This document shows, piece by piece, positions 1-64,000 of a stretch of DNA of 64,000 nt. Under the pieces are notes generated by a model that saw only the letters and a list, made by a program, of their open reading frames with translations, was not told where the DNA came from and did no database searches. Origin of the DNA: Thermoanaerobaculia bacterium (lineage in GTDB: Bacteria > Acidobacteriota > Thermoanaerobaculia > Multivoradales > SZUA-115); the NCBI GenBank assembly GCA_044869805.1, contig JBIOXV010000207.1, positions 8,062-72,061 on the forward strand. The letters are read 5' to 3'. A program made the translations under genes and the position numbers. How positions within the stretch are numbered: the first letter of the stretch is position 1; every line of letters starts with the position of its first letter.

Positions 1-454
1 CGACGTCGAGGTCACGGTGGACGAGAAGGACCTGCGCATCGACCGCTACTGCTCCTCCGGCCCCGGCGGGCAGGGCGTCAACACCACCTACTCCGCCGTG
101 CGCCTGACCCACCTGCCCACCGGCATCGTGGTGGCCTGCCAGGACGAGCGCAGCCAGATCAAGAACAAGGCCAAGGCGCTGCGCGTGCTCAAGGCGCGGC
201 TGCTCGAAATCGAGCGCGAGAAAGCACAGTCCGAGGTCTCGGCGGAGCGCCGCCGCATGGTGGGCTCCGGCGACCGCTCGGAGAAGATCCGCACCTACAA
301 TTTTCCGCAGAGCCGGGTCACCGACCACCGCATCGGCGTCACCCTCCATCAGCTCCAGCGGGTGCTCGAAGGCGACCTCGAGCCGCTGATCGAGCCGCTC
401 GTCGCCCACTACGAGGCCGAGCGCATGGAGGAGGCGGCGCGCGGCGGAAACTGA
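1..454 (+). CDS. prfA: peptide chain release factor 1 (5-prime partial, C-terminal part)
   Basis: The ORF encodes the GGQ motif ([12 protein letters not shown]) and a conserved RF1 C-terminus. The window starts inside the gene. prmC lies downstream. Confidence 0.9.
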
Positions 455-464
455 GAGGGGAGGC

Positions 465-1268
465 GTGGTGGCCGAGCTGGACGAAGGGCTGGAAGAGACG
501 CAGGAGCGGCCGTTCTCGCTCGAGTACGCGCGGCCCGACCGCGCGGTCAAGCCGATCTACCTCCTGGCCGACAGCCAGATCCTGTTCTGGAAGCCGGAGG
601 GCAAGCCCTTCCTGGCCGGGGTCAAGGCCCGCATCGAGCGCAGCTCGCCGCGCGCCGCCTACGTCGGCGCCTCGAACGGCGACGACCCCACCTACTACTC
701 GATCTTCGAGGCCGCCATGGAAGAGGTGGGGATCACCGAGCGGCGGATGATCCCGGCCGACCCGGGCGCCGCCGACCTCGACTTCGTGGACGCCGCGGAC
801 CTCATCCTGCTCTCGGGCGGCGACGTCGAGCGCGGCTGGCGGGCCTTCGAAGCCAACGGGCTCAAGCAGGTCCTGGTGCGCCGCTACTACGAGGGGGCGC
901 TCTTGATCGGCATCTCGGCAGGCGCCGTGCAGCTCGGCCTCGGCGGCTGGGGGACGGGCGGCTTCGCCTCCGGCCGCCTGGTCGACACCCTGCGCATCCT
1001 GCCGCACGTGGTGGGCGCGCACGAGGAGGGCGAGGACTGGGCCTCGCTCAAGGCCGCGGTGCTGCACCTGGGCGGCCACGTGCGCGGCTACGGCATCCCG
1101 CTGGGGAGCGGCTTCATCTACCACCCCGACCACGCCGTCGAGCCGCTGCGCCGGCCGCTGATCGAGATCCGGGTGCAGGGCGGCGACCTGCGCCAAGTGG
1201 TGCTCCTGCCCGGCGACGTGCGCGACAGCGACGCGGGCAGCGAGGGCGACGACCCGCTGGTGAACTGA
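465..1268 (+). CDS. peptidase S51 family protein (dipeptidase E / cyanophycinase-like)
   Basis: GISAGA motif (catalytic-serine motif GxSAG) and overall S51/class I glutamine-amidotransferase-like layout. Confidence 0.6.
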   Translation: MVAELDEGLEETQERPFSLEYARPDRAVKPIYLLADSQILFWKPEGKPFLAGVKARIERSSPRAAYVGASNGDDPTYYSIFEAAMEEVGITERRMIPADPGAADLDFVDAADLILLSGGDVERGWRAFEANGLKQVLVRRYYEGALLIGISAGAVQLGLGGWGTGGFASGRLVDTLRILPHVVGAHEEGEDWASLKAAVLHLGGHVRGYGIPLGSGFIYHPDHAVEPLRRPLIEIRVQGGDLRQVVLLPGDVRDSDAGSEGDDPLVN

Positions 1269-1348
1269 GAGCCCTTCTCGGCCTTGTCTCGCCCCCACGG
1301 CCACGGCGCACCTCCTGAGCAAGAGGGCTTCGCGCCCGGAGGGTCGCC

Positions 1349-2710
1349 ATGGCCATATCGCGCTCCCGCGTCGGCGCCTGCCTCGGGCTCCTGCTGCTCG
1401 CCGCCGCCCTGCTCGCAGTGGCTCCCACGGCGACCTCCGAGGGGACGCAGATCCTTCTCTTCCGCCAGGTCCGCGTCTTCGACGGCCGCCACACCATCCC
1501 TTCGACCAACGTGCTGGTGGTGGGCGAGAGGGTGGTCGCCGTCCATCCGCATCTGCCGGCGCCGCCGCACGCCGAGGTGATCGACGGCACGGGCAAGACG
1601 CTGCTGCCCGGGATGATCGACGCCCACGGCCACGCCACGGCGGCGGCGCCCTTCGGGCTGATCGACGCGCTGGCCCTGGGAGTCACCACCGAGCTCGGCA
1701 TGTTCGACGACCCGGCTTACGTCGCCGAGGTGAAGGCCACCCACGTCGACGGCCAGCGGGCGCAGTACCTCTCGGCCGGCATCCTCGCCACCGCGCCGGG
1801 CGGCCACGGCACCCAGTACGGCTTCCCGATCCCCACCGTCGCCGCGCCCGAGGAAGCGCAACCCTTCGTCGACGATCGCCTGGCCGAGGGCTCGGACTTC
1901 ATCAAGATCGTCTACGAGGACTTCCGGCAGCTCGGCTACGACTTTCCCAAGCTCTCGCCGCAGAGCCTGCAGGCGCTGATCCGGGGCGCTCACCGCCGGC
2001 ACCGGCTGGCCGTGGTGCACGTTACCCAGCTCGCGGACGCGCGCACCGCGGTGGGGTTCGGGGCGGACGGTCTGGTCCACACCCTGATGGACGTGTTTCC
2101 CGATCCCGATTTCGGCCGCTTCGTGGCTTCACGCCGGGCTTTCGTCGTTCCCACCCTGACGCTCTACCAGGTGGCGAGCCAGACCACGCTCGGCCTCGAG
2201 CCGCTCGACGACCCGCTCCTCGCGCCCTTCCTCTCGCCGGCCGCCGTCGCGTTGATCGAAGCCCCCTTCCCGCCGGGCTTCGAGCTCACCAACTTCGAGG
2301 CCGCGGTCGAGTCCGTGCGCCAGCTCGCGGCGGCGGGCGCTCCCATCCTCGCCGGCACCGACGCCCCCAACCCGCACACGGCGCACGGCGCCACCATGCA
2401 CCGCGAGCTCGAGATGCTGGTCTACGCCGGGCTCTCGCCTGCCCAGGCCCTGGCCGCGGCCACCGCCGAGCCGGCCCTGCGCTTCGGGCTGCACGACCGC
2501 GGGCGCATCCGCCCCGGGCGCCGCGCCGACCTCTTGCTAGTCAACGGCGACCCCACCGCCGACGTGCTGGCCGCCCGCGACATCGCGGGCATCTGGCAAG
2601 GCGGCGTGCGCGTCGATCGCGACGCCCTGGTCGCCGCGAGCGCGCTCATAGCGCCCTCCTCCAAGCACGGCCACGTCTGCGGGCCGGCTGTGGAGCCGGC
2701 GGGGCGGTAG
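1349..2710 (+). CDS. secreted amidohydrolase family protein
   Basis: N-terminal signal peptide, metal-binding HGH motif (MIDAHGHA), and a C-terminal amidohydrolase-like region. Confidence 0.6.
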   Translation: MAISRSRVGACLGLLLLAAALLAVAPTATSEGTQILLFRQVRVFDGRHTIPSTNVLVVGERVVAVHPHLPAPPHAEVIDGTGKTLLPGMIDAHGHATAAAPFGLIDALALGVTTELGMFDDPAYVAEVKATHVDGQRAQYLSAGILATAPGGHGTQYGFPIPTVAAPEEAQPFVDDRLAEGSDFIKIVYEDFRQLGYDFPKLSPQSLQALIRGAHRRHRLAVVHVTQLADARTAVGFGADGLVHTLMDVFPDPDFGRFVASRRAFVVPTLTLYQVASQTTLGLEPLDDPLLAPFLSPAAVALIEAPFPPGFELTNFEAAVESVRQLAAAGAPILAGTDAPNPHTAHGATMHRELEMLVYAGLSPAQALAAATAEPALRFGLHDRGRIRPGRRADLLLVNGDPTADVLAARDIAGIWQGGVRVDRDALVAASALIAPSSKHGHVCGPAVEPAGR

Positions 2711-2762
2711 GCAGGCGCGGCGCCTTGCGGATTCCGGGGGTGCTAGGCTCCCCGGCAAGCCC

Positions 2763-3671
2763 TTGCCCACCCTCGACCAGCTCGTAGCCTTCGCCCGCGT
2801 CCGCCTGAAAGCCGCTTCCTTTAAGCCTTCGCCGCGCGAGGCCCTGCTTCTCGCCGGCCGGGTGCTTGGGCTGTCGGAGGCGCAGGTGCTGGCGCGGGGT
2901 GGGGAGCAGGTTCCTGATGACGCCGCGGCCGAGCTCGAGGCCCTGCTCTCGCGGCGTCTCGCCGGCGAGCCGGTGGCCTATCTCCTCGGCGAGCGCGAGT
3001 TCTACGGCAGAGTTTTCGCGGTAGACGACCGCGTGCTGATCCCGCGGCCGGAGACGGAGCACCTGGTGGAAGCGGCGCTCGCTTTGCCGCTGCCACCGGA
3101 GCCGCGCATCCTGGATCTGGGCACCGGCTCGGGCATCCTGGCGGTGACTCTCGCTGCCGAGCTGCCGCGGGCGCGGGTGGTGGCGACGGATCTCTCGCCC
3201 GCGGCCCTCGCGGTGGCGGCGGGGAACGCGCGGCGCCACGGGGTGAGCGCGCGCCTGCGTTACATTGCCGCGGACTGGACGGCCTGCTTCCGGCGGCCGA
3301 GCTTCGACCTGGTGGTCAGCAACCCGCCCTACGTCCCGCACGAGGACGCGCCACGGCTCTCGCCCGAGGTGCGGGACTTCGAGCCGGCGGCGGCGCTCTT
3401 TGCCGGCGAGGGCGGCCTCGCGGAAATCCGCCGCTTGCTCGCAGCCGCGACCGCGCTTCCGGAGGGCGCATTCTTCGCCTTCGAGATCGGGGACGGCCAG
3501 CTCCCCGCCGTCGAGGACCTGCTCGCCGGCCGAGATACAGAGAGCGGAAGGTTGCGCGAGGCAGTCGCTCGACCTCCTACACAACGCCCCGTGGGAAGCC
3601 CGTTCTCGCTCGTCGAAGCGCGTGCCGACTACGCGGGAAAAGCGAGAGTTGTGGTACTAAAGCGCGCCTGA
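2763..3671 (+). CDS. prmC: release factor glutamine methyltransferase
   Basis: Class I methyltransferase glycine motif (DLGTGSGIL) plus NPPY. Follows prfA, as in the canonical operon. Confidence 0.85.
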   Translation: MPTLDQLVAFARVRLKAASFKPSPREALLLAGRVLGLSEAQVLARGGEQVPDDAAAELEALLSRRLAGEPVAYLLGEREFYGRVFAVDDRVLIPRPETEHLVEAALALPLPPEPRILDLGTGSGILAVTLAAELPRARVVATDLSPAALAVAAGNARRHGVSARLRYIAADWTACFRRPSFDLVVSNPPYVPHEDAPRLSPEVRDFEPAAALFAGEGGLAEIRRLLAAATALPEGAFFAFEIGDGQLPAVEDLLAGRDTESGRLREAVARPPTQRPVGSPFSLVEARADYAGKARVVVLKRA

Positions 3672-4936
3672 TGGACCGCTTCGTCGTCACCGGCCCCTGC
3701 CGCCTCGCCGGCACCGTGCGCGCCTCCGGGGCCAAGAACGCCGCCCTTCCCGCGCTCGCCGCGAGCCTGCTGACCGACGGGCCCCTGACTCTCGGTCGCG
3801 TGCCACGGGTGCGCGACATCCACACCTTCCTCTCGCTGCTCGAGCACCTGGGGGTGGGCCACGAGGAGGACGCCGGGCGTCTCGCGCTCCGGCCCGCCGG
3901 CACCCGGCACGAGGCCGACGTGGCACCCTACGAGATGGTGAAGACCATGCGGGCCAGCGTGCTGGTGCTGGGACCGCTGGTCGCCCGCCACGGCCATGCC
4001 CGGGTGTCGCTTCCCGGCGGCTGCGCGATCGGCGTGCGGCCCATCGACCAGCATCTCGCGGGCCTCCAGGCCCTGGGCGCGGAGGTGGTGCTCGAGCACG
4101 GCTACGTCGACGCCCGCGCCGCGCGCCTCACCGGCTGCCGCTTCCGCTTCGCGATCCCCACCGTCACCGGCACCGAGAACCTGCTGATGGCGGCCTCCCT
4201 GGCCCGCGGCACCACGGTGCTCGGCAACTGCGCGCGCGAGCCCGAGGTGGTCGACCTCGCCCGCCTGCTCAACGCCATGGGCGCGCGCATCGAAGGGGCG
4301 GGGAGCGAGAGCATCGTGATCGAAGGGGTCGAGACCCTGGCCGGTGCCGAGCACGAGGTGATCGCCGACCGCATCGAGGGCGGCACCTACCTGATCGCCG
4401 CCGCCCTGACCGGCGGCGACGTGACGCTCGAGGGCGCCGACCCCGCCGATCTGGCGCCGCTGCTCGAGAAGCTGGCCGAAAGTGGCGCGCAAGTCGAGCA
4501 GGCGCCCGGCTCGGTGCGCGTCTCCCGCCGCGGCGACCTCGCCCCCCGCGACGTCGCGACCGCTCCCCACCCCGGCTTTCCCACCGATCTCCAGGCCCAG
4601 TACCTGGCGCTGATGACCCAGGCGCAGGGGCTCTCCACGGTCTGCGAGACGGTGTTCGAGAACCGCTTCCAGCACGTGGCCGAGCTCAACCGCATGGGCG
4701 CCGACATCCGGGTGGAGGGGAGCTACGCGCGGGTGCGCGGCGCCACCCCGCTCGCCGGCGCCTCGGTGATGGCCACCGACCTGCGCGCCTCGGCCTGCCT
4801 GGTGCTGGCCGGGTTGGCCGCGCGGGGCGAGACCACGGTCGATCGCATCTACCACCTGGACCGCGGCTACGAGCGTATGGAACTGAAATTGCAGCACTTG
4901 GGAGCCCAGGTCCTGCGGATGCCCGCCCCGGGCTGA
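3671..4936 (+). CDS. murA: UDP-N-acetylglucosamine 1-carboxyvinyltransferase
   Basis: MurA N-terminus (GAKNAALP) and full-length similarity. Its start overlaps the prmC stop in a TGATG arrangement. Confidence 0.9.
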
Positions 4937-4957
4937 AGCCGGCACCCAAGCCCCCCG

Positions 4958-7264
4958 ATGCCTGCCGCCAGTGGCTTTGTCGCGCTCGCCCTGCTCGCCG
5001 CGCCGGGCGACGACCCTCGTGCCGTCGACCTCCGCAAGCTCGACCCGCGGGTGACGTTGGTCGAGAGTCAGCTCGCGGGGCGCTGGGACGCGGCGTTGCG
5101 GGAGACCGAGCGCCTGCTCGCCACCGATCCCGAGCTCTCCCGCCGCGCCGGCCTCCACTACCTGCGCGGGCGCCTCCTCGACCGCCTGCAGCAGGGCACC
5201 GAGGCTTCGAGCGCTTTCCTCGCCGCGATCGCCAGCCATCCCGGCCTCGCCCTCTACAGCTACTACCGCCTGGCTCTCGAGCACGAGCGGCTCGGCCATC
5301 CCGAGATGGCGGCCGGGCTGATCGCACACGTGGTGGGCGCCGACCAGCCGTTCGCCGAGATGCGCATGGCGGTCGAGGTGCTGCGCCGCTCCCTCGCCGC
5401 CGGCGGCGACTGCCGCCTGCTGGGAGGCATCCGCGAGCAGCGCTTCGAGGCCAGGGCGCGGCGCGAGCTGCAACTGACGCGCGCCGAGTGCGCGCTCTCC
5501 GAAGGCCAGCCGGCGCGGGCGGCCGAGATCGTCGCCGCCCTGCTGCGCGAGACGCGAGAGGACGACATCGCCTACCAGGCGGCGCGGCTGGCGACCGACC
5601 AGCTCCTCGGCCGGGCCGGCGCCGGCTTCATGCTGGCGGTGGGCATGACGCTGCACGAGCACCGCGACTTCGCGCGGTCCTCGACGCTCCTCGACCGCGC
5701 GCTCTCCGCCGCCGGCCCGCTGCCGGCGCTGCTCGACGGCGCCGCCTTCGACCACCACTACGCGCGCCAGCGCAACGATTTCTGGCTGGGCGACTACCGC
5801 GCGGCGGCCGGCGGCTTCGGCGCGCTCGCCGAGCGCGCGCCGAGCGCCGAGAAGAAAGCGGACGCGCTCTACCAGGAGGGCCGCTGCCACGAGCTCCTGG
5901 GCGACGCCAGCCGCGCCTCGGCGAGCTTCCGCCGCGCCTACCTCGCCGACCCGGCGTCGGAGTGGGGGCCGCTCGGCCTGCTCTCGGCGCTGCGCGTCGA
6001 GTGGCGGGCCGGCGCCGAGAAGGCGGCGCTCGAGGCCTACGCGCTGCTCGCCACGCTGCGCCACGGGCGCGACCAGGCGGCACGCGGAGCCTTGTTCCTG
6101 GCCGCGTCCGATCTGGTCCAGGGCCGGGCCAACCGCGCCGCGGCCTGGCTCGCCGAGGCCGAGCGCGCGGCGCCCGATCTGGCGAGCGAGATCGGCTACT
6201 GGCGGGGCCGCCGCGCCGAGCTCGCCGGCGAGCGCGAGAAGGCCGTGCTCTCCTACCTCGAGGTGCTGCGCCGCGACGCCTACCAGCCGTTCGCCGCGGC
6301 GGCGCGCGAGCGGTTGGCGGCTCCGGCGCTCGCCCCCGCCGCGCGCGACGTCGGGCTGGGCCTCGCCGCCTCCGAGCGCACCGACGGCCTGTACGCGGCC
6401 TGGCAGCTGCTCGGCGACCGGCATCCGCGGGGCCAGGCGGCGATGGCCGCGCTCGCCCAGCGCCTGGCCCAGGACCCGAGCCTGGTGCCCTTCCTGAAGG
6501 CATTGCCGGTGCCGGTCGGGAGCTGGCCGCTGTGGACCATGCCGCTCGGCCGGCCGGAAGAGGTGCTGCTCGCGCTCGGCCTGTTCGAGGAGGGGGCGCC
6601 GGCCGTGGCGCGGGCCTTCCCGATCTCGGTCCCGATCCTCGCCCTGACCGGCAGCCGCCATCTCGCGGCGGCCGGCGAGACCCGCGAGGCGCTGCGCGTG
6701 GCGGAGGTGCTGGGCGAGCGGCTGCCGCGCACCGCGCCGCATCGCCTGCTGATCCGGCCCTACCGCGAGCTCCTCTACCCGCTGCCGTACCGCGGCCTCC
6801 TCGAGGCCGAGACCGGCAAGCGCGGGGTCGAGCCCATGCTGCTGGCCGCCATCATCCGCGAGGAGAGCCGCTTCGATCCGCGGGCGCTCTCCGGAGCCTC
6901 GGCGCGCGGCCTCACCCAGTTCACCCAGCAGACCGCGCAACGCTTCGCCGAGCGCATCGGCATGCCGACGATCGAGATTGCCGACCTCTATCGGCCGCCG
7001 GTGGCGATCGCGCTCGGCGCCGTCCTGCTGGCGGACCTCGGCCGGCAGTTCCCCGGCGCCGACGCCGCGGTGGTCGCCGCCTACAACGCCGGCGAGGACC
7101 AGGCCCGTCTGTGGCAGCGCTACTGCTTCAGCACCGAGCCGGCCGAGTTCTACACCAAGGTGGCATTCCGCCAGACCCGCGGCTATCTCGGCAAGGTGTT
7201 GACCAGCCGTGCCCACTACCGCGAGATCTACGAGCGGGACGCGGGATACGGAGTCCCCAAGTAA
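4958..7264 (+). CDS. lytic transglycosylase domain protein with N-terminal TPR-like repeats (Slt-like)
   Basis: C-terminal SLT domain motifs (EESRFDPRALSGASARGLTQF, AYNAG), a long alpha-helical repeat region, and a signal peptide. Confidence 0.75.
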   Translation: MPAASGFVALALLAAPGDDPRAVDLRKLDPRVTLVESQLAGRWDAALRETERLLATDPELSRRAGLHYLRGRLLDRLQQGTEASSAFLAAIASHPGLALYSYYRLALEHERLGHPEMAAGLIAHVVGADQPFAEMRMAVEVLRRSLAAGGDCRLLGGIREQRFEARARRELQLTRAECALSEGQPARAAEIVAALLRETREDDIAYQAARLATDQLLGRAGAGFMLAVGMTLHEHRDFARSSTLLDRALSAAGPLPALLDGAAFDHHYARQRNDFWLGDYRAAAGGFGALAERAPSAEKKADALYQEGRCHELLGDASRASASFRRAYLADPASEWGPLGLLSALRVEWRAGAEKAALEAYALLATLRHGRDQAARGALFLAASDLVQGRANRAAAWLAEAERAAPDLASEIGYWRGRRAELAGEREKAVLSYLEVLRRDAYQPFAAAARERLAAPALAPAARDVGLGLAASERTDGLYAAWQLLGDRHPRGQAAMAALAQRLAQDPSLVPFLKALPVPVGSWPLWTMPLGRPEEVLLALGLFEEGAPAVARAFPISVPILALTGSRHLAAAGETREALRVAEVLGERLPRTAPHRLLIRPYRELLYPLPYRGLLEAETGKRGVEPMLLAAIIREESRFDPRALSGASARGLTQFTQQTAQRFAERIGMPTIEIADLYRPPVAIALGAVLLADLGRQFPGADAAVVAAYNAGEDQARLWQRYCFSTEPAEFYTKVAFRQTRGYLGKVLTSRAHYREIYERDAGYGVPK

Positions 7265-7269
7265 GAGCG

Positions 7270-7320
7270 CCCCTCACCCCAGCCCTCTCCCCGCTGCCGC
7301 GGGGCGAGGGGGCCGGAAGG
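7270..7320. terminator. GC-rich imperfect hairpin between the convergent genes (likely bidirectional terminator)
   Basis: CCCCTC..CTCTCCCCGC tgcc GCGGGGcGAGGGGG stem-loop in the 61-bp gap between convergent stop codons. Confidence 0.4.
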
Positions 7321-7325
7321 CGCGG

Positions 7326-8090
7326 TCAGCGCCGGGGGCGCGGTTTCTCGCTGGCGGGTGCCGCGATGGTGTCGACCACCGGCGGCAGGCGGTCGTGCCG
7401 GCGGTCCCAGAGGTTGACGACGTCGGCCGCGCGCTCCAGGTCGGCGGTCCAGCGCACCACCTCCTCGTTCAGCCGCTGCTCGCGGAGCACGGCGCGGACC
7501 TGCTCGCGCACCTGCTCGAGCGGCGGCACGGTCTCGCCCTTGGCGGCCAGGGCCGGCACCATCTCCTCCTCGTAGTACTGGCGGATGTCGTCGGCGCTGA
7601 CGAAAACGCGCGAGCCCAGGCGGCGCTCGATGTAGGCGAGGATGGCGAGCTGGCGCGCCACGAGCTGCTTCAGGCCCGCCTCGGTGAGCGACTGCTCCCG
7701 CAGGCGTTGCTGGTAGGCAGCCTCGTTGGGGAAGCGGCTGCGGATCTCCTCGACCTGGGCCTCGATCTCGGCCACCGGCACCTCGAGTAGGCCCACGCGG
7801 TCGACCTCGTGGAAGCGCAGCCGCTGCTGGATCAGCTCCTCGAGCGCCCGGCGCGACACGGCGTCCGGGGTCTCGCCCGGCTGCGGTGGGTCGACCAGCC
7901 CTAAGCGCAGGGCGCGCTCGACGTCGGAGAGCAGGATCGGGTCCTCGTCGACCACGGCGACGATGCGGTCCTCGAGCTCGAGCGCCGCATCGCGGCCCGG
8001 TGCCTGGCCGTGGGCGGTGGCCGCGACGAGAACCGCGGCGAACATCGTCGCGGCAAAGGGGGCCGCGCGAGAGCGCCGGGAAGCGGCCAT
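7326..8090 (-). CDS. SurA N-terminal domain-containing periplasmic chaperone-like protein
   Basis: Signal peptide and alpha-helical SurA_N-like region. No PPIase domain was seen. Confidence 0.45.
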   Translation of the reverse strand: MAASRRSRAAPFAATMFAAVLVAATAHGQAPGRDAALELEDRIVAVVDEDPILLSDVERALRLGLVDPPQPGETPDAVSRRALEELIQQRLRFHEVDRVGLLEVPVAEIEAQVEEIRSRFPNEAAYQQRLREQSLTEAGLKQLVARQLAILAYIERRLGSRVFVSADDIRQYYEEEMVPALAAKGETVPPLEQVREQVRAVLREQRLNEEVVRWTADLERAADVVNLWDRRHDRLPPVVDTIAAPASEKPRPRR

Positions 8091-8146
8091 GACCGCATGG
8101 TACCATCGCCGCTCTCGCGGCCCGGCGCGAGCTCGACCCTCTCAAG

Positions 8147-8878
8147 ATGGCATCTCCCCGCGGCCGTCTGCTCGTCGTCTCGACCCCGATCGGCAACCTG
8201 GAAGACCTCTCGCCGCGCGCCCGCGCGGCCTTCGAGCGCGCCGACCTGGTGGCCTGCGAAGACACGCGCCACACCGGCCTGCTGCTCTCCAAGCTAGGCA
8301 TCAAGCGACCGCTGGTGTCGCTCCACGAGCACAACGAGCGGCAGCGCCTGCCCGGCCTGCTGGAGGAGCTGGGCCGCGGCCGGGTGATCGCCGTGGCCTC
8401 CGACGCCGGCACGCCCTTGGTCTCCGATCCCGGCTTCCTGCTGGTGCGCGAGGCCGCCGCCCTGGGGTTCGCCGTCGAACCCGTGCCCGGGCCTTCGGCG
8501 TTGCTCGCCGCGCTCGTCGCCTCCGGCCTGCCGCCTCACCCCTTCACCTTCGCGGGCTTCCCGCCGCCCCGCGCCGGCAAGCGCCGCGCCTTCTACCGCG
8601 CGCTCTCCGTTCTGCCCCACACGCTGGTGATCTACGAGTCGCCCCACCGCCTGCTCCCGAGCCTCGAGGATGCGCGCGCCGAGCTGGGCGACCGCCCCGC
8701 CGCCCTCGCCCGCGAGCTCACCAAGCTGCACGAGGAGATGGTGCGCGGCCGGCTGTCGGAGATCGCCGCCGAGCTCGGCTCGCGGCCTTCGATCAAGGGG
8801 GAGATCGTCCTCGTGGTGGCGCCACCCGCCAAAGGCGCGGCGCCGGAAGCGACCGCTACTCCGCGAGACCCGAGCTGA
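8147..8878 (+). CDS. rsmI: 16S rRNA (cytidine1402-2'-O)-methyltransferase
   Basis: RsmI N-terminus (LxVVxTPIGNLxDLSxRA, ACEDTR) and a tetrapyrrole-methylase fold. Confidence 0.85.
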   Translation: MASPRGRLLVVSTPIGNLEDLSPRARAAFERADLVACEDTRHTGLLLSKLGIKRPLVSLHEHNERQRLPGLLEELGRGRVIAVASDAGTPLVSDPGFLLVREAAALGFAVEPVPGPSALLAALVASGLPPHPFTFAGFPPPRAGKRRAFYRALSVLPHTLVIYESPHRLLPSLEDARAELGDRPAALARELTKLHEEMVRGRLSEIAAELGSRPSIKGEIVLVVAPPAKGAAPEATATPRDPS

Positions 8879-9965
8879 TCCAGCAGCCGCCGAGCACTCG
8901 CGTGCCGCGGTAGAAGACCGCGGCCTGCCCGGGTGCGACGCCGCGTTGAGGCTCGTCGAACAGGACCTCGGCATGGCCCTCGGGCAAGGGGCGGACCGTG
9001 GCGCCGACGCCGGGGTGACGGGAGCGGATCTTGACCGTGGCCCGTACCGAGCCGTCCGGCTCGGCGAGGGTCGCGCTGTCGCCGATCCAGTGCAGGCGCT
9101 CGCCCAGCAGGCCGGGAGCCGCGAGCTCGCGCCCGCCGCCGACCACCACGCGGTTCTCGGCCGGCTCCACGGCCAGCACGTAGAGCGGCTCGCGGGCGGC
9201 CACGCCCAGGCCGCGGCGTTGGCCCACGGTGTAGCGGTAGTAGGGCTCGCCGTGGCCCAGGGTGGCGCCGGAGCGGTCGACGATCGTCGCCGGCTCGGGG
9301 GCCGGGGCCGCGAAGCGCTCGGGCCGGGCGGCCGCCTCGCGCTCCACGAACTCCCGCACCCCGCCGGAGACGAAGCAGACCTCCATCGACTCGCCCTTGC
9401 CGGCCACTACCAGCCCGGCCTCGCGGGCGATGTCGCGCACCTCGCGCTTGGTGAGCTCGCCGAGCGGGAAGCGGGAGGCGGCGAGCTGCTCGGGGCCGAG
9501 CTCGAACAGGTAGTAGCTCTGGTCCTTCTCGGTGTCGCGCGCCGCGTGCAGCTCGAGGCCGTGGGGCCCCGGGAGGATGCGCGCGTAGTGGCCGGTCGCC
9601 ACCTGCTCGGCGCCGAAGGCCCGCGCCTTCGCGAGCAGCAGGTCGAACTTGATCCAGGTGTTGCAACGCACGCAGGGCGAGGGCGTGCGGCCCGCCAGGT
9701 AGTCGCCGACGAAAGGATCGACCACTTGGTCGCGGAACTCGCGGTCCAGGCGCAGGGTGTAGTGGGGGATGCCGGCCTGCTGCGCCACGCGGCGCGCGTC
9801 GCCCAAGTCCAGCGCGCCGCAGCAGCGGCCGTTGGACGCCTCCTCGGCGCGGTCCCAGAGCAGCATCGAGAGCCCCACCACGCTCTCGCCTTGTTTGGCG
9901 AGCAGGTAGGCGGTGACCGAGGAGTCCAGGCCGCCGCTCATCGCCACGGCAATCAGATGGCTCAT
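8856..9965 (-). CDS. mnmA: tRNA-specific 2-thiouridylase
   Basis: PP-loop SGGxDSS and conserved CxRCN/WIKF motifs. Confidence 0.9.
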   Translation of the reverse strand: MSHLIAVAMSGGLDSSVTAYLLAKQGESVVGLSMLLWDRAEEASNGRCCGALDLGDARRVAQQAGIPHYTLRLDREFRDQVVDPFVGDYLAGRTPSPCVRCNTWIKFDLLLAKARAFGAEQVATGHYARILPGPHGLELHAARDTEKDQSYYLFELGPEQLAASRFPLGELTKREVRDIAREAGLVVAGKGESMEVCFVSGGVREFVEREAAARPERFAAPAPEPATIVDRSGATLGHGEPYYRYTVGQRRGLGVAAREPLYVLAVEPAENRVVVGGGRELAAPGLLGERLHWIGDSATLAEPDGSVRATVKIRSRHPGVGATVRPLPEGHAEVLFDEPQRGVAPGQAAVFYRGTRVLGGCWISSGLAE

Positions 9966-10003
9966 AGGGGCTTGCTCATTTGGGCCTGCTCATGTGGGCC
10001 TGC

Positions 10004-11206
10004 TCACGCGGCCCCCGCGATCGGCGACTGCGCCGGTGACGCCTCGGCGAGCGGCGCCACCCGGCGCAGTGCTGCGGCTTCGCGGGCAAGGGCGGGCAGG
10101 AAGGCGTCGACCTCGGCCTCGGTGTTGGTCAGGCCGAAGCTGATGCGCAGCGAGGACAGGGCCTCGCGCGGCGACATCCCCATGGCGAGCAGCGCCTTGC
10201 TCGGCTCGACGACGCCGGAGGAACAAGCCGAGCCGGTGGAGACCGCGAAGCCGGCCAGGTCGAGGCGGATGAGCAGCGACTCGGCTTCGATTCCCAGGAA
10301 GGCGACGTGCGAGGTGTGGGGCAGGCGCGGCGCCTGCCGGCAGTGGACGACGGCGCCGGGCACCGCCGCGAGCCCGGCCTCGAAGCGGTCGCGCAGCGCC
10401 GCGAGGTGCCGGTGGCGCTCGGCGAGATCGCGGCGCGCGAGCTCGGCCGCCTTGCCGAGGCCGACGATCGCCGGCACGTTCTCGGTCGAGGCGCGGCGGC
10501 GGCGCTCCTGGCTGCCGCCCACCAGGCTGGCGGCGAACGGCGCCCCCGGCCGCACCCACAGGGCGGCGGCCCCCAGCGGGCCGTGGAACTTGTGGCCGCC
10601 GATCACCAGGTAGTCGACGCCGAGCTCGCCGGCGTCGACGGCGATCTTGCCGGCCGCCTGCGCGGCGTCGCAGAGCACCGGGATGCCCCGGGTACGGCAG
10701 GCGCGGGCCACCTCCGCCACCGGCTGGATGGTGCCGACTTCGTTGTTGGCGAGCATCAGGCAGACGAGACGGGTGTCGCTCCGCAGGGCGGCGGCGACGG
10801 CCGCGGCCGGTACCACTCCTTCGCGTTCTGGGGCGTCTCCGTCCGGGGCCACCCGTGTCGCCTCCATGCCGGCCGCCTCCAGGAGCTCGACGGCCTGGTG
10901 CACGGAGGGGTGCTCGAAGGCGGAGAGCACCAGGTGCCCGCGGTAGCCCGCCACGGCGCCCACCGCGGCGACGACCGCGTTGTTGGCCTCGGTGCCGGAG
11001 GAGGTGAAGACGATCTCCACCGGCCGGACGCCGAGCAGCGCCGCCACCTCTGCACGCGCGGCCTCGACGGCCTCGCGTGCCTGTTGGCCGAAGCGGTGGA
11101 TGGAGGAAGGGTTGCCGTGGCGGCTGCCGAGCCACGGGAGCATGGCCTCGGCCACGCGGGGGTCGAGGGGGGTGGTGGCGTTGTGGTCGAGGTAGACGGC
11201 GTCCAT
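10004..11206 (-). CDS. iscS: cysteine desulfurase (NifS/IscS family), upstream of mnmA on the same strand
   Basis: PLP-lysine region (GGHKFHGP) and SxxSACSS active-site cysteine loop. The sulfur-relay pairing with mnmA fits this call. Confidence 0.85.
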   Translation of the reverse strand: MDAVYLDHNATTPLDPRVAEAMLPWLGSRHGNPSSIHRFGQQAREAVEAARAEVAALLGVRPVEIVFTSSGTEANNAVVAAVGAVAGYRGHLVLSAFEHPSVHQAVELLEAAGMEATRVAPDGDAPEREGVVPAAAVAAALRSDTRLVCLMLANNEVGTIQPVAEVARACRTRGIPVLCDAAQAAGKIAVDAGELGVDYLVIGGHKFHGPLGAAALWVRPGAPFAASLVGGSQERRRRASTENVPAIVGLGKAAELARRDLAERHRHLAALRDRFEAGLAAVPGAVVHCRQAPRLPHTSHVAFLGIEAESLLIRLDLAGFAVSTGSACSSGVVEPSKALLAMGMSPREALSSLRISFGLTNTEAEVDAFLPALAREAAALRRVAPLAEASPAQSPIAGAA

Positions 11207-11381
11207 CAGGGGGCCATTTTAGCCGCTAGGGAGGGCCGCGGGTCCCGGACCCGCCTCGTGAGCTCCCCCCGCGGGCGACGCGGAGACTGTCTAAACTTGC
11301 GTTCGAGCGGCCCGCGGCTTGCATGCCGCGGATGCGCGCACTGAGCCCGTTGTCGTCGCAGCCTCGACTCGGCAGAGAGGA

Positions 11382-13925
11382 ATGATGAGAAGAAGCCACC
11401 TCCAGCTCCTGACCCTTTGTAGCGTGTGCGTCCTGGCTCTGGTCGCGCTGGCGCCGCTCCCCACCATTTCGGCCCACGCCAAGGAAAAGGACGCGGACCG
11501 CATCAAGGCGCTGCCGGCCAAGTACCAGGCGTGGCTCGAGGAGGTGGACGTGCTGATCTCGAAGGAGGAGAAGGCGGCCTTCCTCGAGCTCAAGGAGGAC
11601 TACCACCGCGACGCCTTCATCGCGCGCTTCTGGAAGGCCCGCGACCCGTTCCTGGACACCGCCCGCAACGAGTTCCGCGACCGTTTCGAGCAGACGGTGG
11701 CGCTCGCCCGCACCACGTTCGGCGACCTCAAGGAGGAGCGGGCGCGCATGATGCTCCTGAACGGCGAGCCGGGCGAGGTGCGCAAGGTGCAGTGCCCGAC
11801 CGTGCTGTGGCCGACCGAGATCTGGGCCTACGCCGGCAGCGACCGCGTGAGCTACCAGTTCTTCCTCGTCTTCTACCGCAAGTGGGGTGCCGGAAGGTAC
11901 ACGCTGTGGCGGCCGATCGAGGGCCTCCAGGAGCTGTTCCAGGAGCCGATGGGCGCTGGCGGCACGGGCGGCGGAAACCTGCTGGCCCAGATCCGCGACC
12001 GCTGCTACCGCGGCGACGAGGTGGCGGCCATCCTCGGCTCGATGATCGCCCAGGGCGCCCTCGGTTACGAGACCACCCTCGCCGAGGCGACGGAGAAGCC
12101 TCCTCCGCCCGAGGGCGAATGGGTGTCCACTTTCGAGGCCTACTCGACCGATCTGCCGGCGGGCGCGGCCTCGCTGCCCGCCACGCTCGAGGTTCTCTAC
12201 CCGGGCCGGCGGCAGAACCGCACCGCGGTCGAGGGCGTGATCACCGTGCCGCTGGCCGACGCGGGGCAGGCCGCGCTCGCCGACTACCGCTCTTACAACT
12301 TCGTGCTCACCGGCGAAGTCCTGGCGGGCACCGAGCTCTTCGACTCCTTCCGCTACAAGTTCGACCTGCCGGTCGGCGAGGCCGCCGGCGCGTCGTACCC
12401 CCTGGTCTTCCAGCGCTACCTGCGGCCCGGCTCCTACCGCCTGGTGGTGAAGCTCGAGGACCTGAACGGCAAGAAGTTCTTCCGCTCCGATCGGGCGCTC
12501 GAGGTGCCGGAGGTCGGCGAGGCGCCGCCACCTGCGCCCGACCCCGACACGGCGCGCATCCTGGCCGAGGCCAACGCGGTGCTGGCCACCGGCGAGACCA
12601 CGCTCGCGATCGTCGAGCCCCAGGGCGAGCTGCTCTCCGGCATGCGGCGCATCGACACGCTGGTGACCGGCAGCGGCATCGCCCGCGTGACATTCCGTCT
12701 CGACGGCCGCGAGGTGCTGACCAAGAAGGTGCCGCCCTACTCGGTGGAGCTCGACCTGGGCTCGCTGCCGCGGCCGCGCACCCTCGAGGCCTCGGCCTAC
12801 GACGCCTCCGGCCACGAGCTGGCCTCGGACCGCGCGTTGATCAACGCCACGCCACACCGCTTCGCCGTCCGCCTGACCGAGCCGCGGCGCGGCGCCACCT
12901 ACAAGGGCAGCCTGGTGGCCCGCGCCGAGGTCGAGGTGCCGGAGGGCCGCTCGATCGAGCGCGTCGAGTTCTTCTTGAACGAGACCCGCGTCGCCACCCT
13001 CTACCAGCAGCCCTTCGAGCAGCCGATCGTGCTGCCGGACAACGAGCCGCTGGCCTACGTGCAGGCCGTGGCGTATCTGCCGGACGGCAACTCCACCCAG
13101 GACCTGGTGTTCGTCAACGCGCCCGACCTGCTGGAGGAGATCGACATCCAGTTCGTGGAGCTCTACACCACGGCCCTCGACCGCGACGGACGGCCGAGCT
13201 TGGGCCTCGAGGAGGGCAGCTTCCGGGTCTTCGAAGACGGCGCGCCGCAGGAGATCCGGCGCTTCGAGGTGGTGCGCGATCTCCCCATCCACGCCACCGT
13301 GCTGCTCGACGTCTCTGGCTCGATGGAGGACAGCCTGGACCAGACGCGCGAGGCGGCGCTCGGCTTTTTCCAGCAGATCCTCGAGCCCAAGGACCGCGCC
13401 GCGCTGGTTACCTTCAACGACCGGCCGACGCTCGAGGTCAAGTTCACCAACGAGGTCACCGCCTTGGCTGGCGGCCTCGCGGGCTTGAAGGCGGAGCGCG
13501 GCACCGGGCTCTACGACAGCCTGATCTTCAGCCTCTACTACTTCAACGGCATCAAGGGCCAGCGCGCGCTGCTGGTGCTCTCCGACGGCAAGGACGAGTC
13601 CAGCCGCTTCAAGTACGAGGACGCGCTGGAGTACGCCCGCCGCGCCGGGGTGACGATCTACTCGATCGGCCTGTCGCTGCCCAAGGGCGAGGCGCGCCGC
13701 GAGCTGGCGCATTTCGCGGACCAGACCGGAGGCCGCGCCTACTTCCTCGACTCCGCGGCCGAGCTGCCGGCAATCTATGCCGCGATCGAGGAGGAGCTGC
13801 GCTCGCAGTACCTGATCGCCTACCAGTCGACCAACACCTCGAAGGAGGCCACGTTCCGCAGCGTGGAGGTGAAGATCGAGAAGGCTGGGTTCGAAGCGAA
13901 GACCATTCGTGGTTATTACCCGTGA
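11382..13925 (+). CDS. secreted GWxTD-like N-domain / C-terminal VWA-domain protein, paralog 1 (Acidobacterial VWFA-related family)
   Basis: Signal peptide, N-terminal FWxxRDPxxxTxRNE and GEP..WPxEIWxY motifs, C-terminal VWA domain with MIDAS DxSGS (LLDVSGSM), and a terminal GYYP. Start is at the ATG preceded by GAGAGGA. Confidence 0.7.
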   Translation: MMRRSHLQLLTLCSVCVLALVALAPLPTISAHAKEKDADRIKALPAKYQAWLEEVDVLISKEEKAAFLELKEDYHRDAFIARFWKARDPFLDTARNEFRDRFEQTVALARTTFGDLKEERARMMLLNGEPGEVRKVQCPTVLWPTEIWAYAGSDRVSYQFFLVFYRKWGAGRYTLWRPIEGLQELFQEPMGAGGTGGGNLLAQIRDRCYRGDEVAAILGSMIAQGALGYETTLAEATEKPPPPEGEWVSTFEAYSTDLPAGAASLPATLEVLYPGRRQNRTAVEGVITVPLADAGQAALADYRSYNFVLTGEVLAGTELFDSFRYKFDLPVGEAAGASYPLVFQRYLRPGSYRLVVKLEDLNGKKFFRSDRALEVPEVGEAPPPAPDPDTARILAEANAVLATGETTLAIVEPQGELLSGMRRIDTLVTGSGIARVTFRLDGREVLTKKVPPYSVELDLGSLPRPRTLEASAYDASGHELASDRALINATPHRFAVRLTEPRRGATYKGSLVARAEVEVPEGRSIERVEFFLNETRVATLYQQPFEQPIVLPDNEPLAYVQAVAYLPDGNSTQDLVFVNAPDLLEEIDIQFVELYTTALDRDGRPSLGLEEGSFRVFEDGAPQEIRRFEVVRDLPIHATVLLDVSGSMEDSLDQTREAALGFFQQILEPKDRAALVTFNDRPTLEVKFTNEVTALAGGLAGLKAERGTGLYDSLIFSLYYFNGIKGQRALLVLSDGKDESSRFKYEDALEYARRAGVTIYSIGLSLPKGEARRELAHFADQTGGRAYFLDSAAELPAIYAAIEEELRSQYLIAYQSTNTSKEATFRSVEVKIEKAGFEAKTIRGYYP

Positions 13926-14060
13926 CGGAGCTTCTGCGTGTGCCATCTGCTGGGTCGCGGGTCGCCCCGCCGATCCTCTCGTGCTCCAATGTACGCTCCG
14001 GTCGCCGGGGCGTCCCGCTCCTTGCGCGTGGCTCGCTCGCGACGAGCCGTCCCGTTTGGC
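13926..14060 (+). repeat. copy A of a roughly 140-bp conserved intergenic element (three copies in the window)
   Basis: Shares a core with copies at 26306-26444 and 34754-34899: CTGC.GCG.G.CCA.CTGC.GCGTCGCGGGTC..CCCG...ATCCTC...TGTACGCTCCGGTCGCCGGG.C.TCCCGCTCCTTGC..C....CCGCTCGCGACG. Lies directly after the stop of paralog 1. Confidence 0.6.
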
Positions 14061-16714
14061 GAATTCCGATTCCCATCGCATTCCTTCTGCTCCTGGCGCC
14101 TCTCTCTCCCGCCTCCGCCCAGCCCGTTCTGCGCGAGCCGGCGACGCTCGAGGCGCCGGCGCCGCCCAGCGCCCTGCTGCGGCCGCCGCGCGGCGGGCCG
14201 GAGCTCGAGGCGCTCGCCGAGCCCTACCGGCGCTTCCTCGAGGACGTCGATGTGCTGATCACCGACGCCGAGCGCGCCGCGTTCCTCGCCTTGACCGAGG
14301 ACTACCGCCGAGACGCCTTCATCCGTGAATTCTGGAAGCTCCGCGACGCGGACCCGCGGACGGCGCGCAACGAGCGCCGGGAGGATCACGAGAAGCGCCT
14401 GGCGGAGGCGAAGCGGCTGTTCGGCGTCGCCTCCGACACGCGGTCGCGTGCGATGTTGGTCTTCGGTGTGCCGGACGAGCGCTTCGAGGTCGCCTGCGGC
14501 GGGGTGCTGTGGCCGACCGAGGCGTGGTTCTACCTCGCGCCGCAAGGCTCCTCCGAGGCCCAGCTCGCCTCCGCCAGCTCGGCCGAGCCCCTCGCCTTCC
14601 TCTTCTACCGCCGCTGGGGAGCCGGCCACTGGCAGGTGTGGGACGGCGAGGGCGGTGCGCGGGCCTTCTATCGCGACGACAGCGCCGGCGGCTCCACGGT
14701 GGGCTGCAACTACGAGCAGTTCCAACTCGCCCTGCAGCTCATCGGCAAGCGCGGCCTCGGCTACGTGGTGCTGCTCGCCCAGATCGAGCACCCGCCGAAG
14801 CCCAAGAGCAGCGAGTGGGTCGATACTTTCGCCTCCTACTCGACCGACTTGCCGGCCGGGACGGCGAGCTTCTCGGCGGAGCTCTCGCTCCGCTTCCCCG
14901 GCCGGCACGGCCGGCGGACGGTGGTCGAGGGCGTGCTCACCGTGCCGGTCGACGAGGCCGGGAGGGCGGAGCTCGGCGGGCACGCCTCCTACAACTTCGT
15001 CGTCAACGGCGAAATCCTCGCCGCCGGCGAGGCGGGGCAGGGCGCGCAGCTCTTCGAACGCTTCCGCTACCGCTTCGACGTGCCGGCGGGATCGGTCGAA
15101 GGCGGCGAGATCCCGCTCGTCTTCCAGCGCCACCTGCGGCCCGGGCGCGAGGTGACGCTGCTCGTGCGGCTGGAAGACCTGGCCGCGGGGCGCTTCTTCC
15201 GCGCCGCGCGCCGGCTGATCGTCCCCGAAGTCGACGCCATCGCGCCGCGAGCGCCTTCCGACCCGGAGACGGCCAGGCTCCTGGCGGCCGCGGACGCCGC
15301 CCTGGCCGCCGGCGAGACTACGATCGAGATCGTGCGCCCGATGGGTGCGCTCGCCGCCGGCCTCACCCGGTTCGAGAGCCTGGTGGTGGGCGAGGGGGTG
15401 GAGAAGGTCGCCTTTGCGCTCGACGGCGCCACGGTCTTCACCAAGTCCGGGCCGCCGTACTCGGTGGAGCTCGACCTCGGCCCCTATCCCGAGCCGTGGA
15501 CGCTGCGGGCGACCGCCCTCTCGGCCGCCGGCGAGGAGCTGGCGAGCGACGAGCTGCTGCTCAACGCCGGGGGCCAGCGTTTCGCCGTGCGGCTGACCGA
15601 CCCGGTGCCGGGCCGTCGCTACGACGGCGGGGTGCTCGCCCGCGCCGCCGTGGAGGTGCCCGACGGCGAGCGCCTCGACCGCCTGGAGCTGTACGTCAAC
15701 GAGGGCCTCGCCGCCACTCTCTACGGGCCGCCGCCGGAGGGCTCTTCCTTCGCGCAGCCCCTCGCGCTGCCGCCGGCCGGCGAGCCGGCCTACGTGCGCG
15801 CCGTGGCCCATCTGGCTGGCGACGGCGGGGCGGGAGACGGCGGCTCGGCGGAAGACCTGGTGTGGGTGAACGCCCCGCCCGGCTTCGGGGATTCACTCGA
15901 CGTGAACCTGGTGGAGGTCTATGCCAGCGTGGTCGATCGCCAGCGCCGGCCGGTGGCCGGCCTCGGGGAGCCCGACTTTCAGGTGCGCGAGGACGGCGCT
16001 CCCGTCCGCCTAGACCGCTTCGAGGCGGTGGCCGACCTGCCCATCCACGCTCTCGGCGTGCTCGACGTCTCGGCTTCGATGGCGGAGCTGCTGCCCGCGG
16101 CGCGGCAGGCGGCGCTCGGTTTCTTCGCGCAGCTCTCCAACCCGCGCGATCGCATGGCGCTGGTCACCTTCAACGATCGGCCGCAGCTCGCCGCGCGGTT
16201 CACCCGCGACCTCGCGCAGATCGGCGGCGCGCTCGCCGGCCTCAAGGCGGAGCGCGGCACGGCGCTCTACGACAGCCTGATCTTCGGCCTGTTCTACGCC
16301 GCCGGCTCCTCGCGCGGCAGCCTCCCCGGCCAGCGCGCCCTCGTCGTGCTCACCGACGGCGAGGACGACGGCAGCCGCTACTGCTTCGAGGACGCCCTCG
16401 ACTACGCGCGCCGCTCGGGGGTGACGATCTATGCCATCGGCCTGGGGTTGGCCGAGCCCGACGGGGCGGGCCGGCGCCTCGCCCGCCTGGCTGCCGAAAC
16501 CGGGGGCCGCGCCTTCTTCCCCGGCGCCGCCGCCGAGCTCACGCCGGTCTACGACGCCATCCTCGTCGAGCTGCGCAGCCGCTACCTCCTCGCCTACCAG
16601 CCGCTCCACGCCGAGCGCGACGGCCCCCAACGCGACGGCCCATATCGGAGGGTCGAGGTCGACGTCGACTGCCGCGGCTGCGAGGTGAAGGCCATCCAGG
16701 GTTACTACCCCTGA
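13937..16714 (+). CDS. secreted GWxTD-like/VWA protein, paralog 2 (start uncertain)
   Basis: Same architecture as paralog 1, with MIDAS VLDVSASM and C-terminal QGYYP. The only canonical in-frame starts are GTG at 13919 or 13937, which would make the repeat element part of the n-region. The signal peptide core IPIPIAFLLLLAPLSPASA begins near 14063. Confidence 0.6.
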   Translation, partial: RVPSAGSRVAPPILSCSNVRSGRRGVPLLARGSLATSRPVWRIPIPIAFLLLLAPLSPASAQPVLREPATLEAPAPPSALLRPPRGGPELEALAEPYRRFLEDVDVLITDAERAAFLALTEDYRRDAFIREFWKLRDADPRTARNERREDHEKRLAEAKRLFGVASDTRSRAMLVFGVPDERFEVACGGVLWPTEAWFYLAPQGSSEAQLASASSAEPLAFLFYRRWGAGHWQVWDGEGGARAFYRDDSAGGSTVGCNYEQFQLALQLIGKRGLGYVVLLAQIEHPPKPKSSEWVDTFASYSTDLPAGTASFSAELSLRFPGRHGRRTVVEGVLTVPVDEAGRAELGGHASYNFVVNGEILAAGEAGQGAQLFERFRYRFDVPAGSVEGGEIPLVFQRHLRPGREVTLLVRLEDLAAGRFFRAARRLIVPEVDAIAPRAPSDPETARLLAAADAALAAGETTIEIVRPMGALAAGLTRFESLVVGEGVEKVAFALDGATVFTKSGPPYSVELDLGPYPEPWTLRATALSAAGEELASDELLLNAGGQRFAVRLTDPVPGRRYDGGVLARAAVEVPDGERLDRLELYVNEGLAATLYGPPPEGSSFAQPLALPPAGEPAYVRAVAHLAGDGGAGDGGSAEDLVWVNAPPGFGDSLDVNLVEVYASVVDRQRRPVAGLGEPDFQVREDGAPVRLDRFEAVADLPIHALGVLDVSASMAELLPAARQAALGFFAQLSNPRDRMALVTFNDRPQLAARFTRDLAQIGGALAGLKAERGTALYDSLIFGLFYAAGSSRGSLPGQRALVVLTDGEDDGSRYCFEDALDYARRSGVTIYAIGLGLAEPDGAGRRLARLAAETGGRAFFPGAAAELTPVYDAILVELRSRYLLAYQPLHAERDGPQRDGPYRRVEVDVDCRGCEVKAIQGYYP

Positions 16715-16735
16715 CGTAGAGTCCTCGAGGCACAG

Positions 16736-19273
16736 ATGAACCGAGATCGACTGCTCGTCCTGCTCGCCGCCTCGCTCTTCACGGCCACGTTCCTCGCCGC
16801 CCGCGTCCCTGCGGCGCAGGACCCCGAGAACCGGGTGGAGGCGGCGCAGGCGCAGGCCGCCACCGCGGAGAGCCTGCTGCCTCCTCAGTACCGGCAGTGG
16901 CTGGAAGAGGTCACGGTGCTGATCACCGACGAGGAGCGCCAGGCCTTCCTCGCCCTGCAGAAGGACTACCAGCGCGACGCCTTCATCGACCGCTTCTGGC
17001 GCGAGCGCGACCCTTACCCGGACACCGGCAGGAACGAGCTGCGTGAGCGCTGGGGCGAGCGGGTGAAGGTGGCGCGCGCTGGATTCCGCCGCCTCGACGA
17101 CGCGCGCGCCAAGGTGCTGCTCTTGAACGGCGAGCCCGAGGTGCGGCGCGGCATCCGCTGCCGCGCCGCGTTCTGGCCGCTCGAGCTGTGGTTCTACCCC
17201 GGCGGCAGCGACCTCTTCCGCTCGCGCTTCGTGGTGGTCTTCTACCAGCCGGGAGGCGCCGGGCCGTACCGCATCTGGCACCAGAGCTTCGGGCGCCAGG
17301 AGCTGGTGAGCTTCGACACCGGCGCGAGCTGCCTGCCCGAGGACGTGGAGCTGATTCGCATCGCCCTGCGCTGGATCGACGAGGAGGGCGAGATCGGCTA
17401 CATGACCGTGCTCGAGCGGGTGTCCTCGCCGCCCAACCTGGGCGGCCGCGAGTGGGTGGCGACCTTCAACTCCTACTCCACGGACCTGCCGGCCGAGGCC
17501 GCCACCTTCCCCGCCGAGGTGGCGCTCGACTTCCCCGGCTTCCACCAGAACCGCACCGTGGTGCAGGGCGCGGTGCTGGTCTCGGCGGAGGCGGTCAAGG
17601 CCGCCGAGCTGGGCGGCGAGCGCAGCTACAACTTCGTGCTCACCGGCGAGGTGCTGCAGGGGCCGACGCTCTTCGACTCTTTCCGCTACAAGTTCGACCT
17701 GCCGGCCTCGGTCACCGCCGCGGACGGACGGATGCCGCTCGTCTTCCAGCGCTACCTGCGCCCCGGCGGGCCCTACACCCTGGTGCTCAAGCTTGAGGAC
17801 CTGGCGGCGCAGCGCTTCTTCCGCTACGAGCGGCCCTTCGAGGTGCCGCGGGTGACCGAGCCCGAGCTGGCGCCGCCGCTCGACCCGCGCCTGGCCGAGG
17901 TGCTGGCCGAGGCCAACGCCGCGCTCGCCGCCGGCGAGACCACGGTCAAGCTGGTGCCGCCGATCGGCGAGCTGCTGACCGGCCTGGTGCGCTTCGACAC
18001 GGTGGTCACCGGCGGCGACGTGCAGCAGGTGCGGTTCGAGCTCGACGGCGAGGCGATCCTCACCAAGACCCGGCCGCCGTTCTCGGTCGAGCTCGACCTC
18101 GGCGATTTCCCCCGCCCCCACACGCTGCGCGCCACGGCCTCCGCCGAGAGCGGCGAGGAGCTCGCGAGCCACGAGCTGCTGGTCAACCTGCCGGGAAGCC
18201 GCTTCCGCGTGCGGCTCACCGAGCCTCACCGCGGCGGGAAGTACGAGCGGAGCCTGCGCGCCCGCGCCGAGGTCGAGGTGCCCCAGGGCGAAGCCTGCGA
18301 ACGGGTGGAGATCTACTTGAACGACACCCGCGTGGCGACCCTCTATCAGCCGCCCTACGTACAGCCGATCGTGCTGCCGGAGGAGGCGCAGTCGCTCTTC
18401 GTGCGCGCCGTGGCCTACCGCACCGACGGCGGCTCTTCCGAGGACGTGGTGTTCATCAACACCCCCGGCTACGGCGAGGACATCGCCATCCAGCTCGTGG
18501 AGCTCTACACCTCGGTGCTCGACCGCCAGGGGCGACCGGTGCCGGGCCTGGCGCAGGCCGATTTTCGCGTCGAGGAGGACGGCGTCGAGCAGGAGATCTC
18601 GCGCTTCGAGCAGGTGCGCGACCTGCCCTTCCACGCCGCCATCCTGCTCGACACTTCGGCGTCGATGACCGAACGCATCGAGGCGGCGCGCGCCGCGGCG
18701 CTGCAGTTCTTCGAGCACTCGATCCGGCCCCGTGACCGCGCGGCGCTCATCGCCTTCAACGACCGGCCCTACCTGACCGTGCCCTTCACCAGCGACCCCA
18801 GGGTCTTCGGCCCGGGGCTCGCGGGCCTCAAGGCCGAGCGCGGCACGGCGCTCCACGACAGCCTGATCTACTCGCTCTTCTATTTCACCGGCGTCACCGG
18901 GCAGCGGGCGCTGATCCTGATCTCGGACGGCAAGGACGAGTCGAGCCGCTTCGAGTTCGAGCAGGCCCTGGAGTACGCCCGCCGCGCCGGCATCACCCTC
19001 TACACCATCTCGCTCGGCCTGGAGAAGAAGGAGGGGGCCGCGAGGAAGGCCCTGACCCGCCTCGCCGACGAGACCGGAGGCCGCAGCTTCTTCCTCGACT
19101 CGATCGCCGAGCTACCCGCCGTCTACGCGACGATCGAGGACGAGCTGCGCTCCCAGTACCTCCTCGCCTACCAGTCGAAGAACACTGCGCGCGACCGCGC
19201 CTTCCGCTCGATCGACCTCGAGGTCGACCGCCGGGGCGTGGAGGTGAAGACGCTGCGAGGGTACTACCCGTGA
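16736..19273 (+). CDS. secreted GWxTD-like/VWA protein, paralog 3
   Basis: Signal peptide, FWRERDPYPDTGRNE motif, MIDAS LLDTSASM, terminal RGYYP. Confidence 0.7.
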   Translation: MNRDRLLVLLAASLFTATFLAARVPAAQDPENRVEAAQAQAATAESLLPPQYRQWLEEVTVLITDEERQAFLALQKDYQRDAFIDRFWRERDPYPDTGRNELRERWGERVKVARAGFRRLDDARAKVLLLNGEPEVRRGIRCRAAFWPLELWFYPGGSDLFRSRFVVVFYQPGGAGPYRIWHQSFGRQELVSFDTGASCLPEDVELIRIALRWIDEEGEIGYMTVLERVSSPPNLGGREWVATFNSYSTDLPAEAATFPAEVALDFPGFHQNRTVVQGAVLVSAEAVKAAELGGERSYNFVLTGEVLQGPTLFDSFRYKFDLPASVTAADGRMPLVFQRYLRPGGPYTLVLKLEDLAAQRFFRYERPFEVPRVTEPELAPPLDPRLAEVLAEANAALAAGETTVKLVPPIGELLTGLVRFDTVVTGGDVQQVRFELDGEAILTKTRPPFSVELDLGDFPRPHTLRATASAESGEELASHELLVNLPGSRFRVRLTEPHRGGKYERSLRARAEVEVPQGEACERVEIYLNDTRVATLYQPPYVQPIVLPEEAQSLFVRAVAYRTDGGSSEDVVFINTPGYGEDIAIQLVELYTSVLDRQGRPVPGLAQADFRVEEDGVEQEISRFEQVRDLPFHAAILLDTSASMTERIEAARAAALQFFEHSIRPRDRAALIAFNDRPYLTVPFTSDPRVFGPGLAGLKAERGTALHDSLIYSLFYFTGVTGQRALILISDGKDESSRFEFEQALEYARRAGITLYTISLGLEKKEGAARKALTRLADETGGRSFFLDSIAELPAVYATIEDELRSQYLLAYQSKNTARDRAFRSIDLEVDRRGVEVKTLRGYYP

Positions 19274-19327
19274 GGCGGTCACTTCTCTGGCGGCGACGCT
19301 ACTCGCGCAAGCTCCCCGGGCTCAGGC

Positions 19328-20299
19328 TCAGAGCCAGCCCTTGCGCTTGAAGAACACGTAGGGAAGGATCGCCGCCGCCAGCATCAGGCCGAGCGAGAGC
19401 GGATATCCCAGCCGCCAGTGCAGCTCGGGAAAGACATCGAAGTTCATGCCGTAGATGCTCGCGATCAGCGTCGGCGGGAGGAAGACGACCGCCAGCACCG
19501 AGAAGAGTTTGATGATGGTGTTCTGCTCGGAGTTGATCCGCCCCAGCGTGGCGTCGAGCGCGAAGTTCACCTTGCCCGAGAGGAAGGTGGCGTGCTCGGT
19601 GAGCGCGGTGACGTCTTTGGCCACGGTCGCCCAATGCTGGTCGAGCGGCTCGCTCTCCACGCGGTTGGCCTCGAAGAAGCTCAGCAGGCGCCCAGCGCTG
19701 ACCATGCTCTCGCGCGCGCCGGCGGCGCGTTCGCCGTCGTGGCCGATGCGAGTGAGGATCTCGTTGTAATCCACACCCGATGCTGCGCCGCGGGCCGGCG
19801 AGCCTCCGAACACGACGCGGGAGATGGCGTTCACGTCCGCCGCCACCAGCTCGAGGATGTCCGCCGCCCGGTCGACGATCTCGTCGATCAGGCCGAGGAA
19901 GACGCGCTGGGCGGTGGAGAAGCTCTGCGGCGTGCGCTGCAGCTTGGCGGGGAAGGTCCGCAATGGAGCGGGCTCGGCGAAGCGTAGTGTGACCAGGCGC
20001 TCCCGGCCATAGGCGAAGGTAATGGGGGTCGTCTCGGGGCTCGTCGTATCGGCGTGGAGGAGGACGGTCAAGGTCATGAAGACGACCCCGCCTTCGACGT
20101 AGAGGCGGCTCGACACCTCGATCTCCTGGGCTTCCTTGCGGGTGGGCAGCTCGAGACCGAGGATCGCTTCGACCGCCCCTATCTCCTCGGCCGCAGGCTC
20201 GAGCAGGTCGATCCAAAGGGCCTGCTGCAGCAGCAGCGCGGCATCGGCCGCCGTCGCGTCCACCGAGTGGAATCCGGTTGGCAAGAAGGCCTTGATCAT
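19328..20299 (-). CDS. corA: magnesium/cobalt transporter CorA
   Basis: C-terminal TM hairpin with the YGMNF signature. 323 aa from an ATG preceded by GGGGAT. The longer upstream extension in the ORF track is a GC artefact. Confidence 0.85.
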   Translation of the reverse strand: MIKAFLPTGFHSVDATAADAALLLQQALWIDLLEPAAEEIGAVEAILGLELPTRKEAQEIEVSSRLYVEGGVVFMTLTVLLHADTTSPETTPITFAYGRERLVTLRFAEPAPLRTFPAKLQRTPQSFSTAQRVFLGLIDEIVDRAADILELVAADVNAISRVVFGGSPARGAASGVDYNEILTRIGHDGERAAGARESMVSAGRLLSFFEANRVESEPLDQHWATVAKDVTALTEHATFLSGKVNFALDATLGRINSEQNTIIKLFSVLAVVFLPPTLIASIYGMNFDVFPELHWRLGYPLSLGLMLAAAILPYVFFKRKGWL

Positions 20300-20365
20300 C
20301 TTGATCCCCGCGGTCTGGGCTGATCGGTCTGGCACCCTCGTGCCGTCGCGCGCGGAGCGTAGCGC

Positions 20366-21673
20366 GTGCCGCGGAAGGTTGTCGAGGACGAGTATCATCC
20401 CGAGCGAGCCATGGCAGAAAGGAAGCCGACGCTGGTTCGCCGCCTGCTGCGGGCCTTGGGTCCGGGACTCGTCACCGGCGCCGCCGACGACGATCCGGCC
20501 GGGATCGCCACCTACTCGATCGCCGGCGCCCGCTTCGGGACCGGGCTGCTGTGGCTGGCGCCGCTGACCTGGCCGCTGATGGCGGCCGTCGAGGGCATGT
20601 GCGCCCGGGTGGGGATGGTGACCGGCGGCGGCCTCATGGACGCGCTGCGCCGGAAGCTCCCTCGGCCTGTCCTCTTCCTCGCGGCGGCAGCACTCTTCGC
20701 CGCCAACACTTTCAACGTCGGAGCCGACCTCGCCGGGATGGGCGATGCGGCCGAGCTGCTGACCGGAGTCGACTCGCGCGCCTGGGTCGTGGGCTTCGGG
20801 CTGGTCATCGCCTGGGCGACCATCGCCCTGCGCTATGCGGCGATCGCCCGGATCTTGAAGTGGCTGGTGCTGGTGCTCTTCGCCTACGTGGTGACCGCGA
20901 TCTCCATCGGCCCGGACTGGGGCGAGGTCCTGCGCGCGACCTTCGTGCCGAGCATCCCGCGGGGCGAAGGCGCCTGGGCGACCATCGTCGCCATCCTGGG
21001 CACCACGATCAGCCCCTACCTCTTTTTCTGGCAGGCGTCGGAAGAGGTCGAGGAGGAAAAAGCCCAGGGGCGCAAGGTCCTCGGCGAGCGGGTCGGCGCC
21101 ACTCGCGAGGAGATCGTGACCCGTTCTGTGGACGTCGGCGTGGGCACCTTCTTCTGCAACCTGACGTTCTTCTTCATCATCCTGACGACCGCACTGACGC
21201 TCCACCGGCACGGGATCACGCAGCCGGAGACCTCGGCGGAGGTCGCGTCGGCGCTGCGGCCACTCGCGGGCCCGTTCGCCACTGTCCTCTACACGGTTGG
21301 CATCGTGGGGTTGGGTGCGCTGGCGATCCCGACGCTCGCCGGGTCGGCGGCCTACGCGCTCTCCGAGCTGTTCGGGTGGAGGGAGGGGATCGACGAGCGG
21401 CTGCGAGGGGCGCCGGGCTTCTACAGCGTCTTCGCCCTCTCCATCGGCTGCGCCGTGGCGATGGACTTCGCCGACTTCAGCGCCGTGCGCGCGCTCTACT
21501 TCTCCGCGATCATCAACGGCATCCTCGCGCCCTTCCTGCTGGCCGGAATCCTCGCCGTCGCCTCCGACCGCAGGATCATGGAGGGGCAGCCCAGCTCACG
21601 ACTCGGCCAGGCGACCGTCTTCGTCACCATGCTCGCCATGCTGGCGGCAGCGGCGGCGATGTTCCTCGTCTGA
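20366..21673 (+). CDS. mntH: NRAMP family divalent metal (Mn2+/Fe2+) transporter
   Basis: GPGLVTGAADDDPAGIATYSIAGA matches the Nramp signature, and the protein is polytopic. An alternative ATG start lies at 20411. Confidence 0.75.
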   Translation: MPRKVVEDEYHPERAMAERKPTLVRRLLRALGPGLVTGAADDDPAGIATYSIAGARFGTGLLWLAPLTWPLMAAVEGMCARVGMVTGGGLMDALRRKLPRPVLFLAAAALFAANTFNVGADLAGMGDAAELLTGVDSRAWVVGFGLVIAWATIALRYAAIARILKWLVLVLFAYVVTAISIGPDWGEVLRATFVPSIPRGEGAWATIVAILGTTISPYLFFWQASEEVEEEKAQGRKVLGERVGATREEIVTRSVDVGVGTFFCNLTFFFIILTTALTLHRHGITQPETSAEVASALRPLAGPFATVLYTVGIVGLGALAIPTLAGSAAYALSELFGWREGIDERLRGAPGFYSVFALSIGCAVAMDFADFSAVRALYFSAIINGILAPFLLAGILAVASDRRIMEGQPSSRLGQATVFVTMLAMLAAAAAMFLV

Positions 21674-21704
21674 CTCGCACCCGACGTTCAAGGCCGCAGA
21701 TCGC

Positions 21705-22760
21705 CTAGAACAGCGGCGGCTGGGCGCTCTCCTGCTCGTTTTCCTCATCGCTCGCCGCGCGGGATTCGCCGCCGTTGTCGTCCCCGGCCGCGATCGAGGC
21801 TTCGTCCGTCAGGCCGTCGAGGTAAAGGTGGCGGCCGAAGCCCTTGAGGTACTGCAGGCCCGTGCCGTGCTCGCGCGCGACCTTGATCTGGTTGAGCTTG
21901 GCGTCGAGGTCGTCGATGAAGTGCAGCACCACGGCCTCGGCGGTCATCGGTTCGACCACCGCCGAGAACTCCTTTTTGCCCTGGTGTGAGAGCACGAGGT
22001 GCTCGAGCTGAAGCTTGAGGTCGGCCGGAAAATCGGGGATCGCGGCCACCCGCTCGAGTAGCAGGTCGCGGCCGATCACCACGTGGCCCACCAGCCGGCC
22101 CTCGACGGTGTAGTCGTTCGAGGGGAAGCCGCCCAGCTCGCGGATCTTGCCGAGGTCGTGGAACAGCACGCCCAGGAGCAGCAGGTCGCGGTCGAGCTCG
22201 CGGTAGTGGGAGCTGACGGAGAGGGCCAGCTCCGCCATCGACACTACGTGCTCGAGCAATCCCCCACGGTAGGCATGGTGCATGGACTTGGCAGCCGGGT
22301 GCTTGCGCAAGGCCTCGCCGTAGATCGCCAGGGTGTCGCTCGCCAGCAGGGCGAGGGCGGGGCGGGAGATCTCCTCGCGAAACACCCGTAGGAGCCGGCG
22401 CCAGAGTTCATCCACGTCCTCGCGTGTGGACGGGATGAGCAGGGCCTCGTCGAAGCCGTGGCGACGGTCCTCGTCGGTTGCCTGCCGGCATTCGTCGATG
22501 GAGAGCTGCAAGGCATCGCGATAGAGCTTCACGGAGCCTCGGAAGGCCACGAAGTTGTAGGCCTCGAAGCGGCCGTCGAGGGCCGGGCTGTCGCTCCAGA
22601 TCTTGGCCACCATGCTGCCGCTCGAGTCGGCCACCTCGAGGTCCATGTAGGAGCGGCCGTTGCGGTCCTGGCGCGTCTCCTTGCGGGTCAAGAGCGCGAA
22701 GCCCTGCACCTGGTCTCCCGCCAGCCAGGTGGCGATCGGAACGTTCTTGCGCATGGGCAT
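21705..22760 (-). CDS. YhaM-like 3'-5' exoribonuclease (OB-fold plus HD domain)
   Basis: N-terminal OB-like region and an HD-domain motif (VLFHDLGK...HQGK). Start is taken at the internal ATG (MPMRKN). Confidence 0.55.
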   Translation of the reverse strand: MPMRKNVPIATWLAGDQVQGFALLTRKETRQDRNGRSYMDLEVADSSGSMVAKIWSDSPALDGRFEAYNFVAFRGSVKLYRDALQLSIDECRQATDEDRRHGFDEALLIPSTREDVDELWRRLLRVFREEISRPALALLASDTLAIYGEALRKHPAAKSMHHAYRGGLLEHVVSMAELALSVSSHYRELDRDLLLLGVLFHDLGKIRELGGFPSNDYTVEGRLVGHVVIGRDLLLERVAAIPDFPADLKLQLEHLVLSHQGKKEFSAVVEPMTAEAVVLHFIDDLDAKLNQIKVAREHGTGLQYLKGFGRHLYLDGLTDEASIAAGDDNGGESRAASDEENEQESAQPPLF

Positions 22761-22945
22761 GGTCGTGGCCGCTGCGCATCCGCCGGCCGCGGCCGGAAGA
22801 CGGAGGCTGGGGCTGCCGGCAGAGTGTATGGCGGATGCGGGCGGGCGCCAAGGCGAAGCGTTACCTGTCCGCCGCCTGGCGCGCCTGCCGTCTGGCGTGC
22901 CTGGCATCTGGCGTGCCTGGCATCTAGCGTGCAGAGGCCGGCCCC

Positions 22946-25579
22946 ATGCTTTCCACCGCCCGCAGCAGCACTGCCCTCCTCCTGGTGGGCCTCGCCTCGA
23001 TAGTGTGTGCTTCGCCGGCCTCCGGCCAGGAGGCCGGCCCCTGGCCGGAGGCCGACCGCAGCTTCTTCTACGACGGCCCGGGCTGGCTGTTGGCGCCGGG
23101 GGAGCGGGAAAAACTCCTCACCACGGACGCCGCCAGCCGGGCGGCGTCGATCGCGGCGTTCCTCGACCACGACCCCATCCCGGAGACCGCCGAGCAGGAG
23201 CTCCAGGAAGGCATCCGGCGCCGACTCGAGCTGGCACGCTCGCTGTTCCTGTCGCCGGCCGACCTCCGCTACCAGCTCGTGTTCTTGAACGGCCCGCCGG
23301 CCGAGCGCATCGTGGTCGACTGCGGCCAGGCCTACAAGCCGCTCGAGGTCTGGAGCTACCCGCCGGCCACCGGCCCGGGCGCGCGTGGCATCGAGGCCCA
23401 GCAGGAGTCCGGGGCGGAGCCCGACACAGGCGAGGTCAAGGGCCGCTACCTGCGCCGGCGCTCGCGCTGGTCGGAGGAGCCGATGCTGGTGCTCTACCGC
23501 TCGACGCCGGTCGAGCCCTACCGCCTGTGGCGGCCCGACGACGGCAAGCGGGCCCTCTACACGCGGGAGATGGAGTACCTGCTCGAGCAGTACGACGAGC
23601 TGCGCAACTTCATCGTCGGCATGCGCTTCGATCTCCAGGCCTGCGACGAGGCACGCAAGATCGATCGCGCCACCGGCGTCGAGGGGCTCTCCGGGTTCCT
23701 GCGCGGCCGCCCGACCACGGCCGCCGTCGACGCCTTCGTGGGGCCGCCCAAGGACCTCGCCGCCTGGGCCCGCGAGGCTGCCCAGACCGTGCTCCCGCCC
23801 TCCGACAAGCCCACCCTCACGCTAGCGCCGCTGGCGGTCGAGTTCCCGCACTTCGCCGGCGAGCGCATGCTGGCCCGCATGATGGTGACACTGCCGGCGG
23901 GCGACCCGCTCACCGCCAACGCCGACGGCGACCTCGAGCTGATGGTCGAGGGCATTCTGTCGAGCGAAGGCCGGATCCTGGGCCAGGCCCGGCTGCGCTT
24001 CGAGATCGAGCCGCCGCCGGCCGGCCAGCAGATCAAGCTCGCCATCGACGAGCCGTTGCGCACCGGCATGCCGGTGATGGCTCACTTCAAGGTCTGGGAT
24101 GCGACCAGCGGCGCCACGGCGTGGGTGGCGAGCGGGTTCCGGGTGCCCAAGAGCCCGACGCCCCCGGAGGGCACCTCCGGCCTGATGACCGCCGCGGCGC
24201 AGGGCGAGAAGCTCGCCGCGGAGGCCGCCGCGGTCGCCCGCGACAGCCTGATGCTCGCCCCGCCGCTCGAGGGCCAGGTGGTGCTCGGGCTGTGGCGCGC
24301 CATCGCCCTGGTCACCGGCGAAGGGATCAAGAAGGTGGTCTTCAAGGTCGACGGCGTGGCGCAGGTGACGCGGGTGACCGAGCCCTGGGAGGTCGAGCTG
24401 CGCCTGGCGACCTACCCCACGGAGCAGATCGTGCGCGTCGAGGGGCTCGACGGCGCCGGCAACCTGATCGCTTCCGACGAAGTGATCCTCAACCAGCCGC
24501 GCGGCGCCTTCCGGGTGCGGATCGTCGAGCCCAAGCGCGGCGCCCGGCTGGCGGGCGAGGTCACGGCGCGGGCCGAGGTGGTGGTGCCGGACGAGCGCAC
24601 GGTGTCCAAGGTCGAGTTCAAGGTCAACGACCAGATGATCGCCACGCTCGAGAAGCCGCCGTGGACGGTGAAAGTAGTGGTGCCGGGCGCGGGCCAGACG
24701 GCCTACGTCGCGGCGACCGCCTTCCTCGACGACGGCCGCCAGGCGGAGGACGTGCGGTTCCTGAACGCGCCCGACTACGTGGAAGAGGTGGACGTGCGGT
24801 TGGTGGAGCTCTACACCACGGTGGTGGACCGCTCTGGCCGCCTCGCCCGCGGCCTGACCGACGCCGACTTCGAGGTGCAGGAGGATGGCCGCCGCCAGCA
24901 GATCACCAAGTTCGAGCTGGTCGAGAACCTGCCCCTGATCCTGGGCATCACGATCGACACCTCGGGCTCGATGGCGAGCTCGCTCGCCGAGGCGCAAGAG
25001 GCGGGCCGCAACTTCTTGAGCGAGGTGGTCCGCCCCACCGATCACTGCTTCGTGGTCGCCTTCTCCGGCAAGCCGACCCTGGTGATGCCGCCGACCGACG
25101 ACGAGGGGGCCTGCATGCAGGGGCTCGACGGCCTGCAGGCCGTGGGCTGGACGGCGCTGCACGACGCGGTGGTGACCAGCCTCTACTACATGCGGGAGCT
25201 CGAGGGCCAGCGCGCCCTGGTGCTGCTCTCCGACGGCGACGACACCGCCAGCAGCATCCGCTGGGAAGAGGCGCTCGAATACGCCAAACGCAGCGGCGTG
25301 GCGGTGTTCCCGGTCGGCCTCGGGGTCGGCGCCGCCGACCTCCGCATCCGCGGCAAGCTCGGCGATCTGGCGCGGGAGACCGGCGGGCGCCTGTTCTACA
25401 TCGACCGCGCCGAGGAGCTGGCGAGCGTCTACGACGAGATCGAGAGCGAGCTGCGCAGCCGCTATCTCATCGCCTACGCGCCGGACAGGAGCGACGAGAC
25501 CGGCGCCTTCCACCTGATCGAAGTCAAGGTGAAGAAGGACGGGTTGAAAGCGCGCACCATCCGTGGCTACTATCGGTGA
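22946..25579 (+). CDS. secreted GWxTD-like/VWA protein, paralog 4 (most divergent)
   Basis: Signal peptide, PGWLL..GEREKLL N-domain variant, MIDAS TIDTSGSM, and a C-terminal RGYYR. Confidence 0.65.
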   Translation: MLSTARSSTALLLVGLASIVCASPASGQEAGPWPEADRSFFYDGPGWLLAPGEREKLLTTDAASRAASIAAFLDHDPIPETAEQELQEGIRRRLELARSLFLSPADLRYQLVFLNGPPAERIVVDCGQAYKPLEVWSYPPATGPGARGIEAQQESGAEPDTGEVKGRYLRRRSRWSEEPMLVLYRSTPVEPYRLWRPDDGKRALYTREMEYLLEQYDELRNFIVGMRFDLQACDEARKIDRATGVEGLSGFLRGRPTTAAVDAFVGPPKDLAAWAREAAQTVLPPSDKPTLTLAPLAVEFPHFAGERMLARMMVTLPAGDPLTANADGDLELMVEGILSSEGRILGQARLRFEIEPPPAGQQIKLAIDEPLRTGMPVMAHFKVWDATSGATAWVASGFRVPKSPTPPEGTSGLMTAAAQGEKLAAEAAAVARDSLMLAPPLEGQVVLGLWRAIALVTGEGIKKVVFKVDGVAQVTRVTEPWEVELRLATYPTEQIVRVEGLDGAGNLIASDEVILNQPRGAFRVRIVEPKRGARLAGEVTARAEVVVPDERTVSKVEFKVNDQMIATLEKPPWTVKVVVPGAGQTAYVAATAFLDDGRQAEDVRFLNAPDYVEEVDVRLVELYTTVVDRSGRLARGLTDADFEVQEDGRRQQITKFELVENLPLILGITIDTSGSMASSLAEAQEAGRNFLSEVVRPTDHCFVVAFSGKPTLVMPPTDDEGACMQGLDGLQAVGWTALHDAVVTSLYYMRELEGQRALVLLSDGDDTASSIRWEEALEYAKRSGVAVFPVGLGVGAADLRIRGKLGDLARETGGRLFYIDRAEELASVYDEIESELRSRYLIAYAPDRSDETGAFHLIEVKVKKDGLKARTIRGYYR

Positions 25580-25624
25580 GCCCCGCGCCGGCCGCGCCCT
25601 CGTGGCCGGCGCCGGGCGACGATC

Positions 25625-26305
25625 ATGCGCCTCCCGACTCGCACCGTAGCCCTCGCCGCCTTCCTTTCTCTGGCCGGTGCCGGAGTCTTCGCCGTGGGGG
25701 CCTTCGCCGCGGAGACCGGGGTCTTCGAGCTGGGGTCACTCAACAAGCGGTACGACCACCTGACCTCCGACCTGGCGCCGATCGAGACCGGCGGCATCAA
25801 GGTCCAGCTCTCCTCACCGCAGCACGAGCTCTCCCTGTTGTCGAACCGCTTGGTGCTGCGGCCCCTCGGCCCCGGCAGTTACGACCTCGCCCTGCAGATC
25901 GAGTTCGGCGGCAGCGGCTCGCTGATCGCCGACCTCGACGTCTCGGGCGCCGCCTCCAGGCTCACGGACGAGCTCGTGGTGCCGGCCCAGCGGCGCACGG
26001 TGCTCGCCAAGGTGAAGATCGCGCGCTCCCGCTCGGGCTACCTCATCACGCCGCTCGAGCTGCCGAGCGACTTCCAGGTCGAGATCGAGAGCCGCCTGGG
26101 CTCGCAGCTCGTCGCCGCCTGCCGGCCGCTCGGCCTGCTGATGCCGCTCAACTGCGACGACCTCGAGCGCGCGCTGACGCTGGTCTCGATCCCCATGCCG
26201 GCGCCGGGCGAGACCTACCTGTTCGAGAGCGAGCGCCTGGCGGAGAGCGAGCGCCGCGACCTGGACGCCTATCTGAAGCGCACCGGCGCTACGTTCCTCG
26301 AGTAG
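25625..26305 (+). CDS. secreted hypothetical protein, likely co-transcribed with paralog 4
   Basis: Signal peptide, 46-bp gap after paralog 4, same strand. I recognise no domain. Confidence 0.45.
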   Translation: MRLPTRTVALAAFLSLAGAGVFAVGAFAAETGVFELGSLNKRYDHLTSDLAPIETGGIKVQLSSPQHELSLLSNRLVLRPLGPGSYDLALQIEFGGSGSLIADLDVSGAASRLTDELVVPAQRRTVLAKVKIARSRSGYLITPLELPSDFQVEIESRLGSQLVAACRPLGLLMPLNCDDLERALTLVSIPMPAPGETYLFESERLAESERRDLDAYLKRTGATFLE

Positions 26306-26444
26306 CCTGGAACGAAACCTACTGTGCGGTCCATCTGCTGCGTCGCGGGTCCTCCCCGCGATCCTCACGTACTGACGTGTACGCTGCGGTCGCCGGGTCC
26401 TCCCGCTCCTTGCACCTAGACCGCTCGCGACGGTTTCGTTCCAG
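26306..26444 (+). repeat. copy B of the roughly 140-bp conserved element, with a perfect 14-bp terminal inverted repeat
   Basis: The arms CCTGGAACGAAACC ... GGTTTCGTTCCAGG flank the conserved core. The element fills the whole gap between two convergent stop codons. Confidence 0.65.
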
Positions 26445-26446
26445 GC

Positions 26447-29400
26447 TCAGATCGCGCGGCCAGCTCCCGGGGCCGCCGGCCAGGTCAGGCCCTCCTGCGT
26501 GGCCAGGGCGACGATCTCCTGGTGCTCGCGGACCCGGAAGAGGAAGGTGTGCCGCTCCGTGGGGCTGAGGCCGTCGGCCTTGGCGAGCAGCAGCCGATAG
26601 GCGAGGCGCAGGTGCGGCAGGGCGCCGCGCGGCCGGCTGTCGCGGCGGGCGAGCCAGGCGAGGGCCTGATAGAGGCGTAGCTCGCCGATCTCGCGGCGCT
26701 CCAGGTGCAGGCTCTCCCCGAGGAACGCCCCGAGATCGGCGGCGAGGCGCTCGACCCTGGCCTCGTCCGCGGCCGCCATCGCGAGGTCCAGCCAGGCTGT
26801 GAGGTCGAGCAGGATCGCCTCGCGATCGCCTACCCGTCGGTGCGCCGCCACCGCCTCGGCAAACGCCGAGGCGGCCTCGCTCCATTGGCGCTTGGCGAGC
26901 AGCACCTCGCCGATCAGTCGCTGGGCGTCGCCAAGGGCGGCGTTCAAGGAGCTCTGCAGCCGCAGGTCGAACTGCGCCCTGCGAGCTTCCTCGAGCGCGC
27001 TGTCGAAGCTCTCGAGGTGGAAGTAGTTCTCGGCCACGGCGAGCCGGGCGATGGCCGCGCCCGAGGCATCCTCGCTCGCTTCGCGCAGCGCCAGCGCCCG
27101 CCGCAAGGGGGCCGAGGCGGTGGCGAAGTCACCCAGGCGGGAGAGGGCCTTGGCGATGCCGAGCAGCGCAAAGCCGACTTCGGCGGGGTCCCCCGCGGCC
27201 GCCAGCACGCTTTCGGCTTCCCGGTAGTGGGCCAGGGCGGCGGGGTAGCGGCCCTCGAGCAACGCGATCCGGCCCAGGGCGGAGAGCGAGCTGCCGACGG
27301 CCTTCGGCTTGTCGAGGTGGCGGCGGATGGCGAGCGCCCGCTCGTGGAGCTCGAGGCCGTCGCGCAGCCGGCGCTGGTGCACGGCGACATTGCCGAGGTG
27401 GAAGAGGCAGCTCGCGGCGAGCGAGGAGGTGTCGGCCGGCCCGAGGTGGGGAAGCACCCGCTCGAGCAGCTCGCCGGCCTCCTGGTGGTGCTCCTGGCGG
27501 ATCAGCAGCCGCGCCAGGTGGAGCACCAGCACGGCGCCGGCCAGCGGCTCGCGGGCGCCGGGCCCCGAGAGCGCCTGGCGAAGGGTCGCCTCGGCATCCG
27601 CCAGGCGCCCTTCCTGCTCCTCGAGCTCGGCGGCGAGGCCCGCCAGGGCCAGCGCCTTCCTGGAGTCGCCCTGGGCCAGGGCGCGGGCGAGAGTCAGCTC
27701 GTCGGCGAGGTCCCGCAAGCGCCCCAGCTTTCTGGCCAGGGGCAGGAGGTGCCAGAGGATCAGCAGCTCGAGCTGCGGCTGGCCGCTCGGCAGGTCCTTG
27801 GCGCGCTTCCGCAAGGCGTCGAGCTCAGCGGCGAGGGCCTGGAAGAGCGCTTCGGGCGGCGCCCCTCCCTCCGCCACCGCCTCGAGCAGCGCCGTGAGCC
27901 CCAGCGGCGAGGTGGCGAGCAGCGCGTAGCGCGGCCAGGCAGCCTGCGGCACCGCCGGCAGCGTCTTCCCCAACGTCAACCGGAGGCGGGCGGCCTCCGC
28001 GCCGGGAAGGGTGGCGCGCAGCGCCGCGGCCAGGGCCGGGCAGGCGAGCACCAGGCCGGGGCCCCAGGCCGACGGGGCCGCCTCGGCCCAGCCCTCCTTC
28101 ACCCACGCTCCTGCCCAGCCGGCCGCGAGCGCCTCGCCCCCGGCCGCGGCCAGGGCCTGCGGCGGCACCGGCAGGCCGGCGACGGCCAGCAGGCGGGAGG
28201 CGAGCGGCCCGCCCAGGCGGCGGGCCTCGGCTTCCGCGTGCTGCACCAGCCGCTCGGAGGGAAGGTAGGTCGTCGCTTCGCTGCCACCGAAGAAGAAGCT
28301 GCCGAGCACCTGGCGAATCAGGCCGGCCTGGACCATCGCCGTCAAGCCCTCCTCCAGTGCGAACGGGTTGCCGTGCGCCACCTCCAGCAGGGTGGTCTGC
28401 ACGGCGGCGGGAAGCGACAGGCTGGCGCCGAGCCGCGAGAGCGTAGCCGCGAGGTCGGCGGCAGGCAGCGGCTCGACGCGCGCCCCCAGCGCGGAGGAGC
28501 GCCTGAGGCCAGCCGGCAGCGAGCGGCCGGCCGCGACCAGGCGGAAGCCGCCCTTCGCGGTGGCCGTCTCGGCCAACCATGCGAGGAAGGCGAGATCCTC
28601 CGCGGTCGCCCCTTCGAGGCCGTCCACCACCACGACCGGCGGCCGGCCCGCCGCCCGGCCCAGCTCGGCGAGGAGGCCGGGCAGGGCGGGCCCGACCCGC
28701 TGGTCGTCGACGCCGAGGTCCGCCAGCCCTTGAAAGGCCGCGCCCGCCGCGGTGCCGGCGGCCAGCATGCGGAGGAGGAGCTGGGTGGTGAGCGTCGGCC
28801 CCGCCTGCCGTGCCGGCCTCGGACTCGTCCACAGCACGGGAGCGCCGGCGCCCGCCAGAGCCTCCCAGACCGCACGCGTCTTGCCGCAGCCTGCCGGGCC
28901 GGTCACCACCACCCGCGGTGCCGGGGAGGCCAGCACCTTGTCGAGCTCCGGCCGGGGCACGTAGGCCGAGCGGCGCTTGAGCGGGCGGGGGTTCCGGTAG
29001 GGTGGCGCTTCGGTGTCCTCGCCGAGGGCCTGGACCAAGGGCACCCGCAGGCCACCGAGCCCCTGGAAGGTCCCGGCCGGCCGCAGCTTGCGGCGCACCT
29101 CCAGGCGGGCCGCGGCGTGCGTGGTGAGGAAGACCTTGCCCGCTTCGAGGGCCGGCGCCCGCCGCTCCGTCTCCTCGAGCAGGGGGTTGGCCACTACCGC
29201 GGCGGCGGGGAGCTCGATCTGCCCGGGCAAGAGCAGGAAGCGCAGGCCGCCGCCCCGCGGGCCGGGGCCACCGCCGGCGGCGGCGGTGGCGGAAAGCAGC
29301 TCGGCGGCCACCACCAGGGCGGCATCGAAGACCGCCGGGTCGCCGGCCTCCGGCACCACGGCGCAGAGGTTGGGCCGTGGCCAGAGCACCCCGGGGCGCT

Positions 29401-29524
29401 CGCGCACCGCGCCGCGTGCCGCCGCCAGGGTCTCGGCCCGGCCGTGCTCCTCCCACACCCGGAGCAAGGCGGCGGGCACGATGAGGCGGGGCTCAGGGGC
29501 GCGGTCCTGGTCCATGGTCGCCAC
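26447..29524 (-). CDS. STAND-type P-loop NTPase with C-terminal TPR-like repeats
   Basis: Walker A (VVTGPAGCGKTR), a long alpha-helical TPR-like C-terminal region, about 190 aa of uncharacterised N-domain, and no HTH found. Confidence 0.55.
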   Translation of the reverse strand: MATMDQDRAPEPRLIVPAALLRVWEEHGRAETLAAARGAVRERPGVLWPRPNLCAVVPEAGDPAVFDAALVVAAELLSATAAAGGGPGPRGGGLRFLLLPGQIELPAAAVVANPLLEETERRAPALEAGKVFLTTHAAARLEVRRKLRPAGTFQGLGGLRVPLVQALGEDTEAPPYRNPRPLKRRSAYVPRPELDKVLASPAPRVVVTGPAGCGKTRAVWEALAGAGAPVLWTSPRPARQAGPTLTTQLLLRMLAAGTAAGAAFQGLADLGVDDQRVGPALPGLLAELGRAAGRPPVVVVDGLEGATAEDLAFLAWLAETATAKGGFRLVAAGRSLPAGLRRSSALGARVEPLPAADLAATLSRLGASLSLPAAVQTTLLEVAHGNPFALEEGLTAMVQAGLIRQVLGSFFFGGSEATTYLPSERLVQHAEAEARRLGGPLASRLLAVAGLPVPPQALAAAGGEALAAGWAGAWVKEGWAEAAPSAWGPGLVLACPALAAALRATLPGAEAARLRLTLGKTLPAVPQAAWPRYALLATSPLGLTALLEAVAEGGAPPEALFQALAAELDALRKRAKDLPSGQPQLELLILWHLLPLARKLGRLRDLADELTLARALAQGDSRKALALAGLAAELEEQEGRLADAEATLRQALSGPGAREPLAGAVLVLHLARLLIRQEHHQEAGELLERVLPHLGPADTSSLAASCLFHLGNVAVHQRRLRDGLELHERALAIRRHLDKPKAVGSSLSALGRIALLEGRYPAALAHYREAESVLAAAGDPAEVGFALLGIAKALSRLGDFATASAPLRRALALREASEDASGAAIARLAVAENYFHLESFDSALEEARRAQFDLRLQSSLNAALGDAQRLIGEVLLAKRQWSEAASAFAEAVAAHRRVGDREAILLDLTAWLDLAMAAADEARVERLAADLGAFLGESLHLERREIGELRLYQALAWLARRDSRPRGALPHLRLAYRLLLAKADGLSPTERHTFLFRVREHQEIVALATQEGLTWPAAPGAGRAI

Positions 29525-29676
29525 GCACGTAGGACTGCCGTGGGGAGCGCCGGGGCCTCAGGGCTTGCTCAGCGAGAAAACTGCGATATTCTAGGGGCCG
29601 GCCTGGAAGCTGAAGGGCCGACCGCCGTCGTCGCCTCGCACCCTGAATCCCAGCCCAGATCGCCGTCCCCCAGACG

Positions 29677-30267
29677 GTGAATCTGCTTGCGGCAATTCGC
29701 GTCGGAGGAAAACTGAGCATGCGCTCCCGCCGTCTAATGAATCGGCTCTATTATTTCACAATTGAAGACGAAAGCATCCTCGCCGAGGCGTTCGGCAAGC
29801 TCGAGGATGACGTCTACGCCATCACCTACAAGGTCACCGGCACCGACGACGTCTTCGTCACCACCCGCGAGACCAAAGACGCGATGGATCGCAACGACGT
29901 CTCCTACAACCTCCTGGCGGAGGAGGACGCGTCGCGCATCTCCATCTATCACTCGCCGCTGTCGCGCGAGGAGCTGTCCGACTACGAGGACGCGATCCGC
30001 GCCCTCGCCCTCGCCCACCGCGCCATCGCGCTCGCCTGCGTCGGCGTCAACGGCGAAACCAACCTTGGCTTCGACCTTTCTGAAGGTCCGAAGCAGTACA
30101 CGTATTTCTCGGCTCCGGGCGGCCACACCTTCATCTGGCGCCTGTTCTTCGAGCGCGAGGACGCGCAGAGCTTCCTCGAGCGCTGGACGTTCGGCGAGAA
30201 GCGCGCCCTGGAGTGGGCCGCTTCGATCCCGCTCGTCTCGGCGAGCGAGCTGCGGTCGTATCATTGA
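29677..30267 (+). CDS. hypothetical protein (start uncertain; alternative ATGs at 29719 and 29740)
   Basis: ORF in a locally lower-GC patch. Its stop overlaps the xseA start. I recognise no domain. Confidence 0.4.
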   Translation: MNLLAAIRVGGKLSMRSRRLMNRLYYFTIEDESILAEAFGKLEDDVYAITYKVTGTDDVFVTTRETKDAMDRNDVSYNLLAEEDASRISIYHSPLSREELSDYEDAIRALALAHRAIALACVGVNGETNLGFDLSEGPKQYTYFSAPGGHTFIWRLFFEREDAQSFLERWTFGEKRALEWAASIPLVSASELRSYH

Positions 30268-31673
30268 CGTACCCGGCGGCCGATACCACTCACTCCGTCT
30301 CCGAGCTCTGCGACGGCATCCACGCCCTCCTCGCGGAGGCCTTCCCGTCGTTGTGGGTGGCGGGGGAGGTGCAGCGGGTCCGGCGTAGCCAGCGCGGCCA
30401 CCTCTACTTCGAGCTCGTCGAGAAGGGCGCCGGCGACGAGGTCGCGGCCAAGCTCGACGCCGTGATCTGGCGCACCGACCTCGAGCGCATCAGCCGCCTG
30501 CTCGCCGCCTCGGGGCAGTCGATCGCCGAAGGGGTGGATCTGCGCTGCCGGGCCGGGGTGGACTTCTACCCGCCCGGCGGCCGGCTGCAACTCGTGGTGC
30601 GCGAGGTCGACCCGCTGGCCACCCTCGGCCTGCTCGAGCGCCGCCGCCAGCAGACGCTCGCCGAGCTGGCCGCGGCCGGCCTCCTCGACAAGAACCGCGG
30701 CCTGGCCCTGCCCGATCTCCCGCTCGAGGTGGCGCTCGTCACTTCGCACGGCAGCGCCGCCTACCACGACTTCCTCTCTACCCTGCGCGAGAGCGGCTAC
30801 GGCTTCCGGGTGCTCTTCGTACACGCCTCGGTGCAGGGCAAGAACGCGGAGCGCGAGATTGCCTCGGCCCTCGCGGCGCTGGCCGGGTCCGGCGCGCGCC
30901 TGGCCTGTGCCGTGCTGGTGCGCGGCGGCGGCTCGCGCTCCGACCTCGCCGTATTCGACAGCCGCGAGGTCGCCCTCGCCGTGGCCGGCGCGCCCTTCCC
31001 CGTAGTCACCGGGCTCGGCCACGAGATCGACCAGGCGATCGCCGACCGCGTGGCCCACACCGCGGTGAAGACCCCCACCAAGGCCGCCGAGCTGCTGGTG
31101 GAGATGGTGGCACGCGCCGAGCAGGGGCTCGCCGCGCTCGCCGGCGGGCTCAAGTCCGCTGCCCTGCTGCCGCTCGACCGCGGGCGGCACCGCCTGGCGC
31201 TTGCCGAGCACGGGGTGACGCGCGCCCGGCACCGCTTGGCGCTCGCGGGCTCGCGCCTGGCCGAGCTGCACCGTTCGCTCGGCCGCGCCGGCCTCGTTCT
31301 ACTGCGCACCGCCGCCCACCGCCGCCGGGCTCTGGCCGAGCGGCTGCGCGACGCCTCGCCGCGCCTACTCGATCGCCGGGACGGAGAGCCGCGGCTTGCC
31401 GCGGCACGGCTCGCGTCCGCGTCGCGCGGCCAGCTCCGCGCGGCCTCGCGCGTCCTCTCCGGGCTCGAGCGCCTGTGCCTGGAGCTCGGCCCCGGCCGTA
31501 CGCTGCGCCGCGGGTTCACCATCACCCGCACGGCGGGCGGCGCGCTGATCCGCTCCCCGGCGGCGCTCGAGGCGGGCGAGCGCATCGTCACCGAGACGGC
31601 CGGCGGCACCCTGGCGAGCCGCGTCGAGAGCGCCCTCGCCCAGGCCGCCGGCGTGGAGGCCCGTGCCGTATGA
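30264..31673 (+). CDS. xseA: exodeoxyribonuclease VII large subunit
   Basis: OB-fold N-terminus and an ExoVII_L catalytic and coiled-coil region. The probable TTG start overlaps the upstream stop (ATTGA). xseB overlaps its stop. Confidence 0.8.
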   Translation: MTYPAADTTHSVSELCDGIHALLAEAFPSLWVAGEVQRVRRSQRGHLYFELVEKGAGDEVAAKLDAVIWRTDLERISRLLAASGQSIAEGVDLRCRAGVDFYPPGGRLQLVVREVDPLATLGLLERRRQQTLAELAAAGLLDKNRGLALPDLPLEVALVTSHGSAAYHDFLSTLRESGYGFRVLFVHASVQGKNAEREIASALAALAGSGARLACAVLVRGGGSRSDLAVFDSREVALAVAGAPFPVVTGLGHEIDQAIADRVAHTAVKTPTKAAELLVEMVARAEQGLAALAGGLKSAALLPLDRGRHRLALAEHGVTRARHRLALAGSRLAELHRSLGRAGLVLLRTAAHRRRALAERLRDASPRLLDRRDGEPRLAAARLASASRGQLRAASRVLSGLERLCLELGPGRTLRRGFTITRTAGGALIRSPAALEAGERIVTETAGGTLASRVESALAQAAGVEARAV

Positions 31674-31930
31674 GCTCCGAAAAGACGAACCAGCCGGCTG
31701 CGAGCGCCGCCTCCGAGGCGCCGGCACCGAGCTTCTCCGAGGCGATGGCCGAGCTGGAGTCGATCCTGGCGCGTATCGAGAGCGAGGAGATCGACGTCGA
31801 CGACCTCGCCCACGAGCTGCGGCGGGCGAGCGAGCTGCTGGAGATCGCGCGCGGCAAGATCCGCAAGGCCGAGGTGGAGGTCACGCAGATCGTGCAGGCG
31901 CTCGACGCCGAAGAGCGCGACAGCGAGTAG
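31670..31930 (+). CDS. xseB: exodeoxyribonuclease VII small subunit
   Basis: 86-aa helical protein (FSEAMAELESILARIESEE..). Its ATG overlaps the xseA stop (ATGA). Confidence 0.85.
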   Translation: MSSEKTNQPAASAASEAPAPSFSEAMAELESILARIESEEIDVDDLAHELRRASELLEIARGKIRKAEVEVTQIVQALDAEERDSE

Positions 31931-32029
31931 CGCGCCTGCGGCGTCAGGTCACGACACAACGGCGAAGGTCGACCAGGGCGCCGCAACGCCGGCCTTGCCA
32001 GCGCTCCCGCCCGTCCGTAGGATGGGCCG

Positions 32030-34753
32030 GTGCGTCTTGCTTCCGTGCGCGGCCCGCTCGCGGGCTGCCTGCTCGCCGCCCTAGCCGTCTCCGCCGTCGA
32101 AACCCCGGCGCCCGAACCGGCGCTCTCCGACCCGCCCGCCAAGTACACTGCCTGGCTCGCCGAGGTGGCGGTCCTGATCTCGGACGCCGAGCGCCAGGCG
32201 TTCCTCGCCCTGGGCAAGGATTTCCAGCGCGAGGAGTTCATCCGCCGTTTCTGGCAGGCGCGCGATCCCTACCCCCAGACGGCGCGCAACGAATTCCGAG
32301 AGGGATGGAACGAGCGGGTGGAAGAGGCGCGCAAGCGCTTCGACGGGCTGGAGGGAGCCCGCGCGCGGATGCTCCTGGCGCTGGGGCCGCCGGAGTCCAC
32401 AGTGCGCGCCTCCTGCAGCGAGCTGCTGCGGCCGCTGGAGATCTGGTGGTACTCCCGGGTGCGCGGCGTGCGCGATTCCTTCGCCCTCGTCTTCGTGGCG
32501 CCCACCGGCGCGCCGGGAGGGCCGTTCGAGCTCTGGCACCCGACCCAGGGCCTGCAATCGCTGCTCTCGCCGTCGAGTCAGGCCTTCTCCGAGCCTGCGC
32601 CGAGGGACCTGCTCGTGCCCGGCGGCGCCGCGCGGGGGCGCGCCAGCTCGCGGGGGAACGACGGCGAGGGAATGGGCGCCTCGGGGTTCGGGTCGGCCCC
32701 TGCTTTGGGAGCTTTGGGGGCGGGAAGCGAGCCCGGCCGGGTCTTCGCGGCCATCGCCGAGCGCTGCAGCCGCGGCGACGACATCCTCTCCGGCCTGGCG
32801 AGCGCCGTCGACCTGGGAGCGGCCGGCGTCGAGCGCGCGCTGCTGCCGCGGCCGAGCGATGAGTGGCTGCGCACCTTCGTGGCCTACTCGACCGACCTGC
32901 CCGCCGGCGCCGCCATCTTCGAGGCCGACCTCGCCGTCGCCTTTCCCGGCCGCCAGCAGAGCCGCACCGTGATCCAGGGCCTGCTCTCCGTGCCAGTGCC
33001 GGAGGGGGTGCCAGTGCCGGAAGGGGTGCCAGTGCCGGAAGGGGAGGGAGGCGCGGCGCGCCAAGGCTACGTGCTCGACGGCGAGGTGCTGCGCGGCGAG
33101 GAGCTGTTCGAGCACTTCCGCTACCGGTTCCAGATGGGCGCCGCGGACCGGGTCGAGGGTCGCTGGCCGCTCCTGTTCCAGCGCCTGCTGCGGCCCGGCG
33201 AGTACACTTTGATCCTCAAGCTCGAAGAGCAGGGCAGCGGCCGCTTCTTCCGCGCCGAGCGGCAGCTCTCGGTGCCGGCCGAGACGGGACCCGCGACGGT
33301 GCCGGCGGGGCCAGCGGCCGCCGCCTCGGAGCTGACGGGTGCCGGCCCGGCAGCCCCCGCGCGCGACCCCCGGGCGCCGGTGCTCGCCGAGGCGAACGCG
33401 GCGCTCGCCGGGAGCGACAGCGCCGTCGAGCTGCTGGCGCCGCCGGCGCGCCTGCTCACCGGGCGCCAGCGCTTCGAGGCCCTGGCGGTGGGCGCTACGG
33501 TCTCGCGGGTGCGCTTCGACCTCGACGGCAAGCCGGTGCTCACCAAGCGCGAGCCGCCGTTCAGCGCCGAGGTGGACCTCGGCCCCGCGCCGCGCATCCA
33601 TCGGCTGCGGGCGGTGGCGCTCGACACCGAGGCGCGCGAGCTCGCGACCGACGAGCTGATCGTCAACGCCGGGCCGCACCGCTTCGCCGTGCGTCTGATC
33701 GAGCCGCGGCCCGGCGAGCGCTACACGGCGAGCGTGCCGGCCGCCGCCGTGGTCGAGGTGCCGGAGGGCGAGGTGCTCGAGCGCCTCGAGCTCTACCGCG
33801 GCGAGGCCCTGGTCGCGACCCTCTTCCAGTCGCCGTTCTCGCAGCCCATCCTGCTCCCCGCCGGCGAGGAGGCGGCCTACGTGCGGGCGGTGGCGCATCT
33901 CGCCGGCGGCGGCTCGGCCGAGGACGCCGTGCTGATCAACAGCCCGCAGTTCGGCGAGAGCGTGAAGGTGCGCTTCGTCGAGCTCTACACCGCGGTCGTC
34001 GATCGCCGCGGGCGGCCGGTCGAGGGCCTGGCGCGCGACGACTTCCGGGTGTTCGAGAACGGTGCCGAGCAGAGCGTGATGCGCTTCGAGAAGGTGCGCG
34101 ACCAGCCCATTCACGCCGGCATCCTGCTCGACACCTCGGCCTCGATGCTCGAGGAGCTCGACGACGCCGAGGCGGGCGCCCTCCAGTTCTTCCGCTCGGT
34201 TCTGACGCCGAGGGACCGCGCCGCGGTGATCACCTTCAATGACGGGCCGCGCCTCGCCGTGCGCTTCACCAGCGACCCCGAGGTCCTGGCCGGCGGCCTT
34301 TCCGGCCTGACCGCCGAGGGCGAGACGGCGCTCTACGACAGCCTGATCTACGCCCTCTACTACTTCAGCGGCCTGTCCGGAAAACGCGCCCTGATCCTGC
34401 TCTCCGACGGCGAGGACTCCTCCAGCCGCTACCGCTTCGAGGAGGTGGTCGAGTACGCCCGCCGCACGGGCGTAGCGATCTACCCGATCGGCATCGATCT
34501 CGCGAGCCGCCAGAACGAGTTCCGCCTGAAGCTCTCGCGCCTGGCGCGGGAGACGGGGGGGCTCGCCTTCTTCACCGAGGGCGCGAGCGGCCTCGGCCGT
34601 GCCTACGACGCGATCGCCGCGGAGCTGCGCTCGCAGTACCTGCTCGCCTACCAGTCGGCGAGCGAGGGGAGAGACGAGGCGTTCCGCGAGATCGAGGTGA
34701 AGATGCGGGAGGCGGGGCTGGATGCGAAGACGATCCTCGGCTACTACCCCTGA
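32030..34753 (+). CDS. secreted GWxTD-like/VWA protein, paralog 5
   Basis: GTG start, signal peptide, FWQARDPYPQTARNE motif, internal VPVPEG x3 tandem repeat, MIDAS LLDTSASM, and a terminal LGYYP. Confidence 0.7.
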   Translation: MRLASVRGPLAGCLLAALAVSAVETPAPEPALSDPPAKYTAWLAEVAVLISDAERQAFLALGKDFQREEFIRRFWQARDPYPQTARNEFREGWNERVEEARKRFDGLEGARARMLLALGPPESTVRASCSELLRPLEIWWYSRVRGVRDSFALVFVAPTGAPGGPFELWHPTQGLQSLLSPSSQAFSEPAPRDLLVPGGAARGRASSRGNDGEGMGASGFGSAPALGALGAGSEPGRVFAAIAERCSRGDDILSGLASAVDLGAAGVERALLPRPSDEWLRTFVAYSTDLPAGAAIFEADLAVAFPGRQQSRTVIQGLLSVPVPEGVPVPEGVPVPEGEGGAARQGYVLDGEVLRGEELFEHFRYRFQMGAADRVEGRWPLLFQRLLRPGEYTLILKLEEQGSGRFFRAERQLSVPAETGPATVPAGPAAAASELTGAGPAAPARDPRAPVLAEANAALAGSDSAVELLAPPARLLTGRQRFEALAVGATVSRVRFDLDGKPVLTKREPPFSAEVDLGPAPRIHRLRAVALDTEARELATDELIVNAGPHRFAVRLIEPRPGERYTASVPAAAVVEVPEGEVLERLELYRGEALVATLFQSPFSQPILLPAGEEAAYVRAVAHLAGGGSAEDAVLINSPQFGESVKVRFVELYTAVVDRRGRPVEGLARDDFRVFENGAEQSVMRFEKVRDQPIHAGILLDTSASMLEELDDAEAGALQFFRSVLTPRDRAAVITFNDGPRLAVRFTSDPEVLAGGLSGLTAEGETALYDSLIYALYYFSGLSGKRALILLSDGEDSSSRYRFEEVVEYARRTGVAIYPIGIDLASRQNEFRLKLSRLARETGGLAFFTEGASGLGRAYDAIAAELRSQYLLAYQSASEGRDEAFREIEVKMREAGLDAKTILGYYP
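32990..33043 (+). repeat. three 18-bp tandem repeats encoding (VPVPEG)x3 inside paralog 5
   Basis: GTGCCAGTGCCGGA(A/G)GGG repeated three times. Confidence 0.7.
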
Positions 34754-34899
34754 GAGCCCATGAGGAAACCTGCTGCGCGGGCCACCTGCAGCGTCGCGGG
34801 TCCTCCCGGGAATCCTCACAGGCTGTCGTGTATGCTCCGGTTCCCGGGCCCTCCCGCTCCTTGCATCTGGCCCGCTCGCTACGGTTTCCTCACGGGCTC
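34754..34899 (+). repeat. copy C of the roughly 140-bp conserved element, with a 17-bp terminal inverted repeat (16/17)
   Basis: The arms GAGCCCATGAGGAAACC ... GGTTTCCTCACGGGCTC flank the conserved core. Lies directly after the stop of paralog 5 and before maf. Confidence 0.65.
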
Positions 34900-34905
34900 T
34901 TCACC

Positions 34906-35520
34906 TTGCTGCCCCGCCTGATCCTTGCCTCCGGCTCGCCGCGGCGGCGGGAGATGCTCTCCAGGCTCGGCCTGGAATTCACCGTGCGGGCGATCGACCT
35001 CGACGAGACGCCGCTCGCCGGCGAGCCGGCCGAGGCCATGGTGCGCCGGCTGGCTCTCGCCAAGGCGCGGGCGATCGCCGAGAGCGGGGAGCTGATCCTG
35101 GCGGCCGACACCGTGGTGGTGCTCGAGGGCGATCTGCTCGGCAAACCGCGCGACAGCGCGGCGGCCGTGGCCACACTCACCCGGCTGGCTGGCCGCGAGC
35201 ACACGGTCGCGACGGGTGTGGCCCTCTTCGAGCCGGACGCCGGCGGCGGCCGCGAGAGGGTGACCGTCGAGGTTTCGAGAGTGCGGATGGCGCCGATGAA
35301 CGAGCTCGAGGTCGCGTGGTACGTGGGCACCGGCGAGCCGCTCGACCGGGCCGGGAGCTACGCCATTCAGGGACATGGCGCACTCTTCGTCGACGCCGTC
35401 GACGGCAACTACAGCAACGTGGTGGGGCTGCCGCTGCCGGCGACCTACCGGCTGTTCCGGGAGATGGGCTACGACCTGCTGCAGTGGGCTGCCGGCGACG
35501 GCCTCAGTCGCCCACCTTGA
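34906..35520 (+). CDS. maf: Maf-like nucleoside triphosphate pyrophosphatase
   Basis: LILASGSPRRREML N-terminus and the Maf fold. The TTG start at 34906 is preferred over the ATG at 34828, which lies inside the repeat element. Confidence 0.75.
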   Translation: MLPRLILASGSPRRREMLSRLGLEFTVRAIDLDETPLAGEPAEAMVRRLALAKARAIAESGELILAADTVVVLEGDLLGKPRDSAAAVATLTRLAGREHTVATGVALFEPDAGGGRERVTVEVSRVRMAPMNELEVAWYVGTGEPLDRAGSYAIQGHGALFVDAVDGNYSNVVGLPLPATYRLFREMGYDLLQWAAGDGLSRPP

Positions 35521-35815
35521 TCGGATCGCCGAGCTGATTCAACGCAAAGTTGGCCATGATCTGGTGGCCGTTGAAATCGAGCACCCGGATATCCTGCGCC
35601 TTCTCGAGATCGGCCGCGATCGAGGCGAAGGAGTGGCTGTAGCGCTGGCGGACGGCTTCCAGGTCCACCTCGTAGGCGATGAACTTGTCGATGCCCTTGT
35701 ATCGCAGCTTCTCGACCAGCCGCTCGTCGGTGAGCTGGGGGAAAGTCGAGAGCACCAGGATCGGCCCGGTGCCGGTGAAGATCAGGTATGCGCGGGTCGA
35801 GGCGTGGACGCTCAT
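35504..35815 (-). CDS. small hypothetical protein (103 aa)
   Basis: Clean ORF with a purine-rich RBS. Convergent with maf and overlaps its end. I recognise no domain. Confidence 0.35.
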   Translation of the reverse strand: MSVHASTRAYLIFTGTGPILVLSTFPQLTDERLVEKLRYKGIDKFIAYEVDLEAVRQRYSHSFASIAADLEKAQDIRVLDFNGHQIMANFALNQLGDPIKVGD

Positions 35816-35887
35816 GGCTTTCTCTCTCGAGGGACGGCGGGAAGCTAACGCCCCCGGTGGGGCCTGTCAAGGCGACGGGAGCGGCGC

Positions 35888-36661
35888 GTGAGCCCTCGCC
35901 GCGCCGCCGGGGCGGCGCCCCCTGCCGTGGTCCTCGTGCGGCCGCAGGAGGAGGGCAACGTGGGCGCGGTGGCGCGCGCCATGGCCAACATGGGCCTCGA
36001 ACGGCTGCTGCTGGTCGAGCCGGCGGTGCCGCTCGGCTCGATGGCCCGGGCCCTGGCCGTCAAGGCGCGGGGCATCCTCGCCGGCGCAGAGCGGTTCCCC
36101 TCGCTCGCCGAGGCGGTGCGGCCTTTCCAGCGGGTGGTGGGCACCACCGCCAGCCGGGGCCGCCGGCTGCCGATGGCCCCGCTCGCCCCCCGCGAGCTCG
36201 GCGCGGCCATCGCCGCCGAACCCGAGGTCGGTACGGCGCTGGTCTTCGGCCCGGAAACGAGCGGGCTCACGCTGGAAGAGCTGGCGCTCTGCGGCGCCGT
36301 GGTGGGGGTGCCGGCCGCGGCGCGGCACCCGACCCTGAACCTCGCCCAGGCGGTGCTGATCGTCGCCTACGAGCTCTTTCTGGCGCGCCGGCCGCGGGCC
36401 ACCGGTGAGAGCACCGAACGGCCCGCTCCACCCGAGGCCCCGGCCAGGGCGGAGCAGGTCGAGGGGCTGTTCCGGCAACTCGAGCCCCTGCTCGCCGCCA
36501 TCGGCTTCGCTCGTGACGAGAGCTTCGCGGGGGTGCTCCGCGACCTGCGCCGGCTGGCTGCCCGAAGCGAACTCACGGAGCGGGAGGTAGCGATCCTTCG
36601 GGGCATCTGCCGGCGTGCCGGCGTGCGGCTGGCGCACCAGCCGAAATTGGGGGCGGGCTAG
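35888..36661 (+). CDS. SpoU/TrmH-family RNA 2'-O-methyltransferase (TrmJ-like)
   Basis: VVLVRPQEEGNVGAVARAMANMGL N-terminus typical of TrmJ, plus a SPOUT knot region (GPETSGL). Confidence 0.7.
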   Translation: MSPRRAAGAAPPAVVLVRPQEEGNVGAVARAMANMGLERLLLVEPAVPLGSMARALAVKARGILAGAERFPSLAEAVRPFQRVVGTTASRGRRLPMAPLAPRELGAAIAAEPEVGTALVFGPETSGLTLEELALCGAVVGVPAAARHPTLNLAQAVLIVAYELFLARRPRATGESTERPAPPEAPARAEQVEGLFRQLEPLLAAIGFARDESFAGVLRDLRRLAARSELTEREVAILRGICRRAGVRLAHQPKLGAG

Positions 36662-36673
36662 CCCCAAGAAGGG

Positions 36674-38035
36674 CTAGCGGGGAGCGCCGGCGTGCGCTTC
36701 CTCGGTGCTCCTGCGCACGCGCCGGGAGAGGCCGCGCAGCATGGCGACCGTGACGCGCTCGGCCGTCGCCGCTTCCTGGAACAGCAGCAGGGCGGTGAGG
36801 GCCTCGCGCTCGATGTCCAACGCCTGGAAGATGGGCAGGATCTCTTCGGCGAGCTGCTTGATCTCGGCGCTGCGCCCCTGGCGGGCGTAGACCTCGGCGA
36901 GGTCGAGCGAGATCACGGCGGCATACGCGCTCATCCCCTGGGCAACGAAGGTGTTGCGGGCCCGCTCGAGGAGGGCCTCGGCCTGTTGCTCCTGGCCCAA
37001 GCCGGCGGCGATCCTGCCCTGCAGCCAGACGAGCTTGTGGCGGAGAAGCGGGTCGGCGTAGCGGTCGTAGAGCTCGCGGCTCTTGACCAGCAGGGAGCGT
37101 GCCTCCATGTAGCGCCCGGCTTCCGCGAAGAAGTCGATGAGGTTGTGGCGGGTACCGAGAGCGAGCTTGGGCTCGCGCTCCAGGTCCAGGACCTTCATCG
37201 CCTTCTGCAGGGTGGCGATCGCGCGGTCGGGCTCGAATCGCAGTCTGTGGAGCTCCGCCAGAGTGAGCATCACGCGGCCGGCCAGATGCGGGTCGCCGAT
37301 CCGGCGGAAGGCGGCGATGGCGCGCCGCAGCAGCGGCTCCGCCTCGGCCATGCGCCGCTGGTAGAGGTGCAGCGTGGCGCGGCGATGCAGGTACAGGGCC
37401 CACTCCACCGGGTCCTCGGTGCCGGCGGCGAGCAGCTCGCTGGCGCGATCGAAGGCCTCCTCCGCGCCTTTGAGGTCGGTCGCGATACGCCGGCAGTTGC
37501 CGATCGAAACCCAGCAGCGGCCCTTGAGGTCGTTCAGGATCCGTTCCTGGTAGAGCGGCGGCTCGAACTGCTCGGCGATGGCCAGGGCCAGCAAGGCGAG
37601 CTCCTCGGCCTGGCGGGAATCGGTGGACCAGGCCTGGGAGCAGCGCTCGATCAGGTGCTGAGCCAGCCCCCAGCTCTGGTAGCGGCGGGTGTTGCGCACC
37701 AGCACGGTCTGCCGCGCCGCCGGGTGGCGGGCGAGATCGGCGTAGAGGAGCGGTGCCTGCTCGCGCTCCCGCTCCAGGCTCGCCTGACGCTCGGCCAGCA
37801 CCTCCAGGGTTCTCGAGATGGCGGATTCGTAGGCGTGGCTCTGCCGGTCGGGCTCGGCCAGCAGCGTGGCGCGCAGGTCGGCCGCCAAGGCGCGGCCGGG
37901 CTCGGTGGCCTCTACCCGTTCCCGGCATTCGGAGCAGTTGAACAGATGCCAGCCGATCTGCAGCTTCGCCCGGCGCTCCAGACCGCCGGCGACGAAGCGC
38001 TGCAGGGCGTCCGCGTCAGGATGATTCCTGGGCAT
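36674..38035 (-). CDS. zinc-finger (zf-HC2-like HxxxCxxC) plus TPR-repeat protein
   Basis: N-terminal HLFNCSECRERV motif as in anti-sigma zinc fingers, and a long TPR-like helical region. Confidence 0.45.
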   Translation of the reverse strand: MPRNHPDADALQRFVAGGLERRAKLQIGWHLFNCSECRERVEATEPGRALAADLRATLLAEPDRQSHAYESAISRTLEVLAERQASLEREREQAPLLYADLARHPAARQTVLVRNTRRYQSWGLAQHLIERCSQAWSTDSRQAEELALLALAIAEQFEPPLYQERILNDLKGRCWVSIGNCRRIATDLKGAEEAFDRASELLAAGTEDPVEWALYLHRRATLHLYQRRMAEAEPLLRRAIAAFRRIGDPHLAGRVMLTLAELHRLRFEPDRAIATLQKAMKVLDLEREPKLALGTRHNLIDFFAEAGRYMEARSLLVKSRELYDRYADPLLRHKLVWLQGRIAAGLGQEQQAEALLERARNTFVAQGMSAYAAVISLDLAEVYARQGRSAEIKQLAEEILPIFQALDIEREALTALLLFQEAATAERVTVAMLRGLSRRVRRSTEEAHAGAPR

Positions 38036-38128
38036 TCAGGCTCCGTCCCGCGTCAAAAAGTACATGACCTCCCCTCGCGAGAGTGCAGACCGGGGTCGCA
38101 GTCGTAACATGGCCGTGCTCGGACGGCC

Positions 38129-38134
38129 ATTATA
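38129..38134 (-). promoter_or_regulatory. perfect TATAAT -10 hexamer upstream of the zinc-finger/TPR gene, followed by a 22-nt hairpin
   Basis: TATAAT on the minus strand about 95 nt upstream of the 38035 start. Next to the palindrome ATGGCCGTGCTCGGACGGCCAT. The -35 is weak (TGGATT). Confidence 0.3.
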
Positions 38135-38207
38135 CGCGTCCTCTCATTTTAATCCAGCCGCAACTCCTGGCAGGACGCGCCCAGGCGCTGCAGATGCCTC
38201 TACAGGC

Positions 38208-38519
38208 TTAGTCGTTGGGGTCCCAGCCAGGGCTGACCTGGATGATCTCGCCGCCGCTGTCCGGGTCCCTGGGGGCCAGGTCGTTGGGGTCCCAACCAGG
38301 GCTGACTTTCGCTGCTTCTTCTCGCTGGCCGCCGAGCCAGCGGGCGAGCGGCGAGTCGAGCAACCAGTCGATCGCCGCCTCCAGGAAGCCGACGGCGAAA
38401 ACCGGCTCTTCGCGGCCCGGAGCGCGGGGCGCTGCCCAGGCCGGGGACACAGCCGCGAGACAAAGAGCTACCGCCAAAGAGAGGGACAACAGTCTACGGG
38501 TGGAGGGGTACATGGACAT
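38208..38519 (-). CDS. small secreted protein with C-terminal tandem repeat (VSPGWDPND x2)
   Basis: GAGGAG RBS, signal peptide (LLSLSLAVALCLAAVSPAWA), and a 27-bp direct repeat spaced 69 bp apart at the 3-prime end. Confidence 0.5.
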   Translation of the reverse strand: MSMYPSTRRLLSLSLAVALCLAAVSPAWAAPRAPGREEPVFAVGFLEAAIDWLLDSPLARWLGGQREEAAKVSPGWDPNDLAPRDPDSGGEIIQVSPGWDPND

Positions 38520-38808
38520 CGGTGCTCTCCTCAGGATCGGGCCTGGATTGGATGAGTGGGTGGGTCCCACGGTCGACTCTCCCTTTCTCAGCCTGTGGCC
38601 ATTCTGAGGCCCGCCGGGCTGGCTGGGCACTGACATCGCTGCTCGGACGGCCGCCACTCGAGGAGCGCGATTCATACAGTCTCTTCAAAAAGAGCAGAAG
38701 CCAACTGAGACATGATGAGCCCTCTTCTAGGAAGAGTCTCCAGGTCGGCTTAGGGTGACAACTCCGGCCCATGGCGTGCGCGATCGCGATGATAGACTGC
38801 CGTGTCTA

Positions 38809-39459
38809 ATGCTCGTCGCAGCTCCTGCTAAAGCCCAGATCGCCCACAGCCTGGCCCGCGCTCCCGTGATCGGCGTCGTCCGCACCGCCTCCTTCGAGGA
38901 CGGGCGGGCGCAGGCGGAGGCCTTTCTCGACGCCGGCCTCGAGCTCGTCGAGATCACCTTCAGCGTACCCCGGGCAACGGCGCTGGTGACTGAGCTTCAG
39001 GCCCGCCGCGGCGCCGGCCCGCCCTGGATCGGCATGGGGACGGTGACCGGCCCGGGCCGCGTGGCCGCGGCCGTGACCGCGGGGGCGGAGTTCCTGGTCA
39101 GCCCCAATGCCGGCCGGGAGCTGCTGCAGGCGGCACGCGAGAGCGGGCTGTACCTGGTGGCCGGAGCCTTGACGCCCACCGAGATCGTGGCGGCGAGCGA
39201 GGGCGGCGCCGACCTGGTGAAGATCTACCCGTTGCCGCCGGTGGGTGGGCCGCGGTACCTGGCCACCATCCGCCAGCCGCTGTCCGACATTCCGATGCTG
39301 GCGGCCGGTGGCTTCGGGGTCGAGGAGATTCCCGAATACCGCGGCGCCGGAGCGGTTGCCTTTGGCCTGGGATCGCCCTTGCTCGGGGACGATCGGGAGG
39401 AGACGCGGCGGCGCGTCGCGCGCGCCTTGAGGCTGGCGCGCGGAGAGGAGGCTCGATGA
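38809..39459 (+). CDS. eda: KDPG/KHG aldolase
   Basis: Eda-family TIM barrel (VIGVVR..., GMGTV, KIYP lysine region). Confidence 0.8.
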   Translation: MLVAAPAKAQIAHSLARAPVIGVVRTASFEDGRAQAEAFLDAGLELVEITFSVPRATALVTELQARRGAGPPWIGMGTVTGPGRVAAAVTAGAEFLVSPNAGRELLQAARESGLYLVAGALTPTEIVAASEGGADLVKIYPLPPVGGPRYLATIRQPLSDIPMLAAGGFGVEEIPEYRGAGAVAFGLGSPLLGDDREETRRRVARALRLARGEEAR

Positions 39460-39875
39460 GCACAACGACACCCCCTCGGCACGTCGTTTTCGACGCGACG
39501 CCCGAGATCTTCGCGACCGACAGCAACGGCAGCTTCTCTTTTCCGCTGGTGGTCGGCGGCAATGCCGTGATCCCTTCCAGCGACTACGACGAGGCCCGGT
39601 TCGTGGTCTCCATCTGGCACCCCTCGGGCCAGCGCTCGATCGACCTCGACCGCGCGTACGTCGAGCTGCGCGCCTGCTTCGATCAGGAAGACCAGCACTG
39701 GATCAAGCTCGCCGAAATCGAGCCGGTGGTGCCGCCGTACTCCGGCGGAGAGAGCTTCGACGGCTGGGTGGTGCTGCCGGTGATGGCGGCGGAGAGCTCG
39801 TTCGCCGTGGTCGGCAGCGGCTTCGACTCCCGGGCGCGGGTGCAGGTGCGGGCGAGCGTGTACCTGGTGGCGTGA
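39456..39875 (+). CDS. hypothetical protein (139 aa), translationally coupled to eda (ATGA)
   Basis: ORF with coding-like composition. I recognise no domain. Confidence 0.4.
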   Translation: MSTTTPPRHVVFDATPEIFATDSNGSFSFPLVVGGNAVIPSSDYDEARFVVSIWHPSGQRSIDLDRAYVELRACFDQEDQHWIKLAEIEPVVPPYSGGESFDGWVVLPVMAAESSFAVVGSGFDSRARVQVRASVYLVA

Positions 39876-39898
39876 GGCGCCGCAGAGACCAGCGGCGC

Positions 39899-41122
39899 AT
39901 GGATCACCTGCAGCTCCTCGCCCGTCTCGCCCAGCCGGCAGAGAGCAAGCTCGTCCTGCTGGTGCTCGACGGCGTCGGCGACATCGCGACCGACGAGCAG
40001 CCAGAGACGGCCCTCGGCCGCGCCCGGCTTCCCAACCTCGACGCGCTGGCCGGCCGCTCGGCCCTGGGGCGGATCGTGCCGGTGGCGACCGGCATTACGC
40101 CCGGCAGCGGCCCCGGCCACCTGGCGCTCTTCGGCTACGACCCCTTGAGCCGCGAGGCCGACATCGGCCGCGGCGTGCTCGAGGCCCTGGGCTCCGGCCT
40201 GACCCTGAAGCCGGGGGAGGTGGCGGTGCGCGGCAACTTCGCGACCGCCGACGCGGCCGGCAACCTGACCGACCGCCGCGCCGGGCGCATCCCCACCTCC
40301 GAGTGCGTGCGCCTGGTCGGCCGGATGCGGGAAGCGATCGCCGCCCGTCCGGTCTCCGGCCTCGAGGTCGAGATCGAGCCGGGCGAGGGCCATCGCTTCG
40401 TCCTGGTGCTCAAGGGGGAGGGCCTCTCGGCCGCGGTCTCCGACACCGACCCCCAGCAGCTCGGCGTGCCGCCGCTGCCGCCCGAGCCCCTGACCCCGGA
40501 GGCCGCCTCCACTGTCGAACGGCTGCGCCGGGCCCTGCCGGTGCTCGAGGCGGCGATCGCCGGCGAGCCCCAGGCCAACCGGCTGCTGCTGCGCGGCTTC
40601 TCCGTGCTGCCCCACCTGCCGCAGATGGGCGAGCTCTATGGCCTGCGGCTGGGGGCCTTCGCCGGCTATCCGCTCTACCGCGGCGTGGCCGGCGCCTGCG
40701 GCATGGAAGTGGTGCCCTGCGGCAAGCGGATCGGCGAGATCCTCGACACCGTGGCCGAGCACTGGCAGCGCTTCGACTTCTTCTTCCTGCACGTCAAGCA
40801 GACCGACCAGGCCGGTGAGGATGGCAATCTGGCGGCCAAGGTCGAGGTGCTGGAGGAGGTCGACGCGGCGCTGCCACGGCTGCTGGCGCTCGGGCCGGAC
40901 GTCCTCGCGGTCACCGGCGACCACTCCACCCCGGCGCCGCTCAAGGCCCATAGCTGGCACCCCGTGCCGCTCCTCCTGTACTCGAGAGTCTGCTTCCGCG
41001 ACGGCGGGCAGGACTTCTCGGAGCTGGCCTGCACGGCGGGGCATCTGGGGACCTTTCCGTCGCGCGAGCTGCTCGGCCTGATGCTGGCCAACGGCGGGCG
41101 GCTCAAGAAGTTCGGGGCATAG
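39899..41122 (+). CDS. apgM: 2,3-bisphosphoglycerate-independent phosphoglycerate mutase, archaeal-type
   Basis: Metalloenzyme-superfamily motifs (LVLDGVGD, TGDHSTP) in the ApgM arrangement. Confidence 0.8.
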   Translation: MDHLQLLARLAQPAESKLVLLVLDGVGDIATDEQPETALGRARLPNLDALAGRSALGRIVPVATGITPGSGPGHLALFGYDPLSREADIGRGVLEALGSGLTLKPGEVAVRGNFATADAAGNLTDRRAGRIPTSECVRLVGRMREAIAARPVSGLEVEIEPGEGHRFVLVLKGEGLSAAVSDTDPQQLGVPPLPPEPLTPEAASTVERLRRALPVLEAAIAGEPQANRLLLRGFSVLPHLPQMGELYGLRLGAFAGYPLYRGVAGACGMEVVPCGKRIGEILDTVAEHWQRFDFFFLHVKQTDQAGEDGNLAAKVEVLEEVDAALPRLLALGPDVLAVTGDHSTPAPLKAHSWHPVPLLLYSRVCFRDGGQDFSELACTAGHLGTFPSRELLGLMLANGGRLKKFGA

Positions 41123-41160
41123 GGCTTGGTATCATTGCTCGCGGAGGGCGCCAGGGAGAG

Positions 41161-41712
41161 ATGAGCGAGGCTACCGAGAAACGGCTGTCTCTCGAGCTCG
41201 ACGGCACCGTCCTCGAGCTCGTCGAGGGCGATATCAGCGAGCTCGAGGTCGAGGCCCTGGTCAACCCTGCCAACGAGTCGCTCAAGTTGGGCACCGGGGT
41301 GGCGGGCGCGATCAAGAAACGCGGCGGGCCCTCGATTCAGGAGGAGTGCGACCGCATCGGCGGTACGCCGGTCGGCACCGCGGTGATGACCGGCGCCGGC
41401 AAGCTCAAGGCCAAGCGGGTGATCCACGCCGTGGGCCCGCGCATGGGGGACGGCGACGAGGACCGCAAGCTCGCCGCCGCGGTGCGCGCCGCGCTCGCCC
41501 TGGCGGACAGGAACGGCCTGCGCTCCATCGCCCTGCCGGCGATCTCGACCGGCAACTTCGGCTTCCCCATCGACCGCGCTGCCCGCATCATGCTGACCGA
41601 GATCCACCGTTACCTGCAGGGCGGGACGAAGCTCGACCGGGTCATCGTCTGCCTGTGGGGCGACGACGCCTTCGACACCTTCCGGCGCGAGCTGCGGCGC
41701 GGCTTCCGTTGA
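41161..41712 (+). CDS. macro domain protein (O-acetyl-ADP-ribose deacetylase-like)
   Basis: Macro-domain motifs (VNPANESL, GGTGVAGAI, ISTGNFGFP). Confidence 0.8.
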   Translation: MSEATEKRLSLELDGTVLELVEGDISELEVEALVNPANESLKLGTGVAGAIKKRGGPSIQEECDRIGGTPVGTAVMTGAGKLKAKRVIHAVGPRMGDGDEDRKLAAAVRAALALADRNGLRSIALPAISTGNFGFPIDRAARIMLTEIHRYLQGGTKLDRVIVCLWGDDAFDTFRRELRRGFR

Positions 41713-43634
41713 TGCTCTCCGAGCTGAAGGGCGATCTCGCCGGCCGCCTCGCGGCCCGCATCCGCGAGCTCTACGGCTTGGAGCAGCAGCCGGCGCTGGA
41801 GGTGCCGCCGCGCCGGGACCTCGGCGACCTCTCTTTCCCCGGCGCCCTGCAGCTCGCCAGGACGCTCAAGAAGAACCCGCGCGCCATCGCCACCGAGCTC
41901 GCCCAGGGTCTGGAGCTGCCGCCCCGGGTCGCCGAGCTCAAGGTCGAGGGCGCCGGCTACCTCAACTTCTACCTCCACCGCCCGGCGGCCGTAGCCCGGC
42001 TGCTGGCCGAGGAGGTCCTGGCACCCGCGCCGCGGGCCGGCAAGGTGGTGGTCGAGCACACCAACATCAACCCCAACAAGGCGGCGCACATCGGCCACCT
42101 GCGCAACGCCGTGCTCGGCGACGTGCTGGTGCGCTGCCTGCGCGCACTGGGCTTCGCGGTCGAGACCCAGAACTACATCGACGACACCGGCGTGCAGCTC
42201 GCCGACGTGGTGGTGGGCTTCGCCGACTTGCGCGGCATGGGCGCCGCCGAGGTCGCGGCGCTGCCCGAGCCCTTCGACTTCTACTGCTGGGACCTCTACA
42301 GCGAGGTCGGCCGCTGGTACGAGGCCGACCCGGCGCGCCGCGAGCTGCGCCAGGCGACGCTCCACGGCCTCGAGTCCGGGCACGGCGAGCGCGCCGAGCT
42401 CGGCCGCCTGGTGGCGCGGCGGGTGCTCCGCCGCCACCTCGCCACCATGCGCCGGCTGGGGATCGGCTACGACCTGCTGACCCGCGAGAGCGAGGTGCTG
42501 GCCCGGCAGTTCTTCACCCGTGCCTTCGAGCTGCTCGAGGCCTCGGGCGCCGTGCGACTGGAGGAGGAGGGCAAGAACCGGGGGTGCTGGGTGATGCCGC
42601 TCGCGGGGAGCGAGGAGTTCGCCGGCCTCGAGGACCCCGACAAAGTGATCGTGCGCTCGGACGGCACGGTGACCTACGTGGGCAAGGACATCGCCTACCA
42701 GCTCTGGAAGTTCGGCCTCCTGGGCTGCGATTTCAGCTATCGCTTCTGGGAGGAGGAGGGCGTCTGGGAGACTGGTGCGGACGGGGTGGCCGACCATCCA
42801 AACTTCGGCGGCGCCTCGCGGGTGATCAACGTCATCGACGCGCGCCAGAGCTACCTGCAGAAAATCGTGCGCGCCGGGCTCGAAGCCCTCGGCCACCGCG
42901 AGCAGGCGGCGGCCTCCGTGCACTTCGCCTACGAGATGGTGGCGCTCTCGCCGGCCACCGCCCGCCAGCTCGGCTTCGCGGCCGAGGAGGAAGGCGAGGC
43001 CGGCAAGGCGCTCGAGATGTCCGGCCGCAAGGGCATCGGGGTCAAGGCCGACGATTTGCTCGACCAGTTGATCGAGAAGAGCCGCGAAGAGATCGCGGAG
43101 CGCAATCGCGAGCTCCCCGAGGAGGATCTCGCCGACCTGGCCCGCCAGATCGCCACCGCCGCGCTGCGCTTCTTCATGGTCAAGGCGACGACCACGCGCG
43201 TCATCGCTTTCGACTTCGAGGAGGCCCTGGCCTTCGAGGGCGAAACCGGGCCCTACTTGCAGTACTCGTCGGTGCGGGTGCGCAACATCCGCCGCAAGCT
43301 CGCCGAAGCGGGGCTCGCCCCGCGGGTGACGGCGGCCGAGGTCGAGGCCCTGCCTGCCGGCCGCCTGTCGGACGACCTCTGGGACCTGGCGCTCGGCGTG
43401 GCGCAGATTCCCGAGGTGGTGGAGCGGGCGGCAGAGACGCTGGAGCTCTCGGCCGTGGCCCGTCACGCCCTGGAGCTCGCCCAGCGCTTCAACGCCGTCT
43501 ACCACCGCCATCCCATCCTGCAGGAGGAGGACCCCGAGGTGCGCACCGCCCGCCTGGCCGCGGTCGAGGTCTTCGAGCGCGGCTTGCAAGCGCTGACCGG
43601 CCTGCTGGGCGTGCCCCTGCCGGAGCGGATGTAG
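41712..43634 (+). CDS. argS: arginine--tRNA ligase
   Basis: HIGH-class I motif (PNKAAHIGHLRN), ArgS N-domain and anticodon-binding domain. The ATG overlaps the upstream stop (ATGA). Confidence 0.9.
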   Translation: MLSELKGDLAGRLAARIRELYGLEQQPALEVPPRRDLGDLSFPGALQLARTLKKNPRAIATELAQGLELPPRVAELKVEGAGYLNFYLHRPAAVARLLAEEVLAPAPRAGKVVVEHTNINPNKAAHIGHLRNAVLGDVLVRCLRALGFAVETQNYIDDTGVQLADVVVGFADLRGMGAAEVAALPEPFDFYCWDLYSEVGRWYEADPARRELRQATLHGLESGHGERAELGRLVARRVLRRHLATMRRLGIGYDLLTRESEVLARQFFTRAFELLEASGAVRLEEEGKNRGCWVMPLAGSEEFAGLEDPDKVIVRSDGTVTYVGKDIAYQLWKFGLLGCDFSYRFWEEEGVWETGADGVADHPNFGGASRVINVIDARQSYLQKIVRAGLEALGHREQAAASVHFAYEMVALSPATARQLGFAAEEEGEAGKALEMSGRKGIGVKADDLLDQLIEKSREEIAERNRELPEEDLADLARQIATAALRFFMVKATTTRVIAFDFEEALAFEGETGPYLQYSSVRVRNIRRKLAEAGLAPRVTAAEVEALPAGRLSDDLWDLALGVAQIPEVVERAAETLELSAVARHALELAQRFNAVYHRHPILQEEDPEVRTARLAAVEVFERGLQALTGLLGVPLPERM

Positions 43635-43643
43635 AGTCCGCGG

Positions 43644-44174
43644 GTGGACATCCCGCGCGCCACCCGAGTTGTCGCCGCTCATTTCGAGGGCCGAGGCGCT
43701 CCCTTCGCCGTGATCGGCGGCCTGGCACTGCACGCCTATGGCCTGCCTCGTGCCACATTCGACGTTGACTTCGCGACCGACGCGGCCAACCAGACGGAGC
43801 TGATCGAATTCCTGGAGTCGCTTGGCTACAGGACCCTTCATCGCTCCGCGGGCTACTCCAATCATCTCCATGACGATCCGGCCTGGGGCCGGGTCGACGT
43901 CGTGTATGTGCGAGACGAAACCAGCCGGCGCCTATTCACCGACGTACGCCGGCTGGAGCTGCTTCCCGGCCTGGTGGCTCCCGTTCCACGTCCGGAGCAT
44001 CTGATCGCGATGAAGGTGCACGCCATGGCGAACAGCCCCGAGCGCAGCTTCCAGGAGCTGGCGGATATCCGGTACTTGCTCACGCTTCCTGGAGTCGACG
44101 AGGGCGAGGTCCGAGAGGCCTTCGCCAAGAGAGGTTTGGCCCATCGCTATGACGACCTCGGCCGGTCGATCTGA
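43644..44174 (+). CDS. nucleotidyltransferase-fold protein (minimal nucleotidyltransferase/AbiEii-like)
   Basis: GGLALHAYGLPRATFDVDF resembles the GS...D.D motif of minimal nucleotidyltransferases. Confidence 0.45.
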   Translation: MDIPRATRVVAAHFEGRGAPFAVIGGLALHAYGLPRATFDVDFATDAANQTELIEFLESLGYRTLHRSAGYSNHLHDDPAWGRVDVVYVRDETSRRLFTDVRRLELLPGLVAPVPRPEHLIAMKVHAMANSPERSFQELADIRYLLTLPGVDEGEVREAFAKRGLAHRYDDLGRSI

Positions 44175-44355
44175 GCCGCTCGACCTGGAGCGCGACCTGC
44201 CGACGAGCCCCGAGGACGTCGCGGCGCTGGCCGCCGCCCGGCGGATACCGGTGTCGCCGGCCGCCTACGAGCAGTTCCTGAGATCGCTGGGTGACTTGCC
44301 CTACGAGGAGTTGCTGCATCGCCGCGGGCCGCGGGGCGAGCCTTTCGAGCTCTAG
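44149..44355 (+). CDS. small hypothetical protein (68 aa) whose 3-prime end is duplicated at 49455-49590
   Basis: Overlaps the end of the upstream gene. Its last 30 codons have a diverged paralogous copy downstream of the island. Confidence 0.3.
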   Translation: MTTSAGRSEPLDLERDLPTSPEDVAALAAARRIPVSPAAYEQFLRSLGDLPYEELLHRRGPRGEPFEL

Positions 44356-44634
44356 GAGCATTGGTGAAGGCCGTTGCCTGCGATCCGGGGTGCGCCCACT
44401 CTGTACAGCGCGAGCAGATGTGGCCTGAATGCTTGTTTCTGTGAGACCATCTGCTACTGCTCTGTACATACGACACCGTAACCTGCTGAGTGCGCTTCAG
44501 AACGAGCACTTTCGGGCCCGAGTAATGTGAAACCAGAAGAAGCCCATGCTCGCAGCTTATGAAGACAGGGTCGCCTTGAGCTGGCTCAGAGTTGTCGGCC
44601 TTCAGGCGGCCCAGGAAGAGCAGACGAATCAGCG

Positions 44635-45813
44635 ATGAGAGGGCGCCAGCCAGACGCGGCGGAACGACTACGGTCCGCTCTCGTTTCGGCGAAGTACACA
44701 GCCGGCAGGACCCATAGCTTCTACCTGTACCCTGCTCGGTTCTCACCCGAGATCGCGAAGGCTGTGGTCGAGTCCTTCACGGAGCCAGGTGACTGTGTCC
44801 TGGACCCATTTATGGGTGGTGGTACGGCTGTCGTAGAGGCGCTCAGCATTGGGCGGTCCGTGCTCGGTGTCGACCTGAACGCCCTAGCGCACTTCGTCGC
44901 TGAAGTAAAGACTCGACCTCTGTCGGGCCGGGACGAGGACGCCATCCAATGGTGGGCCTGCGGTGCCGCTCGGGGTCCGCGGTGGGCGCCGTCCGAGTCC
45001 ATGGCCGACGTCCAGAATCTCCCGGTCTCGATGAGGCGACTTCTCTCAGCGGCTCTCGCTCGGACAGAGGATCTCGACTTTCCGCGACAGCGCGCTTTTG
45101 CCCGCGGTGTGCTCTTGCGCCTTGGTCAGTGGGCTCTGGATTGTCGGGACGATTCGGCTCCAAGCAGACAGGACCTCGCGGAGAAGCTGCCGGAGCTAGC
45201 GGATCAGATGCTCGTGGGCCTGCGCGAGCTTGTTGAGTCGTGTCAGGCCGCGGGTATCCCGAAGAACCGCATAGTTGGGAAGCGACGGCTGTTGTGCCGC
45301 AATGCCGCTGGGCTTCATAAAGATCCGCGCATTGAACAACTCCGCGTGCGGCCACGCCTCGTCTTCACGTCTCCACCGTACCCGTGTGTCCATGTCCTCT
45401 ATCACCGTTGGCAGGTGCGCGGCCGTCGAGAGACCCCAGCCCCCTATTGGATCGCCCAGGTGCCGGATGGCTTCTACGCGAGCCACTACACGGGGGGGAG
45501 CCGCACGCCGACTGGAGAACGAAACTACTTCTCGATGATCCGGGCCGTGTTCACGTCGGTGCGACAAATTATCGCGCCCGACGCCGTCGTCATTCAGCTG
45601 GTGGGGTTCGCCGATTTCAAGCGACAACTCCCGCTCTACTTGTCCACGATGGCGGAAGCGGGCTTCGATACCGACGCCAACGCTGCGGGCAGCGGCCTAG
45701 TTCGGAACGTGCCCAACCGCAAGTGGTACGCAAAGCTCCAAGGGGACGTTGATGCCTCCTCGGAGGTGCTGCTGTTCCACCGGCCGCGTCGGGAGTGCAG
45801 GTCCCTGCACTAG
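44635..45813 (+). CDS. DNA methyltransferase (amino-MTase, N6A or N4C; motif I ... TRD ... motif IV order)
   Basis: Motif I DPFMGGGT near the N-terminus and motif IV TSPPY at about aa 245. Confidence 0.6.
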   Translation: MRGRQPDAAERLRSALVSAKYTAGRTHSFYLYPARFSPEIAKAVVESFTEPGDCVLDPFMGGGTAVVEALSIGRSVLGVDLNALAHFVAEVKTRPLSGRDEDAIQWWACGAARGPRWAPSESMADVQNLPVSMRRLLSAALARTEDLDFPRQRAFARGVLLRLGQWALDCRDDSAPSRQDLAEKLPELADQMLVGLRELVESCQAAGIPKNRIVGKRRLLCRNAAGLHKDPRIEQLRVRPRLVFTSPPYPCVHVLYHRWQVRGRRETPAPYWIAQVPDGFYASHYTGGSRTPTGERNYFSMIRAVFTSVRQIIAPDAVVIQLVGFADFKRQLPLYLSTMAEAGFDTDANAAGSGLVRNVPNRKWYAKLQGDVDASSEVLLFHRPRRECRSLH

Positions 45814-45822
45814 GTGGCGCAG

Positions 45823-48168
45823 CTATGGTCCGGCGGCCTGCGGGCCTCGGTAGAGGGTTCGGATCATCGGGATGATGATCCGCGCGATCCCGTCACAGTA
45901 GAGGCTGACGCGCCTCAGCTCGTCGACCTCACCTTCTTCCTCCGTTTCAGCGTTGCCATTCTTGGCCTCAGCCTTGGCCTCAGCCCTGTCCTGCAATTCC
46001 TTCTGCATTCCGAGGGCGCAGAGCAAGAGGCCATACTTGAACCAGTACTCGATGAGCGGATGGTCTTCCTCCTTCGCGCGGACGAGAGCATCTGTGAGGT
46101 ATGCGTTCTTCCTGTTGGCGAAGTACTCGAGCCCCCCGCTGTCGTCGTGCAGGATCTTGAGCGAGACCCCAGAGTCGTCGTAGTCCTTCCACTTGATCTC
46201 CGGGATGGCAAGGGTCGGCGCCTGACTCCGAGTTCCAGGCTGGCTGCGAGGGCCGCGTTGGTTCGGCCCCGGCGGCCTCGGATCCGACTCGGGTTCGGCC
46301 ACCAGAGTGAATCGGGACACGAAGGGCGAATCCCGTGTCTCAGTCTGGAGGTCCTCCACGCGGACCTCCACATCGATACGGTCGCCAGGCTTGGCGTCCC
46401 ATGGGACTCGCAGCAGGGCGTTCCAGCGCCCGTTCCAGAGGTTCTGGTGCTCAACGAGGTTCGGTGGCGAGACGCTTAGCGACCCCGGTGAGTCGCTTCT
46501 CCTGAAGTAGTCGTTCACGGCATCGGTTTCGAACTCTACGCGGCACGTCAGGTTGACCGGACAGGACTTCACCAGTCCACTTGGCGGGTTCTTTGTCAGG
46601 CGGAAGTAGGTCGGGAATTTCCTCCCAGTGAAGGGGGCCTCAGGGTCGGGGCCGGCCTTGGTGATCAGCCGGTCGCCGCTCCCGAAGAGCCGTGCGAGCA
46701 AGGGGTCAGACTTCAGGAGCTCGCTGAAGAGGTTCTTGGTTTCGTCCTCGTTGCTGAGGGTGTCCTCGATCTCCTTCTTCCGGCGTGAAGCGTTGAGCTG
46801 GCGAAGGCCAGCGTGGTCCCGCAGCACTTCCTTGAGCCGGTCGACTACCTCGTCGTAGATGTCGTTCTTCCTCACCCGGTCGCGCGACGCCATGAAGAAG
46901 TCCTCTCTTACCCCCGGGTCCATCGCTGTGCAGTCGATCGAGACGAGGAGGTGGTCCTTCAGGTAGTCCCACTTCAACCGGCGTGCGACGAAGTCCGAGG
47001 GAAGGCCGCCGTGCACCTGGCCGTTGACGGTAAAGAACACACCGTGTGGAATGTGGCGGGGCCTCACAGATTCGCGGAACACGGCGATTCGATAGGGCAG
47101 CAGCCCGATCCCCAGGAGGTCAAGGTCCGCGTAAGCTGGGAAGCCTACTTCGACCTTCGAGTCCTCCGGCGCATCATCCGACCCGATCGTGGCCCAGATT
47201 CCGGCCACGGTCGTGCTGAAGTAGTTGGCCCGGTAATCCCGGGTCTCAGTGAGTCGGAAGGGGAGGCAGGGTGAGTGCAGGAATCGCTCGAGCTCGTAGC
47301 GTGCCTCGAGTGTCGCGATTCCCCTCCCGCCCTTCCACTCGAAGTTGTACAGCTTGACGCACGTGCCGTATGGCAGATCGAGCATGTACGGCCTGGGCTG
47401 CGCTGTGCTCCGATCCTCGGGAAGCACCTTCACCGCCGCCGCGGCAAAGCGAGGCACTCTACCTCCCGGAGCGAGATAGACGTACATCGAGCTCGGGCGG
47501 GAGGGAGACGGCATCATGCGCCGGACGATCGTGAACCCCCAGAGGTCCTTCGAGGAGTCTCCTGGCCGTACTGGTAGGTCTGGGTGCCTGCGCGACAGGA
47601 TGAGCTGCATCTTGTGCTTACCGCAGAATGGAAGCGCGCCGGTGCCGCCGCAGTTGTACTTCCCCTGGACGAAGGGGATGCCCACCTTGTTCATGCGGAT
47701 CAAGGAGAGGAAGGTGCTCGGGAACTCGTCGGGAGTCTGGCCCTCGCCCTTGTCGATGACCAAGTATGACGGAGAGGCCTTCTCGCCGAGCACGACGACG
47801 TGGAGCCTCTTCGCCAGCTCTGTCTGTTCCTTGGCCACGAGGTTGGAGAGGAGCCCATCCTTCACTTGGAAGAACTCACCGACTGCTCGGGCCATGCTCT
47901 CCGGCGCGGCCGAGCTCTTGGGGTCGATGCCGCGCTTGAGGCACTCCGCCATCAGGAGCGCGTCGATGCCATTGACGATCTTCTCGACGAAGGCAGCGGT
48001 TGCCTCTGTCTGCTGATTCGTGACTACCGATCGGTTGTTCGGCATGTCCCCGAGCGGATGCCAGACCTCTTCGTTCTCGAGGCCGTACCCGGCCCGGGCG
48101 AGGATCTCATCCGCGCGGTCTTCGGCTTCAGCGTGGAGCAGGTGATCGAAGAGCGTAGTCTCGTCCAT
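45823..48168 (-). CDS. large protein with an N-terminal GHKL (MORC/MutL-like) ATPase motif set; unknown C-terminal 500 aa
   Basis: N-box EKIVNGIDA (ExxxNxxDA), G1 box DKGEG (DxGxG), and G2-like GKYNCGGTGA, at the spacing expected for GHKL ATPases. In an operon with the DGQHR gene. Confidence 0.4.
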   Translation of the reverse strand: MDETTLFDHLLHAEAEDRADEILARAGYGLENEEVWHPLGDMPNNRSVVTNQQTEATAAFVEKIVNGIDALLMAECLKRGIDPKSSAAPESMARAVGEFFQVKDGLLSNLVAKEQTELAKRLHVVVLGEKASPSYLVIDKGEGQTPDEFPSTFLSLIRMNKVGIPFVQGKYNCGGTGALPFCGKHKMQLILSRRHPDLPVRPGDSSKDLWGFTIVRRMMPSPSRPSSMYVYLAPGGRVPRFAAAAVKVLPEDRSTAQPRPYMLDLPYGTCVKLYNFEWKGGRGIATLEARYELERFLHSPCLPFRLTETRDYRANYFSTTVAGIWATIGSDDAPEDSKVEVGFPAYADLDLLGIGLLPYRIAVFRESVRPRHIPHGVFFTVNGQVHGGLPSDFVARRLKWDYLKDHLLVSIDCTAMDPGVREDFFMASRDRVRKNDIYDEVVDRLKEVLRDHAGLRQLNASRRKKEIEDTLSNEDETKNLFSELLKSDPLLARLFGSGDRLITKAGPDPEAPFTGRKFPTYFRLTKNPPSGLVKSCPVNLTCRVEFETDAVNDYFRRSDSPGSLSVSPPNLVEHQNLWNGRWNALLRVPWDAKPGDRIDVEVRVEDLQTETRDSPFVSRFTLVAEPESDPRPPGPNQRGPRSQPGTRSQAPTLAIPEIKWKDYDDSGVSLKILHDDSGGLEYFANRKNAYLTDALVRAKEEDHPLIEYWFKYGLLLCALGMQKELQDRAEAKAEAKNGNAETEEEGEVDELRRVSLYCDGIARIIIPMIRTLYRGPQAAGP

Positions 48169-48184
48169 TGGCGGGGTCCCCCTC

Positions 48185-49306
48185 CTACGTCCGCGCCAAG
48201 GCTTTGCCGGCCTTAGGCGCTCCAGGAGGGATCAGTCGCTGGTGCTCCCTGGCAGAGACGCTGAGGCCAAGAACGCGCTTCAGGACGGCCAGGGTTTGCA
48301 CTCTCGCTTGCCGGTTCGAGACCACGGAGCCCGCGGTGATGCACACGTTGTCCCAAACGGGATTGACCTTCGAGCCGACCGACTTCCGCCAGTCGAGTTC
48401 CCGCAAGGGCTCGAGTCGCGCCTGCCAGTCACGCGGGCGCTCCTCGATGAGCGATCGCCCTGCGCCTCCGAGTGCTCGCATCACCACGGCATGTGTGTTG
48501 ATCCTCTCCTGGCGCAGCTCGGGCGCCTTGAGGTCGCCAGCCGCGACCTTGCGCCAGTCGGTGATCACTGTGCTCAGGGCCGTCCAGTACTCCACTGCGA
48601 GGCTGAGCCTCAATTCGTAGTCCTGACTGCCACGCTTATCCACTTTCTGACCAACGAGTTCCTCGTTCGCGTCGTAGAGCGTGGACAGCGTGAAGAGCTT
48701 CGGCGATCGAATCGGGATCGTGATCTTCTCCTTGTCGACCATGCCCCGGAACACGTCGACCTTCTCGGAGACATCCATGGTCAAGGCTGAGAGGTTGTCG
48801 CGGTGGTCGTAGAGGACGTCGAGCGACTTGGACGTCTTGTGCGCGTAGCGGTTGAGATCCGTGAACATCTGTTGCAGTCGCTCGAGGTTCTCCATCGGGA
48901 ACAGGAGAACCGAGATCTTGTCCTTGCCTAGGGCGGGGTTCTCCTTGATTGCTGCTGCGATGCCAGCGGACCTGTGCTGACCGTCATTGATGACCAGCTC
49001 GAGGTTCTCGAGCTCCATCTCGAGAGTGCCCAGATCCAAGTTCTCGGCGATCGGGAGGAACTTCACCTCGGAGGAGTAGGAAGCGGTGATCGAGGAGAAC
49101 AGGTAGCCGTCCTCGTTATCGAGGATGTACTTCATGATGTCGGGTACGCGACTCCTGTTCAGGACGCGCTGGGCGCGGAGCTCGGGCGTGCACTGCTCCC
49201 AGTCGTTGAAGCGGAACAACCGAGGAACCTCGGCGAGCGACACCGAGATCGTGAAGTACTGCCGCCCGCCCATTAACCCTCGGATGGCTGGGATGAAGAC
49301 CCTCAT
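48185..49306 (-). CDS. DGQHR-domain (DndB-like, ParB/Srx fold) protein
   Basis: Literal motif LVINDGQHRSAGIAAAI. The size (373 aa) matches the DndB-like family. Confidence 0.7.
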   Translation of the reverse strand: MRVFIPAIRGLMGGRQYFTISVSLAEVPRLFRFNDWEQCTPELRAQRVLNRSRVPDIMKYILDNEDGYLFSSITASYSSEVKFLPIAENLDLGTLEMELENLELVINDGQHRSAGIAAAIKENPALGKDKISVLLFPMENLERLQQMFTDLNRYAHKTSKSLDVLYDHRDNLSALTMDVSEKVDVFRGMVDKEKITIPIRSPKLFTLSTLYDANEELVGQKVDKRGSQDYELRLSLAVEYWTALSTVITDWRKVAAGDLKAPELRQERINTHAVVMRALGGAGRSLIEERPRDWQARLEPLRELDWRKSVGSKVNPVWDNVCITAGSVVSNRQARVQTLAVLKRVLGLSVSAREHQRLIPPGAPKAGKALART

Positions 49307-49345
49307 TGTTTGCCCTCCATATCCGAGCTCTCAACGGATGTCGCC

Positions 49346-49443
49346 AGAGCTGTCACGAGATAGTGTAGGAGCTGAGGATTACAAATGTCAAGAGCTGTCT
49401 GGCATGTAGTTGAGAGCTGTCAACTTGAGGTTAGAGAGCTGTA
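49346..49443. promoter_or_regulatory. four direct repeats AGAGCTGT(C/A), spaced 45/22/22 bp, in the upstream region of the DGQHR-GHKL operon
   Basis: Copies at about 49346, 49391, 49413 and 49435, lying between the DGQHR gene start (49306) and the island boundary. Confidence 0.5.
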
Positions 49444-49593
49444 GGGTTAGCCACCCGCCGACTTCAAACAGTTCCTGAGAACGCAGGGCGATCTGTCCTA
49501 CGAAGCGCTGCTCACGCGCCGCGGGCCTCGCGGCGCGTTTCGAGCCCTTGGGTCCTCCTTGACGGGGATACAGGAATACGGTTTACTGGCCCC

Positions 49594-49893
49594 ATGAAGG
49601 CTACGATCGAAGTACCGGACGATCTCTACCGCCAGGTAAAGGCAAAGAGTGCCCTCGAGGGACGAGCTGTGCGAGACGTGGCGGAGGAGCTGTTTCGCGG
49701 CTACGTGAGCCGCGAGCCTCCCCGGGCGAGCGAGGACCAGCAGGACGCTGGCACCTCCAGGACGCGGGACGAGGACCCGATGCCTCCCTGGTTCGGCGTC
49801 TTGCGGAAATACGCGCGTCGAGTCCAGCAGCACGACATGGATGCGATCCGCAAGAGCATCGCCGCGGGCGTTGCCAGGGAGCGTGGCCTCTGA
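49594..49893 (+). CDS. vapB: VapB-like antitoxin
   Basis: Small protein with an MKATIEVPDDLYRQVKAKSA N-terminus, directly upstream of a PIN gene with a 2-bp gap. Confidence 0.55.
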   Translation: MKATIEVPDDLYRQVKAKSALEGRAVRDVAEELFRGYVSREPPRASEDQQDAGTSRTRDEDPMPPWFGVLRKYARRVQQHDMDAIRKSIAAGVARERGL

Positions 49894-49895
49894 AC

Positions 49896-50294
49896 GTGGG
49901 TCTCGACACCTCGGTCGTGGTGCGGGTCCTCGCGGGCGAACCGGAAGGGCTCGCTCTCGCCGCCCTACGGTTCCTGCAGGAGCGCCAGCGAGCGGGCGAC
50001 CGCGTCCTGATCTCCGACTTGGTGCTCGCCGAGACCTACCACGCGTTTCAACATCACTACGGCGCCTCGAAGAAGGACACGCTGGCCGCCCTTCGAGCCT
50101 TCCTGGCGACTCCGGGAGTCGAGGGCACGGGCGAGGCGCCGAGAGTGCTGGTCGCTCCAGGCCTGGAGTCCGCCAAGCCGGGCTTCGTCGATCGAGTCAT
50201 CCATCGGGACTATCTGCGATCGGGTGCCGAGCAGGTGGCGACCTTCGAGCGAGCCTCCGCCAAGCTGATCGAGGTGGCGGTGCTGGGAGTCTGA
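49896..50294 (+). CDS. vapC: PIN-domain toxin VapC
   Basis: GLDTSVVV..D.LVLAE PIN acidic residues. GTG start. Confidence 0.75.
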   Translation: MGLDTSVVVRVLAGEPEGLALAALRFLQERQRAGDRVLISDLVLAETYHAFQHHYGASKKDTLAALRAFLATPGVEGTGEAPRVLVAPGLESAKPGFVDRVIHRDYLRSGAEQVATFERASAKLIEVAVLGV

Positions 50295-50302
50295 GCGAAG
50301 CC

Positions 50303-51574
50303 CTACCCTGGCTCCTCGAATCTCGCCAACCCGAAGAACGGATCCACCGCGCGCTCGCCGAGCACGGTGGCGGCGACGCGCTCGCCCCAGGCCGGCGCGA
50401 ACTTGAAGCCGTGGCCCGAGCCGCCGCCGACCAGCCAGCAGTTCTCCGCTTGCGAGTGGCGGTCGAGGATGAAGTGCGCGTCCGGCGAGTTCTCGTACTG
50501 GCAAACGCGGGTTTCGAGGAGCGGCGAGCCGGCGAGGGCGGGAAAGCGCCGCGCCAGCAGCTCGCGCGCCCGCGCCAGCGCCGTGGCGGTGGTGACCCGC
50601 TCGCCGGCGGTGGGGTCGAAGGCCTCGCCGCGAGTGTCGTCGGCCACCTTGAAGCCGCGGTGCTCGTTTCCGGGGATGCCGTAGAAAAGCCGCTCGCCGA
50701 CCTCGATCCAGATCGGCAACGAGCCTTCCTCGAAGCGCGGGTCGCCGGCCGGGGTGCCGAAGTAGAACACCTCCTGCCGCGTCGGTCGGATGCGCTCGCC
50801 GACCTCCTCGGGAAAGAGCCTCCCCAGCCACGGGCCGCAGCAGAATACGTAGGCGTCGGCCGCCAGGCGCGAGCCGTCGCCTAGCTCTACGGCCTCCATG
50901 CCGCCGGCGCCGAGCCGGCCGGGCCGCACCTCGGCCTGGCGGTACTCGCCTCCCGCGGCCACCAGTGCCTCGACCGCCGCCGCGCAGGCGCGGCGCGCCA
51001 GCAGGTAGCCGGCCCGGGGCTCGAAGAGCGCCCAGCCGATGCCCTCGAAGCGGATCTGCGGGAAGCGGCGGGCGGCCTCCGCCGCCGAGAGCTCCTCGAA
51101 GGGAAACCCCAGCTCCTGGAGGTGCGGTTGCGCGGCGCGCACGAAGTCGGCCGGCCCGCTCGCCATCCACAGCGCGCCCGTGGAATGGTAGAGGCGGCGC
51201 TGCCAGCGCGCCTCGAGCTCCTGCCAGCGGGTCAGGGCCTCGGCCGCCAGCTCGACGTAGGCGCGGTCGGCGTAGACGCCGCGGATCACCCGCGTCTCGC
51301 CGCCCGAGCTCGCCCGCGCGTTGCCCGGGCCCCAGGCGTCGAGCAGCGTGACTCGCGTCCCCCGGCGCGCCAGCGCCAGCGCCGTGAAGCTGCCGAAGGC
51401 GCCCGCGCCCACCACCACCACGTGACGGCGCGGGCCCTGGCGCGGCTCCACCCTGGCCGCGGGCTCGGCGGCGGCTGGTCCGGCATCGCTCCGGACGGCC
51501 AGCGCCGCGGGCACCGCCGCGAGCGTGGTGAGGACGGCGCGACGGGAGAGGCCGGGGTCGGGTGTCTTGGTCAT
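50303..51574 (-). CDS. FAD-dependent oxidoreductase (DAO family) with Tat signal
   Basis: SRRAVLTTLAAVPAALA twin-arginine leader, VVVVGAGAFG dinucleotide-binding motif, and a DAO-like C-terminus (HGFKFAP). 423 aa from an ATG. Confidence 0.75.
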   Translation of the reverse strand: MTKTPDPGLSRRAVLTTLAAVPAALAVRSDAGPAAAEPAARVEPRQGPRRHVVVVGAGAFGSFTALALARRGTRVTLLDAWGPGNARASSGGETRVIRGVYADRAYVELAAEALTRWQELEARWQRRLYHSTGALWMASGPADFVRAAQPHLQELGFPFEELSAAEAARRFPQIRFEGIGWALFEPRAGYLLARRACAAAVEALVAAGGEYRQAEVRPGRLGAGGMEAVELGDGSRLAADAYVFCCGPWLGRLFPEEVGERIRPTRQEVFYFGTPAGDPRFEEGSLPIWIEVGERLFYGIPGNEHRGFKVADDTRGEAFDPTAGERVTTATALARARELLARRFPALAGSPLLETRVCQYENSPDAHFILDRHSQAENCWLVGGGSGHGFKFAPAWGERVAATVLGERAVDPFFGLARFEEPG

Positions 51575-51592
51575 GACAGGCCCGCCGGTATT

Positions 51593-51677
51593 TGTCACTC
51601 CGAGCGCAGCGAGGGACTTGGGGGCGGCCCGGGCATCCGGCCCGCCCAGATCCTTCGCTTCGCTCAGGATGACAATC
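51593..51677. repeat. inverted pair of about 26-bp palindromic-motif repeats (GTCA(C/T)(T/C)C(C/T)GAGCG(C/A)AGCGA(G/A)GGA)
   Basis: Copy 1 on the plus strand at about 51593-51619 and the reverse complement at about 51650-51677. Lies in the leader of the oxidoreductase gene and could form a long hairpin. Confidence 0.5.
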
Positions 51678-51793
51678 ACAATAGAGTCTAGCCTCAACTC
51701 GACCGAGCAAGGGGCCCGCGCGGAACATCCACCGGCGGAGCGCGTAGGGACCTGCAGAAGGTCCCGCAGGTCAATCCGACAGGAGGCCTCCCC

Positions 51794-52513
51794 ATGTCTC
51801 AGCCCTCGAAGTCGACCTCGCCCTGGGTCTGGGTGGCCGCCGGCTGCGGCTGCGCCGTGCTGGCCGGGGTGTTCGCGATCGGCGGCATGGGCTTCTTCGG
51901 CTACCGCTGGGCGAAGAAGATCGAGAGCGAGATCAGCGACCCGGACCAGCGCCGGGCCAAGGTGCTCCAGGTGCTGGGCGCCGAGCGGCTCCCCGAGGGC
52001 TACTACCCGGCGATGGGCCTGTCCATCCCCTTCATCATGGAGATGGCGATGCTCTCGGACCACGAGCTGCCACCGGGGAAGGACTTCGGCGGCCAGGGGC
52101 ACGAGATGTTCGGCGAGCGCGGGTTCATCTACACCAAGATGATCCAGAGTGGCCGCGATCAGCAGCGCATCCAGGACTACTTCGACGGCAAGACCGACGA
52201 CCTCGAAGCCCTGCGCCACGCGGGCATGAACCTCGGGCGCGGCGAGGTGCTGCGTAAGGGATCGCTTGAGCTTGCGGGCGCCGAGGTCCGCTACGTGGCC
52301 CAGCGCAGCAATGTCTCGTTCCACTCCGGCGGTGGCGGGCGGAGCATCACCGTCACCACCCTGATCGACTGCCCCGAAGACAAGCGGATGCGACTGGCGA
52401 TCTGGTTCGCTCCCGACCACACGCCGCAAGCGGAGGAGGCGCCGATCGAGTCGCTCGACCTCGCCGGCACGCCGGCACGCCGGCCGACGAGGCGGCGCTC
52501 GCCGCGTTCCTAG
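51794..52513 (+). CDS. hypothetical membrane-anchored protein
   Basis: N-terminal TM segment (WVWVAAGCGCAVLAGVFAIGGMGFFGY). No recognised domain. Confidence 0.4.
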   Translation: MSQPSKSTSPWVWVAAGCGCAVLAGVFAIGGMGFFGYRWAKKIESEISDPDQRRAKVLQVLGAERLPEGYYPAMGLSIPFIMEMAMLSDHELPPGKDFGGQGHEMFGERGFIYTKMIQSGRDQQRIQDYFDGKTDDLEALRHAGMNLGRGEVLRKGSLELAGAEVRYVAQRSNVSFHSGGGGRSITVTTLIDCPEDKRMRLAIWFAPDHTPQAEEAPIESLDLAGTPARRPTRRRSPRS

Positions 52514-52538
52514 GGCACTTCCGGTTCTGCGGGGCTGG

Positions 52539-53435
52539 CTAGTCTTCCCCGTAGTCGATCTCCATCCGCTGGATCCTCCAGCCGGAGAGCAGCAGCAACA
52601 CGGCGGAGAACACCAGCAGGCCGGTCACTGAGATCCAGGCCGGGGTGGGATCGACCGGCAGCGCGAAGGTGCCGTCGGAGACCGGGACCGGCAGCAGCGA
52701 CTTCAGGTAGTGGATGACGGAGAGCTTCTTCAGCAGCGCCGGCAGCAGGAAGTTGAGCCACTCCCAGAGGTAGATCAGGATCGCTGGCAGGATGGGGTTC
52801 TTGAGGTAGAGGCCGAGCAGCAGGAAGATGGAGCCGTAGCCCAGGCAGGCGAGCGCGATGATCCCCAGGTAGGCCGCGAGGTGGCCGAGCCCCGGCCCCT
52901 CGAAGAGGTGCTGGCGGATCGCCTCGGTGCCGAAGGGGAGGCGGAACATCAAGTAGGACACCGCCGTCGAGCCGCCGAAGAGCAGCCCCGAGGCCAGGAG
53001 GCCGGCGAGAAACTTCCCCGCCACCAGCACCTGCCGCCGCACCGGGGAGAGCAGGTAGTAGTGGAGGCTCTTGTCCAGTACCTCGCCACGGAACAGGTTG
53101 ATGAACACCCAGGCGCAGCCGAAGTAAGTCACCGTGCGCAGCACCAGGCCCTCGAAGAGGCCGGCGTAGATGCCGCCCGCCCAGTGGATGGTCTCGCCGC
53201 CGATGGTCTCGTTGCGATCGATGAGCAGGGCGACCAGCGCGAAGAGAGTGGTGCCGGCCACCGGCAGCAGGGCCAGCAGGTAGAGCAGCAGGGCGCGCCG
53301 GCCGAGGAAATTCTTGCGCGCCTCGAGGCGCAGGATGGCGGCGATCTGGCGCCGCCAAAGGGCCCAGGGCCTCGGCCCGGAGGAGGGCCGCGGCGCGATG
53401 CCGCGCTTCGCCGCGGCGGTCTCGGTGGTCGTCAT
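52539..53435 (-). CDS. ABC-2 type transporter permease
   Basis: Polytopic membrane protein, overlapping the upstream ATPase gene by 4 bp. Confidence 0.6.
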
Positions 53436-54376
53436 GCCTGCCCTCCCTCGCCGCCGATCAGGTAATCGTAGACCGCCTGCACGTCCTCGTCCGCCGGCCC
53501 CACGGCCTCGACCGAGAGGCCCTCCTCGAGTACCGCGCGGTTGAGCAGCAGGTGGAAGCGGTCGGCGTCGCGGGTGCGGGCCGAGAGGCCCTGACCGTCG
53601 TCGTGGATTCTCACCTCCACCACTTCGGGCAGGCCGAACAGCCTCGCTGCCAGCACCTGCGGCCGGTCGCAGCGCACGAAGACCTGGATCGGGTGCTCGT
53701 GCATCTCGGTGCGCACGCCCTCGATCACTCCCTCGGCGACCACGTAGCCGCTGTTGAGGAGGATCACGCGGTCGGAGATCAGGTCCACCTCGTGCAGGAT
53801 GTGGCTCGAGATGATGACGTGCTGGCCCTCGGCCGCGAACTTCTGGAACAGGGCGATGACCTCGGCGCGGGCCATGGGGTCGAGCCCGTTCAGGGGCTCG
53901 TCGAGCACCAGCACAGTGGGCTTGTGGGCGAGAGCCTGGGCGAGGCGGATGCGCTGCCGCATGCCCTTGCTGTAGGCCGCCACCTTGCGGTGCGCGGCGT
54001 CGGTGAGGTTGACGCTCTCGATCGCCTCTTCGGCGAGCGAGCGCGCCTCGGCGGCCAGGTAGCCGTGGACCAGCAGGTAGGAGTAGACGAGCTGGAAGCC
54101 GGAGAGGCCGCGCGGAAAGGAGTCGACCTGGGTGGCGTAGCCCACTCGGCGAAACATCTCCTCGGGCTCGTCCGGCGTCAGGCCAAGGACGTTCACGCTG
54201 CCGTGGGTCGGCCGCAGCAGCCCGGTCATCAAATTCATCAGCGTGCTCTTGCCCGCGCCGTTGGGGCCCACCAGCCCGGTGATTCCGGGCGCGATCTTGA
54301 GGTTGACCCGGTTGACCCCGAGCACCTCGCCGTAGAACTTGGAGACGTTGTCGAAGACGATGGCGTCGGCGCTCAT
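53432..54376 (-). CDS. ABC transporter ATP-binding protein
   Basis: Walker [10 protein letters not shown], signature-like YSKGMRQR, Walker B VLVLDEP. 314 aa from the ATG at 54376. Confidence 0.85.
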
Positions 54377-55248
54377 CGCTCCACCTCGTAGGCGCGGATG
54401 CGGCGCGCGAGCACCGCGACCGAGAGCGCGCAGACCAGCGCGAAGGCTACCCAGGCGGTGACCGGCGAAGGCAACCCCGCGGTGAGCGGCAGCCGGAACA
54501 GCCCCGCCCACAGCGAGCGCAGCAGGTCGCCGACCTGCAGCACCGAGGCCGATTCGGTGCGGAAGCTCAGGTTGAGGACCACTCCCAGTGCCTGCAGCAC
54601 CAGCGGCGCGGCAAAGAAGAAGAGCCGCGCCACCGGCTTCCACTTGACGGTGGCCGAAACGGCGAGCGCCACCAGCGAGAGGGCGAGGATCCATACTGCC
54701 GAGGACACCACGATCGAGCCGGCGAGCCAGAAGTTGTCGGCGAACCACCCGAAGCCTTGGAGGAAGCACTGGAGAAGGAACAGCGCCAGACCCGGCACCC
54801 AGGTGACGGCGGAGAGCAGCACCACGAGCACGATGAGCTTGCCCAGCACGTAGTCGCGGCGGGTGATCGGCCGCCCCAGGTAGAGGGGCATGGCGTTGTT
54901 GCGCAGGTCGGGCGAGATCAGCGCCGGCCCGACGATCATCGCCACGAAGAAGGCCATGAAGCTCTGCGGCGCCATCACCCAGTTGCGGAAGAAGGCCGGC
55001 TCGATGGCGAACAGCCGGTTGATGATGTCGCCGGGGAGCCGCAGGATGTTGATCGCCTCGGTGTTGTGGGCGAGGTAGATGCGGATGCTGGCGATCAGCG
55101 GCGCCACGAAGCAGAGCACGAAGAAAGCGAGGAAGAGCTTGGAGTTGAACAAGTCCTTGAGCGCGTAGCGCGGGATCACCCAAAGCCGTGAGCGCTCGGG
55201 CGTCAGGGCGCCGGCGTAGGCGCGGTAGGTGCGTCCGTAGACCGCCAC
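54373..55248 (-). CDS. ABC-2 type transporter permease
   Basis: Polytopic membrane protein in an operon with the ATPases. Confidence 0.6.
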
Positions 55249-55250
55249 GA

Positions 55251-56174
55251 TCAGCTCTCCATGGCCTTCAGGAAGATGTCCTGCAGCGAGTCGCGCTTGT
55301 AGTCGAGGCGGCGGATCTGGATCTCTTTCTCGGCCGCAATCTTGAACAGCTCGCGGATCTCGAGCCCCTGCGGCAGCACCATCTTGAGCCGCCGCTGGCC
55401 GGAGAGCGCCACCTCGGCGCCGGCGGCCTCGGCGGCGGCGGCAAAGGTGTCACGGTCGCCGCCCCGGGTCTCGACCAGCAGGAACTTGCGGTTGGTGCGC
55501 CGCTCCTCCTCGAGGTTGCAGTAGGTGGCGATCTTGCCCTCCTTCAAAACCAGCACCTCGTCGCAGCACTCTTCGACGTCGCGCAGCAGGTGCGAAGAGA
55601 GGATGACGTGCGCCGTGCCGCTGTCGCGCACCTCGCGGATCAGGCGCAACATTCGCGAGCGGTGCGGCGGGTCGAGGCCGTTGGTGGGCTCGTCCAAGAG
55701 CAGCAGCTTGGGCCCGTGCACGATGGATTGCGCGAACTTGGCGAGCTGCTTCATGCCGAAGGAGTAGGTCTCGAGCCGCCGGTAGCGGGCCTCGCCCAGG
55801 CCGACGTAGAAGAACGCCTCGTGGGTACGCTCCATGGCCTCGGCCGGCGGCAAGCCGGAGAGCTCCGCCATCATGCGCACGAAGCGCACGCCCGAGAGGC
55901 CGGCGATGAACGAGTCGCGCTCCGGCATGTAGCCGATCAGGCGCCGCACCTCGCGGCCTTCTCCGGTGATGCTCTTGCCGAACACCCGCGCGCCGCCCGC
56001 GGAGGGCGGATGAAACCCCAGCAGGGTGTGCAGCAGCGTGGTCTTACCGGCGCCGTTGGGCCCCAGCAGGCCGATGGCCCGCCCGCCGACCTTGGTGGTG
56101 AGGCGGTCGAGGATCAGGCGGGCGCCAAAGCGGACGGAAAGCCCGTCGAGCTCCAAGACAGGAGGTTGGGTCAT
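55251..56174 (-). CDS. ABC transporter ATP-binding protein
   Basis: Walker [10 protein letters not shown], signature-like SFGMKQ, Walker B LLLLDEP. Confidence 0.85.
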
Positions 56175-56258
56175 GGATCGAAAGCTTTCCCCCGCGCGAC
56201 CGTGCTGCGTTCGAAGGTAGGCGAGGCCCCGATGCGCCGGGGCCTCGCGCGCGCTGCG

Positions 56259-58964
56259 TCACTGACCTACGGTCGCGGCCTCCGCCGGGTTTCGGGCGCC
56301 GCCGAGCAGCGTACCGAGCCCCAGGAAGCCGGCGAGCCGCGAGCCCAGCAGCCCCCCTTGCGCAGTCGACACCAGCCGGATGCGTTCGCTCTCGCCGTAG
56401 GCGCAGGTCAGGAACGGCGCCCCCAGGTCGAGGTCGGCCACCGCCTGCTGCTGGTCCGGCGTCAGGCCGGGCTGCACCATCGCCAGCATCTGGCTGCCGA
56501 GCGGCCCGAGGTTCCCGTAGACCACGGCCGAGAAGTCCAGATAACCGTCGGTGGGCAGCAGAGCCTTGAAGCCCGGCGCGTCCGGCAGCGAGTACTGCGA
56601 GTCGCGCACCGCCAGCGCCCGGTCGACGAGCGCCCGGCTGGGGGCCGCGATGAAGTATCCGCCGTCGAACGTGTAGTGTACTTCGATCAACACGTTCGGC
56701 GACGAGATGCGGTAGTAGGTGCGGCCGTTGGCGGTCTCCTGCCCGAGGGTCACGCCCGGCTTGCCGGCGGCGGCCGCCAGCCGGTCGATCTCCGCCGTGG
56801 CCCACTCGATCGCCTGCTGCAGCCGGGCCGTGTCGTAGACCTCGGCCACCACCTTCCAGGCCGGCAGCGGCAGGCTCGGCCCGTCGATGGCGAAGGCGAT
56901 CTCGCCGCCCAGCGGTGCCGCGAGGTCGTCGACCACGTCCACCCCGTGCTCGCGCTCGAAGGCCGCGAGGTGGTCGGCGAAGCCCGGGCTGACCCCCTCG
57001 ACGAAGCGGAAGGTCTGGCCCAGGATGGTCGCCGGGTCCTCCACCACGAAGGCGGCGGCGAAGTTGGCGTCCGGGGAGACGAAATCCAGGCTGCCCATCG
57101 CCGCCGGCGCCGCCAGCCACGCGAGGGCGCCGGTGCGCGGCCCGTCGAAGTGGAGCACGCCACCAGTGTGGGCCACCTCACCGTTGGCCTTGTGCTCGAC
57201 GATCACGTGCTCGACGTGGTCGAGGCCGGTAAAGGCCAGGGCCTGCTGGCCGTGGGCACCGTGCGCCGAGGTCTCGTCCTCCGCGCGGTCGAGGAGGGAC
57301 GCCAGGTCCACGCCGCCCAGCCACTGGGCGCCCTGCGAGTACGCCTCGACGAGGCGGCTAGCGAAGGCCGTCTCGGCGAAGCCGGCGGCACCGGGCGAGG
57401 CCAGGCGTGCGGCCAGGGCCTGGAGCGCGGCGAGGTCCGGGGTGGCGGCGAACAAGTCGCCGGCCGGCCACAGCAGGAGCTCGTGCTCGCCGGCCGGGGC
57501 GGCGGTCGCCGGGTCGGCGACGATGCGCAGCGTGACCTCGTGCCCTGGGTCGGCGTTGAGGCGCTCGACCTCGCTCGCCAGCACGGCGGCGAACGACGCC
57601 GGGTTGGCCACCTCGGCCAAGAGCAGCGGCGCGTGCGGCTCGCTGTCCTCGTCCAGGTCGAGGGCGATCACGATCTCTTCGCCCAGGTGCTGGCCCAATC
57701 CCGCCAGCCGGTCGATCATCTCGGCGATCTCGCGGTCGGTCCCCGAGCCACCCACCTGCTGCCGCCACCACTCGGCCAGCACCTCGTTGGCGGCCAGGCG
57801 CTGCTCGAAGAGGTGGTAGGCGTCGGCCAGCTCGGTGGTCACGTTCGGCAGCCCCAGGTAGATCGCGGTGTCGGCCGGAACCAGCGGCAACAGCCGGCTG
57901 TCGTAGCGCAGGCCGGTGGCGGCCAGGGCGCGGCTGACGTCCCGATCCAGCGCCTTGAGCTCGGAGAGCAGGGCGATGTAGCGCTCGCGGTCGCGGCTCC
58001 AGGAGAACTCCGTTTCGACCGAGGCCGCGGTGCCGCCCTCGCGGGTCGCCGCCTGGTCGCCGGGATGGAGCACGCGCTCGTCGTCGCCGTGCTCGACGTG
58101 CACCTCGCCCTCGATCACCGCCACCCGCGAGCCCTTGGTGCCGTGGTTGACGGAGAAGATGGTGCCGGTCACCGAGACCAGGCAGTCCTCGGTGGCCACG
58201 TAGAGGTGCCCGTGCTGCTCGGCCGCCTCGACGATGATGCCGCCGCGGGCCACGCGAATGGTGGTGTCCCCGCCGCGCTCGGCCAGGGAGAGGGCCGAGC
58301 GCTCGCGCATCTCGATCCGCGAGCCGTCGGCGAGCCGCACCACCGCGCCCGAGTCCTTGCCGGTGCGGACCTCCTGGCCCTCGGCGATCGCCTCGCCGGG
58401 CGCCAGCGGCCGCGGCTCGTCCCCGACCAGGCGGAAGAGCTGGCCGTCGACCGCCGCCACCTGGGCGATCGCGGTGTTGTTGCCCAGGAAATCACCCCAG
58501 CGCACCACGCCGGCGATGCCCACCGTCAGGAGCACGGCGGCGGCGACCGCCAGCCAGGGCGAGCGCTGCCAGCCCGTGACGTTTGCGGCAGGGCGGCGGA
58601 CGGCGAGCTCCGCGGCGCCGGTGCGGGCGGCCTTCAAGGCCCGCCGGCAAGTCAGGCACTCTCGGCTGTGGTCCTCGAGCAGCAGCGCCTTGGCCGGCGT
58701 CAGCGCTCCCTGGAGGTAGGCCGGGATCAGGGCCTGGAAGTCGGCGCAGGCGGCGAGGTGGGCGCCGGCCACGATCTCCGGCGTGCCGGGGGCCATGGCC
58801 GGGCCGTGCACCTCGGGGGTCGCCTCGCGGGCCAGGCGCTCGCGGACGCGGGCGGCGGCGGCGTGCTCCACCTCGGGGGGCAGCTCGGCCGAGGCCGCGG
58901 CCTCGATGGCCGCGTCGAGCGCGGCGTCGGCATTCTTGGGCAGATCGAAGTCACGCAGTTTCAT
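56259..58964 (-). CDS. large anti-sigma factor (zf-HC2 zinc finger, TM segment, FecR-like domain, about 600-aa periplasmic extension)
   Basis: [12 protein letters not shown] zinc-finger motif, a TM helix ([18 protein letters not shown]), and a FecR-like beta region. Overlaps the sigma gene by 4 bp. Confidence 0.6.
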
Positions 58965-59563
58965 AGGGTGGTACCTCCGAGCAGGGGCTCGAGCTCACGA
59001 CCCAGCCGGTGCCGGGTGCGGTGCAGGATGACGGCGACCGCGGTCTGCGAGGTGCCGAGCATCTCGGCGATCTCGCGGTTGCCGTGGCCTTCGAAATAGC
59101 GCAGGGAGAAGATCTCGGCGGCGCGGGGTGAGAGGGCCGCCACCTTCGAGCGCAGCCAGCCGGCCAACTCGCGGCGGCGGCGGTCGCCCTCGGGGCCGGC
59201 CTCGGGTGCCTGGGCCAGGTCCGGGGCGACCTCGTCGAGGTCCACGGCACGCGCTCGTTTTCTGGCTCTCAACAGGTCGAGGGCCGCGTTCACCGCGGCC
59301 CGGTGGAGGTAGCTGGCGGCGCCGGCCGAAAGGTCGACGTCCTCCTCGCGCCGGACGAGCCGCACGAACACGGTCTGCAGCACGTCCTCGGCGTCGGTGG
59401 AGTTGCCGGTGATGCGGTAGGCGGTCCTCAGGATACGGGAGTGGTGCTGCTCGAAGAGCTCGCCCACGGTGGCCCCTGGCGGTCCCGGCTGGGGTGGGGG
59501 GGCGTGGGCTGGTAGCTGGACGGCGGCGATCAATGGCTCCTCCTTCCTGTCGTCTGCACCCAT
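58961..59563 (-). CDS. ECF-family RNA polymerase sigma factor
   Basis: Sigma-70 region 2 (ILRTAYRITGNSTDAEDVLQTVFVRL) and region 4 (REIAEMLGTSQTAVAVILHRTRHRL). 200 aa with a GGAGG RBS. Confidence 0.85.
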   Translation of the reverse strand: MGADDRKEEPLIAAVQLPAHAPPPQPGPPGATVGELFEQHHSRILRTAYRITGNSTDAEDVLQTVFVRLVRREEDVDLSAGAASYLHRAAVNAALDLLRARKRARAVDLDEVAPDLAQAPEAGPEGDRRRRELAGWLRSKVAALSPRAAEIFSLRYFEGHGNREIAEMLGTSQTAVAVILHRTRHRLGRELEPLLGGTTL

Positions 59564-59597
59564 AGAACGCCTCCGGTCGGACTTTCTTAACACCCCG

Positions 59598-59622
59598 GGA
59601 ACCCGGGCCGTGGCCCCCGTAA
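59598..59622 (+). promoter_or_regulatory. ECF-type promoter motif GGAAC-N15-CGTAA oriented toward the downstream secreted-protein gene
   Basis: GGGAACccgggccgtggccccCGTAAcg sits about 130 nt upstream of the 59754 start, in the divergent region next to the ECF sigma gene. Confidence 0.4.
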
Positions 59623-59753
59623 CGAACGGCACGGCCGGAGGCCCGTAGAGGGAATCTCCTGCGACTCCTGTCCCCGCTTCCAGCCCGAGCGCGGAGAGTG
59701 CAGCGAAGGAACTACGTGCCAGCCCCCATTTTCTCTCTTTTAAGGAGAGGTCC

Positions 59754-60605
59754 ATGAAATACAGGACTTGGGTCCTGCTCGCCAGCCTCGCCCTGCTGCC
59801 GGCCGCCGCCCGGGCCGACCGGGCGCAGACCTTCATCGGTAGCACGGTGGTGGGCGGCCTCTGGCAGCGGCCGATCGCCAACGGCTCCGCGATCTCTGGC
59901 CAGCAGGGGCCGATGCGATTCATCGCCCAGGAGTTCAAGGTCACCGGCACCGCGACCTGCAGCGTCTTCAGCTCGCAGGAGTTCGACGGCGTGATCTTCC
60001 TCTACCGCAACAGCTTCAACCCCTCGAGCCAGCTCACCAACTTCCTGGCCGGCAACGACGACGGGCCAGTGGGCGACTCCCCGCCCGAGCTCCAGAGCTC
60101 GGCGATCGAGAACGTGGTGCTCGACGGCGGCGGAGTCATTGGTGGGCGCACCTTCGTGCTGGTCACTACCGGCTTCAACAACACCCACCAGGGCTCCTAC
60201 CAGAACTTCATCCAATGTGACGACAACGTGCAGCCAGTCCAGGGATCCTGCGGCGCTTTCTCCAACATCGCGGTCAACAACGCCATCTGCCTGGCCGATC
60301 GCTTCCTGGTGGCGATCGACAACATCTCGAACCACCCCACTGGCATCGGCACGCCGGTGCGCACCGGCTCGACCGACACCGGCATCTTCTGGTTCTACAA
60401 CGATCGCAACTGGGAGGTGATGGTCAAGGTCGTCAATGGTTGCGCGCTCAACGGCAGGTGGTGGGTCTTCGCCGGCGCGCTCACCAACCAGCGCTACCGG
60501 ATCATTGTCCACGATACCGCCACCGGCGCCCAACACGGGTACAGCAACGCCCAGGGCGTGCGTGCGCCGGCGGTCGCGGACACCACGGCTTTCGACTGCT
60601 TCTAG
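59754..60605 (+). CDS. secreted hypothetical protein (283 aa) in a lower-GC patch
   Basis: Signal peptide (LLASLALLPAAARA), a beta-rich Asn/Gly/Thr-rich composition, and GC of about 60%. Confidence 0.45.
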   Translation: MKYRTWVLLASLALLPAAARADRAQTFIGSTVVGGLWQRPIANGSAISGQQGPMRFIAQEFKVTGTATCSVFSSQEFDGVIFLYRNSFNPSSQLTNFLAGNDDGPVGDSPPELQSSAIENVVLDGGGVIGGRTFVLVTTGFNNTHQGSYQNFIQCDDNVQPVQGSCGAFSNIAVNNAICLADRFLVAIDNISNHPTGIGTPVRTGSTDTGIFWFYNDRNWEVMVKVVNGCALNGRWWVFAGALTNQRYRIIVHDTATGAQHGYSNAQGVRAPAVADTTAFDCF

Positions 60606-60696
60606 GCTGGGCGGGGGAGCCCCGATTGCCGGCGCACGGGCTCTCCTGTACGCTCGCGATGCGCGGTCGCGCATGGGAGGGAGGGGAGGCGCAATC

Positions 60697-61572
60697 ATGA
60701 GACAAAACGGCGTTCGGCTGCGCAGGGCGTGCATCGCCCTGCTCGGCATCGCCCTCGTCGCCACGCCGGCGGCACGGGCCCAGGAGGAGGAGAAGCTCGG
60801 CTGGTCCGATACCGCGGAGGTGGCGGTGGTCGCCACCGCCGGCAACTCGGAGTCGTCCACCATCGGCCTCAAGAACACCCTCTTTCACGGCTGGGAAACG
60901 GCCCGCTTCCAGCTCGACCTGGGTGCCCTGCGGGCCAAGACCACCACCTTCAGCCGCACCGCGGTCGGCAGCGGCCCGGCCGACTTCGTCCTCGTCGAGG
61001 ACGAGGACAGCCGCACCACGGCCGAGCACTACTTCCTGCGCGGCCGCTACGAGCGAGACCTGGCCGCCGGCTTCTACTGGTTTGCCGGCGCCGGCTGGGA
61101 GCGCAACGAGATCGCCGGCTTCGAGAGCCGCCTCTCGGCGGTGGGAGGTGTCGGCCGCCGGTGGCTCGACACCGAGGCAGCGCGGTTCAAGACCGACGCC
61201 GGCCTCACCTTCACCGATCAGGACGACGTGGTGGACGACCCGGCGGCGGACTCCCAGTTCCTCGGCGCCCGCCTCTCCTACGACTACTGGCACAGGCTCA
61301 CCGCTTCGACCGAGCTCGCGAGCGTGCTGATCGTCGACCTGAACGCCGACGACACCGACGACCTCCGTGCCGACTTCACCAACTCGGTGGCGGTGTCGAT
61401 GTCCGAGCGCCTGGCCTTGAAGGCCGGGCTGCAGCTCCTCTTCGACGACCAGCCGGCGCTGGTGGCGGTGCCGATCACCCGGCCGGACGGCACGCCGACC
61501 GGCGCCGTGGCCTTCGCCGACCTCGACGACCTGGATTCGATCTTCACGGTCTCCCTGGTGGCGAGCTTCTAG
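60697..61572 (+). CDS. outer-membrane beta-barrel protein (DUF481/YdiY-like)
   Basis: Strong RBS (GGGAGGGAGGGGAGG), signal peptide, alternating amphipathic beta-strand pattern, and a C-terminal aromatic residue (F). Confidence 0.5.
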   Translation: MRQNGVRLRRACIALLGIALVATPAARAQEEEKLGWSDTAEVAVVATAGNSESSTIGLKNTLFHGWETARFQLDLGALRAKTTTFSRTAVGSGPADFVLVEDEDSRTTAEHYFLRGRYERDLAAGFYWFAGAGWERNEIAGFESRLSAVGGVGRRWLDTEAARFKTDAGLTFTDQDDVVDDPAADSQFLGARLSYDYWHRLTASTELASVLIVDLNADDTDDLRADFTNSVAVSMSERLALKAGLQLLFDDQPALVAVPITRPDGTPTGAVAFADLDDLDSIFTVSLVASF

Positions 61573-61578
61573 CCGGCC

Positions 61579-64000
61579 CTACTCCCGCCCCAGCGCGTCG
61601 ACCGGGTCGACGGCGGCGGCGCGCCGCGCCGGCAGGTAGGCGGCGGCGACCGCCACCGCCAACAGCACCGCGGCGACCGCCGCCAGGGTCGGCGGATCGG
61701 TGGGCTCGACCTCGAAGAGCAGGCTCTTCATCCAGCGCATGAGGCCCAGGGCGGCGCCGAGGCCCATGACCACCCCGGCGGCCGCCACGCCGAAGCCCTG
61801 GCGGAGCACCATCCCCACTACCTCGCGCCGCGCCGCGCCGAGCGCCATGCGCACGCCGATCTCCCGCGTACGCTGCGACACCAGGTAGGAGATCACGCCG
61901 TAGATGCCCACCGCGCCGAGCAGCACCGCGGCGCCGGCGGCGATCGACAGCAACAGCAGCGTGAAGCGGGTGCGGGCCATGGAGGCGGCCACCACCGCGT
62001 CCATGGGGCGCAGGCTGGCGATCGGCACCTTGGGGTCGATGGCCCACACCGCCTGGCGCACGGCCGGCGCCAGGCTTTCGGGAGCCAGTTTGTGCGCGCC
62101 CTGCGAGGCTTTGACGGTGATCGACATCAACCGCGGCAGCCAGCCGGCCGGCCCGCCATCGGGCGCCCGGACGGGGAGATAGACCATCTCGACCGGCGCC
62201 TCGGTGAGCGACTGGTGACGCACGTTGCCCACCACCCCGACGATCGTGAACCAGCTCTCGCCCTCGTTCAGCCCGGGATGGATGCGCCGGCCGAGCGCCG
62301 ACCGTCCGGGGAAGTACTTCTCGGCGAAGGCCTGGCTCACCACCATGGCGCCGGTCAGGTCGGCGGTGTCCGCCGGCTCGAGGGTACGGCCCTCGACGAG
62401 CCCGATCCCCATGGCCTCGAAGTAGCCGGGCGTGGCGCGCAGGTTGGGGACGATCGGCGGCAGGTCGTCGGCCGAACGCGGGTAGTCCTCGAAGGCCATG
62501 GCCGACCAGGAGCTGCCGCTGGTGAGCGGCACCGAGGAGGCGGCGCCTGCCTGGACCACGCCCGGGAGGGCGCGCAGGCGCTCGAGCACCTGGCTGTAGA
62601 AGCGGTCGACGGCGGCGGCGTCGCCGTAGTCGACCTCGTTCAGGGCGACGCGCAGGGTCAAGACGCCGCGCGGCTCGAAGCCGGGGTCCACCCCCGAGAG
62701 GCGTGCGAAGCTCTTGAGCATCAGCGCCGAGCCCGCGGCCAGGACCAGCGCCAGGGCGAGCTGCGAGGCCACCAGCACGTTCCTCGCGCGGTGCCGCTCG
62801 CGCCCCACGGTGGCGCCGCGGCTGCCATCGCGGAGCGTCGAGTTGATCCGCGCGTCGCCCTGGCGCAGGGCCGGGAAGGCGCCGAAGGCGAGCCCCGAGA
62901 CGAGCGATAGCACCGCGGTGAAGGCGAGCGCGCGGCCATCGATCCCGATCTCGTCGAGGCGAGGGATGTTGCCGGGGTCGAGGGCCACCAGCGCCGCCAG
63001 GCCCAGCCGCGCGAGCAGCAGGCCGAGGAGGCCCGCGGCGAGCGTCAGCACCAGGCTCTCGAGCAGGAACGAGGCCGCGATCTGCCGGCGGCCGGCGCCC
63101 AGCGCGGTGCGCACCGCCACCTCCTTGCCGCGGCCCTCGGCACGCACCAGGAAGAGGTTGGCGACGTTGGCGCAGGCGATCAGGAGGATCAGCCCGACGC
63201 TCCCCAGGAGGATCCACAGCAGCGTGGTCGCATCGCCCACCACCTCGCCGGCCAAGGGGTCCACGAGCGTCTTCATCTGCGCCTTTTCCATCTGCTCCCG
63301 GGTGATGTCGCCGGGGTAGATCTCGGGCAGGCGAAGCAGCAGCGGATCGAGCTCGGCTTTCGCCGCCTCGGCGGTCACCCCGGGCTTCAGGCGGGCCACG
63401 CCACGGTAGGTGAAGTTGCTTTCCACGGGCCTCGCCAGGTCGATCGTGAGGGGCGTCCAGATCTCGACGTCGCGGGACGGGAACCGGAAGTCGGCGGGCA
63501 GCACCCCGACGACGCGGTGGGACACGCCGTCGACCAGGAGCGTCTTGTCGAGGATCGCCGGCTGGCCGCCGAAACGCCGGCGCCAGGCGCGCTCCGAGAC
63601 CAGCACCACCGGCTCGGCGCCCGGCCTCTCCTCGTCCTCGCGAAACAGCCGGCCGAGCTCCGGCTCGACCCCGAGGACGTTGAACAGCGAGGCGGTCGTC
63701 GCCGTCGAGGGGATGCGCACCGGTTCGCCCTCGCCGGTCACGTTCGAGCTCTGCTCGGCAAGGATGGCGATGTCCTCGAAGGAGCGGTTGTGCTGGCGGA
63801 AGAGGAGGTAGGTGGCCTCGCTGTGCTCGAACTTCGGCATGTTGACGCCCGGCGCCGAATTCCACACGCCGACCAGCCGCCCGGCGTCGCGGAAGGGCAG
63901 GGGCTTGAGCAGCACCGAGTTGACGACGCTGAAGATGGCGCTGTTGGCGCCCAGCCCCAGAGCCAGCGTGAGGACGGTGACCAGCGTGAAGCCAGGGCTG
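61579..64000 (-). CDS. ADOP-family (Acidobacterial duplicated orphan permease) FtsX/MacB-like permease, 5-prime partial (start beyond the window end)
   Basis: The N-terminal [32 protein letters not shown] consensus continues past nt 64000. MacB-like periplasmic domains and FtsX TM bundles are duplicated. Confidence 0.8.

Follow-up and report, generated by a model that had tools for sequence, protein, structure and literature searches.

The five large paralogs encoded between positions 11382 and 34753 of the window (the whole stretch of 64,000 nucleotides analyzed here) are best read, with a probability of about 55%, as soluble modular proteins, probably Sec exported, that would cooperate in MIDAS-dependent binding in or outside the cell envelope. 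They comprise four descendants of a three-gene cluster together with one gene of a separate subfamily, and their conserved GYYP ending would be a strand of the fold. Family membership, domain architecture, intact MIDAS residues, synteny, orthology, and purifying selection are established by the analysis, and P1 to P5 are ordinary members of an uncharacterized family.

tblastn over the whole window recovered all five genes where the initial annotation had placed them, as co-oriented plus-strand paralogs of 845 to 924 amino acids with 33 to 55% identity (E values down to 0). P1, P2, P3, and P5 are mutually 44 to 55% identical (E = 0), while P4 matches the others at E values of 1e-94 to 1e-122, with 32 to 34% identity to P1 to P3 over the full length and 40% to P5 in the C-terminal half; such similarity is far beyond chance. 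GTG at 13940 is the sole usable start of P2, which was masked in the open reading frame list within a 1,762-amino-acid open frame (11426 to 16714) because that frame runs through P1 without a stop codon. P2 also has a long N-terminal extension ahead of its hydrophobic segment, and P5 carries a 60-amino-acid low-complexity insert (32576 to 32755) and a (VPVPEG)x3 repeat (32990 to 33043). The gaps among P1 to P3, given earlier as 11 to 21 bp, measured 14 nt (P1-P2) and 21 nt (P2-P3), so that the upper value stands and the lower one does not; P3 and P4 are separated by 3,672 nt and P4 and P5 by 6,450 nt. No sixth family member was detected in the window by tblastn with each paralog, which also ruled out the large ORFs at 4937, 41082, 45823, 50303, 56259, and 61579 as further copies; a Pfam scan of the first four of these identified SLT, ArgS, an FAD oxidoreductase, and one ORF without a Pfam match.

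Table 1. Positions of the paralogs, of the P3 domains, and of neighboring genes in the window
Feature	Position	Strand	Remarks
IscS/NifS-type cysteine desulfurase	10004-11206	-	Pfam Aminotran_5, E 7e-71; divergent; upstream synteny anchor of the triad
P1	11382-13925	+	847 aa; MIDAS DVSGSM 13308-13325; GYYP 13911-13922
P2	13940-16714	+	924 aa; MIDAS DVSASM 16064-16081; GYYP 16700-16711
P3	16736-19273	+	845 aa; MIDAS DTSASM 18650-18667; GYYP 19259-19270
P3 signal (predicted)	16736-16816	+	N terminus of P3
P3 N-terminal alpha/beta module	16865-17485	+	aa 44-250; AF2 model, HMMs
P3 beta-sandwich	17501-17851	+	aa 256-372; AF2 model
P3 Ig-like 1	17942-18184	+	aa 403-483; AF2 model, HMMs
P3 Ig-like 2	18206-18457	+	aa 491-574; AF2 model, HMMs
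P3 TIGR03436 module	18488-19270	+	aa 585-845; AF2 model, HMMs
Segment between P3 and P5	19328-31930		~12.6 kb
CorA	19328-~20230	-	in P3-P5 segment
Nramp	20366-21673	+	in P3-P5 segment
YhaM-like HD protein	21705-22907	-	in P3-P5 segment
P4	22946-25579	+	877 aa; MIDAS DTSGSM 24956-24973; GYYR ending
226-aa P4 partner	25625-26305	+	predicted signal peptide; no family match
AAA_16-TPR protein	26447-29524	-	in P3-P5 segment
196-aa conserved unknown	29677-30267	+	in P3-P5 segment
XseA	30213-31673	+	in P3-P5 segment
XseB	31670-31930	+	in P3-P5 segment
P5	32030-34753	+	907 aa; MIDAS DTSASM 34130-34147; GYYP 34739-34750
Maf	34828-35520	+	Pfam Maf, E 5e-59; downstream synteny anchor of the triad

The proposed assignment to the acidobacterial VWA family TIGR03436 was borne out for every copy, with scores of 171.4, 167.9, 195.6, 176.1, and 191.2 bits for P1 to P5 (cutoff, 81.25) and coverage from profile positions 4 to 7 through 322 of 324; Pfam VWA and VWA_2 likewise scored above cutoff in all five. 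They share with TIGR03436 the VWA core with its MIDAS, the flanking strands, a terminal R-x-G-Y-Y strand, and the acidobacterial range. The short members that we sampled are ∼320 amino acids long and consist of a signal peptide and this one module, ending in a short tail beyond GYYA, whereas in P1 to P5 the module follows ∼580 amino acids of other domains and closes a protein of 850 to 920 amino acids exactly at GYYP (GYYR in P4). The suggested N-terminal GWxTD domain (TIGR04514; cutoff, 28) was recovered in P1 (48.6 bits), P2 (44.4), P3 (47.2), and P5 (57.6), which match the whole profile over ∼100 amino acids, but not in P4, which is homologous by pairwise alignment though outside TIGR04514 by the curated threshold (16.6 bits, E 0.0084, profile positions 9 to 104 of 105). 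The paralogs differ from TIGR04514 in that their folded module has roughly double the profile's length, has no Pfam match, and lacks GW-x-TD, which we take to be the defining motif of the family: the regular expression GW.TD matched none of the five window copies, none of 120 long homologs, and none of 120 P4-type homologs, and 5 of 150 diverse representatives.

Homologs carry the names Thermoanaerobaculia, Acidobacteriota, Bryobacteraceae, or Solibacterales, consistent with the expansion in acidobacteria that had been claimed. Among the scored candidates there are at least 1,171 long and at least 5,729 short relatives, and the long architecture is very common in Thermoanaerobaculia, the class of the source genome, and present class-wide. 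We found no relevant literature on GWxTD, TIGR03436, or acidobacterial or Thermoanaerobaculia VWA proteins, in agreement with their description as functionally uncharacterized; a paper on Solibacter paralogs merely lists one VWA family as too divergent for analysis. Many homologs bear a JGI/KEGG-style name, “Ca-activated chloride channel homolog.” With the hCaCC family (TIGR00868), the paralogs have only the VWA domain in common; they score 18 to 27 bits against a cutoff of 900 and lack the CLCA metalloprotease domain. The name is an annotation transfer artifact and uninformative on function.

All five proteins share one architecture, in which a predicted signal peptide and an N-terminal module of the GWxTD type precede a beta-sandwich, a pair of Big_7 Ig-like domains, and the TIGR03436 VWA module; we delimited these parts on an AlphaFold2 (AF2) model of P3 (pLDDT, 88.5; pTM, 0.80). 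The N-terminal alpha/beta module spans ∼210 amino acids and contains a conserved cysteine pair (C142/C199, invariant in 124 sequences) and an invariant cluster of polar residues. Its proposed signature FWxxRDP holds for P1, P3, and P5 but not for P2 (FWKLRDADP) or for the divergent module of P4, which has FLDHDP instead (FLDHDPIP), while the second motif, of the WPxExWxY type, is found as an invariant PxExWxY in 5/5 paralogs. The MIDAS reading was likewise upheld in 5/5 paralogs, each having D-x-S-(G/A)-S-M and the downstream T and D; D639, S641, S643, T704, and D731 (P3 numbering) are invariant in 124 sequences. The VWA part of the P3 model superposes on the VWA or I domains of ANTXR2, integrin, and TFIIH p44 (Foldseek; target TM score, 0.74 to 0.80; rmsd, 2.3 to 3.5). 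For ANTXR2/CMG2 and integrin alpha-M/alpha-X, the fold match reaches a Foldseek E value of 1e-8 and the DxSxS/T/D residues are all kept; at 13 to 21% identity, this likeness is one of fold and motif only, and the paralogs are bacterial and have a different domain context.

Each paralog has one strongly hydrophobic N-terminal segment followed by an Ala-X-Ala-like site, as assessed by eye and by hydropathy, and no further segment of transmembrane grade was found in P1 to P5 (best 19-amino-acid hydropathy beyond the N terminus, ≤1.34). Together with the cysteine pair, this makes export of P1 to P5 plausible. Two other signals that we considered were set aside. “LAGC” in P5 was rejected as a lipoprotein signal because its cysteine is not preceded by a hydrophobic stretch, and “SGRRGVPLL” in P2 is unconvincing as a Tat signal, the hydrophobic core lying ∼20 residues further on.

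In I domains, the MIDAS binds a ligand carboxylate in a metal-dependent manner. Given the fold superposition and the complete set of MIDAS residues, we propose the same kind of binding here. The paralogs would then work in or outside the cell envelope as metal-ion-dependent binding or assembly proteins, with a carboxylate of the ligand completing the coordination of the MIDAS cation. Identity between paralogs is 25 to 48% in the N-terminal half versus 43 to 62% in the VWA module, and the faster-diverging N-terminal modules could provide paralog-specific second binding sites. Multivalency may matter for binding, as some relatives carry two or three N-terminal modules before a single C-terminal VWA domain. 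The spacing and orientation of the tandem genes suggest that they are cotranscribed, and the paralogs would be nonredundant and coexpressed. That the paralogs are exported and coexpressed, that they bind cooperatively, and what kind of ligand they bind are inferences; that they hetero-oligomerize is a conjecture. A more far-reaching version, which we regard as a long shot, is that the triad proteins assemble, as the P4-type protein and its 226-amino-acid partner would independently of them, into a heteromeric, MIDAS-dependent complex in the envelope or outside the cell that is specific to Thermoanaerobaculia, that the N-terminal fold without a solved relative would hold a new binding or catalytic site, and that the terminal carboxylate of GYYP is perhaps the MIDAS ligand linking the subunits.

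The most serious alternative, although still an improbable one, is that the GWxTD-type module is an enzyme, e.g., a hydrolase or lyase whose substrate is a polymer of the envelope or the extracellular space, with the Ig-like and VWA domains only positioning or anchoring it. Seven of its polar residues (E67, R80, E101, D92, T97, R124, and E150 in P3 numbering) are invariant in 124 sequences and in the five paralogs, including P4, and could equally mark a catalytic site, but the charged ones could also form salt bridges that stabilize a helical bundle. Neither a Pfam model nor a solved structural relative was found for the N-terminal ∼400 amino acids (Pfam, PDB), leaving room for a new active site; on the other side, searches of Pfam, NCBIfam, and the PDB revealed no similarity to catalytic families. 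The module is repeated one to three times across relatives, and tandem repeats are more typical of binding domains. The same N-terminal region, having neither Pfam coverage nor a solved relative, is therefore a reasonable target for structural genomics.

The initial annotation described the five genes as one tandem array of graded divergence. This description did not hold: the array is a composite of a position-conserved triad (IscS - A B C - Maf) and of P4, which comes from a separate subfamily. Comparison across genomes traces P1, P2, P3, and P5 back to an ancient, class-wide three-gene cluster between IscS and Maf. Most of 74 related loci contain two or three co-oriented copies (range, 1 to 4), with a median intergenic gap of 87 nt in the triad loci; in 65 of the 74, the first family gene has IscS as its immediate upstream neighbor, and in 51 Maf directly follows the last one. 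The clades are position specific, and in the 22 three-gene loci the nearest cross-genome relative occupies the same position in 66/66 cases. Orthologs of P1 are the first-position genes in four loci (L001, L002, L003, and L036), and P5 is orthologous to the gene that ancestrally held third place, with Maf next downstream as in other genomes.

These data bear on a further alternative, namely, that the copies arose by recent amplification in this lineage and are redundant, for example as variable surface adhesins under diversifying selection, and do not cooperate. P1 and P3 are indeed the closest pair in the window (55% identity) and belong to one superclade, P2 has orthologs in L002 and L036 only and is missing from the closest genome (L001), and copy number varies among loci. 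However, position-specific clades extend across the class, orthologs outside this genome exist for all five paralogs, and the MIDAS is intact in each copy. The paralogs are under purifying selection, with family-gene dN/dS values of 0.22 to 0.37 relative to the closest genome, similar to the 0.06 to 0.37 of the compared neighbors (0.17 to 0.30 for iscS, mnmA, and rsmI). We thus consider amplification without cooperation quite unlikely. The conserved neighbors iscS, mnmA, and maf have housekeeping roles that offer no hint of function. A functional tie to the two metal transporters encoded nearby was rejected, CorA being present in 0/74 and Nramp in 1/74 related loci.

P4 belongs to a separate, old subfamily (“D type”) with conserved neighbors of its own. 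The conserved block comprises the YhaM-like HD gene, P4, the presumably secreted 226-amino-acid partner, and, further on, XseAB, and the stretch from the HD gene through XseAB is syntenic elsewhere; in this lineage, the block has been placed inside the triad, between P3 and P5. A homolog of the partner, which has no Pfam or NCBIfam match, lies downstream of the P4-type gene in L001, L003, L075, L076, and L077 (37% identity in L075 to L077), and the two reading frames overlap by 4 nt (P4-type stop and partner start) in L075 and L076. In L076 and L077, rhomboid genes occur close to the P4-type block.

The proposal that all five proteins end in GYYP stands for P1, P2, P3, and P5 and fails for P4 (GYYR). 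The motif is conserved beyond the window, in 120/120 best homologs and, among the complete family genes of related loci, in 153 of 165, and 45 of 56 more diverse representatives have GY-hydrophobic-P. This near invariance in the long subfamily, together with the rhomboid genes mentioned above, could favor a signal at the C terminus for sorting, anchoring, or processing that a dedicated enzyme would read, as first suggested. We nevertheless judge such a signal very unlikely. In the short TIGR03436 proteins, an RKGYYA-type (R-x-G-Y-Y) motif is followed by 2 to 10 more residues in 119 of 120 cases, and in L066 it is followed by GGF; a free terminus is therefore not required. GYYP aligns within the TIGR03436 profile, near its end (to position 322 of 324), and the terminal block of P3 (residues 841 to 845) is predicted as a strand with a mean pLDDT of 84 (AF2). 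Known C-terminal sorting signals need a hydrophobic helix and a basic tail, or a folded C-terminal domain (CTD), as well as a cognate sorting enzyme, whereas P1 to P5 end one residue past GYY. No NCBIfam model for LPXTG, PEP-CTERM, GlyGly-CTERM, or the T9SS CTD matched P1 to P5 at an E value of <0.01, nor did any domain model of the sortase, exosortase, or rhombosortase type. Across the 74 loci, none of the conserved neighbors encodes a protease, a sortase, or another processing enzyme. The family-wide motif, the tail in short members, the confident strand, and the lack of a neighboring processing enzyme argue that GYYP is structural, a predicted closing strand of the TIGR03436 fold and not a cleavable sorting signal.

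Thermoanaerobaculia are widespread, mostly uncultured soil and sediment bacteria, and they commit a conserved cluster of three genes (∼7.5 kb) and a fourth subfamily to large proteins whose export is predicted. These results concern a known, if unstudied, kind of family and do not overturn current understanding. Ancient, ordered, and probably nonredundant paralogs with GYYP as a likely fold element direct experiments to complexes and ligand binding and not to a secretion signal.

It is highly improbable that the paralogs are Bat-like (BatA/BatB) or MoxR-associated VWA proteins with the AAA_16-TPR gene product as their AAA+ ATPase partner. Among solved structures, 4rck is closest in sequence to the VWA core (E 6e-7 for a single-sequence query and 1e-10 with the family profile; deposited as a “hypothetical membrane spanning protein” of Vibrio fischeri and, in our own reading, presumably BatA-like), and the AAA_16-TPR gene adjoins the P4 block in the window as it does in L001, L003, and L075, but the matches to BatA (NF047508) are weak, at 23 to 41 bits far under the cutoff of 380, the paralogs share the VWA core without the transmembrane anchors or the bat/moxR operon context, no MoxR or DUF58 genes were found in the window, and the AAA_16-TPR gene is of the STAND type, lies on the opposite strand, is absent from the P4 block in L076 and L077, and never adjoins the triad. 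A scan of the 11- to 20-kb region predicted no promoters and five terminator-like sites, against 2.6 expected, all of which lie within genes.

Given that the window has a G+C content of ∼72%, its mechanical ORF list is crowded with long spurious frames, and genes were called from third-position GC together with translation. Frame reading and tblastn of each paralog against the window (E values from 1e-94 down to 0) bore out the five VWA paralogs of the initial annotation, P1 to P5, and showed exactly five family genes. The intergenic gaps are 14 nt (P1-P2), 21 nt (P2-P3), 3.7 kb (P3-P4), and 6.5 kb (P4-P5). P2 is easily overlooked, since its frame has no stop back through the whole of P1, so that it is listed only within a 1,762-amino-acid ORF (11426..16714); the GTG at 13940 is the sole start codon near its N terminus. 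ORFs of 900 to 1,760 amino acids lie across the paralogs, antisense or out of frame (11226-14081, −; 11426-16714, +; 16010-18856, −; 32081-34819, −). We rejected these as genes because their GC3 pattern is that of high-GC artifacts, which could mislead automated annotation.

P1, P2, P3, and P5 share 44 to 55% identity. Full-length alignment of P4 with P1 to P3 gives 32 to 34%, and its match to P5 (40%) is confined to the C-terminal half. The motifs described earlier were essentially right: PxExWxY, the MIDAS motif D-x-S-(G/A)-S-M, and G-Y-Y are unchanged in all five copies, but FWxxRDP, present in P1, P3, and P5, is altered in P2 (FWKLRDADP) and P4 (FLDHDP). P4 ends in GYYR. P5 alone carries a 60-amino-acid Gly/Ala/Ser-rich low-complexity insert in its N-terminal module (32576-32755) and a perfect (VPVPEG)x3 repeat in its beta-sandwich region (32990-33043).

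The proteins are straightforward members of two curated, functionally blank families. Their C-terminal regions matched NCBIfam model TIGR03436 with 168 to 196 bits (cutoff, 81.25), and ∼100 N-terminal amino acids of P1, P2, P3, and P5 matched the GWxTD model TIGR04514 with 44 to 58 bits (cutoff, 28); the proposed GWxTD assignment thus fails for P4 (16.6 bits). Pfam recognized only VWA, VWA_2, and Big_7, leaving the N-terminal ∼400 residues unmatched at E values of up to 10. None of the five window copies, 120 close homologs, and 120 P4-type homologs contains the literal GWxTD motif. Many metagenome-assembled genomes (MAGs) annotate these proteins as “VWA domain-containing protein.” The JGI name on many homologs, “Ca-activated chloride channel homolog,” was rejected: its sole basis is the shared VWA domain, and the paralogs score 18 to 27 bits on TIGR00868 versus a cutoff of 900.

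A search with P3 retrieved at least 1,171 proteins that match it in length and architecture; all come from MAGs of Thermoanaerobaculia or Acidobacteriota. A scan of species-representative genomes yielded 74 related loci, nearly all from Thermoanaerobaculia (closest, L001, with 87% identity), which places the window in that class. In most loci, two or three family genes run consecutively in one orientation, with a divergent iscS upstream and mnmA behind it in 65 loci and maf downstream in 51. In a neighbor-joining tree of 159 complete genes, clades match position in the row. Where a locus has precisely three complete genes (22 loci; median gap, 87 nt), the closest gene from another genome occupied the same position in 66 of 66 cases. 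In the window, iscS adjoins P1 and maf adjoins P5. The clade nearest P5 is that of the third position (mean distance, 0.67 versus 0.86 to 0.89), while P1 and P3 belong to the superclade that unites positions 1 and 2, each with orthologs in L001, L002, L003, and L036; P2 has orthologs in L002 and L036 only. Given this synteny and the separate P4 block between P3 and P5, the five-member array described earlier is a composite: an ancient A-B-C triad split by another conserved block that bears a fourth subfamily member. Directly after P3 lie genes for a CorA Mg2+ channel (−) and an Nramp/MntH protein (+) (19328-21673). Two divalent-cation transporters beside MIDAS proteins hint at a functional link, but this was rejected: none of the 74 loci has CorA and a single one has Nramp, and the adjacency is therefore lineage specific.

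P4 matched at least 120 proteins at 45 to 78% identity, compared with ∼33% to the other paralogs. Three distant examples (L075, L076, and L077), L001, and L003 share its context. A YhaM-like HD gene, encoded on the other strand, is followed by one or two P4-type genes, a gene for a ∼226-amino-acid secreted protein, a conserved ∼190-amino-acid gene, and xseA-xseB. In the window, this whole block, with corA and the Nramp gene ahead, sits between P3 and P5. The ∼226-amino-acid protein, which has no family match, always follows the P4-type genes, with a 4-nt overlap between their stop and its start in L075 and L076, and is a candidate partner of the subfamily. The 196-amino-acid protein has no Pfam or NCBIfam match but is 95% identical in L001 and 61 to 75% in distant genomes; its dN/dS of 0.06 is the lowest of the region, and in the window its gene end overlaps the xseA start. 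Adding xseB, which is shorter than the ORF-list length filter, cuts an apparent 357-nt gap ahead of P5 to 99 nt. Rhomboid-family genes, the sole proteases seen near any family member, occur by the P4-type block in L076 (13169-14053) and L077 (11945-12526) and not in the window, L075, L001, or L003; this adjacency is probably coincidental.

Positions of features in the window and of domains in the P3 model
Feature	Position	Strand	Remark
P1	11382-13925		co-oriented with P2 to P5
P2	13940-16714		co-oriented; GTG start
P3	16736-19273		co-oriented
P4	22946-25579		co-oriented
P5	32030-34753		co-oriented
∼226-aa protein	25625-26305	+	predicted signal peptide; L075 8460-9152, L076 8532-9245, L077 11304-11948
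196-aa conserved protein	29677-30267	+	just upstream of xseA in every case
xseB	31670-31930	+	86 aa; overlaps xseA stop codon
tRNA-Gly(CCC) call	6460-6555	−	ARAGORN, 96 nt; inside SLT transglycosylase ORF 4937-7264 (+)
AbiEii-like fragment	43635-44174	+	
N6/N4 DNA methylase	44563-45813	+	
ORF, 802 aa	45823-48231	−	no Pfam match
DndB/DGQHR protein	48185-49330	−	E 1.5e-104
P3 helix-rich alpha/beta module	aa ∼30-250		model
P3 beta-sandwich, then helix	aa 256-372 (sandwich)		model
P3 two Ig-like domains	aa 403-483, 491-574		model
P3 four strands	between Ig-like pair and VWA		model
P3 Rossmann-like VWA	aa 632-813		model
P3 three closing strands	C terminus		model; last is G842-Y843

A confident AlphaFold2 model of P3 (alignment of 124 sequences; pLDDT, 88.5; pTM, 0.80) was compared with the PDB using Foldseek. 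The VWA part resembled ANTXR2, integrin I domains, and TFIIH p44 (target TM, 0.74 to 0.80), and the Ig-like pair resembled the Fn3-like modules of CbhA. Near its N terminus, each paralog has a single strongly hydrophobic stretch and, after it, a small-residue site, with nothing further of transmembrane grade in its hydropathy profile, and the cysteine pair C142/C199 of the N-terminal module is invariant in the 124 sequences; export is therefore likely, as judged from sequence.

We propose, at a probability of roughly 55%, that these proteins are metal-dependent, cooperating, nonredundant multivalent binding or assembly factors. The MIDAS of I domains binds carboxylate ligands in a divalent cation-dependent manner, and the intact MIDAS, invariant in P1 to P5, argues by analogy for such binding here. 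Four features argue for nonredundant proteins that would cooperate as multivalent binding or assembly factors, either in the envelope or extracellularly: the three ancient paralogs keep a fixed order and lie close together, the N-terminal modules evolve faster (identity among paralogs of 25 to 48% in the N-terminal half versus 43 to 62% in the VWA module), these modules are repeated one- to threefold in relatives, and Ig-like spacers are present. A profile built from the N-terminal modules of P1 to P5 matched 6,147 cluster representatives at an E value of ≤1e-3; six metagenomic proteins of 1,073 to 1,406 amino acids (P0241, P0242, P0243, P0245, P0248, and P0254) have two or three tandem GWxTD-type modules before a single C-terminal TIGR03436 module, and P0244 (602 amino acids) has two and no VWA. 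The main rival reading, a catalytic N-terminal module, for which the many invariant polar residues leave room, seems unlikely to us, since a module repeated in tandem more typically serves binding than catalysis.

The C-terminal GYYP had been suggested as a sorting or anchoring signal served by a processing enzyme. Its conservation extends beyond the window, to 120 of 120 close homologs and 153 of 165 complete family genes of the related loci, and among 56 more diverse long representatives, 45 terminate in GY-hydrophobic-P. A signal is nonetheless disfavored: no hydrophobic helix with a basic tail follows the motif in the hydropathy profiles of P1 to P5, and none of the neighboring genes conserved across the 74 loci encodes a peptidase or sortase. 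Nor need the motif be terminal, since 119 of 120 short (∼320-amino-acid) TIGR03436 proteins of Bryobacteraceae and Solibacterales have R-(K/R)-G-Y-Y-A followed by 2 to 10 residues. As GYYP also falls where the TIGR03436 profile ends and is modeled as a strand with good confidence in P3, we conclude that it is, as predicted, the closing strand of the domain.

The dN/dS values of the paralogs against L001 are 0.22 to 0.37 (0.06 to 0.37 for the neighboring genes compared), and all copies are under purifying selection; a recent, redundant amplification is disfavored. The same holds for a relationship to Bat/MoxR-type VWA proteins. The closest solved sequence relative is 4rck from Vibrio fischeri, deposited as a “hypothetical membrane spanning protein,” which we take to be BatA-like.

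What is new here is descriptive, useful to a specialist yet unsurprising: a class-wide ordered triad between iscS and maf, a P4 subfamily of its own that is accompanied by a small secreted partner, the lack of the GWxTD motif in this branch, and a structural interpretation of GYYP.

Elsewhere in the window, the tRNA-Gly(CCC) call is probably a false positive, since Rfam finds no RNA family at the gathering threshold anywhere in the window. The stretch from 43635 to 49330, beside argS, has a G+C fraction of 0.62 to 0.63 versus ∼0.72 for the window and looks like a horizontally acquired defense or DNA modification island.

Follow-up and report, generated by a model that had tools for sequence, protein, structure and literature searches.

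ERIC and the Correia/NEMIS elements of Neisseria are 100-160 bp long and are co-transcribed with the genes that flank them. REPINs are hairpin repeats in which compensatory changes preserve the pairing, as they do in the element described here. Both ERIC and Correia/NEMIS are intergenic imperfect palindromes that are regarded as MITEs (in part, PMC2267715). Insertion sequences of the IS1031 group use a TNA target and produce 3-bp repeats (PMC1676026; PMC12016507), and the inverted repeat of ISLrh is GAACCTGTCTAGTATCT (PMC12016507). The sX9 RNA of Xanthomonas (Rfam RF02228) is a Northern-confirmed 75-nt RNA with its 5' end at the apical hairpin (PMC3300014).

We analyzed a 64-kb stretch of DNA (the window) that carries three copies, named A, B, and C, of a short repeated element. 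These copies are probably old, independent insertions of a non-autonomous transposon (MITE) of about 150 bp that was mobilized in the IS1031 manner and forms a co-transcribed 3' hairpin.

Copies in the window and their hairpin

That the window holds three same-strand copies, each right after a stop codon, had been put forward in the original prediction and was borne out by the sequence, by nhmmer, and by a covariance model. All three are real, lie on the + strand, and begin at a distance of 0 nt from the stop codon upstream:

13923..13925, + strand: TGA stop codon of paralog 1; adjoins copy A and is a candidate TNA target
13926..14056, + strand: copy A, between paralog 1 and paralog 2; 106.7 bits
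13972..14004, + strand: apical core of copy A, GATCCTCT-CGTGC...GTACG-CTCCGGTCG (from the alignments)
26303..26305, + strand: TAG stop codon of the 226-aa gene; adjoins copy B
26306..26445, + strand: copy B, occupying the entire spacer between two convergent stop codons; 155.6 bits
26360..26392, + strand: apical core of copy B, GATCCTCA-CGTAC-TGACGT-GTACG-CTGCGGTCG (from the alignments)
26447..26449, - strand: stop codon of the convergent AAA_16/TPR gene, TCA on the + strand, 1 nt past copy B
34751..34753, + strand: TGA stop codon of paralog 5; adjoins copy C and is a candidate TNA target
34754..34899, + strand: copy C, between paralog 5 and maf; 157.5 bits
34810..34843, + strand: apical core of copy C, GAATCCTCA-CAGGC...GTATG-CTCCGGTTC (from the alignments)

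The bit scores are those of the covariance model run with its filters off; the - strand of the three copies scored 40 bits at most, and the next match in the window reached 13.8 bits. An nhmmer model built from the three copies recovered them with E-values of 4e-41 to 1.5e-47 and found no fourth copy in the 64 kb, where everything else had E-values of at least 0.3. Across copies the element measures 131-152 bp, which is too short for a transposase gene, and its reading frames are open by chance only and differ between copies. The short ORF noted previously is found in all three copies (MYAPVAGASRSL / VYAAVAGSSRSL / VYAPVPGPSRSL). A small protein gene was rejected since the frames differ between the copies and orthologues lack the residues; the absence of element residues from the orthologues also speaks against a coding role in related genomes, which had been named at the outset as a refuting outcome. 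In the public annotation of the source genome, paralog 2 (924 aa) is extended over copy A and Maf (230 aa) over copy C, and both entries are corrected by our analysis.

To describe the structure, we aligned the three window copies with 14 from public data, which gives 17 distinct copies. In each of them, 41 pairs make up a single long, imperfect hairpin. Paired cells amount to 94%, changes on both sides occur in 24 of the 41 pairs, none of 500 shuffles matched the paired fraction together with the double changes, and slid controls gave 27-45%. The check for covariation that had been proposed thus yielded a supported consensus structure, in which the stems covary and the unpaired motifs are invariant. 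The predicted terminal inverted repeats are present and complementary in both copies for which they had been claimed: CCTGGAACGAAACC (26306-26319) pairs with GGTTTCGTTCCAGG (26432-26445) in B, and GAGCCCATGAGGAAACC (34754-34770) with GGTTTCCTCACGGGCTC (34883-34899) in C. The pairing is not confined to the termini, however, since the whole element is a single long imperfect hairpin. The direct sub-repeat GGGTCCTCCCG likewise occurs twice in B and in C but is degenerate in A, for which it had also been claimed.

Fold z-scores of A, B, and C on the + strand are -3.3, -7.4, and -7.8. The outer stem of copy B is perfect over 14 bp, and seven of its pairs are double-changed relative to the family consensus with pairing retained in all of them, while the ends of copy C are near that consensus. 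Copy A is the most decayed of the three: its consensus ends are gone, and both UCCU loops are mutated (TCGC/GCGT) and now pair with each other. In this copy the loop motifs are lost and the pairing is retained. Two U.G pairs are invariant throughout the family, and G.U outnumbers A.C by 42 to 11 on the + strand; these features favour one strand, which is unexpected for a purely double-stranded DNA element. The interior is better conserved than the ends. An ordinary DDE-type MITE would show the opposite pattern, which suggests that selection acts on the core and not on the ends. The + strand is rich in CCUCC, which resembles an anti-Shine-Dalgarno sequence, and the - strand is rich in GGA, which resembles CsrA-binding sites.

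Copies elsewhere, empty sites, and element ends

The 14 further copies that we retrieved answer the earlier question about additional copies. All 17 lie in unrelated gene contexts, after or before unrelated genes, and Thermoanaerobaculia genomes carry the corresponding VWA genes without the element. The proposed tie to the GWxTD/VWA gene family is therefore not upheld, and a role for the element in regulating this family can be dropped as a false lead. Our first pattern for the genome collection was poorly selective (3 of 24 loci real, most matches arising by chance), and a pattern for the core had no match in viral contigs. A peptide search with the most open frame of the element returned two matches, one of which led to a Bdellovibrionota locus (L106). 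Only there and in the window do several copies lie close together; copy number per genome seems low. Relative to the flanking genes, the metagenome copies are mixed in orientation, and an apparent bias toward the sense 3' UTR was gone once uninformative convergent gene pairs had been set aside.

Two copies that are about 98% identical (L018 and L023) occupy different loci of one MAG. Copies B and C are 87 and 86% identical, respectively, to the consensus of the L034 type, but only 81% identical to each other. Such star-like identities are what one would predict for independent decay from a master copy. Insertion polymorphism between relatives is evident at all three sites. The relative L103, in which Maf is 74% identical and gene order is conserved, lacks both B and C: an unrelated 41-nt spacer takes the place of B, and at the C site the two genes overlap as cTTGA. 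The A site is empty in L115, where the VWA genes overlap as ATGA, and in L117 (TGATG). Conversely, a copy of 93 bits lies downstream of maf in L104/L105 (Maf 86% identical), at a site that is empty in the window and in L103, where the gene ends overlap. In two cases, the window insertion thus lies between neighbouring genes whose translation is coupled in relatives.

The consensus ends are AGAGCCTGTGAAtcAATC and GATTTCTTCACAGGCTCT, with conserved termini GAG...CTC; in the alignments, GAGCCTGTGAATCAATC appears as the consensus end together with its complement. The ends begin with GAGCCTGT..., like those of the IS1031 group of the IS5 family, and the ISLrh inverted repeat, the sole published repeat compared, matches the element at 7 of the first 8 and at 9 of 17 bases. 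Identical TNA flanks were found at L081, L035, and L036 as well as at the enteric relatives L107, L110, and L114, and those of L058 also form a TNA repeat if the end is taken one base further out. Flanks match at two of three bases in L005, L086, and L034, and a 3-bp flanking repeat is absent from L057 and L083. Among the eight copies with TNA on both sides, the N is identical in six (P = 0.004). None of the window copies retains an intact TNA duplication: C is flanked by TGA/TTC and B by TAG/TCA, and A has lost its ends. The dispersal in unrelated contexts, the empty orthologous sites, the IS1031-like ends, and the TNA flanks all argue for the miniature inverted-repeat element that had been one of the two readings offered at the outset.

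Mobility, the apical module, and other explanations

We propose the following course of events. The GAGCCTGT... ends would be recognized by a DDE transposase that belongs to the IS1031 group (IS5 family) and is encoded at another place; it would insert the element at a TNA triplet, which is thereby duplicated. When the target is a TGA or TAA stop codon, the duplication would regenerate the stop and leave the upstream frame intact. All copies in the window start at a stop codon, we propose, because insertions of this type persist in a gene-dense genome, and the element would be a clean example of why small TNA-target transposons pile up on stop codons. Once inserted, it would be transcribed with the upstream gene and fold into one long hairpin. 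Since pairing was kept or restored during decay, the hairpin may be needed for propagation or for making the insertion tolerable, for instance as a protector of the 3' end. The repeat family, the covarying hairpin, the insertion polymorphism between relatives, and the signatures of ends and flanks are observed; which transposase acts, what the hairpin does, and whether the flanking genes are affected is inferred. No transposase, integrase, RAYT, or TnpA gene was recognized in the 64-kb window, in which 20 of the 46 called genes were scanned against Pfam/NCBIfam and the remainder were inspected by eye from the gene list, and no autonomous IS with matching ends was detected in the window or in the retrieved loci.

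The apical module, AAUCCUCA-hairpin-CUCCGGUU, comprises about 35 bases and is found again in Bdellovibrionota, in the Xanthomonas sRNA sX9, and in E. coli, where 5426 of 5426 genomes have it. Its sequence is nearly the same in Acidobacteriota, Bdellovibrionota, and Enterobacteriaceae, in contrast to the arms, which can no longer be recognized as similar. Nothing in the MITE reading explains this cross-phylum conservation of the core. We tentatively raise the idea, itself rather improbable, that the mobile hairpin is a vehicle for a sequence-specific functional module at its tip, AAUCCUCA plus the covarying 5-bp hairpin plus CUCCGGUU. This tip would have stayed almost unchanged in Acidobacteriota, Bdellovibrionota, Enterobacteriaceae, and Xanthomonas (there as sX9, whose 5' end maps exactly to the edge of the module), and the arms of the hairpin would have been replaced repeatedly. 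The module would act as RNA or as single-stranded DNA, either by self-processing or by binding some factor common to all bacteria. If so, the element family would be a cross-phylum transposon-borne non-coding RNA that has so far not been recognized as one family.

A related explanation reverses the order of importance and views the element as a functional structured RNA first, with mobility as its means of spread: a 3'UTR-derived or processed sRNA, or a protein-binding or self-processing module, whose active part would be the apical module (a CUCA/GCUC internal loop around the covarying 5-bp hairpin) together with the acidobacterial UCCU/UCCU loop. A structured RNA was also one of the two readings in the original prediction; of this reading, the structural premise alone is supported, by the strong covariation. 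The invariant unpaired motifs, the two invariant U.G pairs, and the G.U excess on the + strand fit this explanation, as do the constancy of the apical module across three groups with diverged arms and the resemblance of the 3' half to the Northern-confirmed sX9 (z about 6-7; 27-32 bits). We nevertheless consider it unlikely. No Rfam family matches at its gathering score, which also removes the suggested Acido-type motif, and nothing resembling a promoter or a terminator turned up in our scan of the copies and their surroundings, so that the terminator-like element proposed earlier finds no support either. Moreover, the enteric relatives occur in both orientations inside operons, the metagenome copies are mixed in orientation, relatives do well without the element at the A, B, and C sites, and copy A stays paired without the loop motifs. 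Movement as single-stranded DNA by an HUH-type enzyme (REPIN/RAYT or IS200/IS605-like), with the hairpin and its conserved loops as recognition target, would account for selection on pairing and not on arm sequence, for a core better conserved than the termini, and for the strand asymmetry. The element carries its two GGGTCCTCCC motifs as direct repeats on the same strand, an arrangement also shown by the end hairpins of IS200/IS605 elements. We regard this route as quite doubtful in view of the 3-bp flanking repeats and the GAG...CTC termini, which are not HUH features, the lack of a GTAG-type REP head, copy numbers far under those of typical REPIN populations, and the failure to recognize a RAYT or TnpA gene among the window genes (20 of 46 scanned against Pfam/NCBIfam, the others inspected by eye).

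Two further explanations were rejected. All three copies lie on one strand of a single 21-kb paralog cluster, and A and C follow homologous C-termini (...GYYP before the stop), as if a conserved 3' flank had been duplicated along with the GWxTD/VWA paralogs by segmental duplication. This is very improbable, since the gene in front of B is a different one, no copy accompanies paralogs 2, 3, or 4, B and C are nearer to copies of other organisms than to one another, and the paralog array of relatives lacks the element; the empty sites contradict it. Imperfect palindromes right after stop codons, in which pairing is conserved more than arm sequence, also call to mind integron attC-like sites or intrinsic terminators behind gene cassettes. 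Such an origin we hold to be extremely improbable: RYYYAAC/GTTRRRY boxes are absent (the ends read ..GAAACC/GGTTTCGT in B and ..GAAACC/GGTTTCCT in C), no integrase was recognized in the gene check of the window, and the conserved center and variable ends are the opposite of attC. Neither does a T-run follow any of the hairpins, whose tails are TTTGGCGAAT, TCAGATCGCG, and TTCACCTTGC.

Comparison with known systems

With MITEs mobilized by IS1031-group transposases (IS5 family) the element shares its length of about 150 bp, the lack of an ORF of its own, the GAGCCTGT ends, TNA repeats at many copies, and presence/absence polymorphism. It departs from them in that its interior is better conserved than its ends and the whole element is a covarying hairpin, in that the window copies lack the duplication, and in that no partner IS was found in the window or the retrieved loci. 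ERIC and the Correia/NEMIS elements are analogues and not relatives; they share no sequence similarity with the element and have other target duplications (TA for Correia). To the best of our knowledge, there is no comparable case of a core conserved across phyla in elements of the ERIC/Correia type. Unlike REPINs, the element has flanking direct repeats, no GTAG head, a low copy number, and no RAYT gene recognized in the window, and its GGGTCCTCCC motifs are direct repeats and not inverted as REP units are.

Among known RNAs, the Rfam 15 families, Acido-1 and Acido-Lenti-1 included, gave no match at gathering score in the whole window, and Acido-1 and Acido-Lenti-1 gave nothing on the copies at E-values up to 5-10. 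At permissive E-values, the copies and their relatives returned sX9 only, below its gathering score of 44: 12.4 bits for copy C, 27.6 bits for L051, and 29-32 bits for the E. coli copies. Beginning at the apical hairpin, the sX9 consensus aligns to the 3' half of the element (GUAC..GUAC-CUCCGGUUCC ... GCUCGCUACG) with a score of 48-52 compared to 24 +/- 4 for shuffles. The model of sX9, however, places three small hairpins in an RNA of 76 nt and does not describe half of a 150-nt palindrome.

The 150-bp palindromic repeats of enterobacteria (glrK-qseG, ycbX-rlmKL, phnC-phnD, xylA-xylB), which are probably the published RSA/BEE95 family, are of equal length and likewise form a single long hairpin. 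Their apical module, AAATCCTCACGTAC..GTGTACGCTCCGGTTT, is 91-97% identical to the element core over 30-36 nt, their ends are GAGCCTAT/CAGCCTAT, and their flanks are TAA or TTA. Model R1 matches the E. coli, Citrobacter, Yersinia, and Salmonella copies end to end with 30-43 bits, although the arms cannot be aligned by sequence. They differ from the acidobacterial element in these unrelated arms and in having no UCCU/UCCU loops. The repeat is unannotated in the K-12 RefSeq record, and our search of the literature on RSA repeats and on the core sequence yielded nothing usable. It lies in sense orientation in the glrK-qseG operon and in antisense orientation in phnCD and xylAB, and each of the 5426 complete E. 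coli genomes contains it, at a median of five places. The 35-nt module thus links a previously uncharacterized repeat of acidobacteria to a Xanthomonas small RNA and to a repeat family of E. coli that is old but has been little studied; if the module is functional, E. coli, with one of its copies inside glrK-qseG, would offer an experimental handle.

Hairpin structure of the three window copies

Our searches confirmed three copies of the element where the original prediction had put them, with a mean column identity of 79% in the alignment of the three.

Copies of the element in the window
13926-14056, + strand: copy A, after paralog 1 of the GWxTD/VWA-family genes
26306-26445, + strand: copy B, after the gene for a 226-aa protein
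34754-34899, + strand: copy C, between paralog 5 and maf

An nhmmer profile built from these sequences matched only the three of them in the 64-kb window (E 4e-41 to 1.5e-47). With all filters off, a covariance model of the element gave + strand scores of 106.7 bits for copy A, 155.6 for copy B and 157.5 for copy C, at most 40 bits on the - strand of these sites, and 13.8 bits for the next match in this window of 71% G+C. As anticipated, the copies begin near an upstream stop codon; each of them directly abuts one, and copy B in addition has the stop codon of a convergent gene 1 nt beyond its 3' end. The genes 5' of copies A and C encode GWxTD and acidobacterial VWFA domains (TIGR04514, TIGR03436), and close homologues are labelled Thermoanaerobaculia in their sources. 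Five GWxTD/VWA paralogs, three of them in tandem, are found within 24 kb (11319-34753); relatives (L103, L115) have kept the order of the tandem three and of the later two, and neighbouring genes overlap there by 1-4 nt. Separately, a small defence-type island of lower third-position G+C (~0.81-0.83) at 43644-50294 contains an AbiEii-like nucleotidyltransferase, a fragment with a TSPPY methylase motif, a PIN protein, a DndB-family protein (E 1e-104), and a 781-aa protein for which no Pfam match was found.

The inverted repeats noticed before do pair, but they are not limited to the termini: each copy as a whole is one long imperfect hairpin (fold z-scores of -3.3, -7.4 and -7.8 for the window copies). 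A scan of genomes and a scan of metagenomes for patterns conserved in the core, with nhmmer as the filter, provided 14 further distinct copies, and we aligned these with the three from the window. Compensatory change in the stems is upheld by the resulting 17 sequences, whose hairpin comprises 41 pairs with 94% of the cells paired and 24 pairs varying on both sides. None of 500 shuffles reached any of five measures; with partners displaced by 1-3 columns, pairing fell to 27-45%. Between the covarying helices lies an invariant unpaired 4x4 loop, UCCU/UCCU, set between GCGGG/CCCGC and CCC/GGG; a second invariant loop, CUCA/GCUC, surrounds a 5-bp apical hairpin that itself covaries (CGUAC/GUACG, CAACC/GGUUG, CCUAC/GUAGG, CAUAC/GUAUG). 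Two U.G pairs are invariant. The acidobacterial copies contain 42 G.U against 11 A.C, so the + strand pairs better than its complement.

Pairing is kept while copies decay. Seven pairs of copy B depart from the family consensus at both positions, and every one of them remains a pair; mutation in copy A has turned the two UCCU loops into TCGC and GCGT, which are now paired together. Such retention could reflect selection for the hairpin. Quasi-palindromes, in turn, tend to be perfected by template switching, which could account for the kept pairing instead, and the present data do not separate the two explanations.

Dispersal, empty sites and target flanks

The proposed tie to the GWxTD/VWA gene family did not hold. 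Elsewhere, copies follow unrelated genes, lie between convergent genes, or stand upstream of divergent genes, and two ~98% identical copies at different loci of one MAG (L018, L023) document recent spread. Copies B and C are 87% and 86% identical to an L034-type consensus and 81% identical to each other, a star-like pattern. Moreover, relatives possess empty sites. A 718-kb relative contig (L103; ERZ25039550 contig_43653) has the gene order of the window (VWA, 220-aa gene, AAA_16/TPR gene, XseA/B, VWA, Maf; Maf 74% identical); at the copy C site it shows a cTTGA overlap between its final VWA gene and maf, and an unrelated 41-nt spacer occupies the copy B site. The copy A site is empty in L115 and L117, where the orthologues of paralogs 1 and 2 overlap as ATGA or TGATG. 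Conversely, in a closer relative (L104/L105), whose Maf is 86% identical, a copy scoring 93 bits lies downstream of maf, at a position where the window and L103 have overlapping gene ends and no copy. At the position of copy C, the same relative contains ~50 nt (GCTCGTAGCTGGACCCGCTACTGCCCGCGAGGGTATCTTCACAAGCCC; L104 398-450, also L105 14-66) whose end resembles the 3' end of the element; this stretch may be an internally deleted remnant.

Most copies have the ends AGAGCCTGTGAAtcAATC ... GATTTCTTCACAGGCTCT. Identical TNA triplets lie on both sides of the public copies L081 (TGA), L035 (TCA) and L036 (TAA), and of L058 (TGA) provided that its end is moved outward by one base. The flanking triplets agree at two of three positions in L005, L086 and L034; inspection of the flanks of L057 and L083 revealed no repeat. 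Related elements from enteric bacteria have comparable borders.

Ends and flanking triplets of three enteric relatives of the element
TAA, CAGCCTATCCCA...GGGATAGGCAT, TAA
TTA, GCGCCTGTCCCA...GGTAGGCTC, TTA
TAA, GAGCCTATCCCA...GGGATAGTCTC, TAA

Eight copies have TNA on both sides, and the middle base is identical in six of them (P = 0.004). TNA is the preferred target of the IS1031 group of the IS5 family, in which the 3-bp duplication is exclusive (PMC1676026, PMC12016507). The inverted repeat of ISLrh, GAACCTGTCTAGTATCT (PMC12016507), the sole published one that we compared, has seven of its first eight bases in common with the element. A transposase of this group, as putative partner, would move the element into TNA targets. 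TGA and TAA stops fit TNA, and a target duplication would restore the stop, so that the upstream gene survives; the position of the copies at stop codons could be explained in this way. No transposase was recognised in the window by Pfam/NCBIfam scans of 20 of the 46 called genes and inspection of the others by eye from the gene list. At L005, an ORF on the - strand (836-1885; third-position G+C 0.89) runs through the whole element before stopping, and the 3' flank TCT, set against the 5' flank TCA, suggests a lost stop codon.

Effects on adjoining genes and their annotation

Insertions A and C separate gene pairs that overlap in relatives, and public annotation consequently extends paralog 2 into copy A and Maf into copy C. 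The public Maf (P0001, 230 aa) has its start codon, GTG 34828, within copy C; TTG at 34906, 7 nt beyond the copy, gives a 204-aa Maf of the length of its orthologues. The public paralog 2 (P0123, 924 aa) has a 41-aa extension encoded by copy A. Its orthologues (849-867 aa) start approximately where copy A ends; between copy A and the signal peptide (IPIPIAFLLLLAPLSPASA) there is no in-frame ATG, GTG or TTG, and the only in-frame starts, GTG 13922 and GTG 13940, lie at the 5' edge of the copy. In related genomes, the orthologues of both proteins are devoid of element-encoded residues.

Further secreted-protein genes resemble paralog 2 in that their starts adjoin the element. At L018 (5700-5960, - strand) it has a lipoprotein-like signal peptide (MRHPLPARLLALLAFMAGC) on one side and, on the other, a second lipobox ORF with a frame that extends back into it; at L086 (16-60, - strand) a Tat-signal ORF (TSRRDFLKTG) without a preceding start codon begins at its edge.

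Neither promoter-like nor terminator-like sites were found at the copies or near them, and we therefore infer that the copies must be transcribed with the upstream genes; as part of such transcripts they would fold into a highly stable 3' hairpin. In 25000-35600, sigma-70-like promoters were matched at only two places (0.2 expected by chance), just 5' of the 226-aa gene (25544-25573) and just 5' of paralog 5 (31995-32023).

Apical module beyond Acidobacteriota and relation to known elements

A Bdellovibrionota MAG (L106) possesses copies scoring 50 and 39 bits and an AT-rich relative whose 24-bp terminal repeat (CTAGGGCGTGTTGACGTTTCATTT) is perfect and whose apical motif is that of the GC-richer copy; the GC-richer copy directly followed by the AT-rich relative occurs twice within 4 kb (1980-2340, - strand; 4020-4210, + strand). 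A blastn search with the consensus recovered AAATCCTCACGTAC..GTGTACGCTCCGGTTT at 91-97% identity in Escherichia, Salmonella, Klebsiella, Citrobacter and Yersinia, where this apical module forms the tip of a palindromic repeat of 150 bp. The element model R1 matches these enteric copies end to end (30-43 bits), and they occur in both orientations relative to their operons. Examples are those between glrK and qseG, ycbX and rlmKL, phnC and phnD, and xylA and xylB. All 5426 complete E. coli genomes carry the repeat, at a median of five places per genome. Judging in part from one reference title, the E. coli repeats are probably the published RSA/BEE95 family. The entire 164-nt glrK-qseG spacer of E. 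coli K-12 (2689507-2689670) is one copy, unannotated in the RefSeq record.

With regard to known RNAs, the 3' half of copies from Acidobacteriota and E. coli scores 12-32 bits with the Rfam model of sX9, short of the 44-bit threshold, with an alignment z of ~6-7. sX9 is a 75-nt Xanthomonas RNA confirmed by Northern analysis (PMC3300014) and is listed with the sRNAs that are most widely annotated in bacteria (PMC9029176). The structured-RNA half of the original prediction remains unproven. Its other half, a miniature inverted-repeat element (MITE), is substantiated by the dispersed copies, the insertion polymorphism, and the signatures of ends and flanks. The element is mobile rather than an appendage of the VWA genes. 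Nothing found in this analysis explains the conservation of its tip across phyla, the part that deserves follow-up. The interior of the element is more conserved than its ends, the opposite of the pattern in an ordinary MITE.

Follow-up and report, generated by a model that had tools for sequence, protein, structure and literature searches.

A foreign three-gene segment between two alleles of a small-gene 3′ end in a toxin–antitoxin cluster: a candidate case of 3′-end displacement

Introduction

Islands and prophages that carry an integrase integrate into the 3′ end of tRNA genes or protein genes, bringing a replacement gene end with them. Chromosomes also have hot spots for defence and accessory genes, which lie between core genes and are exchanged by homologous recombination in the flanks. 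[quoted passage not shown] 2009 cited there). Also described are the DndB protein of the Dnd phosphorothioation system and GHKL ATPases of the MORC/paraMORC type, which are linked to restriction–modification genes (PMC4507180; PMC10853773; Iyer et al. 2008 as cited in PMC8011034).

Here, a locus is analysed that can be compared with all of these systems. It lies in a 64-kb stretch of DNA, the whole of which is called the window; sequences used for comparison carry L numbers. Positions 44357–49453 of the window are a 5.1-kb foreign segment (the island), which holds three genes of the DNA-modification or defence type and sits within a toxin–antitoxin cluster in the genome of a soil Acidobacterium. 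In an initial annotation, it was described as a low-GC integrative element at the 3′ end of a small gene.

Composition of the island

The GC content of the island is 0.620, compared with 0.709 for the whole 64-kb window (sd 0.028 for 5.1-kb windows), and is the window minimum. Its tetranucleotide deviation (0.385; mean 0.159, sd 0.056) is the largest in the window, and the sliding profiles that had been proposed as a check thus place the island at the extreme on both measures. The fall in GC is real, but the 55–60% originally given is too low for the island as a whole: it fits only 44.4–44.8 kb (0.58), 48.6–49.6 kb (0.57–0.60) and the non-coding ends (0.56 and 0.50). Rfam models gave no match at E up to 1 within 43.5–50.5 kb, and a tRNA scan of the window found none near the island, the sole tRNA being at 6.5 kb.

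The slot and its resident genes

The features around the island are as follows.

43644–44174, + strand: AbiEii-like nucleotidyltransferase, 176 aa (Pfam PF08843, E 2.4e-8), the toxin-like half of a two-gene module
43784–50162: block that differs from L100 (see below)
44149–44355, + strand: intact 68-aa small gene, partner of the nucleotidyltransferase, whose gene it overlaps downstream
44257–44356, + strand: repeat copy A, the final 100 nt of the small gene in working form, with the stop codon
44357–44577: left spacer, 221 nt, GC 0.56
49454–49551, + strand: repeat copy B, a stranded, 5′-truncated fragment of a second small-gene allele
49559–49587, + strand: promoter-like site of vapBC itself (TTGACG, 17 nt, TTTACT), ending 6 nt before the ATG
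49594–50294, + strand: vapB-like antitoxin (99 aa) and PIN-domain toxin (132 aa)

The nucleotidyltransferase/small-gene pair upstream and the PIN/antitoxin pair downstream are both present as the initial annotation had them. The nucleotidyltransferase gene has a GC3 of 0.77, compared with 0.93–0.96 in core genes. A nucleotidyltransferase gene also lies 5′ of a gene of the same small-protein family in L005, L089, L090, L101 and L103, and in L091 the gene in this position is 55% identical to that of the window (tblastn), with no Pfam match on record. The family comprises about 30 proteins with the conserved motifs LDLERDLPTTPEDVAAL and RRGPRGEPFEL, and its member here is probably an antitoxin-like partner of the nucleotidyltransferase. 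In type IV AbiE systems, AbiEi precedes AbiEii, whereas here the AbiEii domain is present, no AbiEi antitoxin gene lies 5′ of it, and the partner is the 68-aa gene that overlaps downstream. In L100, the small gene is intact, and the nucleotidyltransferase has an internal deletion of 75 codons.

The PIN match (E 4.4e-5) is just above the Pfam cut-off, and the 99-aa gene ends 2 nt before the PIN gene, as in a VapBC pair. A metagenome scan with the PIN toxin returned three short loci only, and served to define the vapBC promoter: the promoter-like site is kept 5′ of vapB in L097, L098 and L100, and beyond it there is either unrelated sequence or a full small gene. Look-ups of the exact DndB and PIN proteins returned only short contigs identical to the window. 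L088, considered as an alternative junction, was set aside as identical to the window.

The slot is bounded by argS and a convergent FAD-oxidoreductase gene, and these neighbours are core genes, syntenic in relatives (on the oxidoreductase side, as judged by nucleotide alignment). In L005 and L103, which are missing vapBC, the small gene abuts the oxidoreductase gene; in L101/L102, another gene comes after it. Altogether, the place after the small gene is taken by four different occupants among the relatives, which bears out the suggestion that the site is an accessory hot spot. The island is absent from L005, L100 and L103, and the left spacer is missing in L005 and L100 and not clearly common to the cassette of L092, a sequence from another genus.

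The empty site and the mosaic block

The island is an insertion in the 3′ part of the small gene. The empty site that had been predicted was found in L100, a single near-isogenic 3.3-kb contig from short-read metagenomic data, which matches the window at 96.9% and 98.8% identity in its two flanks. In L100, the vapBC promoter and vapB come immediately after the small gene, at the same junction as that between copy B and the vapBC promoter in the window. Copy B has therefore retained the neighbour that the ancestral gene had downstream. The central 0.7 kb of L100 is a divergent allele (76–80% identical), with deletions in both toxin genes.

The difference between the two near-isogenic strains has the form of a sharply bounded mosaic block: mismatch density rises from 1.4% to 20% at 43784 and returns to 1.2% at 50163. 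The block (6.4 kb) contains both repeat copies. It begins within one of the two toxin genes and ends within the other, as a swap by homologous recombination in the flanks would leave it. Thus, the bounds originally given to the island as a mobile unit do not coincide with the larger unit by which these strains differ.

Two alleles of the small-gene end

Copies A and B form by far the longest direct repeat within 43–51 kb (tblastn E-value inside the window 5e-9). They are 76% identical over 82 ungapped nt, or over about 100 nt with two small indels, in agreement with the value of about 75% first reported, and the peptides quoted for them were correct. No identical run exceeds 12 nt, and the next longest is 11 nt. 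Copy B has no start codon, is frameshifted by a 2-nt deletion and has TTG in place of the TAG stop codon; its end coincides exactly with the position of the small-gene stop codon, after which comes the conserved vapBC promoter.

The copies had separate origins. Their synonymous divergence (pS 0.46) is at a level seen between species, with a dN/dS of 0.26, and the earlier view that they are not a fresh target-site duplication can be kept: they are separate alleles. The dN/dS for copy B is 0.26–0.38, compared with 0.06–0.17 among intact small genes, which implies that B was a working gene for most of its history. All small-gene alleles compared (including those of L005, L100 and L101) are mutually 73–83% identical, and the native copy is not distinguishable by similarity.

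The cassette

The island consists, apart from the left spacer, of a cassette with the following features.

44578–49451: cassette core, 87% identical at the nucleotide level to L092 13582–8771, at a different locus in another genus
44635–45813, + strand: N6/N4 DNA methyltransferase, 392 aa (Pfam PF01555, E 4.7e-13; PADLOC Type II MTase, E 2e-17)
45823–48168, − strand: GHKL ATPase, MORC/MutL/Hsp90-like, 781 aa; S5-type middle domain, beta-sandwich domains in the C-terminal part, helical tail
48185–49306, − strand: DndB-family (DGQHR, ParB-like) protein, 373 aa (Pfam PF14072, E 1.4e-104), the first gene of a DndB–ATPase operon
49307–49451, − strand: promoter/operator region of the DndB operon at the right end of the cassette, with an array of ACAGCTC heptamers at a spacing of about 22 nt

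The methyltransferase has DPFMGGGT as motif I, followed by TSPPYP, and its gene and that of the ATPase also converge in L092, L093 and L095/L096. The ATPase has the attributes of a paraMORC-type protein: its fold is of the Bergerat ATP-binding kind, its middle domain is of the S5 type, and a DNA methyltransferase gene lies next to its own. At the level of sequence, it matched nothing in Pfam or NCBIfam at E 0.01, MORC and HATPase_c_3 included, and no model in PADLOC or PHROGs; when a profile of the ATPase family was run against PDB sequences, one chance match was the sole outcome. The DndB protein passes the equivalog cut-off of NCBIfam TIGR03233 (score 334 vs 328). However, this is not a Dnd phosphorothioation system, as dndC, dndD and dndE are found neither in this region of the window nor in L092, L093 or L095. 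One ACAGCTC heptamer abuts a TTGACA −35 box of a predicted promoter-like site (49391–49362), and the array is kept in L092 and L093 and, in a variant form, in L095.

The cassette has been transferred horizontally. Its 87% identity to L092 compares with 78% for the ArgRS DNA of the two genomes, and in L092 it lies between AbiE modules at an unrelated site, without a small-gene fragment. The homology between the window and L092 stops no more than about 3 nt from where copy B starts. The cassettes of L093 and L095 are in other genomic contexts, and no long repeats flank those of L092, L093 and L095, where only short and probably chance matches were seen. One of these matches is a 29-nt motif adjoining an IS481 transposase in L093. 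The three-gene cargo is conserved and widespread, with more than 2260 homologues of the ATPase. A scan of 2.9 million viral contigs (IMG/VR) with the ATPase alignment found no relatives, and tblastn of plasmids found ATPase homologues at 21–32% identity only, in other contexts. The trio is outside the present family and defence-system libraries, and no paper on a DndB–ATPase–methyltransferase trio was found in the literature; it is a reasonable candidate for a restriction–modification-like defence system.

Origin of the arrangement

The explanation favoured here, at a probability of roughly 0.5, is displacement of the small-gene 3′ end by recombination that was homologous on one side and illegitimate on the other, followed by exchange of the 6.4-kb block between strains. 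In the ancestral slot, from argS to the oxidoreductase gene, the AbiEii-like nucleotidyltransferase and its small partner would have been followed directly by vapBC. The incoming DNA, from a related bacterium, would have carried its own nucleotidyltransferase/small-gene module, a spacer of about 220 nt and the 4.9-kb cassette. One end may have been joined by homologous recombination within or upstream of the module, and the other by an illegitimate joint in the resident small gene, some 100 nt short of its end. The product would be an intact small gene with the incoming 3′ end (A), the cargo, and the displaced resident 3′ end (B) on vapBC. An intact small gene would probably be required for survival, because the small protein would neutralise the nucleotidyltransferase. 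Copy B would have decayed afterwards, and the finished block (43784–50162) would be an allele that is swapped among strains via homologous recombination in the flanks. We infer this mechanism, its direction (A incoming, B resident) and the antitoxin role of the small gene.

Displacement is expected to leave an intact gene, its cargo and a 5′-truncated old end beside its old neighbour, and this is what the window has, the junction being equal to that of L100. It is also expected that the two ends belong to different alleles and did not arise by duplication in situ, and the pS of 0.46 and dN/dS of 0.26 between A and B, when alleles are 73–83% identical, agree with this. Further support comes from the sharp boundaries against L100, the 87% identical cassette at an unrelated site in L092, and a second pattern of the same kind in L092, where a full AbiEii gene is followed by an insert and a 5′-truncated copy of the AbiEii 3′ end. 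There is published precedent in T6SS, rhs and CDI loci, but where rates of homology-facilitated illegitimate recombination have been measured, they are low (PMC5361080). Also counting against displacement, the cassettes of the window and L092 terminate on the right at positions that agree to about 3 nt, which points to a defined element terminus and not to a random illegitimate breakpoint, and the donor arrangement (small gene, spacer, cassette) was not found among the sequences searched.

A defined terminus would suit a site-specific integrative element of 5.2 kb, with an attachment site that carries the small-gene 3′ end and a recombinase that was lost or acts in trans. Integration would then have rebuilt the gene (A) and left the original end (B) beyond the element. 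L100 has the empty site that this predicts, both copies have the same extent (about 100 nt to the stop codon), as a Campbell-type single crossover gives, and their identical runs of 12 and 11 nt could be the crossover core. Taken as att-type repeats, the copies match at 76%, with 12 nt as the longest run. However, no integrase or recombinase is found in the island or its immediate neighbours, which are syntenic core genes. The three island genes, as the initial annotation had noted, include no recombinase, and Pfam searches of six-frame pieces of the left spacer and the other non-coding end gave no match and no recognisable remnant. Nor is the same target site used by related elements: the cassette of L092 lies elsewhere, without small-gene sequence or a comparable flanking repeat, those of L093 and L095 differ in context and have no long flanking repeats, and no relatives were found in the viral contigs scanned. 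An integrase-type element, as first proposed, is therefore unlikely, at about half the weight of displacement.

Less likely still, there may once have been two tandem nucleotidyltransferase/small-gene modules, the present one and another beside vapBC. The cassette, or a deletion that accompanied it, would have taken away the nucleotidyltransferase of that other module along with the 5′ half of the small gene there, so that copy B would be the remnant of a resident paralogue. Toxin–antitoxin clusters in these genomes are mosaic and rich in fragments (e.g. in L092), and A and B are old, separately evolved alleles. However, L005, L100, L101, L102 and L103 each show one module, tblastn of the window found no further nucleotidyltransferase or small-gene fragment, and more events are needed than for displacement.

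It is also conceivable, but improbable, that the cassette is a discrete mobile defence unit without an integrase, with the ACAGCTC array as its right terminus, putatively bound by its own ParB-like DndB, which settles in the 3′ ends of toxin–antitoxin genes and supplies or keeps a working gene end; recombination between the repeats would give a defective antitoxin and cell death, so that the toxin–antitoxin pair would lock the cassette in. A chance match of a conserved protein motif to unrelated DNA in a native low-GC stretch can be dismissed: the family-wide RRGPRGEPFEL does inflate the similarity, but copy B also has the subgroup-specific QFLR.LGDL.YE.LL, and the absence of the island, a window extreme in composition, from L005, L100 and L103, its 87% identity in another genus and the L100 junction refute it.

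Comparison with known systems

On the favoured reading, displacement with block exchange, the locus shows gene turnover of a fairly ordinary kind at an accessory hot spot. The signature of a displaced 3′ end extends beyond polymorphic toxin loci, here to a toxin–antitoxin cluster, and is by itself no proof of an integrase-type element. Recombination between A and B would delete the cassette and swap the conserved GEPFEL end of the small protein for the frameshifted end of B; if the small protein is an antitoxin, retention of the cassette could thus be tied to the toxin.

As in chromosomal hot spots, the slot between argS and the core genes downstream holds varied accessory genes, with sharp mosaic edges in DNA that is 97–99% identical; the edges of the swapped block, however, lie inside two toxin genes and not in core genes. 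The likeness to integrase-borne islands is in the direct repeats of a gene 3′ end that flank foreign DNA, the intact gene and the empty site in a relative, whereas here there is no integrase, the repeats are 76% identical, and the same cargo occurs elsewhere without the attachment sequence. Within the cargo, the DndB equivalog and the repeats in its own promoter recall DndB and its autoregulation in the Dnd system, although dndA, dndC, dndD and dndE are not present here, and the GHKL ATPase adjoins a DNA methyltransferase, as in paraMORC neighbourhoods.

The rhs, CDI and T6SS loci share with this one an intact gene with a new 3′ end, the cargo, and a 5′-truncated old end that keeps its old neighbour, at a recombination hot spot where mobile-element genes are not involved. 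They differ in that the gene here is the 68-aa antitoxin-like partner of a nucleotidyltransferase rather than a large polymorphic toxin, no more than 100 nt were displaced, and the cargo is an unrelated 4.9-kb three-gene cassette in place of a toxin tip with its immunity gene.

The Low-GC Island and Its Flanking Repeat

The segment 44357–49453 is the GC minimum of the 64-kb window (0.620, compared with 0.709 for the whole window; standard deviation 0.028 for 5.1-kb windows), and its tetranucleotide deviation of 0.385 is the window's largest (mean 0.159, standard deviation 0.056). The low GC described in the initial annotation was confirmed, but the range of 55–60% given there fits only the two ends of the island.

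Genes of the island and its flanks (window coordinates)
41161–41712, macro-domain gene
41715–43634, argS
43644–44174, AbiEii-like nucleotidyltransferase gene
44149–44355, small gene, 68 aa, overlapping the nucleotidyltransferase gene
44635–45813, + strand, N6/N4 DNA methyltransferase
45823–48168, − strand, 781-aa protein, no family match
48185–49306, − strand, DndB-family protein (NCBIfam TIGR03233, score 334, cut-off 328)
49594–49893, antitoxin-like gene, 99 aa
49896–50294, PIN-domain toxin
ending at 50303, FAD-oxidoreductase gene, convergent

The non-coding ends of the island have no Pfam match in any frame, and neither an Rfam match nor a tRNA was found near it. The island is flanked by a direct repeat, the longest in 43–51 kb: the 3′ end of the small gene (copy A, 44257–44356) and a second copy (copy B, 49454–49551) align over 82 ungapped nt at 76% identity, and the match spans about 100 nt once two small indels are allowed. 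A within-window tblastn search recovers this repeat (E 5e-9). The diverged duplicate of the gene end noticed earlier is real.

Origin of the Two Copies

About 30 proteins of 67–89 aa make up the family of the small gene; their conserved motifs are LDLERDLPTTPEDVAAL and, at the C-terminus, RRGPRGEPFEL. In most of the contexts compared, the small gene shares an overlap with the 3′ end of a gene for an AbiEii-like nucleotidyltransferase of about 170 aa, and is therefore one half of a two-gene module. The exceptions are L091, another locus of the family, where the upstream gene is a relative without a Pfam match on record, and L100, a near-isogenic metagenomic contig, where the upstream gene is internally deleted.

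Copy B is confined to roughly the last 30 codons of the small gene and lacks a start codon; there is a 2-nt deletion ahead of the final motif, and TTG stands where the stop codon is expected. The subgroup-specific stretch QFLR.LGDL.YE.LL is common to both copies, which rules out a chance motif match and identifies copy B as a fragment of a close allele. When these two are compared with each other and with the alleles of three relatives (L005, L100 and L101), every pair is 73–83% identical, and pS is about equal for A and B (0.46) and for A and L005 (0.47). This divergence rules out a duplication made at insertion; A and B are two alleles of different origin. Which of them was the incoming copy is not discernible from similarity, all alleles being equally far apart within that range. 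Since dN/dS is 0.26–0.38 in pairs with B, compared with 0.06–0.17 among intact genes, copy B was functional through most of the time in which it evolved apart, and decayed later.

The Site in Related Genomes

Of the genomes in the species collection, L005 is the closest (ArgRS 89% identical). Its gene order is argS, nucleotidyltransferase gene, small gene, oxidoreductase gene, and the stop codons of the last two, which are convergent, overlap. Synteny with the window ends at 44355 and restarts at 50312. The arrangement in L103 looks like that in L005, and in more distant relatives the next core gene follows argS directly. In L101 and L102 (ArgRS 91%), a different gene begins 44 nt past the small-gene stop codon. 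This gene (MNVWWCNQSRRWKEEH..., no Pfam match; 1925–2161 in L101, 687–875 in L102) is a fourth occupant of the insertion point, in keeping with the earlier suggestion of an accessory hot spot.

The empty site that had been predicted was found in L100, a single 3.3-kb Logan contig which is its sole basis. The contig matches the window at 96.9% and 98.8% identity in its two flanks, the island is absent, and the small gene runs into vapB after 38 nt. A promoter-like sequence behind copy B (TTGACG, 17 nt, TTTACT; 49559–49587) is also present in these 38 nt, and thus the junction between copy B and vapBC is the ancestral junction between the small gene and vapBC, which supports the reading of an insertion that displaced a gene end. 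Two unrelated metagenomic loci have also kept this promoter-like sequence ahead of vapB.

L100 is no straightforward precursor of the window arrangement, because it is only 76–80% identical over 43784–50162 (mismatches outside are 1.2–1.4%) and both toxin genes have been shortened in frame, the nucleotidyltransferase gene by 75 codons and the PIN toxin gene by 83. The deletions sit at positions 1208 and 1808 of the contig; window nucleotides 43889–44112 and 49914–50162 are missing. Given this drop in identity between flanks so similar, the unit that differs between the near-isogenic strains is a 6.4-kb block holding both repeat copies, and it has the mosaic pattern of a block exchanged through homologous recombination in its flanks. 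Toxin–antitoxin pairs usually decay by loss of the toxin first, the antitoxin being kept. Both putative antitoxins (the small gene and vapB) are intact in L100 while the toxins are deleted, which hints that the small protein is an antitoxin.

The Cassette in Other Contexts

In every context examined, the DndB gene sits next to the ATPase gene and the pair is accompanied by methyltransferase-coding DNA in convergent orientation, although gene callers record the methyltransferase gene only in L093 and L096. The cassette has a GC content of 0.58–0.62 and its hosts 0.60–0.71. In a Thermoanaerobaculia MAG (L092; ArgRS DNA 78% identical to the window's), the cassette is 87% identical in nucleotide sequence over window 44578–49399, and a gapped alignment reaches about 49451. 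Its location there is another one, flanked by AbiE modules, and no sequence of the small gene lies close by. From such comparisons, the cargo appears to be a mobile cassette. No relatives were found in viral contigs, and the homologues found on plasmids are all distant and lie in other contexts.

On the right, the sequence common to the window and L092 ends no more than about 3 nt from where copy B starts. At the left end, 110–220 nt (44357 to about 44577) fall outside the common sequence. This spacer between the small-gene stop codon and the cassette core (44357–44577; 221 nt, GC 0.56) matches nothing in relatives, the L092 cassette flank, Pfam or Rfam. In L093, one side of the cassette has a 29-nt motif (CCGGGGACATAG core; 5075–5103) next to an IS481-family transposase, and the other side has it twice in tandem (11760–11788 and 11784–11812); the motif may mark IS ends or match by chance.

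Possible Mechanisms

The structure consists of an intact gene, the cargo, and then a 5′-truncated old 3′ end with its old neighbour retained. Two mechanisms yield such a structure: integration of a site-specific element with a replacement gene end, or 3′-end displacement. The latter has been put forward for effector loci of the rhs, CDI and T6SS types, with incoming DNA recombining by homology at one end and joining illegitimately at the other (PMC5361080). By displacement, the island would have formed through homologous recombination at one end and an illegitimate joint at the other, followed by block exchange between strains.

Displacement is favoured, with a probability of about one half, because no recombinase is present, because the cassette does not reuse the small-gene target elsewhere, and because L092 holds a second case of the same pattern at a different gene. 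There, an insert of about 0.8 kb separates a full AbiEii gene from a 5′-truncated copy of the AbiEii 3′ end downstream; the two copies (about 6918–7176 and 7985–8244) are some 1.07 kb apart, with 95% identity over 124 nt and then 80% over 54 nt. The insert holds toxin–antitoxin-like fragments. The donor arrangement that displacement predicts was not found among the loci compared.

The equal extent of copies A and B, and the same right terminus of the cassette in two contexts, favour a site-specific element, which is nevertheless rather unlikely. The integrative element of the initial annotation is a less likely mechanism than recombination-driven displacement and then block exchange. A history with two tandem nucleotidyltransferase–small gene modules is more doubtful still, as it requires a larger number of events and each relative lacks a second module.

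The Cargo and Known Systems

The methyltransferase has motif I (DPFMGGGT, residues 57–64) well N-terminal of the catalytic motif TSPPYP (around residues 235–240), an alpha-type order. The SPPY motif is often linked to N4-cytosine methylation. The 781-aa protein has no match in Pfam, NCBIfam, PADLOC or PHROGs, and its more than 2260 homologues in metagenomes are all unannotated or hypothetical; it has the fold of a GHKL ATPase of the MORC/MutL-like type, with beta-sandwich domains at the C-terminus. No description of the DndB–ATPase–methyltransferase trio was found in the literature. The cargo is an uncharacterised yet widespread candidate defence cassette.

The absence of dndC, dndD and dndE distinguishes the cargo from a Dnd system and rules it out as one. 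The promoter of the DndB operon (49307–49451, − strand) contains four or five ACAGCTC heptamers spaced by about 22 nt, one of which abuts a TTGACA −35 box. This array has been kept in L092 (8700–8820) and L093 (6745–6820), in cassette copies that are 70–87% identical. It probably serves an autoregulating DndB-like protein as operator, and recalls Salmonella, where DndB binds its own promoter (PMC4507180). Although its ATPase fits no curated family, the cargo resembles the GHKL-ATPase neighbourhoods associated with restriction–modification genes, as these are cited in PMC8011034 from Iyer et al. 2008.
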